Below, one piece after another: positions 1 to 44,933 of a stretch of DNA of 44,933 nucleotides. The DNA is from Chiloscyllium plagiosum (lineage: Eukaryota). The stretch spans positions 25,382,809 through 25,427,741 of the forward strand of contig NC_057719.1 of the NCBI RefSeq assembly GCF_004010195.1, given 5' to 3'. Both the position numbers and the translations under genes were made by a program. The stretch's first letter is position 1. The number at the start of each line of letters is the position of its first letter. The notes under the pieces were generated by a model. It saw only the letters and a program-made list of their open reading frames with translations, ran no database searches and was not told the DNA's origin.

Positions 1-531
1 ACTTCATTTCCTTTTTCTCAGGGGGTGATAGATGTGGTCTAACTTGATGTGTATGTTGATGGAATTCCGATTGGAATGCCATTCCTCTAGAAGTTCTCAT
101 GCATGTCTCTGTTTGGCTTGTCCTAGGATGGATGTTTTGTCCCATTTCAAGTGGTGTCCTTCCTTATCTGTATGTAAGGATACTAGTGAGACACCACTTT
201 GACTAGGACAACACATCCATCCTAGGACAAGCCAGAGACACGTATGAGAATTCCTAGAAGCATGACATTCCAACCAGAACTCTATCAACAAACACATTGA
301 GGTAGACCCCAACTACCACCCCTGAGAAAAAGAACAGGAAATGACATCACCATATGAAATGATGTCACACATGAAATGACATCACCAATCCAAAGAAAAC
401 CAAATATATAAACAGAAAGCAGGAATTATTAACAGTGCTTCGCCCGGAGGCCCACTGAAGATGTCGCCTAGTAGGGTGACGAAATATCTGGAAATGAACC
501 TTCCAGCTCAACAAGCAAACCTACATCCAGA
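1..531. mobile_element. Penelope-like element (Poseidon-like, family A): inverted pair of 3' fragments, left end outside the window
   Basis: 1-158 is an imperfect reverse complement of ~190-346. Both encode a GIY-YIG C-terminus (HH.DWDNTSILGQAKQRHAREFLEA.HS...INKHI). The plus copy runs on into a pLTR carrying a hammerhead core and ends ...ttccagctcaacaagcaaacctacatccaga. Confidence 0.85.
452..491 (+). ncRNA. Minimal hammerhead ribozyme motif (family A), decayed
   Basis: cca-CTGAAGA-t-gtcgcc(tagtag)ggtgac-GAAAtatc-tgg. The cca/tgg pair forms stem I. GAAACGTC has apparently decayed by CpG transitions to GAAATATC. Confidence 0.75.
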
Positions 532-852
532 TTAGTCCCTTTGAATTTCTTCAAGACTGTGTGGTATATTAAGCCCATTTCTTTCACTAACCATGTATAG
601 TCCACAGTCCTGCATTCTCCAGAATGTTAATCTAACATTGTGACCCTACTAGGTTGATTTTCGCAGGTAATATTCTCACAGCCTCTGTTGGATGGGACCA
701 TAGTCTTTCAAAGGATAACTCAGTGTCTGACTTAACCTTCTAGTCTTCAACTGTCTTCTGAATCAGTCATTTGGGCAACAAAGTAGCACTGTCAACTGTT
801 ATAGAAGCTTAATTTGTTCATTATAATGATAAATGCTGAACATGTAATTATC

Positions 853-935
853 TTGTGGTGCAGTGGTAGTGTCTGTCCCTTAAGGACAGAAGATCTGGGT
901 TGCAGTCACATCTTTTCCAGAGGTGCCTGAACAGG
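853..935 (+). mobile_element. Old tRNA-derived SINE head fragment
   Basis: A-box-like tggtgcagtgg and degenerate B-box-like gggttgcagtc at tRNA-like spacing. Confidence 0.45.
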
Positions 936-2796
936 TTATTTTGTTTTAATTATCGCCATTAGTTGGAGCTACAATGAAATAATTAGTAGTAATGTAATAA
1001 ATAAACAAATAGCTAAAATAAAAGATAATAATGCTTGATTCAGTGAAGGATAGTTGGAACTAGGCAGCTCTTACAAATAATTATTAATAATTTAATAGTA
1101 ATGGTATAGAAAGTATAACTGACCCATCAGTCTATTGGGGAGAATGGAAAAAAATAGCCAGTACTGCCCCTGATTAAACCATGCAAACAGCTAAAAATGG
1201 TGGCAGCATAACCCACAATTTTAATCTATTCTAGTGAAACCACTTTAAAAGATTACAGAGCCATTCTATTTGTGGTGTCAATCATGGATTAAGAAACACT
1301 ATCATTCATTTCTTTAATAATTCAAAACTAGGTTCAGATTAGAATTTACTGATGTGTAAACTCAAAGCCAAGTTTGATTCTAAAATCATGAAATCATGAA
1401 ATGGGGGAAAATCAACCGCTGTATAATTTACAAACCCCTTTACAGAACAGCGAATTTTCTTTGGGAGGGGAGTTCTTTTAAAACCAAATCAATTTAGCTC
1501 TACTTTTAGTGAGGGTTATGTACAATCTATTGCTATTTGAAAAGTATCTAACTCAACAGGGACATAATTAAGTTGATGGCTAGTTTTTGGAGTTATTTCA
1601 CATGTGGTACTTTTTGCACAGTACACACAATGGATATAATGTCAACACATTGTAACAGGGCACAGTGTTGCACCCATTTATGACAACACTTAGTATTGCT
1701 TGTTGCTGGCGAATACTCTTGAGATTAAGGATACAATTGAGGTACTCCCTTGTGAGAGCCCAGGGCATTGACTACCTGCATTAACTGACTACAGCTGTTC
1801 CCTTGTGAAACAAATAACTTTCTTGCATGGTCAGGTGATCCATCACACACAAAAAAATGGCTTCAATAATAAACAAAAGCCTATATTATGAAAAACTGCA
1901 CGCACATAGAAATAAGGAATGATTAATATCAACAGCAAACAGGAAATGAAGGCAGATCAGCAAAGAGTTGCTGTTCCTACAAATATTTTCTCCTCATTCT
2001 TTACTGTCATTGTTCAAAAAAGATGTGCATGTAATTCTGATGATGCTTGCAATGCAAAAGGTACCATTTGCACTGTTGTCCTTGAGATATTTTACATCAG
2101 TCCAAATATCAATAAAAGCAATTATAATAATGTTGAGTTTCACTTTCCATTTTATGAAACAGTTTTGCATTTCTTGGTAACTGAAATACTTCTGCAGATT
2201 TAGTTTGATGTTGTTGCTAGGGCTTCTCAGATTTTCAGGCACACTGCAGCGAGGGAAGTAGTTGAGATTAAATTTGAGTGTTTTTAATTCATTATTTCTG
2301 TTTCTCAGGAGGTTTAAACATTCTGGCACCAGTGTCCCCTGGGAAGAGTACTGGATCCAGAAGCCAGAAGCAGCTCAGTATTACAGCTCTCCACTGTCAC
2401 TCGCAGCTCTTTGTGGCTTAATACCACACTCATACTTCGCACTGAATGAGAAAGATAAATGCTGCTACTCAAACCACATGAGTGGAGAAAATATGTCGCA
2501 ATGAAGCTTTACACCCAATAGTGCTAAAGATTTGTAAGTGCTCTGAGGAGCAAAACAAAGATGAGAAATAGAGATGTGTTGAAACTGAATGGTTATAAGC
2601 ACCATAAATTTTCTGAATATAATGTAAGTACGAATTTAGATATCGGCTGACTGTTGAATGACCCCTCAGGTTAAATCTGTTTCCTGATTAGCTATAGTCT
2701 TTTTCTTTAAAAATGCTGTTGGACCACAAGCTATTGGCATTGAATAACATTGGTAAGTTGATGCACAACACAGGATTTATAATCTACCTCTTGGGA

Positions 2797-3072
2797 GTGA
2801 CTGTGTGGAGTTTACACATCCTCCTTGTGTCTGTGTGGGTTTCCTCCGGTACTCTGGTTTCCTCCCACAATCCAAAGATATGAAGGTCAGGTGCATTAGC
2901 CATGCTAAATTGCCCATAGTGTTCAGGGATTTGCAGGTTAGGTGCTTTAGTCAGGGGTAAATATAGGATAATAAGGTAGGGGAATGGGTCTGGGTGGGCT
3001 ACTCTTCAGAGAGTTGGTGTGGACTTGTTGGGTCAAAATACCTGTTTCCATACTGTAGGGATTCTATGATTC
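2797..3072 (+). mobile_element. HE1-type V-SINE, 5'-truncated
   Basis: V-domain tgtgtggagttt...gggtttcctccggtactctggtttcctcccaca, then a CR1/HER1-like tail ...cctgtttccatactgtagggattctatgattc. Confidence 0.85.
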
Positions 3073-3384
3073 ATGAGTTTCCTCCTTCCACTTCATGTAA
3101 CAACATCAATATACTCCAATTCATTTTTCTCTCACGTATTTATCTAACTTCACATTAAATGCATCTATGCGATCAGGGATAATGGAAAACAGGTAAATTC
3201 AGAAACCCAGGTCAATGCTCTAGGGGAAAAGGGCACTATGCTGGTGGGCTTTAAATTCATTTGCTATACCTGGATCTGTAAATCTGGCTCAGTAATGGTA
3301 ACCATGGTAACTGCAAACTATCATTGTTGTAGAAACCTAGCTGGTTCATGAATGCTGACATGAGGCTGCAACTCCAGTGGTTGA

Positions 3385-3605
3385 TTCTGGATCAATGGTG
3401 CTGGAAGAGCACAACAATTCAGGCAGCATCGAGGAGCTTCAGCAAAATCGATGTTTCGGGCAAAAGCCCTTCATCAGGATGAAGGGCTTTTGCCCGAAAC
3501 GTCGATTTTGCTGAAGCTCCTCGATGCTGCCTGAATTGCTGTGCTCTTCCAGCACCATTGATCCAGAATCTGGTTTCCAGCATCTGCAGTCATTGTTTTT
3601 ACCCT
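3385..3605. mobile_element. Short fold-back PLE-terminus element (family C) with 14-bp TSD
   Basis: 91-bp inverted arms 3385-3475 / 3478-3568 (2 mismatches, 2-nt spacer) and a 37-nt tail 3569-3605. TSD actccagtggttga at 3371-3384 and 3606-3619. Confidence 0.9.
3450..3477 (-). ncRNA. Minimal hammerhead core (family C)
   Basis: Minus strand reads CTGATGA-a-gggc(tttt)gccc-GAAAC-ATC. The mirror arm has GAAACGTC but lacks the CT of CTGATGA. Confidence 0.75.
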
Positions 3606-4744
3606 ACTCCAGTGGTTGAGTCTTACCTGTCCTCTGAAATGGCCTAGCAATTAAACTCACACAATTCAAGGGAAGTTAGGGACACACAGTAAAAATTGAC
3701 ATTTCCATTGATGCACTTATTCCATTAAAGAGATGAGAAAACTGCATGGCATTAAAGTCAGAGAGTCATACAGCACATAACAGCCCCTACGGCCCAACTC
3801 GTCCATGTCAACCAGATTTCCTAAAGTGAACTAGTCCCATCGGGCACATATGTCTTTAAACTTTTTCTACCCATGTGCCAGTCCAAATGTCTTTTAACTG
3901 TAATTTTATCCACTTCTACCACTTCCTCTGGCAGCTTGTTCTGCATATGCATCATCCTGTGTGTGTAAAAGTTGCCCCTCAGCTCCCTTTTAAATCTTTC
4001 CCCTCTCACCATAAACCTATGCCCACTAGTTTTGGAGTCCCCTACCCTGGGGAAAAGACCTTGACAAATAACTTTATCTATGCCCTTCATGATTTTAGTA
4101 ACACTTATAAGGTCACCCCTAAGCTTCCCCTGCTCCATGGAAAAAAAGTCCCAGTCAATCCAGTTTCTCCTTATGACTCAAACCTTCCAGTCTCTGTAAC
4201 ATCCTTCTAAATCATTTTTGAAGCCTTTCCAGTTTAAAAATATCCTTCCTATAACAGGGTGACCAGAATTGTATGCAATTCTCCAAATGTGGCCTTATCA
4301 AAGTCTTGTACAGTTGTAACATGACATCCCAACTCCTGTACCCAATGCTCTGGCCAATGAAGGTAAGCATGCCAAATGCCTTCTTAGCTATCCTGTCTAC
4401 CAATGGCGCCACTTTCAAGGAACTTTGCATCCGCACCCTAGGTCTCTCATTGAGTATAGTTCGACTACACTCCTCAGGGCCTTACCATTAACTGTGTAAA
4501 TCCTGCCCTGCTTTGTCTTTTCAAAATGCAACACCTCACATTTATCTGAATTAAACTCCATTTGCCATTCCCTAGCCCTTGGTTCAGTTGATCATGATGC
4601 CATTGTATTTTTAGATAACCATCTACATTGTCCACTATACCACCAATTTTGGTCATGATTTGGAGATGCCGGTGTTGGAGTGGGGTGCACAAAGTTAAAA
4701 ATCGCACAACATCAGGCTATGTCCAACAGGTTTAATTAGAAGCA

Positions 4745-4779
4745 CACTAGCTTTCGGAGTGTCACTCCTTCATCAGGTG
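4745..4779 (-). ncRNA. Minimal hammerhead ribozyme motif (family B), core intact
   Basis: Minus strand reads cac-CTGATGA-a-ggagt(gac)actcc-GAAAGCTA-gtg. The mirror copy at 4820-4854 has a mutated core (CTGATTA). Confidence 0.8.
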
Positions 4780-4904
4780 GTAGTGGAGGGTAGTGTGTTA
4801 GGATTGAGCCCTCCACTACCACCTGATTAAGGAGCGACGCTCTGAAAGCTAGTGTGCTTCCAATTAAACCTGTTGGACTATAGCCTGGTGTTGTGTGATT
4901 TTTA

Positions 4905-5013
4905 GAAGAAAATGAGGACTGCAGATGCTGGAGATCAGAGCTGAAAAAGCGCAGCAGGTGAGGCAGCATCCAAGGAGCAGGAGAATCGACATTTCGGGCA
5001 TGAGTCCTTCTTC
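4905..5013 (-). mobile_element. Short family C element nested in the family B element, 14-bp TSD
   Basis: TSD ttgtgtgattttta at 4891-4904 and 5014-5027. Minus strand starts gaagaaggactcatgcccgaaatgtcg (clipped core) and ends in the family C tail. Confidence 0.88.
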
Positions 5014-5500
5014 TTGTGTGATTTTTAACCAATTTTGGTGTCATTTGTAAACTTACTAACTGTGCCTTTTATCTTCTCATCCAAATCCAAATACTAAATT
5101 CCAATATTCTAACCATTCTACTTTTGATTGCATTTATTTGTGACTATCTTGTGTTTATGGCCTTAGGTTCAGTTCTTTCTTGAAAGTGGAAACATCTGCT
5201 TTATGTCACCCAATAAAACGCTATTGTAATCTTACAATTCTCTCTCAGGTCATCCATTAGTCTCTTCCTTTTTAGAGAAAAGAGTCTTAGATCCATAATC
5301 CTTATTAATAGAAGTGATCTCTCAATTCTGGTATCCCTCTTGCAAATGTTTTAGACTTGTATCATTGTTCCTAGACCCTATGTATGATGAAACTGTGCCT
5401 AGTATTTTAAATGTGGTCTAATAAAGGTTTGATATAAGGTTTTTCAACTGTTAACTTCCAGAAATGAATTTTGCACTCTGGCCTTGCTAACCTGTCCCAC

Positions 5501-5612
5501 GAGATTAGGTTAATTACAGTGTGGAAACAGGCCCTTTGGCCCAACAAGTCCACACCGACCTGCCGAAGCGCAACCCACCCAGACCCACTCCCCTACATTT
5601 ACTCCTTCATCT
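5501..5612 (-). mobile_element. HE1-type SINE 3' fragment
   Basis: Reverse complement of the 2960-3070 tail (gtggaaacaggccctttggcccaacaagtccacacc). Confidence 0.8.
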
Positions 5613-8600
5613 CAGTAATTAGACTAGTTTTATTGATTTGTACATTGCACCTCTATTTTCCATTTCTCCTCAATCCTACTTAAACTCTTATTTTTCAAGT
5701 GATGTCTCATTTTCTTACCAGAAGCCATCTTCTCATACTTGTCAGCATGGAGTGGGTTAGTGCAGGCAGACTTCATTTGTCTGATGGTGTGTGGGCTGGC
5801 TGCTCAGTGGGGAGTTTCTATTAGTTTCACCCCCCCCTGCTCTTTCAATAAAGCCCTGAAAACTCTCCATCCAATGTATCCATCCAGTTTTTCACCATCG
5901 GATGTGAACCCATCATCCTCAAGATAGTGTTCTCCAAATCATAGCAATCTAAATGAATACAAAATAGGAAATACATTCAGCTTTTCTCAGTTCATGGACC
6001 TAACATCTTGTGACTTGGAGTCAGAAGGCTTTGAATTGAAGTCTCACATCAGGACTGAAGCTTATAGCTTTGACTGCTAGACTTCAAACACATGTCTGTG
6101 AGATCTTTACTCCTATTATTTTCATCCGTGGGGTTTAGACTCTTGAAAGTTCTGTCTGGGTTGTTTCACTGTCCTGGCATTTTTTTTCCTACATATTAAA
6201 ACAAAATCATTTTCTATAATGACAGCACCATCTCCCATTGGATCTTTGACATGTTCTATCTTGGGTTGCAATGAATGACCTAGAATAGTGTCAACATTTC
6301 CAGTAATGTTCGAAAAAAGTTTGGAACAGGTTCTACGTTCAAATAATGTTTGAAACTTCTTCCTATACAGAGACAAAAAGACCTGGAGAATAGTTATGGA
6401 TGTGGGAGGAAATGTAGATCAATCTATTAAACCTTCCACAGAAATCTAAAATCTCAAGCCTCATGAATGATTTTAAAACATCGTTTCAGTAAGAAATACT
6501 CCATGATTTCAGTCCAGAATTTGTTTTTTTTAAAGATCATATTATGCTGCTGCTCTCTCATTAGGGACAAAGCTGATGGTGGTTAGTGTGTGGCTGCCAG
6601 AGTGTTGCGGTGGTACACCCTACCTGAATCTTGGCACTATGATAGTATTCTGGTCAGTAATGTGTGCTGCTGTTAGTGTAAAGGCCATATCATGTTCTTC
6701 CTCCTCCTCCTCCTACTCTGAAGAGGCACCACACTCTGCTTGGTGCTTTTTCAGAAGATTCACTCTTCGCTATGTCTTGCAGATTTCTTCTGCAGATGCC
6801 TTGAAAAAGCCTGAGACAAAGAAGTTTTACAGTTGTGGTTTCTTTGTCATTCTCTGTTAAATTGTAGCTACCAGCCCATTTGGCAGTACATCATCTACCA
6901 GCAAGTTACAAGTGTCTGCCATGACGTAATTGAAAGCCTGACCCTCTTGAGGTACTGTTGTTCATAAATAGCTAGGAAGCAGACCTTCTATCTGCACACC
7001 CTAGATTCTGAATGTTATCTCTTCCAAGCTGTACCTTTCTGTTCAGCTACTCTGTCTGTGAGGACCAGAAGGAAGAACCGTAAGATTTGGAATGACTGTA
7101 CTAGTTTGAACCCCAATTGTATACCTTAATATGGAACTCCAGGATGGGACCAGTACCATCATCTCCAAGTCTTTTTTGGCTTGGATTTTCAGGATTTTCC
7201 TAAATTACTTTCTTCTTATTTTCTTCAACACAGCAACATCTATTATATGTGAAGTAATGAGTAAACCCGCAGCATCATTAATGTGTGGAAATGTCCTACA
7301 TAAAATTATCCAAAACCTCACCATGCTTTCGCTGTGAGTTCTAAAATATCTGGGAAATCAGTACGCACACAGATAGGTTGAAAACACTTGTTTTAAAAAA
7401 AGCTCCTAACAGCAATCAATAGAGCAGAATGAACAATTGATCTCTCTCCCACAGGGGTTTCTTACACACCATCTAACTTGCTGCAGTTAAATGTGTAAAT
7501 TAGTGGGTTGGAGCTGGCTTCTCAATGCAGGGACAACTACAATCCTCTTGAAGCCTTCATACCAACTGCTCCCAAACCCACTGGCTCTCAAAAGTTAAAA
7601 TTGCTCCAAGCAGGTGGAGAAGGAAAGAGCAGCAGATAGGGTTCTGAATCAGGAGGGGATGTCGGACAAAGATAGAGAATGTTTGAAGTCTCATTGCAGC
7701 CCCATTTAAAATACTTTACTGGAGGAAACGTCTTGCTCATTTTAAAGAAGCCCTTTTCTCTTCAAAACAAAATTAAGAGCAAACTTAATTTCTAATGTCA
7801 ACCTTTTTAAACATCAGCTGAGCCCCCAACTGCTATTTACCAACATGATCAATGCATCATGTGTACCATTTCTGTATGGGTCAATTTTAACAATCCTTCT
7901 ATTCCACCTATACATGTTCTGTAGTCATACATTTATTGCTGGATGCCAGTTTTCAGATCAGATTCTGACCCACAATGCTAATGCTATAGTGTAAGGTCCA
8001 TCTCATTTATCACTGTTAAATCAGTTTTGTAAGACTTTCTTTTAAGAACAAATTAGGACATTAATATTGTGTGCCAATTGCCCATCATGTAAATTGTTTC
8101 TGAGATATTTACTTTGTTTTGTTTACCAAACCTCATATTGCAAATTGGCTTATTTTAAATGCTCGGTGGAACAGTTTTTGTATTCATCCGACGTTTAATT
8201 AGCTATTTAGTTGCCATGAATTTGTGATTCTAATCAGGCGTCCTGTTTCTACATTGATAAGTATGAAAAATACAAAGGAAATGGAAAAATTTCCATATGC
8301 TCGAGAACTCACGTTCTTTCCTTCTGCGTCACCCCTGCAAATCAAACACCAGACCTTTATTAACAGGATGTTCACCTGGGAAACAGTTTATTAAACCTGA
8401 TTTGCTGTTTACTTTATTAACTTACATTTAATGAATTTGCAGAGTATTGGTGACCTTATCCAATCTGACATTCAATATGCAATAGAGCACTTATAGTTTG
8501 AAAGGGCTTAATATTATATCAATAAGGTACCAACTATCCAGATCCTTTGCTTTCTGATTAGGATATACATCTGGTAATTGTTGCAACAAATTACTCATTT

Positions 8601-8697
8601 CCATGCTAAACCTGAAACAGGCATTGAGACAACAATTAGATGTCTTCATCTCTGCACAGTTACACAAGTAATACAATCACAGCCACTTGTATTTATA

Positions 8698-9029
8698 TAG
8701 AGTCATAGAAATCTATAGCATGGAAACAGACCCTTCGACCAACTTGCCCATGCTGTTTAGTTTTTACAATTAAACTAGTCTGCATTTGGTCCATAACCCA
8801 CTATAGCTGTCCTGTCCATGTACCTGTCCAAACGTTTCTTAATTGATGAAATTGTACTTGCTTCCACCAGTACCTCTGGCAGCCTGTCCCAGATACTTAC
8901 CATTCTCTGTGTGAAAGAATTTCCCCTCTGTACCCTTTGGTATCTCTCCCATCTCACCTTAAACCTATGCCCTAAGGTTTTAGATTGATATACCATGGGG
9001 AAAAGCAGTTGGCTAGCTACCTTGTCTAT
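8698..9029 (-). mobile_element. CR1/HER1-like LINE 3' end
   Basis: ORF 8775-9041 (GHRFKVR..RGNSFTQRMVSIWDRLPE..GYGPNA) and the typical tail ..gtctgtttccatgctatagatttctatgactcta. Confidence 0.88.
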
Positions 9030-9113
9030 GTTAAAAATCATCCAACACCAGGTTATAGTCCAACAGCTTTATTTGGAAGCACTAGCTTTCGAAGTGCTGC
9101 TCCTTCATCAAGT
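9030..9113 (-). mobile_element. Family B PLE terminus fragment with degenerate hammerhead
   Basis: gttaaaaatc..caggttatagtccaacag..cactagctttcgaagtgctgctccttcatcaagtg matches the reverse complement of 29001-29087. Confidence 0.85.
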
Positions 9114-9605
9114 GGAAAGATGTTGCGAAACTTGAAAGGGTTCAGAAAAGATTTGCAAGGATGTTGCCAGGGTTGGAGGATTTGAGCTACAGGGAGAGGT
9201 TAAATAGGCTAGGGCTGTTTTCGCTGGAGTGTCGGAGACTGAGGGGTGACCTTATAGAGATTTATAATATCATGAGGGGCATGGATAGAATAAATAGACA
9301 AAGTATTTTCCCTGGGGTGGAGGAGTCCAGAACTAGAGAGCATAAGTTTAGGGTGAGAAGGGAAAGATATAAAAGAGACCTAAGGGGCAACTTTTTCACC
9401 CAGAGGGTGGTACATGTATGGAATGAGCTCCAAGAGGAAGTGGTGGTGGCTAGTATAATTGCAACATTTAAAAGGCATCTGGATGGGTATATGAATAGGA
9501 AGGTTCTGGAGGGATATGGGCCAGGTGCTGGCAGGTGGGACTAGATTGGATTGCGATATCTGGTCGGCATGGACAGGTTGGACCGAAGGGTCTGTTTCCG
9601 TGTTG
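9114..9605 (+). mobile_element. CR1/HER1-like LINE 3' end, relatively young
   Basis: ORF 9161-9544 (MLPGLEDLSYRERLNRLGLFSLECRRLRGDLIE..LRGNFFTQRVV) plus tail. Confidence 0.92.
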
Positions 9606-9884
9606 TGCAGATGCTGCCATACCTGCTGTTTCCATTTTTGTTTCTGATGTACAGTATCTGCAGTTCTTTCAATTTTTATATTCATTGAAGAAGTCTGATG
9701 ATATTATGATCTGCATAACTGAACCCTTATCTCTTTATATCCAGGGACAGAAGCAGTCTTTATCTCAAACTTATTTTTCTTATTTAATTGTTCCATACAA
9801 CTTAGCAGTGTGGGAAAAATGACCAAAATAAAACTTGATCTTCATTTTTAAAACAATCAAATTGTTCATGCCATACAGTCATTG

Positions 9885-10225
9885 CGTTTTACAGCTTGGA
9901 AAGAGGTCATTTGGTCCATTGTGTCCACGCAAGTCAAGAAGTACCTATTTGCTCTGGTCCCATTTTCCAGCATTTAGCCTGTAGCCTTGTGTGTTATGAC
10001 GACTCAAGTGATCATCCAAGTACTTACACATTGTAACGATTCCAGTCTCTACCATACTTTCATATAATCACCACCCTCAGGATGAAATAATTCTTCTCTA
10101 AATCCTTTCTAAACTCCCATTACTATGCCCCTTGGTTATTGAATCCACTACTAACTGTAAACAGTTTATTCTATCTACCCTATCTCTGCCCCTCATAATT
10201 TTGAGCTCATCAATCCAACCCCCAT
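9885..10225 (-). mobile_element. Old CR1-like LINE 3' end
   Basis: ORF 10098-10283 fragment KIMRGRDRVDR..SITKGH and a decayed tail. Confidence 0.7.
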
Positions 10226-10444
10226 TTTGTGATTCTACGTAGATTATAGTATGTTTGAAGCATACTTTGGAAAATTTTGACACTGCATCATAAAATTAGG
10301 TCCTCGTGAACTATGTCAAAAATTTAATTTGGGCCCAAGAGCATGGACCATAAAGATAATGCTTTGAAAAAACCTTCATAGACCTGAAAGGCTAAATGGC
10401 AACCTTTGTTCAATCATCTGTGATCAGATCTAAGTTCCGCAGTC

Positions 10445-11600
10445 CTGCCTCATCCAGTCATGAATAGAGGAGATTCCACAAATATCCTTGGTTTCAATGA
10501 TGGAAGAGGCCAACAGGTAAGTGTGAAAGATAAGGCTGAAGCATTCGCAACAATGTCTAGCCAAAAGTGCTGAGTGGATGATCCCTCTCAGCCTCCTCTA
10601 ATGGTCAGCAGCATCATAGTTTTACCAATCTTCAGCCAATTTGATTCACTCCATGTGGTTGGAAGCACTGAATACTGAAAGGGTTATGGTACTGACCACA
10701 TTCTAGAAATAATACTGAAGACTTGTGCTCCAGAACTTTCTGCTGTCCTAGCTAAGCTGTTCCAGTACAGTTACAATACTGGTATTTAACCAATAATGTG
10801 GAAATTGCCCAAGTATGTCCTGTGTACAAAATTCAGGACAAATCTAACCCAGTAATGACCATCTCCAATAAGAGACAATCTAATCACTGCTTTTTGACAT
10901 TCAGTAATGTTACCATCACTGAAGCCCTTGCTATTAAAATCACTGGGGTTACCATTGATCAGAAACTCAACTGGATTCATCACAGAGTGGCTACAACACA
11001 GGTCAGAGGCTAGGAATACTGCGGTGCGTAACTCACCTCCTGACTCCCCACATCCTGTCCACCATCTACAAGGCTCAAGTCAGTAGTATGATGGAATACA
11101 TCTGACTTGTCTGGATGAGTGCAGCTGCAACAACATTCAAGAAGGATGGCATCATCCAGGATAAAGTAGTCTGCTTGATTGGCACTGCATCCATAAGCAT
11201 CCACCCCCTCCACCACTGATGCTCAGTCACAGCAGTACATACTATCTACAACATGCACTGCAGAAATTCACCAAAGATCCTCAGACAGCGCATTCCAAAT
11301 CCAAAACTACTTCCATCTAGAAGGACAAGGGCAACAGATATGTGGGAGCACCACCATCTGCAAGATCCCCTCCAAACCACTTTTTACCCTGACTGGGAAA
11401 TATATCACTGTTTGTTCACTGTTGCTGGGTCAAAGTCCTGGAATTTCCTCCTTAATGGCATTGTTCTTAAGCCCACAGCAGGTGGACTGCAGCGGTTCAA
11501 GAAGGCAGCTCACTACTACCTTCTCAAGGGCAACTAGGGGCAGGCAATAAAATGTTGGCCAGCCAGTGATGTCCATGTCCTGCGAAGGAATAAATAAACT
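10445..11600 (+). mobile_element. CR1/L2-group LINE (family 2), internally deleted, 3' end intact
   Basis: AQVCPVYKIQDKSNP is joined directly to MTISNKR. Also IYKAQV and MHCRNSPKILRQ. Tail cagcggttcaagaaggcagctc..ggcaataaaatg..gaataaataaa. Confidence 0.85.
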
Positions 11601-12874
11601 AAAATCTTTGGAGTGGGAAAGAAAGTTAAAATTTATAGCTTTGTATTATTATTAAAGTTTAATTGTTTTTTTGACCTTAAGCATAGGAAACATTTTATCA
11701 CACCCAGTTCCTGTGGTGCCTCACTGTGAAAGGATCAAAACAGTGTAATACTGAACTGGAGGCCCTTAATTAGCTTTCAGGTCTCAGTTAACTAATATCT
11801 GCTTGGCCAGTGGTTGTAGCATTGCGACTGACTGCACCATTGGGTGAAGGATTCATTAAATTCCTTTGCAATGAATGGGAATTGTTTGCAATTTTAATAT
11901 GTCTGGAGGGAAATCAGGTCTAATCAGAGTTGACCTGAGGGAAAGCTTTATTTTATTTATATCACTGACTGGTTATTTTTGGGACAGCCTTACTCGTCAG
12001 GTGTCTGGTCTCTTTTATCAGCCAGTAATACATTAGTGATAAATCTGGCATATTAAGTAAGAATAAAATAATTGGGAATTTAAGAATTTGTTATTATATT
12101 GCATATGTTAAGTAAATTTGTGGTGCTTGGATTATTGGTTTTATGTTATCCTTAAAAGCCTTCATCATGCTTTTAATTTTCATGAACTTAGGAAGATGAG
12201 GTAGCACATCATGAACTAAGTGTTACACTTAACAGTAGCTCATGTGATAAATCTAGTTGCGGCAGTGAGAAAATCAATTTCCTCTCTGGCTTCTGCAAAG
12301 TCATACATCTGCTATTAGATGCCTATCTCATGATTATAGAAGAGTTTGGAAGAACTATCTATTTGCCTGGATTATATTTGTTTGTAGTAAGTCTGACAGT
12401 AAATTTTCTTCTTAATTATCAGGATGATATATATTACAAGTAACTATTACACCAAGATAAACAGATGAGAAACTGCAAGTACTGCAACCCATTATTGTGC
12501 TTTGGGTTCTAGCAATGGGATAAATTATTCTTTCCTATTGATTCGTATGTAATTGATTTAAATTTAAAATTAACCACTGCTTCCTGATCCATGGTTGCTG
12601 CAGCATGTGATAAGCTGTGGAAAATCCATGATTCTCTCATTGTGCTCCAGTATAAATTCTTCACACTCTTCTAAGTTCACAGTGATGAGCCCGAATGAGC
12701 GCTATGGGAAAACTGCCCTTGTCAGCTATTGCCAATTGCAAATTGTTGTGAGTCACTCTATCCTTGACTGGCAGTGGGATGAGGCATTGAGTGATTGGTC
12801 CATATGTAGTCTTGACAGCACAGAAGAAAACAATTCATGTTATTGTTGTCGGCCACTTGTTGGGCCTCCAGTGC

Positions 12875-13165
12875 AGATCCAACACCAAGATCATGAGCTT
12901 ACAGAGCCGTGGTGGTTCCCACCATCCTATATGGCTCTGAGACATGGACTGTCTAAAGCAAACATGTCAAGGCACTGGAGCAGTACCACCAACGCTGCTT
13001 GCGTAAGATACTGCAAATCTGCTGGGCAGAAAGGTGATGAGCACTAATGTCCTCGACCAGGCCAACATCCCCAGCATCAACCACCCTTGATTGTCAATGA
13101 TGAGGCTGGGCATGTATCCACATAACAGACATGAGACTCCCCAAGCAGGTGCTCTGCTCCCAATG
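12875..13165 (+). mobile_element. RTE-clade LINE fragment (post-RT region)
   Basis: Reads NTKIM.YRAVVVPTILYGSETWTV*SKHVKALEQYHQRCLRKILQICW..STNVLDQANIPSI..RLPKQVL across frameshifts, a hallmark RTE/BovB-like motif set. Confidence 0.8.
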
Positions 13166-14812
13166 GCTTCCAGTGTCAATGGGCCCCCAAATTTCTAAAT
13201 TCCCATTCAGATAGCCCTTCCCATAAACTTCACAGGTCTCACCATGAGCCTGATGTGCCCGCCTCTCATAACCAATCCCTGGCCTATAAGGTGACTGTAT
13301 AAGGTGTGGTCATGCACTGCTTCCCACTTCAGACCTAACTATGAATGACCACCTCCCCCTGCATTACCCCCTTGCCAGCTATGCTTAACTGTGCTCCCCT
13401 CCCGCAGATACAGCCGCCCACCCCTCACAATCAGAAGCCAACTAGCCAGAAGAATAACTTACTGAGACTTATCCTCATGTTAACAGTCACTCTTGCCCAC
13501 TCAAATCCCACCCCACCTTTTCCCACTGGCTTGTCTGCATGGACCCAAAGGACTGACTCTGGCCCACGCCTTTGAGCAACCAACCTGGACAGCCCTGGTA
13601 AAGAAGTACTCTGGCCACTGGCTGTGCATTCTCCCAAACCCATTAGTTTTACAACCCCATCCCTGTCACCCAGAGTGCAGAGTGCAGAGGCACCGGCACC
13701 CCGACTGGAATCCCCTGTGTAGATGCCTGAACATAGTCAAACCCCCACCATGGTATCTGAGGCTGACCTTCACTGACTGATGAGGGCCACTTTAGTGAGG
13801 AGTACTTACCGAAGACCTTGTGTAATGGCTGCTTGCTTGCTTGCTAGTTGCACGTGCAACTCACCACATAAGCTGCTGGCATGTGGAATAGATACGTGGA
13901 ATGGTGCCATACACAGCAAGATGTATGCCACCTGGACTGAGGACTGCTGACCAGGTGTGACTCTGCTAAATAGCAGGGCATGGCAAGGCAAGACAAAGAT
14001 GGATGGTGTGAGCGTGTGCTTAGAAAGCAAATGAGCAGTCGTGAGATGTAGCCCAGTCTAATCCGTGAGCTTGGTCCATGTCCAAGTTCAAAAAATGTCC
14101 CTGAGTCAACCGTCCAATACCAGTTGCTGGTGCATCCTACAATGGAAGTCTGAGCTTCCTGAGTGCACTGCCAGCGTACAGGAGAGGTGCCATTATGGTT
14201 ATGCCATTATGGTGCCATGGAACATGCCCTGAAATAGTAGCTTGTTAGAGATCATTAAGAGCAAGTGACAAGCTGAATCTACTAGTACCCTCTTTGGTTT
14301 CCATGGTGAGTTTTTTTGAGGTTGTTTGGGCTGTCAATAAGGCATTTAAATTGGAACCCACTGCTGCCAAGTGAGAAAATCATCCTCCCGTTCGTCAAAT
14401 CACAAAAGATGGAGTGAGATGTCTTCAATGTTGAGCTGGACCTCACCAGACTTTTCATTCAATTTTGTCACACATCTCACCATAGCCCACAATACTCTAG
14501 CCCCTATAACATTGAACCGTGTGCATGTAATACACTTGAAAATAGCAGGGCATGGCATTTCTTTTTAATTAATTTGTGATTCATGGGACATGGGTGTTGT
14601 TGGCTGGACCAGCATTTATTGCCTGTCCTAATTGTCCCCTTGAGAAATTGGTGGTGACTTACCTTCTTGAACTGCTGCAGTCCACCTGCTGTGGGGTGCC
14701 TCAAAATGCCCAGAGGGAGGGAATTCCAGGATTTTAATCCAGAGACAGTGAAGGAATGGTGATATATTTCCAAGTCAGAATGGTGATTGGCTTGGAGGGG
14801 AATGTGCAGGTG

Positions 14813-16415
14813 ATTTGATTTGATTTATTATTGTCACATGTACCTAGGTACAGTGAAAAGTTTTGTTTTGCATGCAGTACAGGTAGATCATACCATACAA
14901 AGGTCATGGGGTGATAGAATAGAGCAAAGAATACAAAGCCATGGCTGTAAAGAAGGTTCACAAAAGCAAGATCAACAGTAGATTTGAAATTTGAGAAGTC
15001 CATTCAGAAGTCTAATAAAAACAGAGAAGAATCTATTCTTGAATCTGTTGATATATGTGTTTCAGCTTTTGTATTTTCTGCCTAATGGAAGAGTTTGGAA
15101 GAGATTATAAATAGGGCAGGGAGGAGTATTTGATGATGTTGGCTGTCTTTCTGAGACATCGAGAAGTGTAGATGAAGTCAATGGATGGAAGATTGGCTTG
15201 GGTGACGAACTGGTTGTGTTCACAACTCTGTAGTTTCTAGTAGTCCTGCCAGAGCAGTTGCCGTACCAAGTTGTGATACTTCCTATGGTACACCTATAAA
15301 AGTTGGTAAGAGTCTTTATGGATATACCCAATTTCCTTAGCTTCCTGAGGAAGAAGAGGCGTTTTTGTGCTTTCTTGATTGTGCATCTTTGTGGGTGGTC
15401 CAGGACAGATTGTTGGTGATCGTCACTCCTAGGAACTTGACGCTCTCAACCATTTTCACCTCAGCTCCATTGATGTAGATAGGGGTGTGCACTCCTCCTT
15501 TCTTCCTGAAGTCAATGATCATCTCTTTAGTTTTGCTGATGTTGAGGGAGATTGTTATCTTTACATCACGCCATCAAGCACAGAATCTCGTTCCTGTATT
15601 CTGACTTGTCATTGTTTTGATATTTGGCTTATAACGGTGATGTTGTCAGTGGATTTGTAGATGGAGTTTGGATGCAATTTAGCCACATAGTCATGAGCAT
15701 ACAGGGAGTACAGTTAGGGGGCTGAGTACACATCCTTGCGGGGTACCAGTGTTGAAGATTGTCACGAAGGAGGTGCTGTTACCCATCTTCGCTGTTGCGT
15801 TCTGTAGGTTAGGAAGACAAGAATCCAGTTGTTGAGGGTGGAGCAGAGACCTAGGTCTTAGACTTTGGAGATTAGTTTGTTTGGGATCGCGGTGCTGAAG
15901 GCAGAGCTGTAGTCAATAAGTAGAAGCCTGACGTAGGTGTTCTTATAACCAAGATGCTCCAGAGTTGTGTAAGGTTGCGGAGATGACATCTGCCTTGGAC
16001 CTATTGCCACTTTAGGCGAATTGCAAGAGATCAAGGCAGGCTGGGAGGCTACTGTTGTGTGGGCCATAGCTAACCTCTCAAAGCACTTAATAATTATGGA
16101 GCTCAGAGCCACCAGGCAGTAGTCATTGAGGCTCATTGCATGTGTTTTCTTTTGTACTCTGATGATGGTGGTCTTCTTGAAGCAGATTAGGACTTCAGAT
16201 TGTAGCAAGAAGAGGTTAAAAATGTCAGTAAATACTCCCACCAGCCGGTACGCACAAGATCTGAGTGCATGGCCTGGGACTCCATCCGGGCCAGTTGCTT
16301 TCAATGGGTTCACTCTCAGGATAGGCTAGTCTGATGACTGCAGCAGTGACTGAGGGAACAGGCACACCCAAGGCTGTCGGCATAGGTGTCAACATTTTAC
16401 TGACCTCTGTTCGAA
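14813..16415 (-). mobile_element. Rex1/Babar-like LINE, 5'-truncated, disrupted
   Basis: ORF 15858-16313 (KATGPDGVPGHALRSCA..VFTDIFNL..CFKKTTII..LNDY..YVRLLLIDYSSAF) plus IIDFRK and LTNFYRCTI. Ends in aataaatcaaatcaaat repeats. Confidence 0.88.
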
Positions 16416-16877
16416 CCGTAGTGCGGCATTCCCATATATCTACATCCCATGTCCTTCCAGATGGAAGGTGGTGTCTGAGGATCTTTGGTGAATTTCTGTA
16501 GTACACCCTGTAGATAGTACACACTTCTGCTACTGAGCATTGGTGGTGAAGGGAAGTGATGCAGTACCAATCAAGTGGGCTGCTTTCTGCTTGATGGTGT
16601 CAAGTTTCTCGAGTTTTGTTGGGGCTGCACCCATCCAGGCAAGTTGAGTATTTTGTCACATTCCAGACTTGTGCCTTGTAGATGATGGATAGGCTTTGGG
16701 GAGTCAGGAGATGAGTTGCTTGCTGCAGTATTTCTAGCCCCTGGCCAGGTCTTGCAGCCATTGAGTTTCTGGTCAATGGTAACTGCCAAAATGTTGATAG
16801 CGAGAGATTTAATGATGATAACACCATTGAATATCAAGGAGCAGAGATTAGATTGACTCTTATTGGTGACCGTCATT

Positions 16878-17111
16878 GTCGAGAGTGTGGTGCTGCAAAA
16901 GCACAGCAGGTCAGGCAGCATCTGAGGAGCAGGAGAATTGACATTTTGGGCAAATGTCCTTCATCAGGAATGAGGCTTCATCAGGAGTTACCAGGAGCAG
17001 GAGAGTTGACTGACAAAGGGCTCCTGCTCCTTGGATGTTGCCTCACCTGTTATGCATTTCCAACACTATACTCTCAACTCTGATCTCCAGCATCTGCCTT
17101 CATCACTTTCT
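16878..17111. mobile_element. Older fold-back family C element with scrambled centre, ~20-bp TSD
   Basis: Inverted arms ~16878-16938 / ~17022-17080 plus tail. TSD tcttattggtgaccgtcatt (16858-16877) vs tcttcttggtgatggtcatt (17112-17131). Confidence 0.82.
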
Positions 17112-17220
17112 TCTTCTTGGTGATGGTCATTGCCTGGCATTTGTGTGGTGCGAATGTTACTTGCAATTTGCCAGTCCAAAGCCTGAATTTTGTCCAGATC
17201 TTGGTGAATTTGAACATGGA

Positions 17221-17333
17221 GAAAGTGAGGACTGCAGATCCTGAAGAAGGGCTTATGCCCGAAACGTTGATTCTCCTGCTCCTTTGATGCTGCCTGACCT
17301 GCTGCGCTTTTCCAGCAACACATTTATCAGCTC
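17221..17333. mobile_element. Short family C element: 19-nt inverted tail stub fused to a plus-strand copy starting at the ribozyme core, 16-bp TSD
   Basis: TSD tgaatttga(a/t)catgga at 17205-17220 and 17334-17349. gaaagtgaggactgcagat is the reverse complement of the family C tail end. Confidence 0.87.
17241..17268 (+). ncRNA. Minimal hammerhead core (family C)
   Basis: CTGAAGA-a-gggc(ttat)gccc-GAAACGTT, with an NUH triplet GUU. Confidence 0.75.
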
Positions 17334-19349
17334 TGAATTTGATCATGGACTGCTTCTGGGGGATCACAAATGGTGCTGAATGTTGTGCAGTCATTAACAT
17401 ACATCCTCACTTCTGACCTTATGATAGAGGGAAAGTCATTGATAAAGGAGGTAAAATTTGTTGGTGGGGAAATCACCCTAAGGAACTCCTGCAGACATGT
17501 CCTGGAACTGAAATGACTGACTTCCAATAAGCACAACTATCTTCCTATGTGTCCGGTATGATTCCAAACAGCAGAGAATATTCACCCTGAAACCCATTGA
17601 TTCCAGTTTTGCCAGGGCTTCTTGGTCAAACTCAGCCTTAATGTCAAGAGCTGTCATTCTCACCTCACCTCTGGAATCTAGCTCTTTTGTCCATGTTTGA
17701 ATCAAGGCTGGAATGAGGTCAGGAGTTGAGTGGCTCTGGTGGAACCCAAACTGGGTGACACTGAGCAGGTTGTTGCTGAGCAGTTGCTGCTTGATAGCAG
17801 TATTGATGACACCTTCCACCACTTTACTGATGATTGAGAGTGGACAGATGGGGTTGTAATTGGTTGGATTGGATTTGTTCTGTTTTTTATGTACAGGACA
17901 ATTTTCCAAATTGTCGGGTAGATGCCATTATAATGATTGTACTGGAAGAGCTTGGTTGGGGAGACACAAGTTTTCAGTACTATTGCTGGAACATTATCAG
18001 GGCCCAAATCCTTTGCAGTTCCCAATGCCTCTAACCGTTTCTTGATAAATATGTGGAATGAATTGAATTGGCTAAAGACTGGTATCTCTGATACTGGGGA
18101 CCGCTGACCGAAATGGATCATCTACTTGACACTTCTGGCTAAAGATTGCTGCAACTGCTTCAGCCTTATCTATTGCACTGATGTGATGGGGGCCTTCCAT
18201 CATTGATGATGGAGATATTTGTGGAGCCTCCTCTTCCAGTGATTTGCTTAATTGTCCACAACATTCACGACTGGATGTGGCAGGACTGCAAATCTTAGAA
18301 TTGATCATTGGTTGCGAGATTGGATACCTCTATCCCTTGCCGTTAATGCTGTTTGAAATGCAAGTAGTCTTGTTTGGTGGCTTCACCAGGTTGACACCTT
18401 GTTTTCAGGTATGCCTACTGCTGCTCCCGGCATGCCCTCCTGCACTTTCCATTGAACCAGGATTGATCCCCTAGCTTGACAGTAAGGGTTGGGTGGGGGA
18501 TATGCTGGGCCATGAGGTTACAGAGTATGCTGGAGTGCAATTCTGATGCTGTTGATGGGTCATAGCGCCTCATGGAAGCCCAGTCTTGAGTTGCTAGATC
18601 TGTTCGAAGTCTCTCCCATTTATTGTTGTGATAGTGCCATGCAAGTTGGTGGAGGTTATTCTCAATGTCAAGGTGGGACTTTGTCTCCACAAGGTTTATG
18701 TGATTCGCACTCTTACCAATACTGTTATGAGCAGATGCATCTGCAGATTGGTAAGGATAAGCTCAAGTATGCTTTTCCCTCTTGTTGGTTCCCTCACCAC
18801 CTGCTGCAGACCCAGTCTAACAGTTATAGGATTTGACCAGCTCAACCAGTAGTGCTGCTGTCAAGCCATTCTTATGGTGAACATTTAAATCCCTCACCCA
18901 GGGTACATTTTGTCCTCTTGCCAGCTTTGCTGCTTCCTCCAAGTGTTGTCCAACATGAAAGAGATTCATCAGGCAAGGGAGAATGATACATGGTGATCAG
19001 CAGGAGGTATCCTTGCCCCTATTTAACCTAAAATCATGAGGCTTCATGGGGTCCAGAGTCAATGATGAGGACTCCCAGGGGAATGTTTTTCACCCAACAT
19101 TGCTGTGGGTCACATGTAGGCCAGGCAAGATGTGGATGGCAAAATACCTTCCTTGAAGGACATTAGTAAGCCAGGAAGGATAAGGGATTCTGGATTGGAT
19201 GAAATCCATTCCTGCTGCTTTTGTATTGCCAGAGCCCATTAGACCATTTAAAGAAATTAGAGAATGGAATCTCTGGATGCATCCAACAGGAACAAGAAAG
19301 GGCTTGTAGAAATGTGACTTGTCAGTGTTAAACACAACTGGGCAATTTG

Positions 19350-19635
19350 GATGGAATAATGTTCTGGGGACCTGTGTTCAAATCCCGCAGTGGCAGATGG
19401 TATCATTTGAATTCAATAAAGAATCTGAAATTAAGGTCCAATGATGACCATTGTCAATTTCCACGTCAAACCCACCGAGTTCATAAATGTCATTTAGGGA
19501 AGGATATCTGCCTACATGTGACTCCAGACCTCACATAAATGTGGTTGACTCTTAACGCTCACTGGGCAATTAGGGATGGTCAATAAATACTGGTCTGGCC
19601 AGTGACGTACACATCCCATGAGTGAATAAATAAAA
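19350..19635 (+). mobile_element. tRNA-derived SINE (LF-SINE-like body) with family-2 LINE tail
   Basis: B-box gttcaaatcc, body gcctacatgtgactccagacc..gtggttgactcttaac, and tail gggcaattagggatggtcaataaa..catcccatgagtgaataaataaaa matching 11527-11600. Confidence 0.65.
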
Positions 19636-20009
19636 TCTGCTGCCGAATACGACTCAAGAGCTGAAACAATTTAGTGGGTGGTAAGAGATAGTGAAGGATG
19701 AGTTGGAAAGACCGAGATTGAACATGGGGTCACATTTGTTTTCAAAGTCATGCAAATACTTGTGACTATACCAAGTATATCCTTGTAGTATCAACTAATT
19801 CAAGGGAAATTTATCTTTGTCTGAGATATTTTTTGCCTGTTAATTAATGTTTAAGGCGTTGACCTTAGTCAGTTTGTTACAGTAAAAGTTCTAGAAAGTA
19901 AAATCTTGTCCAAAAGTTTTCTTCTTCTTGCTAACATCAATATTCCTTTCTTTAAAAAACATTGTTGGTCTCTCCAGGGACTGTAACAATATAACTTTTT
20001 TTAAAAAAA

Positions 20010-20230
20010 ATGTTTATCGAGTGAGCAGAATGTGAAACTTGTTACCACACGGGAATAGTAAAGGTAAACAGAATAGGCACATTTAACAGGTAATAAGTAC
20101 ATGAGGGAGAAAGCAACTAAAGGACTGGGTGAAGTTAAGAAAGGTTGGAAGAGGCTTGAGTGGAGCACAGATATCAGCACAGGCAAGATGGGACAAATAG
20201 TCCATTTCTGTGCTGTAGTTTCTCTGTAGT
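20010..20230 (+). mobile_element. Old CR1-like 3' end
   Basis: Decayed ..gtggagcacagatatcagcacaggcaagatgggacaaatagtccatttctgtgctgtag tail. Confidence 0.6.
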
Positions 20231-22317
20231 CCTACATGATATATCTCGTGTTGTGATGAGAAAGTTACAGCTAGCCGGGTAAGCTGCAATGGTTGAAAAA
20301 AACTCTTCCTTCTCCCTGACCTTGACTCAATATACAAAATGAAAAGCTCTCTGGAGAAGGAATTAACCATAAAGTCTATTCTGACACTAGCAATGAGATA
20401 AAATGACTCCAGACAAGGTTGTTAATAAGCTTCAAAAGCAGAGTTGAAGAGGCTACCAGGCAGTTTCTGCTCGCTGTGCAAACTTGGCTTTCGTGGATAG
20501 GTTCGAGTGTGGGACCTGTTGGCTGACTGCAGCTCTTTGGATATAATTGTTTTCTATCCATACTATTAAGCAAAACTCCCAGCTGACAGAGCAAGGGATG
20601 CGGTTAACTAAATAGTTCTTGATTCAAAGTCTTTCTTATTGCTTGGATCACTTAAAGCCTTGAAGATTATCTCCCACTGAAATCGTGAATTCTCTTGTCC
20701 TTGGCAATCCTGGAAGAGTTAGGAACTCTTTGAAACAGGATGTGCTGCTGATGTGTTGACATTGCTGACCTGCTAATACTGTCATGTTATCAACAAATGG
20801 GGAGCAGCCTTGCAGAGTACTAGGTGTGGACACACTTTCTGGTGGAGTGTTGATTCAATATTTCTTCAGTACAGCTTATCATTAGAATGCTCCAATTATC
20901 TCTGGTCTTGTAATTTCACATGTCTGATCTAAAGAGAGAAGCTTGGATTCCTTACCACTGGCCAACTGTTAATCTTGGTGCATTTCCATTAGCTGCTGCA
21001 GAACAGCGGAAGAGAGTCTTTGTTTAATTGGAACCTGCGCCAGGGGCCATCACATCTGCAAACATCTTCACTGTTAAGAGGGAGCTCCTTACAAATACAG
21101 CCATCAAGCGAGGGTAACGTTGTACCTGACTTTATCTTCGGATATCGCACTAAGGATGGGGAAGACAGAAGAGAATTGCAAGAAGGGATCAAACAGCTTC
21201 CTAGATTTCCAATTAGGATCTGAAGGTTTAAGTGGTCAGTTCTGAATCTCACAAGTGACTGGTGATTACTTTGTTTCTATGCAAATACATCTCATCAAAA
21301 GCTGATCTTACCTGATTTCTATGCAGCTCCCCATTCTTTACCCTTCTTCCTGAGAAACTGAACAGTGCCACAAAATAACATGAAAGTCGGAGAGGTTACC
21401 TGGCTGCAGCTCATTGCATACTTGTCTAGACCTTCAGACAACTCCACTGTCATCACCATTTCCTTGCATGCTTCCTGGGCACTGTTCTCTTCCATACTTC
21501 ATCCACATTGGTGGACATCGGCAAACCAGCCTCACCACAGCAGGCTGCTTTCAGACCAACTCACACATGGCTTTCTTTCTATCAGTTGGCTTCCAGTCAT
21601 GTCAGATGTGCCAAACTTTGCAGACACAAACTTTAAATTCTCACCTGCATTTTCCTGCAATATGTTTAATACCTGACACTGGAAAACAATGGTTCAGAGC
21701 TGCCACTTACCCACACCTAACAGTAGGAATGCAGTGACATGGCCTGCAAATTTTCATGGTGGCTTTTATTTGTGATGAGATGCTGTTATGATGGATAAGT
21801 GCCTGAATTTCACTCACCTAATATAGCAATAGCACTTTTGATCTGCAATGTGCAAATGGATAAAGTAACATAACTCAGAACTCCATATCGAGGTAATGCA
21901 ATGGGCTCATTCTCCATGCCACATGGTGTGAGGGCATAAAATGTCACTTCAATGTGATTGATGTGAGGACTCAGGAGTAGCATTACTGATATACTGTTCT
22001 GTTTCTGACATTCCATGCAGATTATTAACTCTTACATCTGAATGAATTGAAATGGCTGAAGAATTCCTTATGGCTTTGGTACATAAGTGATGAAGAGCAT
22101 TGAAGAAGACATCAATTACAATGCCATCATCAAGCCCAGCAATAACAAACCTCTAATGGCTGCTGTACAGTCTCCATGTGAAGTGCTGTGGACCTAGGAT
22201 TGAAATTGGATGCCAGTGAGATGGCTGTTGTCATGTCCCAGCAGTGGCAAGTCCATCTTGCCTCTCCTGCTGCACGATTTCATGAGGTGAGGACTGGAGA
22301 GCTGGGAGGCATAATTC

Positions 22318-22898
22318 ATCATAGAACCCCTACATGGAAATAAAGGCCATTGGGCCCAAGAGTCTGCATCAACCCTCCAAAGACCATCCCACTCAGACCC
22401 ACCCCTCCCACTCAGACCCACCCCTCCCACTCCGATGCCTGTAGCCTTGCATTTACCATGGCTAATCCACCTAGCCTGCATATCACTGGACACTATAGGA
22501 TAATTTACCATGGCTGATCCATCTAACCTGCACATCACTGGACACTGTAGGATAGATTACCATTGCTAATCCACCTAGCCTGCATATCACTGGATACTGT
22601 AGGATAATTTACCATGGCTAATCCACCTAGCCTGCATATCACTGGACACTGTAGGATAATTTACCATTGCTATGCCACCTAGCCTGCATATCACTGGACA
22701 CTACAAGATAATTTACCATTACTAATCCACCTAACCTGCATATCACTGGACACTAGAGAATAATTTGCAATGGCTAATCCATCTAAATTGCACATCCTTA
22801 GACACTACAGGGTAATTTACCATGACTAATCCACCTAACCTGCATATCTTTGGACTGTGGGAGGAACGGGAGCACTAGGAGGAAACCCATGCAGGCAA
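22318..22898 (-). mobile_element. HE1-type SINE with expanded internal tandem array
   Basis: Tail atagaacccctaca..ggaaa at the left and V-domain ggactgtgggagg..ggaggaaaccca at the right. Confidence 0.85.
22457..22856. repeat. 52-bp minisatellite, ~7.7 copies
   Basis: Unit catggctaatccacctagcctgcatatcactggacactgtaggataatttac starts at 22457, 22509, 22561, 22613, 22665, 22717, 22769 and 22821. Confidence 0.95.
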
Positions 22899-23228
22899 TG
22901 AGCTGACAAGTGGATGATTGCATGAGAAATGGGCCATGGCAGGCTGAAAAAAATACAATTTGCCAAACAAGTGGGAAAATACTGCCAAATTGAGGTGGAG
23001 ACCGGGGAGATTATATCTCAAAGCTTGTGTCCAAGCTCAGTGTTCTTGTTTCCACTTCAGTAGTGCTGGCTGTCAGCTAGCCCTTCACTCCATGGCTGTT
23101 TATAAATGATGGTGGGAAGAGAAGTTCCAGCTACCCATCTGATGGTTTTATCTTTATCCATACCACCCACACCCTTTGAAGACTGCCAGCCAGTATGTAA
23201 GTTAGCTCGCTGAGCTGGAAGGTTTGTT

Positions 23229-23272
23229 TTCAGACATTTCATCACCAATGACTAGGTAATATCATCAGTGAG
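23229..23272 (-). ncRNA. Minimal hammerhead motif (family A)
   Basis: Minus strand reads ctca-CTGATGA-t-attacc(tagtcatt)ggtgat-GAAATGTC-tgaa. Confidence 0.7.
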
Positions 23273-23403
23273 AGTTTCCGTGAACCGCTGGTAGTATGTC
23301 CCACTTCGCTATTTATAGGTCTTCGTGTCTTAAGGTGGGTGATGTCATTTCAGATTCTTTTTTTCAAGGGAAGGTAGATGAGACCTAAATTGATGTGTTT
23401 ATT

Positions 23404-23632
23404 CAAAGTTTGTGAGAAGATTTGTAGCTCGGGTGCTCGTTGCTGTGGTTCTGTTCGCCGAGCTGGAAGTTTTTGTTGCAAACGTTTCGTCCCCTGTCTA
23501 GGTGACATCCGGCCGGAGGAAACACCGCAGAAGCCCTTCACAGGAGGCTCCCAAGCACGGAGGATGTCACCTAGATAGGGGACGAAACGTTTGCAACAAA
23601 AACTTCCAGCTCGGCGAACAGAACCACAGCAG
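23404..23632. mobile_element. Young fold-back family A-related PLE terminus nested in the older PLE, 13-bp TSD
   Basis: TSD tgatgtgtttatt at 23391-23403 and 23633-23645. 37-nt tail 23404-23440. 70-bp arms 23441-23510 / 23562-23631 (1 mismatch). Core variant CGGAGGA-t-gtcacct(agat)aggggac-GAAACGTT. Confidence 0.9.
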
Positions 23633-24034
23633 TGATGTGTTTATTGATGGAATTCTGGTTAGAAAGCCATACCTCTAAGAATTCTTGTGCGGCTTTGTTT
23701 CACCTGTTCTAGGTTGTGTGTGTGTTGTCCCAGTCAAAGCAGTGTCCTTCTCTGTCTGTATGTATGGAAACTAGTGATAGTGGGTCATGTATCCTGGTGG
23801 CAAGTTTCCTGTTTGTTTGCCCAATGTAGTGTTTTTACAGTCTTTGCATGGTTTCTTGTAAATGACGTTAGTTTTGTTGGTAATATCTAACAGATCCTTT
23901 AGGTTCATTAGTCGCTGTTTAAGTGTGTTGGTAGGTTTGTGAGAAAATGAACCATAAATTACATCACACACCTTAACAAACCAAGACCTATAAACAGAGA
24001 GGCAGGACATACAACCAGCTCTTCACCAGAGACT

Positions 24035-24077
24035 CTCACTGATGATGTTACCTCGTCATGGTGATGAAACATCTGAG
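24035..24077 (+). ncRNA. Minimal hammerhead motif (family A)
   Basis: ctca-CTGATGA-t-gttacc(tcgtcat)ggtgat-GAAACATC-tgag, with stem I ctca/tgag. Confidence 0.75.
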
Positions 24078-24399
24078 AACACACCTTTCAGCTCAGCGAG
24101 CTGACTTTACATACATATCATCAACGTGAGCTACAAATCTTCTCAAAAATTGCTAATTGCCAGTTGATGGTAAACCCTGGACTAACCACCCTTATTGAGC
24201 AAGATATTTGAAGGTGAAGGCCTGGTCTTGATTATTCTATTCTGTCATCAGTTCCCTCTCACGTGTTTTTATGTCATTTACTACCAACTCACAACTACCA
24301 CAGCCCACTGCCAACACAATGCACGTGCAAAAGTCACTTTAATACATTGCATAAATAGGGCATAGTTTGTTCATGGTGACGTTGGCAGATGAAGTGCTG

Positions 24400-24960
24400 A
24401 CTCAGAAAACCACTTTGTCTTGGATAGTGTCGAACTTCTTGAACTGCTACATCCATCATGCTGAATGAAATATTGATGTCAGGGAAATTAGTGATGGTTG
24501 TGCCATTGAATGTCAAAGTGGTTGAACTCTCTTATTGGAGGTGATTAATCATGCCTGGTACAAATGTTTTAAAACCAAGCCAAGCTGTCCTGCAGGTCCA
24601 TTGCATACTGGTATGGATTGCTTCATTAGTTGAGAACTTATGAATGGAACTAACAGTGCGTAATTATCAGTGACCAATCCCAGCATGAAACATTATGATG
24701 GGGTGAAGTCCTCACTAAAGTAGTTACGTCTAGGACACTACAATGAGAAACCCCTGTGTGGATAACCTGACTGACCTCCAATAACCACAACAAGTCTTCT
24801 TTTTGCCTGTTAATGAGTTTATCCATTGGAAAACTTTCTGTGTAATCTTCATTGACTTCAGTGTTATGTTAGCTATAAAATTTAATCCAACGCTACCTTT
24901 ATGTTGTCACTAGTAACTCCCACCTTCTCAGTGAAAAGGCCACTTGATATCACTGAGGAT
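24400..24960 (-). mobile_element. Very old copy of the family-2 CR1/L2-group LINE
   Basis: Patchy colinear similarity to 16570-17680 (ccattgaatgtcaa; attgcttcattag; ccattggaaaactttc; attgacttcagt); MTFNGTTIT motif. Confidence 0.55.
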
Positions 24961-25983
24961 TACTATTTCTACCACTTTATAGCTGGTGGGAGTGAGATGT
25001 GCAGAGGAGCCCAACATGCTCTTGCTGCCTGGAGCCTTGAAGATTTAGAGTTTCTCTCTGCCACTGGGTCATCATTGTCTCTAAGCTAGTGAAGTACTTT
25101 CGAAGTTGTAGTCAGTGTTGCAATGATGTTAATATGGATGGCAGCAGTATGAGGCACAGACTGCCCGAGGGTGACTGCAGTATGGGCATTCACTTCAAAT
25201 ATGATATGAACATCCCAAAATGTTTGGAGTTCCGTCATTCAGCTTAGTTTTTAGGTTTTATTCTTTCAAATTTTGACAATAAAAGTACCTTTACGGTTAA
25301 AAACAGTTCAAGGTTCAATTAACCTCTGACTTTTTCATCCAAGGTTTAAAACCTACCTTTAAGTAATAAATAACACACATTGTAGAAAGTAAAAAGGCCT
25401 GTCCATTAGGGGAGATCAATAAAACTCCAATCCTTATAATGGAAGTGGGTTGAAATAAGAAGAACTCTAAATGAATTGCTTATTTCCATAAGTGGAATTA
25501 GCCATCAGTACTACATTGTTGAATGGTAATGCATTAAATAATGAATTACTTTAAACATGTCTCTTGAGAGCCCAGAATTTTACCATCTACAATTCAGATG
25601 GTTGGTTTTGCATATAACTTTCTTTTTGTTTGGATTATTTATTGCCCTGTCAGTCCTGTACATTTTGTACTCCTCATTCCCACATAGTGGGTGGTTTTGT
25701 TGGTCTCAGCAATATTCCAGTGTGACTGTGAGGAATAAAAATGAATTACTGCCCATCAATCAGAGCTGATCAAATTAAAAGCAAAGATCCCTATTATGGC
25801 AGTAGAGACTCTCAGCTCAGATATGGAAACAGGTTTTGTGGCTGGAATTTTACCTCCAAGAAAGAGATGGGTTAGAATATAAAATAACCTGAGTCGTACT
25901 CATCACCTCCCATCCAAAGTACCCACTTCCGGCACTAATGGGCCCAAGACAGGAATATTAAATATTATAACAAGGCTGTGTGC

Positions 25984-26052
25984 ATCATGTTTAAAACTTC
26001 TTTCATGGGAAGAGGGGTGACCTCTTCCCATGAAAGAAGTTTTAAACATGAT
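25984..26052. repeat. Perfect inverted repeat, 32-bp arms, 5-nt loop
   Basis: atcatgtttaaaacttctttcatgggaagagg-ggtga-cctcttcccatgaaagaagttttaaacatgat, no mismatches. Confidence 0.97.
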
Positions 26053-26721
26053 TGCCCTTGAGAAGGTGGTGCTGTGTTTAATTGAATCACCATTTTAAAC
26101 TTATCGCTGGAAAGTCAGCTTTCCAACGCTTCAGGAAAGCAGCAGCAAAAATCAAGTGTACAATGTCGAATCCAGAAGGGAAAGCCATTGACCCATATGC
26201 TTGGTGCAGCAGCGTTTGCCTCGAAAATGTCCTGAAATAGGATACACTCCCATTAACCTTGCAATCTTGACATCCCCAAATCTTAAGTTATCCAACTGCT
26301 CCCACCACCCAGCTCAACCAAGCTCTCCAATACTACCACCAAGTCTCCAATAACAGCATTCCTCCAGGCCAGCAGCTTATCCTTTGCCCTTCCTTCATCA
26401 GTTATCCTCAATTCCTAGCCTCCGACCTCAGCCTGAGGTCTCTGCTACCCCTTCCAGCTCTGTTTCGGCAACCATTCTTCCACCAATGATCCTTGATCTC
26501 TCCCCAAGGAACCCAAACACTGACTTGACTACTCCGGGAGAGTGTGGACATGGGAGGGTGAGGTTATGGGAAAGGGAGGGGGATTGAAGAAGTGTGATAT
26601 CATGGTAAATCTCGCTAGGGCTAAGGGAGAGGAACCCTCTATAAGGCTCCCTGAAATGGAAACTTAGCCAATTTCTCTTGAAATTCAGCCCTATGTGTTC
26701 ATTGTCAATGTCCTTCAATGG

Positions 26722-26998
26722 CATAGAGTCATAGAGCATGGAAACAGATCCTTCGGCCCAGTTGTCCCTGCCACCAAACTAAACTTGTCCCACTTGCCTG
26801 CATTTGGCCCATATCCATCCAAACCTTTCCTATTCATGTACTTATCCAAATATCTTTTAAATGTCGTAACAGTACCTGTATCCATCACTTCCTCTGGCAG
26901 TTCATTCCACATACAAACCACTCCCTGAGTAAAAACGTTGCCCCTCATGTCCTTTTTAAAACCTTCTCCTCTCACCTTACAACTATGCCCCCTAGTTG
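26722..26998 (-). mobile_element. CR1/HER1-like LINE 3' end
   Basis: ORF 26715-27014 (TRGHSCKVRGEGFKKDMRGNVFTQGVVCMWNELPEEV..GYGPNAGKWD) plus tail. Confidence 0.9.
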
Positions 26999-27029
26999 AG
27001 GTTTGTGTTTCCAAATGAAAGTCTGCCCA

Positions 27030-27550
27030 GTTGGAACCCAGAGGGGTCAGTGTTGGGGCCTTTGCTGTTTGCGGTTTATATAAACGGACTGAATGTAGGA
27101 GGGTTGACAGAAAGTTTGCAGATGATCCAAAATTGGTTGGGTGGTAAATACTGAGGAGGATAGCCTTAGATTATAGGAGGATATAGACAGACTGATCATA
27201 TGGACTGACCAGTTGGAAATGAAATTCAGATAAATGTGAGGTGGTGCACTTGGGAAAGACAAACAGGGCAATAGAATACATGATGAACAACAGTACCCTG
27301 GGAAGCACAAATGATTCCAGTGTGACAGGGCCTTGATATGCATGTACACCAATCTCTTAAGCTATTAGGACAGGTGGACAAAGTAGTTAAGAAAGCATAT
27401 AGTATACTTACCTTTATTAGCCAAGGCATAGAATTTTAGAGCAGGGAGATAATGCAGGAACTATATAAAACATTGGTTAGGTGTCGCATTGTGTGTAGCA
27501 TTGGAATCTAAATTTTGGGAGGGATGTGATAGCACTGGAGTGAGTGCAGG
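27030..27550 (+). mobile_element. CR1-like LINE RT fragment, decayed
   Basis: GxPxGSVLGPLLF..YIN, KFADD.K, KCEVVHLG and KAYSILTFISQGIEF motifs across frameshifts. Confidence 0.82.
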
Positions 27551-27662
27551 GGAAAGTTAATAAGAACCATTGATGGGAATAGGTTGTTTGGCCCATAAGG
27601 TTAAATAAAAGGTGAGCTGCAACAACCTGCACAGTGAAGAAAGAAGGAACTTTCATCCTTAA

Positions 27663-28348
27663 CGTGCCACAGCAAGGAACCGTAATGACCTCCTCAGGAG
27701 ACAGACACGTGCTGCAACTGAGAGGGTACCCTTCGTTGTTCAGTAGTTCTCAGGAGCTGAAAAATTACGCCATATTCTTCGTGACCTGCAACACATTATC
27801 AATGAGGATGAGCACCTCACCCAGACCTACCCACACCTGCACTACTTGCCTTTAAACAACCGCCAAACCTCAAACAGATCATTGTTCGTAGCAAACTGCC
27901 CGGCTCTCAGGACAACTCCATACAACCCTGTCACGGTGGACACTGCAAGACGTGTCATATTGTGGACTTAGATACCACTATTACACGTGGGAACACCTCC
28001 CACCTTGTACATGGCAGGTGCTCATATGACTCAGCCAACGTTGTCTAGCTTATACGTTGCAGGCAAGGATGCCCGGAGGCATGGTACATTGGGGAAACCG
28101 AGCAAAGGCTACGACAATGGATGAATGGGCACTGCACAACAATCAACAGACAGGAGGGTTCCCTACCAGTTGGGGAACACTTCAGTGGTCCAGGACATTC
28201 AGCCTCGGACCTTCGGGTGACCATCCTCCTAGGTGGACTTCGGGACAGGCAGCAGAAGAAAGTGGCCGAGCAGAGGCTGATAGCTAAGTTCGGTACCCAT
28301 AGGGAGGGCCTCAACTGGGACCTTGGGTTCATGTCACATTACAGGTGA
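27663..28348 (+). pseudogene. PLE ORF C-terminus: RT-EN linker, Cys motif and GIY-YIG endonuclease (stops/frameshift)
   Basis: RVPFVVQ*..LLAFKQPPNLKQIIVRSKL..PCHGGHCKTCH..SANVV*LIRCRQGCPEAWYIGETEQRLRQWMNGH..PVGEHFSGPGHS..EQRLIAKFGTHREGLN. Confidence 0.9.
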
Positions 28349-28360
28349 TCACCATTGCAC

Positions 28361-28602
28361 TACACACACACACAGATATTCCTACACACACATACTCTCA
28401 CATACACATGGACACAGGTACACACAGACATGCACACAGACACCCACACACACCCTTATAGACACACACACTCCCACACATGCACCCCCTCACAGACTTA
28501 AGACACTCTGCACTCACTACACACACACACACTTTCTCACACACACGACCCCCACCCCAGACAGACACACACACACAGACAGACAAAGACCCACATTCAC
28601 AC
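28361..28602. repeat. Degenerate (CA)n-rich tract inside the PLE 3' region
   Basis: Interrupted acacac runs immediately after the PLE stop codon. Confidence 0.9.
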
Positions 28603-29000
28603 GTATATTTTGTGGGGTGAATTTGTACTGGCAGAGTTACATTGTACTTTGCTCAAAAATTGCATGCATTCATGTAGAACTCTGAGCTCAAAAACTGTAT
28701 GAATTTATGTAAAACTGTTATCTCACTTTTTAGATTAGAATCAATCTAAACATCATGGCATAGAACAGGGGCCAACACCTTCAACATATTGTCTAGCTAT
28801 CACCATTGTTAATAGCTAACCCGAGAATGCAACTTTAAAAAAAAGGTTTTGTGATTTACACATGAAAGAAGTGAAACTATCACTGTATTCTAACAGATGA
28901 AAGGCTTAACAGGCAATCAATTTTTCAATGTATAATTTCAGTTACATCACACTGTAAATTTTTGCTATAATTTCTGTGTTACGATCGAGCCCTCCACTAT

Positions 29001-29035
29001 CACCTGATGAAGGAGCGTCGCTCCGAAAGCTAGTG
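29001..29035 (+). ncRNA. Minimal hammerhead ribozyme motif (family B), best-preserved copy
   Basis: cac-CTGATGA-a-ggagc(gtc)gctcc-GAAAGCTA-gtg: full core, 5-bp stem II, AGCT palindrome in place of stem III, predicted cleavage after A29032. Confidence 0.85.
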
Positions 29036-29995
29036 TGCTTCCAATTAAACCTGTTGGACTATAACCTGGTGTTGTGTGATTTTTAACTTCATCCTTAAAG
29101 TTCTGCTTCTGTTGTAAGGATACACGGCACAGCAAATTTTATTTTACTTAAGTGCAATGGCTGAGATCAATATTATGTCTCATAAAACTCATTTATGAGC
29201 AAAAGAGGTTTAGTCATTCTTGTGTATAAAATTGTTTGTATTTTAAGTAAGTTATCATAGCCTTTCTAGTCTAAATGTTGTTCATTTAAATACATTTCTG
29301 CATTTCCTTTTGAAAGAACTATTAAAATTGCCAGGTATTGCAAGAATAGTTACCAGGTTATATTCTGAAATCTAAACATTTCTGAAAGTGTACTTTGGAA
29401 TAACTTCCAACAGAAAGTGCTAACATTTAACCTTTTATTTTTTCCATGTTGTACCATACAAAGAAGCTAACTTCCTTGTTCAAAATGTTATGGATCATGC
29501 AGAACAGGAACAGGCCATTCAGCCCAACCTGTCCATGGTGACATTTGCACCTAATCAAGCCTTCTCCCATCCTTTTCTTCTTCTCTTCTTTCTCAGACAT
29601 TTATCCAGCCTTCCCATAATGAATTTGTACTCGTCACCTAACTACTTCATGTCGTAATGAATTCAACATTCTCACTCCTCTCTGGTGAAAGAGTCTTCTT
29701 TTGATTTCTCTATACAGATTTTTGGTGGCTGCGTATTGATAACCTATCAGCATTATACCATCTCACAAGTGGAAGCACCTTTATTCCTACTTTGATGAAA
29801 ATCTTTTATAATCTTAAAAATATTTGCTAGGGCACTCCAATAGTTCTGTAAATTGTCAAGTTGTAACAAAATGAAAACTCTCCATGTATTCACTGAGACT
29901 CCCTGCTTTTTGGACAATGTTAGAACATGACAAATTATCCTCAGTGTATGTTGGTGTTGATGTGGGTACATTGACAGGAAGATGCATCTAATGGC

Positions 29996-30113
29996 CATGA
30001 TTTGGAGATGCCAGTGTTGGACTGGGGAGTACAAAGTTAAAAATCACGTAACACCATGTTATAGTCCAACAGGTTTATTTGGAAGCACTGCACCTTCATC
30101 AGGTGGTTGTGTG
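29996..30113 (-). mobile_element. Short family B element with tail, internally deleted core
   Basis: Same 40-nt tail start (catgatttggagatgcc) as 4654. Possible decayed 15-bp TSD gatgcatctaatggc / gatgcttccaactgc (11/15). Confidence 0.82.
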
Positions 30114-30654
30114 GATGCTTCCAACTGCAAACAAGTGAGCTATCGAATGATGATGATGAAGTAAGTGTATGTAACAAGGTATGAGGAATTTAATATTATC
30201 AAGTACAGAACTGGGGCATTTTCTGAATATGATATACCTTGTTATAACAGCATACTTATTTTGCAAAAGAAGTTCATTGGTTTAGCTGACGAGATGTGTG
30301 GTTTAAGTTTCAGATTGATCAACAATGAAGGTGCAAGTCCTGTTCTGATTGAGGGAGACTGCGGCTTCCTTTCCTGCTTGTCCCATGCTCAATGCAGAAT
30401 GAATCAATGCAACCTCTGACCAATAAAGGAAAATGTCGATGGACCCTCATGGACATTAGCTGATGTCTGCAAGGAAAATTCAATTATATTGTGACTAATC
30501 CTTTTAGTTTAACATTTGGCTAAAGCAACCAGCAACAAAGAGTGATCCATAGTGTTTGAGAAACTTAAGTTCCAAGTTAAAGACTGTGTGAATTTTAATG
30601 CTTTTGTCGCGCAAGGTTCTATCATTTGTGAACAGCATTTTAAACTAATGTGGC

Positions 30655-31845
30655 AGAAGAGAAGACTAGTAGACAATGAGATGGAAACTAGAGACTGTAA
30701 GGATCATGAATTTAGCATTACCAAGGGGAAGAGTAGGCAGAGAGCAGATGAATGCAAAAGAACTGGTGGCCTAAAGTGCATATACTTCAATGCAAGGAGT
30801 ATAGTATGTAAGGCAGATGAACTTAGGGCTTGGATTGGTGCCTGGGAATATGATGTTATTGTGATCACAGAGACTTGGTTGAAGGAAGGGCATGATTGGC
30901 AACTAAATGTTCCAGGATATGTATGCTTCAGCCAAGACAGGGAGGGAAGTAGGGGGGGGGGGGGGGGGGTGGGGTTGCATTGCTGGTCAGGGATGATATC
31001 ACGGCTGTGCTAAAGGAGGACACTATGTAGGGCTTAAGCAGTAAGGCATTATGGGTAGAGCTGAGAAATAAGAAGTTACATTGTTGGAGCTGTATTACAG
31101 GCCTCCCAACAGTGAGCATGAGGTAAAAGAACAAATAGGTAAACAGTTTATGGAAGGATGTAGAGGCCATAGGGTAGTGGTGATGGGAGATTTTAATTTT
31201 CCTAACATTGACTGGGATACACTTAGTGTCAGAGGTCTGGATGGGGCAGAATTTGTAAGGAGTGTCCAGGAAGGTTTTCTAGAGCAATGTCAGTGTCAAT
31301 AGTCCGATGAGGGAAGGGGCCATATTGTGCTGGTGTTGGGGAATGAGCCAGGACAGGTGGTAGAAGTTGCAGTGGAAGATTTCTTTGGGAACAGTGACCA
31401 CAATTCTGTAAGTTTTAGAATTCTCGTAGATAAAGATGAGAGTGGTCCTAAGGGAAGAGTATTAAACTGGGCCAAGGCCAATTATATCAGAATTCAGCAG
31501 GAGCTAGGAAAAGTGGATTGGGAACAGCTGTTTGAAGGGAAGTCCACATTTGATATGTGAGAGACTTTCAAAGATAGATTGAAGATAGGGCAGGATAGGC
31601 ATGTCCTTTTGAAAACAAGGGAAAGGAAAGGCAAGATTTGTGAACCGTAGATGACAGGAGAAATGATGCAACTAGCCAAGAGGAAAAGGGAAGCATACAT
31701 AAGGTCCTGGCCGTTAAGAACAGAACGGGCCTTGGAGGAATATCGGGAGAGTAGGACCAAACTTAAACGAGGAATCAAGCGGGCTAAAAGGAGTCACGGA
31801 ATAACTTTAGTGAGCAGAATTAAGGAGAATCCCAAGGCCTTTTAT
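30655..31845 (+). mobile_element. CR1-like LINE fragment: ORF2 APE endonuclease and linker, 3' portion missing
   Basis: GLKCIYFNARSI..KADELRAWI..YDVIVITETWL; YYRPPN..VVVMGDFNFPNIDW; FGNSDHNSVSF; IKENPKAFY. Contains stops and frameshifts. Confidence 0.92.
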
Positions 31846-33179
31846 TCTCAATACAGAGAAAGCAAAATCTGATTCTGCAACCAAAACGGGATTCTTCTTA
31901 GCACTTGAATGATGTTGGCATTGTTGACAGAGTTAGCAAAATCAGCATAAATGAGATATTCAACATCAAGAGCAAAAAAGCCCCATTCTCCAATCAAGTG
32001 TTGAATGGCAAGATGAGAATCTTATCAGAATGTATGTATGGAGAGAGAAACAGAGTTAAGGTTTCAAAGCCAATTTGACTTCTTTGGAATTTGTCTGTAT
32101 TTGCCACTGACAATATGTATCCCGAGAACCCGATGACTCCTGAGGTGGGTTTTTCTCTCGTTTTTGGTTCTGCCAAGAAGTTTCCTACACTTTATGTAAA
32201 ATCTAGTCCATACAGTCTACAGCATAGAAACAAGCCATATGTCCCAATCAGTCTATGCCTAACATAATTCTCTTCAATGTTTTACATATAAAGAAATGTA
32301 ATTCTAGTCCCATTTCAAGGATATGAAGTCTTAGAATCATAGTGAAATGTACCATCAATATTCAACTTCCAGAATTTGACTTTCATACTCTGGACATCCA
32401 TGGACTAAAAATGCTTTTTTAACAAAGGAATCTGCAGACCTATATGGCTGCTATGATCACCTGATCACTCAAGGCAACCCACATGGAATATAAAAGAACT
32501 GGCTGCCTCAGAATTACTATTTTATTCACAAGGCACTGAAACTCAATGAGGCACTTGCATGCCAACTACATATTTTGGAGATGGAAAGTTAATGGCTTAG
32601 CATTCAGTTTGAGACAGACAATGGAGCTAGATTTCGAATGTACCATGGAACCATTTTTCAGTAGCTTGCTTTGAGTAACAAACGGGAGTGCGAAAGCAAC
32701 ATAGACTGATAACAGCAAGGGTACTGGAAACTTTTCTTTCTCTCAGTTATATTAAATTATAGAAACTGGCACTATTGAAAAATCAACTTAAAAAAATCGC
32801 TCACTGAGAATTCAAGATCTACAAATTTCATCACTGCTGAAGACAGTAACTAAACAGGTGGGCTTAGGTTCAAGTTTTTCATTCTCACAAACTTCTAACA
32901 AGGGACTCTTATGGTCTGTAACTGCATTTGCCTTTGTCACCCTGTGTACTAGTGACCTGTACTCCACTTATTTTTGAGCCCATTGTGTGTGTGTTTATTG
33001 TCACATTTTGTTATTTGTTTCCAGGTAGTAGATAGTAAAATTCCACTCTCCTCCACTCAAGAAAACTCAAGAATAGGCTGTCTCTCAATTTTAATCTGGT
33101 TAACTGAGTTGAATTGAAGTGTGATAGCTGCTTGCTAAAAAAAAATGCTGTTAGGGGTTTCAAAAAAGGAAGCCATTTC

Positions 33180-33515
33180 CACTCCTCATCTGGCGGCAAC
33201 AGAGTACATAATCTTTGGTACAGCATTGAGCAGGTGCAACAATTGGGTTAAATTCTAAACTATGAGTTGTCTGCTCATACAGGTGCAAAAAAGTATCACC
33301 TAGGATTGTCTGAAAAATGTCAGATGAGTCTTTTTAGTGCCCTGAATCAACTTCATGAAAACTGATTGACTGATCTTTAATCTTACTTATATTTGTGTTC
33401 TTGCTGTGTACAAATATGATGCCAACGTTTTCCTACCTTGTACTTAAAAAAGAAATTGATTTGCTGGAAGGATCTTTGGGATGTCTTAAGATTTTGAAGG
33501 ACACTAATTTAATAA
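33180..33515 (+). mobile_element. Very old Deu-domain SINE remnant
   Basis: Decayed cttgctgtgtacaaat..gcc..cgttttcctac..cttaaaaa..tgatttgctg..ctttgggatgtctt..gaagg.cacta resembles the DeuSINE core and tail. Confidence 0.45.
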
Positions 33516-33697
33516 TTTTTAAAATATTTCTATCTCAGCAAGGACCGTGGACCTGAAATTTAAGGGGGCAGATATTGCAATCCTGATACTAAGATCACAA
33601 TTTAGGGCAGAATGTAGATCTTCCTGGTTTTCACACCATTTATCCTGTGAATAATAGTTAATTTGATTTGTAAGACTCATCAAAATCATTAATTGTG

Positions 33698-36638
33698 ATA
33701 GGCCAGGGAAGTATTTAGCGTACCTGACTAGGAGAAAGTGTGCTCCCCAATCCATTACTGTAATCAGAGACAGCGCCAGAGTCCTTACATACGATGCTAA
33801 AAAGATTAATGAGGCTTTTCGGAGCTTTTACTCTGAGTTGCAAAGACAGGAGGGCTAAAATGGAGACCTGTTTTAAGAACCTGGACCTCCCAGGGGTAAC
33901 CTTGGAACAGGCTTCTCTCCTTAATGCCCCTTGACAGTTCAGGAAATACAGGAGGTATTTAGGCAACTTCAGAGTGGGAAAGCACCTGGCCCTGATGGTC
34001 TTCCGGGTGAGTTTTATAAGGAGTTTATAGGCATTCTATCAGGGCCGATGTTGGAGATGTACAATCAATCCTATAGGCATGAATGCCTACCACCATCTTT
34101 GAGAGAAGCTAATATTTCCTTAATTCTTAAGAAGGGGAAAGTTCCTGAGGATTGTGCCTCATACAGGCCCATCCCTCTATTAAATTCAGATTTCAAGATT
34201 CTGTCCAAGATCCTAGCGCTGAGGTTGAAAAGGGTGTTGCCCCATATTATTAAAGAAGACCAGACAGGCTTTATACGGGGCCGTAGGTCCTCTAATAATA
34301 TTAGAAGGTTGCTGAGTTTAATCCAAGTTTGTCAGCAACAATCGATTCAGGGGTTGGTGATTTCCTTAGATGCAGAGAAAGCATTTGACTGGGTGGAATG
34401 GCCGTATCTTTTTTATGTCTTAGAACAGTTTGGGTTGGGTGGAGTCTTTGCTAGGTGGGTGGAGTCTTTGCTAGGTGGGTAGAGGTTTTATATCGCCACC
34501 CTCTGGCCGCGGTCATTACCAACAGGGTGAAGTCTGGGAATTTTACGATTGGTAGGGGTAGTCGGCAAGGCTGCCCCCTCTCACCGTTGTTGTTTACGTA
34601 GGTGATTGAGCCGCTGGCAAAGGCCATTCGTCAGAACAGCTACATAACCGCTCCGGAAGTGGGATCACGGGCACACAAGATTACACTGTATGCAGATGAT
34701 GTCCTTCTGTTTTTATCGACCCCGATGACCTCAGTACCCCATTTGATACAATGTATCAATTCATTTGGGGCTGTTTCAGGATATAAGATTAACTTTGCAA
34801 AATTGGAGGCTATGCCTTTGGGGAACCTTAAGGATGTGCCAGAAGTTGAAGGGGCTCTAAGTTCCCTTTTAAGTGGTCATGGGCAGGGTTCCAGTACCTA
34901 GGCATTTTTATTACCCCCAAGAATGATCGGTTATTTCGGACTAACTTTGCTCATTTGCTCGACAATATTAGGTGAGATCTCCAGAGATGGGAGGCTCTTC
35001 CAATTTCGTGGCTGGGCCAAATATCTCTCATTAAGATGAATGTTCTTCCTCATTTGCTTTGTCCATGCGTATGCTCCCTATAATGTTTTCCAGGTCAACG
35101 CTGCGGACGCTTGTGGGGTGGTTTGGTTCCTTTGTCTGGCATCGTGGGCGGCCCCTCATCAAACTTACTAAATTGCAGTTGCCTCAAGGAGGGGGAGGAG
35201 TTGATTTCCCAGACATCAGAAGGTATCAATTGAGTTCCCTGCTGTCCTTTGTCTGCGATTGGGTAGGTAATGATCCAAACTCAATATGGCTGGATAGTGA
35301 GGCCTCCCAAGCAAAGTGCCCTCTTATTAACCTATTGTTCATGGATAAGACGAGGACAGTTATGGAACACTGCTGGAACCCCATTGTCATTAATACAGTC
35401 AAGGCATGGAGGACGATGCATCAGAGTGAGGGTTGCTTAATCAAGACTTCGCCACTTACACCTATAGTTGGCATGCCAGGGTTCCGACCAGGGATGATGG
35501 ACTCAGGGTTCAAACTATGGGCAGCGAGAGGAGTTTCTAGTTTGGGAGACTTGTTTGAGGGGGAGGTTATGATGTCTTTTGAGTAACTGAGCTGCAAATT
35601 CTGGATTAGTGGTGCTGGAAGAGCACAGCAATTCAGGCAGCATCTCGGATTTTGCCTGTCCTCGGATGCTGCCTGAATTGCTGTGCTCTTCCAGCACCAC
35701 TAATCCAGAATCTGGTTTCCAGCATCTGCAGTCATTGTTTTTACCTAACTGAGCTGCAAATACAGGTTACCTAGCAGAGATCTTTTCCGGTTTTTTCAGG
35801 TTAAGGATTTCATCCAGAAGAAGACTGTGCTTCTCACTACGCCCTATAAGCCCGATACAGAGAGGTTGTTGCTACATTTCTCAAGCACCCTTTCGGTTAG
35901 TGCCCTCTATCACCTGCTGGGTGGCAGGGCCTGGCAGTATATTAACCGGTTATGTGAGGTCTGGGAGCAGGAGCTAGGAGTGGAGATCTCTTCTGAAACA
36001 TGGGAGAACATATGGGAGAATGCTTGAAAGATCTCAATTTGTAATAGGACATGCGCTACACAGTTAAAAGTTCTGCACAGGGCTCATCTGGCACCGGACC
36101 GTCTGGTGAAGTTTAAAGAAGGGCATCTTCAGTGTGCCCCAAATGTAAAATAAGTGTAGGTACTCTTACCCATTGCTTCTGGACATGCCACAGGCTCAGT
36201 GTTTATTGGAGCGCCGTGGCGGGAGAGATAGGAAGTGTATTGAGGACTGAAGTCAAAGTAGACCTGATATCTCTCCTCTTAGCTCTACCAAATTTACCAT
36301 CTTTAGACGGGCCTGGGAAGAAACTATTTAATATTCTTGCATACAGCGCACGTTATTATGGGTATGTATATAGTGCTCCCGTTCCTCTGTTTGGGAGCTT
36401 TGCGCCGAGCATAGCTGTTCTGTGTTCTGTGTTTTTTTTTGCTTTTCTTTCTTTTTTGGTGTTCCTTTGCACAGTGTTAGGGTTTGTTTTGTATCAGACG
36501 GTAGGTTAATAGTTAGGAGACAGTAGTTGTATTGTTTTTGTGTTTGTTTTGTTATTATACTGATATTTGTTATTGAGTGTATTTTTCAATAATTTTATAT
36601 GTAAAGTTAAAAAAATTGCTAATAAATTTTACAAAAAT
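33698..36638 (+). mobile_element. L1-clade LINE, 5'-truncated ORF2 pseudogene with A-rich tail and 16-bp TSD
   Basis: TSD aaaatcattaattgtg at 33682-33697 and 36639-36654 (tc/aaaa L1-type site). GKAPGPDGLPGEFYK..ISLDAEKAFD, GSRQGCPLSPLLF, TLYADDV, GYKINFAK, and CCHC motif CPKC..TLTHCFWTC. Confidence 0.95.
35600..35745. mobile_element. Fold-back family C element lacking the ribozyme core, inserted in L1 ORF2, 16-bp TSD
   Basis: Perfect 46-bp arms 35599-35644 / 35665-35710 and a 35-nt tail. TSD taactgagctgcaaat at 35584-35599 and 35746-35761. Confidence 0.92.
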
Positions 36639-36779
36639 AAAATCATTAATTGTGGCTAATGGAACAGTTTCTTTTTCAGCCTGTTAGTCAAAATTGTATT
36701 TGAAATTGATGTTTTTCTGGCTCTATATATATTCTCTGCCTCCTTCCCCTTTGGATAATCTCTACCTTGTAAGAATTTC

Positions 36780-37080
36780 TGTCTTTAAGTCGAATCCATG
36801 CGTTATCATTGGACCAGAAGCTAATTCACAGCCCAATTTCATTTCTAAGCTCCTCTGCTCTCTTAAGTCCTTTCTTGTCAAATCCATTGGCCACAGCAAC
36901 TCAACTTTAAGACCATCCTCAGCATATACAAATCCCTCCCAGTCTTCACACCATCTTTCCAGGGGATTGCCTCCAGCATTACATCGCCTGCCTACACCCG
37001 TTACTTCTTTCAGGGAGATTTGCTACTTCATCTGTTCTCCTTGCTTCACCACTGAGTTACTGTGCTCCATCTTTTGAGTA
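36780..37080 (+). mobile_element. Old L2-like LINE 3' remnant
   Basis: cattggcc..caactcaactttaagaccatcctcagcatatacaaatccctcc..cttcacacca resembles the L2 HWLP..FKIL..YKSLH.LAP region. Confidence 0.5.
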
Positions 37081-38399
37081 TTTTCTCCACAAAATATATT
37101 GATTTGTAGTTATTTTCTCACACCCAAATGCCTAAAGAGACCACTATTTTAACTTTGTACTGGTTAAATCCCTTATAGGATTGTCATACTCAAGAGCATG
37201 AGAAATGCTAGCATCTATTGATTGTGTTAGGATAATGTGTCTTTTCTTGCCATTGTTTCCATATATTTGAATGTTCCATTTTCTTCCCAGAGTCTCTTTA
37301 ATTTGTGAGTTATGCCAAAACATTCTTTCAGATGTGGAGTGCAATATAAATATAAATGTTTTTAGTTAATACACATTTTTTAAAATAAGGCTACCTCAAA
37401 ACCCACATTGCCCAAATTTTGCTTTCATGCCCAACACGTAAAGCCAAATAAGTGCATGCTGACTCCTACTGTAAGGCATATATGCTTAGCTTAACAGGTG
37501 GCTCTTCACGTAATGTTGGTGTTAATAGACTAATCCACACATACAAAAGGAGTTCCATCTATGTGAACCATGCAGTCCATGTTTCTGTCCAAGAAATCTT
37601 TCCATGATATAAATGAACATCAACTAAAATAGAATAAAACCAACAGCAAAATCAATAACTTACAAAATTTCTGTGCATGATATGACTACCAATATATTCT
37701 GAGCATTCTTGTGTTTGTGCCTGAAGCCTAATATGAGAATAATGATCTGTTTCTCTGTAATAGTGCAACTCAGTTCATTATTTTTATATAAGCTTTTTTT
37801 CACAACAGCAGGCTTTCTTTTAGATCTTCCTGTTAACTACATATTTTACTGTGGTCTATTTTAAGTGTATTTTTTTGATTCTGTGTATTGGGTATGTTCT
37901 TCAAGTTGTATGATTTAAATGCTGAGAAAAATAAATTCAGTCTTCAAATCCAATGTTGTCATTCATGAATCGAAGGTCACATATCACAAAGGATTAATGC
38001 AGAGTTAAGCTTATTTTCTCTCTACTGCAACAATATCCCTTCACTCAACATCAGAAGCACACAGACTGTTAGCAGGAAAATGCATGATTTATGTTTTACA
38101 GAGTAGTCTGCCTATATTATCCTCTGAGTGTGACCTCAATTTCATATCAAGTAATGTGGAATTTTGGTCAGATTTCAGCTCTACTCTGTTGCCTACACAA
38201 ACTGATGGACTGAACACACTTCACAGAGGAGATTCAGATCTCTCAGGCTGGGCTATGTTTGAAGTGACAGCCAGAGGCCAAAATGCACTTTGCAAAAGGG
38301 ACTGTTATTTGGCTTCATAAAATTAGAGATACTAATTCACCTGTATGTTGCCTCCATCGATTTTAAACTCCAATGATTTCAAGCTAGCAAGTAATATTT

Positions 38400-41170
38400 T
38401 AAAAACACAGTTAGAGTGTCTATAGGCAATTAAAGAAGGAAATGATTATGTAAAATGACTGTTGGTCCTGTTGAGAGTGAATCTAGGGAACTAATAATGG
38501 CAAGTAAGAAATAGCTTGAATAAGTATTTTGTATCTTGCTTCACTTTAGATGATACAAATAGCATTCTAGGAATAATTCAGGACCAGGAGGTGGAAGGGA
38601 GGGTGGAACCTAAAACAGTCATAATTATCAGAGAAAGGGTACTGCAAAAATTACAACAAGCAAAAGCTAAGAATTTCTCAGATCCTAATGGATCCTAGGG
38701 CCTTAAAGAAAAATAACTGCTGAGATAGTAGATGCAATCATTTTAGTTTTCCAAATTCCCTAGAGTTGGGAAGATTGGAAAATAGCAAATGTGACTCCTC
38801 CGTTCAACAAAGGAAGAACAGACAAAGTAGGAAATTGCAGGCCAACTAGTTTAACATTTGTCACAGGAAAATTGTTGGAATCTATTATTAAGGTGGTTAC
38901 AGTAGGATACTTTGAAAATCTTGATGCAATCAGGCAGAGTCAACATGGTTTTGTGGCATTAATCAACCCCAGCCTCCCTACGACTATTGACCCACTCCAA
39001 TTTGCCTATCGGACCAACAGAACCATGTCAGATGCCATGACACTTGCCCTTCACTCCTCTCTAGAACATGTTGACACCAAGAACAGCTACGTAAGAATCC
39101 TACTCATTGCCTACAGTTCAGCCTTCAACACTATTATCCCCTCGAGACTGATTACTAAACTTAGTGATCTCGAACTAAGCCCCACTCTCTGCAACTGGAT
39201 CCTCAGTTTCCTGACCCAAAGGCCGCAATCAGTGAAGATTGGGGACAACATTTCATCCTCAGTAATGCTCAACACTGGAGCCCCCCCAGGAGTGGGCACT
39301 CAGCCCCCTACTGTACTCACTGTATACCCATGACTGCATCGCCAAATACCAGACTAAATGCCATTTACAAGTTCGCTGATGATACTACTATAGCCAGTCG
39401 AATCTTAGATGGCAACAAAACAGACTACAGATGGGAGGTGGAAAACCTGAAAATATGGTGCACTGAGAACAACCTTGCTCTCAATGCCGGCAAAACCAAC
39501 AAACTCATTATTGACTTTTGGCGGGATGTTACTCACGACCCCCACACATTAATAGCACAGAGGTGGGATGAGTGGAGAGTGTCAAGCTCCTGGAAGTGGT
39601 CAGCCTTCATGGACTCTTCATGTGGACGCACTGGTTACAAAGGACCAACAACATCTCTTCTTCCTCAGGCAGCTGAGGAAATTTGACATGACATTAAATA
39701 TCCTTGCCAACTTTTATAGGTGCGCCATCAACAGCATTCTGTCTGGATGTATCACTACCTGGTATGGCAACTGTACCCTTCAGGATTGGAGATGGTTGCA
39801 GAGAGTGGTGAACTCGGCCCGGACAATCACAAAGGCCAACCTCCCGTCTATAGAATCCATCTACCAGGCTCGCTGTCAAGGAAAGGCCGTCAGCATTCTC
39901 AAAGATCCATCCCACCCTGGCAATCTACAACTTCTACCATCGGGGAGAGGGTACAGAAGCCTGAACACATGCACCAGCCAGTTTTGCAACAGTTTCCACC
40001 CTACTGTTGTGAGAATACTGAATGGACTCACAAACTCTTAACATTCGCCTGTACCTGTGTTTTTGTTTTTGCCACTGTTTACCTATTATTTACTCAACTA
40101 TGCTACTTAACTCTGAGATATGCCTGTATTGCTGGCAAGACAAAGCTTTTCACTGTGCCTCAGTACACGTGACAATAAATTCAATTCAAAGGGAATTCAT
40201 GTTGACTATTTTACTGATGTTCTTGATTGAAGTAACACACAACGTGGATAAAGGAGAACGTGTGTATGTGCTATACCTAGACTTCCAGAAACCATTTGAT
40301 ATGGTGCCATATCCAAGTTTATGGCAGAATGTAAGCGTACATGATATAGGAAGTAACATTTTGTAATGGTTATAGGATTGGTTAGATGAATGGAAACAGA
40401 GGGTTGGCATAAATTGGTCATTTTTAGATTGGCAATTGTGGAGTGTCACTGATATCAGAGCTAGAGTCTTAACTATTTACAATTTAACAAAATCACTTGA
40501 ATGGAAGGACTAAATGTATGGTTGCTAAATTTGATGATGAAATAAAGGTAGTTATGAAGGTATTGCAAAGATGATGGAAGAAGTGTGCATAAGGATATGG
40601 ATAGGGCAAAAATTGGACAGCTGAAATATAATGTAGGAAAATTTGAACTTGTTCACTTTGGCAGGAAGATTAGAAAATTATGTGATTTATATGGAGTGAA
40701 TTTGCAGAATTTCAGAGGTATATAAGAATCTGCGAGTCCTGATGCATGAATTACAAAAAGTTAGTATGCAGGCATAGCAAATAATTAGGAAGCACCATGG
40801 AAAGCTGTATTTTTTTGCAAGAGGTGGAATATAAAAGTAGGGATTTTTTGCTGCAGTTGTACAGGGCATTAGAAGCAGGTCAGAGAAGGTTTACACACCT
40901 GATTCCTGGGATGGGAGAAAAATCTTAAAGAAACATTGGCTGGGCTGGGTCTGCATCAATTGGAGTTAGAAGAATAATAGGCTAGCTTCTGTAAGATCCT
41001 CAGGGGACTTGACAGGGTAGATACTGAAGGGATGTTTCCTTTAGTGGAAGGGACTGAAAGTAGGGACCACAGTTTTAAAATAAGCATCACTCGTTTAGGA
41101 TAGAGATAAGGAGAAATCCTTTCGCTTAGAGAGTTGAGAGTCTTTGAATGTCTCTTCCTCAGAGATTGTT
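38400..41170 (+). mobile_element. Old CR1-like LINE RT region interrupted by Rex1/Babar
   Basis: LNKYFVSCFT; NVTPPFNKG..GNCRPTSLT..GKLLESII..IRQSQHGFV, then after the insert KGNSC..VLYLDFQKPFDMVP..AKFDD. Confidence 0.85.
38956..40187 (+). mobile_element. Rex1/Babar-like LINE, 5'-truncated
   Basis: DPLQFAYRTNR..YVRILLIAYSSAFNTIIP..NTGAP; KFADDTT; LFFLRQLRKF..NFYRCAINSILSGCITTWYGNC; 3' end gtgacaataaattcaattc. Confidence 0.92.
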
Positions 41171-42753
41171 GGTTTGTATGCTTTTCCAACTTCTCCATTT
41201 CACCTCAACATTTTCCCAACAAAATCACTTGAAATTCAATATTCAAATTCTTGAATAAACATTTTAAATTTTGGTTGCTTTCATACTAGCCCCAAAAAGT
41301 AAGCCATGTATTTCTACCTGATTATTTATTTAATCCCAGAGTATGATGTAGAAGCTTATTGATATCATGTGCTGAGGATATTTTGGAAAACAGTAAGGTT
41401 GGCAAAGTTGGCAAAATGGCCTTGTAAGATATTGGGTGAATGATCCAATGCTTTCTCTGGCCATGGCATTTTGTTGGTGACAGGGAAGATGGCATACTCA
41501 CTCAAGAGACAAATGCATTCAATTTAAAGATAAGTTAAGGGCTCCTTATTAACACAGCAGGCTTTTTAACCACTGGTGGATCAGCAGTGGGGGGGTGCCT
41601 CTCTGCTGCTTACAGAGACCACTGGGTCTGGGAGGGGGAGCCTCATTTTTGGGCACATGTGTGGACCTATTTCATGCAAATGGCTGCTACTGCCTTCTTT
41701 CGCTCTCCTTTTGCTCCCTTGTAGTGGTCAAACATTCTTTTTGATTATCCTCCATAATATTGAATAATTGCAGAAATAAACAATAACAATACTGGAAATC
41801 TGCATTTTGGTAACCTGGTAGATATATGCTGATGAACCAGACATATCTTTACATCTCTCTATTAACTCCTTACAAAGAAATTGTCTGGAGTATTACCTCT
41901 CAGTGTATTCTGGTATAAGCTCTGTCTTAGCTCTCTGAATGGTCTTTCACAAGCCAATTCAGATCAAAAAGAGTTTAGTTTACTAACTCTCAATTAAGTT
42001 ACCTTCAAACCATTTAGGAAAAAGCCAGACCATACATCATACACTAAACATAACAAATTGATTACAAATCATACCTTAAATTAACATTGGCTTCACAGAA
42101 ACTTAATACAGGCATGCATCAATGTAATCAGTCTAACTAAGTAACTGAGTAGCAAATCATTATTAGGCAGAACTACTTAACAATAAGTAGCAACAGTTAA
42201 AATTTAATGTATCACTGTAAATCTATACCAACAGATGCTGAGTATTGTCAATAATGGTGACAAGAGACAGTTGTTATAAATTAAGGGAGTTATATTAACT
42301 TCTGATCAAATTGAATAGTCAGTCCATTAAATGCCTCAAGTCTCTGTTCCTTTATAGAATGTTCATGAAGGTTCTCCCTTAATTCTCTCTGTTAGTTCTC
42401 CCTGTCCAATTAAGAATAGTGGGCTTGGTTCCAAAGCTGGACAGCGAGTCAGAGACTTGAGAGGAATAGGAATATCAGTAAAGGCTGAACATCTGAAAGG
42501 GAGCTTGAATGTGTAGGCTCCTTCTCACCAATCTGTTAACGTACAGATATATTGGTCTTTGGGTGGAATGTCAGTTGCTGCTGAGATGATGCATCTATTA
42601 GAGGTCACTGGTTACATGTGTATCCAACAAAGTGGTCTTTACGCCTTCCTGGTCATTGGCTCTATGACCTGCCTCCCAGCAGTTAGACTGCTCCATATCA
42701 GATTGAGAAACAGGAGACCAAATGGAGCTTCCCAGATGACCTTCTTTGAGGTG

Positions 42754-42876
42754 ATGAAGGGCTTATGCCCAAAACTTCAACTCTCCTGCTCCTTTGGATG
42801 CTGCCTGACCTGCTGTGTGTTTCCAGTACCATACTTTTTGACTCTGATTCTCTAGCATCTGCAGCCCTCTCTTGTT
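42754..42876 (+). mobile_element. Short family C element starting inside the ribozyme core, ~14-bp TSD
   Basis: atgaagggcttatgcccaaaac..ctcctgctcc..gatgctgcctgacctgctg..agcatctgcag. TSD ccttct(ttg/gtc)aggtg at 42740-42753 and 42877-42890 (12/14). Confidence 0.82.
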
Positions 42877-43388
42877 CCTTCTGTCAGGTGTGTGAACAAA
42901 ATCTAAATGAGCCTACTTGGCCACTTGCCAAGTGTCAACGGATAGGTCCTGCCAACCCAAACCTAACTCGGCAAATTACCTGACAACAGGTTTGGAGTGG
43001 GAAAGTTGACATGATGGTTAGCACTAATATTTTCAAACTAAATCAGCCTTGATTCCCACTCTAGATGAAACCTGATAGTTTGATGCAGAGATTCAGTTAC
43101 ACCATTAGGTATAGGAGCAGATGGAGGCCACTCAGCTTATTGCATCTGCTCTGCTGTTCATGGCTAATCTGATCATCCTCAAGTCTAGAGGTCAAGCTCC
43201 TAAGATCAGAGGATATATCAGAATGAGGGGTTACACATTTAAACAGAGATGAAGAGACATTTCTTCAGCGAACCTATGGAATTCTTAATGCAGAGAGATG
43301 TTGAGGAACGTTAAGTATATTCAAAAGACAGATTTTTAATCAGTAAGGGAATTAAACATTATGGAGAAAAAGCAGGAACGTGGAGTTA

Positions 43389-44340
43389 TAGAGTGATAGT
43401 CATACAGCAGGGAAACAGACATTTCAGTCCAACATGTCCATGGAGACCAAACATCCCAATCTGACCTAGTCCCATTTGCCTGCATTTGGCCCATATCACT
43501 CTAAACACTTTCTATATGCATTTTAAATGTTGTAATTGTACCTGTCTCCAACACGTCTACTAGGAGCTTTTTCCATACATGCCCCACTGTCTGCATGAAA
43601 AAGCTACCCCTCAGGTCTCTTTAAATCTTTCTTCTCTAACCTTAAAAATCTATTCTCTCTCGTTTTGGACTACTCAACCCTACGAAAAAGACCTTGGCTA
43701 TTCACCCTATCCACACCTCTCATGATTTTAGAAACCTCTATAAGGGCATTACTCAGCCTTCAACACTCTAGGGAACAGAGCCCCAGTCTGTTCAGCCTCT
43801 CCCTATAACTCAAACCCTCCAACCCCAGCATCATCCATGCAAATCTTTTCAGCTCCATCTCAAGTTTAACATCCATCGTATGGAAGGGCAACCAGAATTG
43901 TATGCAGTATTCTAAAAATGGCCTCACCAATGTCCTGTACAGCCTCAACATGATGCCGCAACTCCTTTACTCATTGCTCTAATCAATGAAGGCAAGTGTG
44001 CCAAATGCCTTCTTCACCACCCTGTCTACCTGCAACTCCACTTAGGTCAAGCTTAGAGTGGTGCTGGAAAAGCATAGCAGGTCAGGCACCTTCTGAGAGG
44101 AGAGTAATCGACGTTTCGGGCACGAGCCCTTCATCGGCCTTTCATCCTGATGAAGGGCTCCTGCCTGAAACGTCGATTTTCCTGCTCCTCGGATGTTGCC
44201 TGACCTGCTGTGCTTTTCCAGCACCACTGTAATCTTGAGTCTGATCTCCAGCATCTGCAGTCCTCACTTTCATCTACTATCAAGGAACTATGCACCTCCA
44301 GTCTGAAAAACAACACTCTACCACCACGCTCTGTCTCCTA
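43389..44340 (-). mobile_element. CR1/HER1-like LINE 3' part, interrupted at 44044-44271
   Basis: ORF 43760-43951 (LYRTLVRPFLEYCIQFW..GLSYRERLNRLGL) and CR1 tail at 43389-43500. Confidence 0.88.
44044..44271. mobile_element. Fold-back family C element with hammerhead cores on both arms
   Basis: Diverged arms ~44044-44135 / ~44149-44242. Plus-strand CTGATGA-a-gggc(tcct)gcct-GAAACGTC at 44147-44174. Tail ..ccagcatctgcagtcctcactttc. TSD not clear. Confidence 0.82.
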
Positions 44341-44344
44341 CCTT

Positions 44345-44699
44345 CATAGAACCCCTACAGAAGACTTTCATAGAATCCTTACAGCCATTAGGCCCAACAA
44401 ATCCACACCAACCCTCCAAAGGCTATCCCATCCAGACCCTATTCCCTATTACTCAGCATATACCACTGACTAATACACATAGACAACGCATCCCTGAACA
44501 CTTTGGGCAATTTAGCATGGCCAATTCACCAAACCTGCACAATTTTTGGATTGTGGGAGGAAACCGGAGCACCCGGAGGAAACCCACACAGACAAAGGGA
44601 GAAAGTACAAACTCCATACAGACAGTCAGCTGAGGCTGGAATTGAGCTTGAGACCCTGGCACTATGAGGCAGCAATGCTAACCACTGAGTCACCATGTC
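44345..44699 (-). mobile_element. Near full-length HE1-type V-SINE
   Basis: Pol III A-box TGACTCAGTGG (44682-44692, minus), B-box-like GCTCAATTCC (44638-44647), V-domain and CR1-like tail. Confidence 0.88.
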
Positions 44700-44784
44700 A
44701 ACTAGAACTTCAATTGTGGACTTGTTGGGTCTAATGGCCTGTTTCCACAGTGTAGGGATTCTATGAAGGTCTCCTCTCAGCCTT

Positions 44785-44933
44785 CTTTTTTTTTTATTTT
44801 ATTTTTTTAATAGATATTTTTATTAGAAATTTAACATTTTTACAAGTTTACAAAAATAAACAAAACTCTCAGATATAAACATTGATATACAATTAGCTCA
44901 AATATACAATAGCCAAAATTTAACAAAAAAAAA
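44785..44933 (-). mobile_element. Probable L1 3' end (poly-A tail), continuing beyond the window
   Basis: Poly-T run at 44786-44808, minus-strand AATAAA, and a T-rich UTR similar in character to 36530-36638. Confidence 0.55.

What the first reader, a model, noticed from the sequence alone, without database searches (positions are those of the whole stretch)
452..44174. About 18 minimal hammerhead cores from three unrelated PLE families in 45 kb, mostly in tiny self-contained insertions
Seen: CUGANGA-stemII-GAAA-NUH cores (intact, clipped or decayed) near 455, 3450, 3478, 4745, 4820, 4988, 9082, 16940, 17241, 23229, 23480, 23558, 24039, 29004, 30095, 42754, 44110 and 44147. Most lie in 80-380 bp units with their own 10-20 bp TSDs, so each was inserted independently. 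Known: Penelope-like elements carry minimal type I hammerheads in their pLTRs. Inference: at roughly one core per 2.5 kb, these short ribozyme-plus-tail units may form a distinct non-autonomous, non-tRNA, SINE- or retrozyme-like class in elasmobranchs. Family C (7 insertions) has no coding parent in this window.
Basis: partly seen in the sequence, partly recalled or inferred. Interest (0 to 1): 0.75.

Follow-up and report, generated by a model that had tools for sequence, protein, structure and literature searches.

The report
Penelope stubs ending at RNA start
The hammerhead-bearing mini-inserts are real, but they are cut-short end copies of three protein-coding Penelope-type jumping-gene families rather than a new element class; in two families they stop sharply just before the ribozyme, likely because copying ran off the capped start of the element's RNA, which would speak to how these elements rebuild their terminal repeats.

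Summary
All 18 listed cores map to pLTR pieces of three Penelope-like (PLE) families, but they form 13 insertions, not 18, and only 6 of the window's 21 pieces pass a strict core test. The density is typical of the genome (367 pieces in 1.16 Mb sampled). Family C has a coding parent elsewhere (Neptune-type RT plus GIY-YIG); A and B do too, and B and C RTs are 37% identical. Short and long copies interleave on trees (24 label changes vs 24.7 shuffled; 14 vs 13.9), so a SINE- or retrozyme-like lineage is not supported. Truncation is not smooth, though. In B and C, 5' ends pile up about fivefold within 20 nt at the ribozyme's front edge, about 32 nt after a TATA-like box, not at the predicted cut site, with a position-specific extra G (60% vs 13-23% one base away). 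The tail runs on into the ORF start. Best reading (inferred): reverse transcription starts in the tail, runs off the capped RNA start and integrates before strand transfer. Family A shows no pile-up, and no RNA data confirm the start site. The scan noted this pattern before on other DNA.

The parts
1..530 (.). Family A (Penelope/Poseidon-type) 3' end: GIY-YIG C-terminal remnant, TATA-like box, hammerhead core 455-488 (+); an inverted arm runs off the window's left edge, so no TSD is visible
   Evidence: RT+EN relatives
3385..3605 (.). Family C two-armed hairpin stub (tailless arm on -, tailed arm on +); TSD 3371-3388 / 3606-3623
4654..5027 (.). Family B two-armed stub (intact core 4748-4776 on -, decayed core near 4823 on +); 12-bp TSD 4642-4653 / 5028-5039; carries a nested family C copy
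4905..5013 (-). Family C stub nested in the family B unit, clipped core; 14-bp TSD 4891-4904 / 5014-5027
9030..9115 (-). Family B tailless stub between two opposed LINE fragments; no TSD recovered
16870..17111 (.). Family C two-armed stub (decayed core near 16940 on -, core-less tailed arm on +); 12-bp TSD with 1 mismatch
17221..17333 (+). Family C stub, core 17241-17268, preceded by a 20-nt inverted tail piece; 16-bp TSD with 1 mismatch
23190..24160 (.). Family A two-armed insertion with GIY-YIG remnant (23709-24022, -); cores at 23268 (-) and 24039 (+); TSD not recovered
23404..23632 (.). Second family A subfamily, two-armed stub nested in the previous one, both cores clipped; 13-bp TSD
27663..29087 (+). 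Family B 1.4-kb 5'-truncated Neptune-type copy: Zn-finger linker, GIY-YIG (28049-28348), microsatellite-rich 3' region, TATA-like box, intact core 29004-29032; 11-bp TSD 27652-27662 / 29088-29098
29992..30115 (-). Family B tailed stub, core with stem II partly deleted; TSD weak
35600..35745 (.).
42754..42876 (+). Family C tailed stub, clipped and decayed core; borderline 14-bp TSD
44047..44280 (.). Family C two-armed stub inside a LINE; intact core 44147-44174 (+), clipped core near 44110 (-); TSD degenerate

Best explanation
The units are 5'-truncated end copies of three ORF-bearing Penelope-like retroelement families, and in the two Neptune-type families most likely are strong-stop-like products: reverse transcription would start in the tail, 85-130 nt into the RNA, run off its capped 5' end just before the hammerhead, and be joined to DNA before transfer to the rest of the element. 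Shown here: coding parents, interleaving of short and long copies, the 5'-end pile-up, two 3'-end classes, one tailed and one tailless arm in most inverted pairs, the tail continuing into the ORF start, and a position-specific G excess. Inferred: that the pile-up is the transcription start (TATA-like box about 32 nt upstream, initiator-like YR step); that the G copies the cap; that both target strands prime on the two start sites; that the stubs are promoterless dead ends; that the hammerhead does not cut the template that is copied. Ribozyme activity is untested; the core has the dimer-type palindromic stem III.
For: Parents: C; B; A. Interleaving: C 24 changes vs shuffled mean 24.7 (221 of 500 shuffles as low); B 14 vs 13.9 (320 of 500). 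Pile-up at -15..+4 from core C3: C 3.4%/nt vs 0.6-0.8 elsewhere; B 3.0 vs 0.5-0.6. Exact genome counts for one young C subfamily: of 21,120 copies matching from A(-4), 15,396 keep the element's C at -5, 3,444 have G and 2,280 have A or T. G is thus 60% of non-template bases, against 13 of the first 100 listed one base downstream. For B: 61 of the first 100 listed are G before A(-8), against 23 of 100 one base downstream. All 12 G-starting B loci fetched lose element homology at that G. In host-joined C copies alone the G share is about 0.48-0.51 (95% 0.32-0.66) against a background of 0.29. A TATA-like word is conserved at -40 (B) and about -35 (C) across diverged subfamilies. 102 of 114 inverted pairs have exactly one tailed arm. 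The tail continues to an ATG about 160 nt after C3; 4 of 12 such loci, plus L233, join ORF-start sequence directly to a pLTR beginning at -5..-1. This fits internal, two-site, two-strand initiation on uncleaved RNA shown in vitro for the Anolis PLE (PMC11167929) and cap-derived G at full-length L1 ends (PMC4859970).
Against: Family A has a TATA-like box but no pile-up (1 of 22 copies end at -15..+4; n=28). The pile-up is spread over about 20 nt rather than one base, and 6,146 C copies end one base later, at -3. The G is mostly also present in the joined partner (target or opposite arm), so it is seen as microhomology, not as a clean extra base; 27 of 40 G loci join an inverted arm whose purine-rich composition inflates G. 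The trees use only 85-88 columns with few supported forks, so small short-only clades are not excluded. No intact full-length copy from start site to 3' pLTR was found among the 12 of 40 listed loci fetched. The start site is predicted from sequence only.
Confidence: 0.66

Rival explanations
1. The stubs are PLE truncations, but the pile-up comes from RT stalling at the front edge of the folded hammerhead or at the pyrimidine-rich tract upstream, not from an RNA end.
For: The pile-up coincides with the 5' strand of stem I and is about 20 nt wide. The upstream C sequence is a C/U-rich tract. PLE copies are known to be heavily 5'-truncated (PMC8557442, passages).
Against: It does not predict a G excess at one position in two families with different upstream sequence, nor the fixed distance of about 32 nt from a TATA-like word. 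Family A has a stronger predicted stem I yet no pile-up.
Confidence: 0.17
2. One reading: the short ribozyme-plus-tail units are a self-propagating non-autonomous SINE- or retrozyme-like class.
For: A defined length and sharp 5' edge; very high copy number; own TSDs. Non-autonomous PLE derivatives exist (MRC1, PMC8557442; non-LTR retrozymes, 10.64898/2026.07.22.740005). A few supported 3-4-member short-only clades appear in the C tree.
Against: Short and long labels are no more clustered than shuffles. Coding parents exist. There is no B box, the upstream TATA-like word is lost, and there are no head-to-tail arrays. The two-armed junctions differ in nearly every copy, so the hairpins are not amplified as units.
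Confidence: 0.05
3. The boundary is a splice acceptor: a spliced RNA joins a short upstream exon, ending in G, to the hammerhead, as the D. virilis Penelope intron ends at the 5' end of helix I.
For: PMC4209133 reports that intron end in D. virilis. Exons often end in G (established knowledge). A pyrimidine tract lies upstream in C.
Against: The element has C, not AG, at the boundary in both C and B. The letters before the G are host DNA or the inverted arm, not a shared exon.
Confidence: 0.06
4. Hammerhead self-cleavage makes the RNA 5' end that defines the stubs.
For: Intact dimer-type cores. A slight excess of C ends near the predicted cut (13 of 197, 1.3%/nt vs 0.8). One window arm (35648) starts at +28.
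Against: Most stubs keep the whole core upstream of the cut. B shows 1 of 74 ends at the cut. In vitro, unprocessed RNA was the main substrate for the Anolis PLE (PMC11167929).
Confidence: 0.03

Closest known systems
Minimal type I hammerheads in pLTRs of metazoan PLEs (Cervera & De la Pena 2014, PMC4209133)
   Same: CUGANGA core, one unpaired base before stem II, no real stem III but a palindrome at 15.2/16.2, short stem I; mostly single motifs ascribed to truncated PLEs, some pairs on opposite strands 100-700 bp apart.
   Different: Sharks are not named in the sections read. Numbers there were about 4,000-9,000 per genome, against an extrapolated 230,000 or so strict cores here (different descriptors, not directly comparable). 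No mapping of 5' ends in the sections read.
Complex insertions of EN+ PLEs: 5' truncation, adjacent inverted copy, 30-40-bp tail at one end (Craig et al. 2021, PMC8557442); Neptune (B, C) and Penelope/Poseidon (A) types
   Same: Two-armed layout, tail on one arm only (102 of 114 pairs), C-terminal GIY-YIG, linker Zn finger in B and C.
   Different: A sharp pile-up of 5' ends just before the ribozyme with a G excess is not in the passages read.
Poseidon element of Anolis in vitro (Frangieh et al. 2024, PMC11167929)
   Same: Two internal RT start sites bounding the tail, extension of both strands, uncleaved RNA as template, tail lying in the 5' part of the RNA.
   Different: There the ORF starts inside the hammerhead; in family C the first ATG is about 160 nt downstream. 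Here the pile-up is in Neptune-type families and absent from the Poseidon-type one.
Non-LTR retrozymes of animals (PMC7229834; bioRxiv 10.64898/2026.07.22.740005)
   Same: Non-coding, type I hammerhead, PLE-pLTR-related, larger TSDs.
   Different: Retrozymes are head-to-tail repeats of 150-450-bp units with two or more ribozymes in one orientation, giving circular RNA. These units are single or head-to-head, so they cannot release a unit-length RNA by cleavage.
Retroviral/LTR minus-strand strong-stop DNA (recalled) and cap-derived G of full-length L1 (PMC4859970)
   Same: Works like: priming near the RNA 5' end, run-off at the cap, need for a strand transfer.
   Different: Target-primed, with no tRNA primer or integrase; the failed intermediate itself is integrated. 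The analogy is inferred.

Membership tests
EN+ Penelope-like elements | RT plus C-terminal GIY-YIG in one ORF in the parent | tested here: met
   C: 684-aa frame L116 (RVT_1 E 2.7e-6 and GIY-YIG E 3e-4, both just below the curated cut-offs). B: RT and EN frames. A: YVDD RT and EN frames.
EN+ Penelope-like elements | pLTR with minimal hammerhead at the 3' end | tested here: met
EN+ Penelope-like elements | Inverted truncated copy and 30-40-bp tail at one end | tested here: met
   228 of 367 pieces lie in reciprocal inverted pairs; 102 of 114 pairs have one tail
Neptune clade (B, C) vs Penelope/Poseidon (A) | Zn-finger-like linker between RT and EN; placement on an RT tree | tested here: inconclusive
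   Cys-rich linker seen in B and C and not in A; no RT tree against named reference elements was built
Self-cleaving hammerhead ribozyme | Conserved core, stem II, NUH cleavage triplet, palindromic stem III for dimers | tested here: met
   6 of 21 window pieces and 76 of 367 sampled pieces; monomer folds are no more stable than shuffles
Self-cleaving hammerhead ribozyme | Cleavage activity | not testable with these tools
   needs an in vitro assay
Non-LTR retrozyme | Head-to-tail repeats with two or more complete ribozymes | tested here: not met
   33 same-strand neighbour pairs within 1 kb among 367 pieces, at irregular spacing and with no arrays; not each pair was inspected
Non-LTR retrozyme | Abundant small circular or linear RNA | not testable with these tools
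   no suitable library was available
SINE / non-autonomous lineage | Own clades or diagnostic positions separate from the autonomous partner | tested here: not met
   (98 of 252 C pieces and 44 of 86 B pieces used; low resolution)
SINE / non-autonomous lineage | Internal Pol III promoter | tested here: not met
   no B box in 9 short window units; a loose A-box-like word in 2 B units. An internal Pol II element downstream of the start was not tested.

The most novel reading that the evidence does not exclude
Neptune-type PLEs replicate through a retrovirus-like strong-stop step. RT primed in the tail copies about 90-130 nt to the cap, adds a C opposite the cap, then jumps to the 3' pLTR, which would explain how pLTRs are regenerated. 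This genome holds hundreds of thousands of integrated failed intermediates that record the start site, the cap and mis-aimed jumps at base resolution.
Probability: 0.45. Interest if true: 0.68.

Novelty: new member of a known kind. Interest (0 to 1): 0.42.

Why it matters
As a claim of a new SINE- or retrozyme-like class it fails: these are ends of known-type PLEs. What remains useful is mechanistic. How PLEs finish a copy and regenerate their pseudo-LTR is open ('no obvious mechanism', PMC2377424), and the role of their hammerhead is unclear. The stub ends give a base-resolved, testable prediction: a capped start at A(-4) in C and A(-8) in B, uncleaved template, and run-off followed by transfer. 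The genome also appears to carry on the order of a million pLTR arms (extrapolated), which matters for shark repeat annotation and for ribozyme searches.

Tried and rejected
Rfam scan: no hammerhead family at E<=10, only hairpin miRNA look-alikes on the palindromes. Pfam on window EN fragments: nothing relevant. RNA: no RNA holder listed. Of two raw single-cell polyA runs, X22 laid 0 reads. X21 laid reads in both orientations with loose ends at the element boundaries and no place where many molecules begin or end. This library type cannot show starts, cleavage or circles, so it is not used as evidence either way. A fuzzy-regex scan timed out and was replaced by BLAST. The window value of -122 for the 17238 piece is an artefact of matching its own locus and is disregarded. 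Monomer folding z-scores were not significant. The automatic TSD finder missed boundaries for 6 insertions; one was then resolved by hand. Lunse et al. (PMC5785218) is not held, so dimer cleavage is cited through PMC4209133 and PMC6765202. Literature searches that found no description of the start-site pile-up or of shark PLE hammerheads: (open-access library only). The supplements of the bioRxiv preprint (its one chondrichthyan's retrozyme families) were not seen and may bear on the retrozyme comparison.
Full report
OBSERVATION. The window is G000:C10:25382809-25427741 of a 3.56-Gb genome. That it is a shark is inferred from recalled repeat resemblance and from an earlier scan note, not from a call. 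BLAST with window copies finds 22 pLTR pieces, 21 after a score filter, covering all 18 listed coordinates. A strict core pattern occurs 7 times against 0.38 expected, and 0 of 100 shuffles reach 7. Only 6 of 21 pieces keep core, stem II and the palindromic stem III. The pieces form 14 insertions; the 18 cores belong to 13 of them, since five pairs are two arms of one insertion. TSDs of 11-18 bp were recovered for 8 of 14. Rfam has no matching hammerhead model at E<=10.

HOW COMMON. I took 120 stretches of 10 kb at round coordinates on the 31 largest contigs (1,200,000 bases, 44,238 N). They hold 367 pieces (C 252, B 86, A 29), 76 with a strict core, or one per 3.15 kb. The window is therefore ordinary for this genome. 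Extrapolation gives about 1.1 million arms and 230,000 strict cores; small contigs were not sampled.

PARENTS. Family C extends upstream into a GIY-YIG and RT frame. A 121-aa piece of it gives 57,138 first-look candidates, 150 scored, at 84-100% identity. L116 holds a 684-aa frame with RT, Cys-rich linker and EN running up to the hammerhead. B has such frames in the window and elsewhere. A has RT and EN frames without the linker. B and C RTs are 37% identical. So B and C look Neptune-type and A Penelope/Poseidon-type, by the linker criterion in PMC8557442; no reference tree was built. The remark that family C has no coding parent holds only for the window.

ARE SHORT COPIES THEIR OWN LINEAGE? 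Trees of the shared 85-88 nt used one arm per insertion and dropped censored and intermediate-length pieces (98 of 252 C, 44 of 86 B). They need 24 short/long changes against 24.7 for shuffled labels (C) and 14 against 13.9 (B); identical or near-identical short and long copies share supported clades. Resolution is low, and a few 3-4-member short-only clades exist. No B box was found in 9 short window units. 33 same-strand neighbour pairs within 1 kb show irregular spacing and no arrays. The SINE/retrozyme reading is not supported.

BUT TRUNCATION IS NOT SMOOTH. 5' ends were mapped against long copies, with a random-flank control whose spurious extension was mostly under 10 nt. 103 of 151 C and 39 of 66 B copies that reach +4 (numbering from core C3) end by -15. 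That is 3.4 and 3.0% per nt, against 0.5-0.8 elsewhere. A shows none (1 of 22). At the predicted cut site there are 13 of 197 C ends (1.3%/nt) and 1 of 74 B ends. Long copies carry a TATA-like word at -40 in B and about -35 in diverged C subfamilies, about 32 nt before an A in a pyrimidine-purine step: A(-8) in B and A(-4) in C, the latter in an initiator-like context (the consensus motifs are recalled).

EXTRA G. Exact genome counts for one young C subfamily from A(-4): C (template) 15,396, G 3,444, A or T 2,280. G is 60% of non-template bases; one base downstream it is 13 of the first 100 of 6,146 listed (counted by eye). For one B subfamily: 61 of the first 100 of 462 are G before A(-8), against 23 of the first 100 of 338 one base on, with 2,352 template (counted by eye; Fisher tests). 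A confound is that 27 of 40 G loci join an inverted arm rich in purines, and the G is usually also the next base of the partner. Restricting to host-joined copies (11-13 of 39-40 G loci, 14 of 30 A/T loci) gives a G share of 0.48-0.51 (95% 0.32-0.66) against 0.29 background, P about 0.001-0.009. This is what a cDNA ending in an extra C and annealing by microhomology would give. Untemplated G at full-length L1 ends is ascribed to the cap (PMC4859970).

TAIL AND JUMPS. 3' ends fall in two classes, near +75-95 and +115-129. 228 of 367 pieces lie in reciprocal inverted pairs, and 102 of 114 pairs have exactly one tailed arm. Two of 131 tails continue into shared sequence. A search gave 1,950 candidates with 40 listed, and 12 were fetched. 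The tail runs into an ATG about 160 nt after C3, so the tail lies in the 5' part of the RNA. In 4 of the 12 (L313-L316), and in L233, ORF-start sequence is joined directly to a pLTR that begins at -5..-1. One joins at -12, five join further upstream, one joins the RT interior and one joins host DNA. No intact full-length copy was among them.

MECHANISM. Shown in vitro for the Anolis PLE (PMC11167929): both strands are cut and extended, RT starts at two internal sites bounding the tail, and uncleaved RNA is the main template. Inferred here: the RNA starts at A(-4) or A(-8), RT started in the tail reaches the cap after about 90-130 nt and must jump to continue. Failed jumps are joined to the target or to the cDNA primed on the other strand, giving single stubs and hairpins; mis-aimed jumps give the ORF-start chimeras. 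The stubs lack the TATA-like word and would be dead ends. Confidence that they are PLE truncation products is about 0.92; confidence in the capped run-off mechanism is about 0.66. Against it: family A lacks the pile-up, the peak is about 20 nt wide, and no RNA data confirm the start.

LITERATURE SEEN. PMC4209133: parts 1-2 of 4 (abstract, results, discussion, part of methods). PMC11167929: parts 1-2 of 4 (main text, part of methods). 10.64898/2026.07.22.740005: parts 1-3 of 5 (main text; supplements not seen). PMC8557442, PMC6765202, PMC7229834, PMC2377424, PMC4859970, PMC6155905: passages from term searches. PMC5785218: nothing (not held). The minimal hammerheads, truncation, inverted arm and tail are in print; the start-site pile-up with G was not found in the searches. 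Earlier scan notes (25 findings, at least 7 genomes) report the same reading; my reading was recorded before that look-up, and the notes are not independent evidence.

VERDICT. The feature is real, a new member of a known kind, and not a new non-autonomous class. Interest is 0.42, carried by the testable strong-stop reading.

Noticed in passing
window 22399-22907: Seven tandem 52-nt copies (72-100% alike) inside a SINE-like repeat that recurs at 2760-3060 and 44340-44730; looks like local amplification of part of that SINE.
   Followed up: no
window 4654-5027 and 23190-24160: Two PLE stubs inserted into the pLTR or 3' region of another PLE copy (C into B, one A subfamily into another), which may reflect an endonuclease preference for pLTR-like AT-rich sites.
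   Followed up: partly
window 33900-36400: Decayed L1-like RT ORF remnant (frames at 33925-34482, 34602-34901, 35035-35586, 36117-36509) interrupted by the core-less family C hairpin at 35600-35745.
   Followed up: no
window 6534-7350: Stretch with gene-like reading frames and an acidic/serine run on the minus strand, possibly a transposase-derived or host exon fragment; not identified.
   Followed up: no
window 9030-9120: A family B stub sits at the junction of two oppositely oriented LINE fragments with no TSD; possibly a template-switch chimera or a later rearrangement.
   Followed up: no
L308-L319: Family C copies that keep the ORF start nearly all have large internal jumps to the 3' pLTR; 13 listed hits are 100% identical over 117 nt, which suggests recent activity.
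   Followed up: partly
random sample, family A: The Poseidon-type family lacks the 5'-end pile-up despite a TATA-like box at -48 to -53; a possible clade difference in mechanism (n=28).
   Followed up: partly
window 28350-28610: CA-rich microsatellite-like tract inside the 3' untranslated part of the family B element.
   Followed up: no
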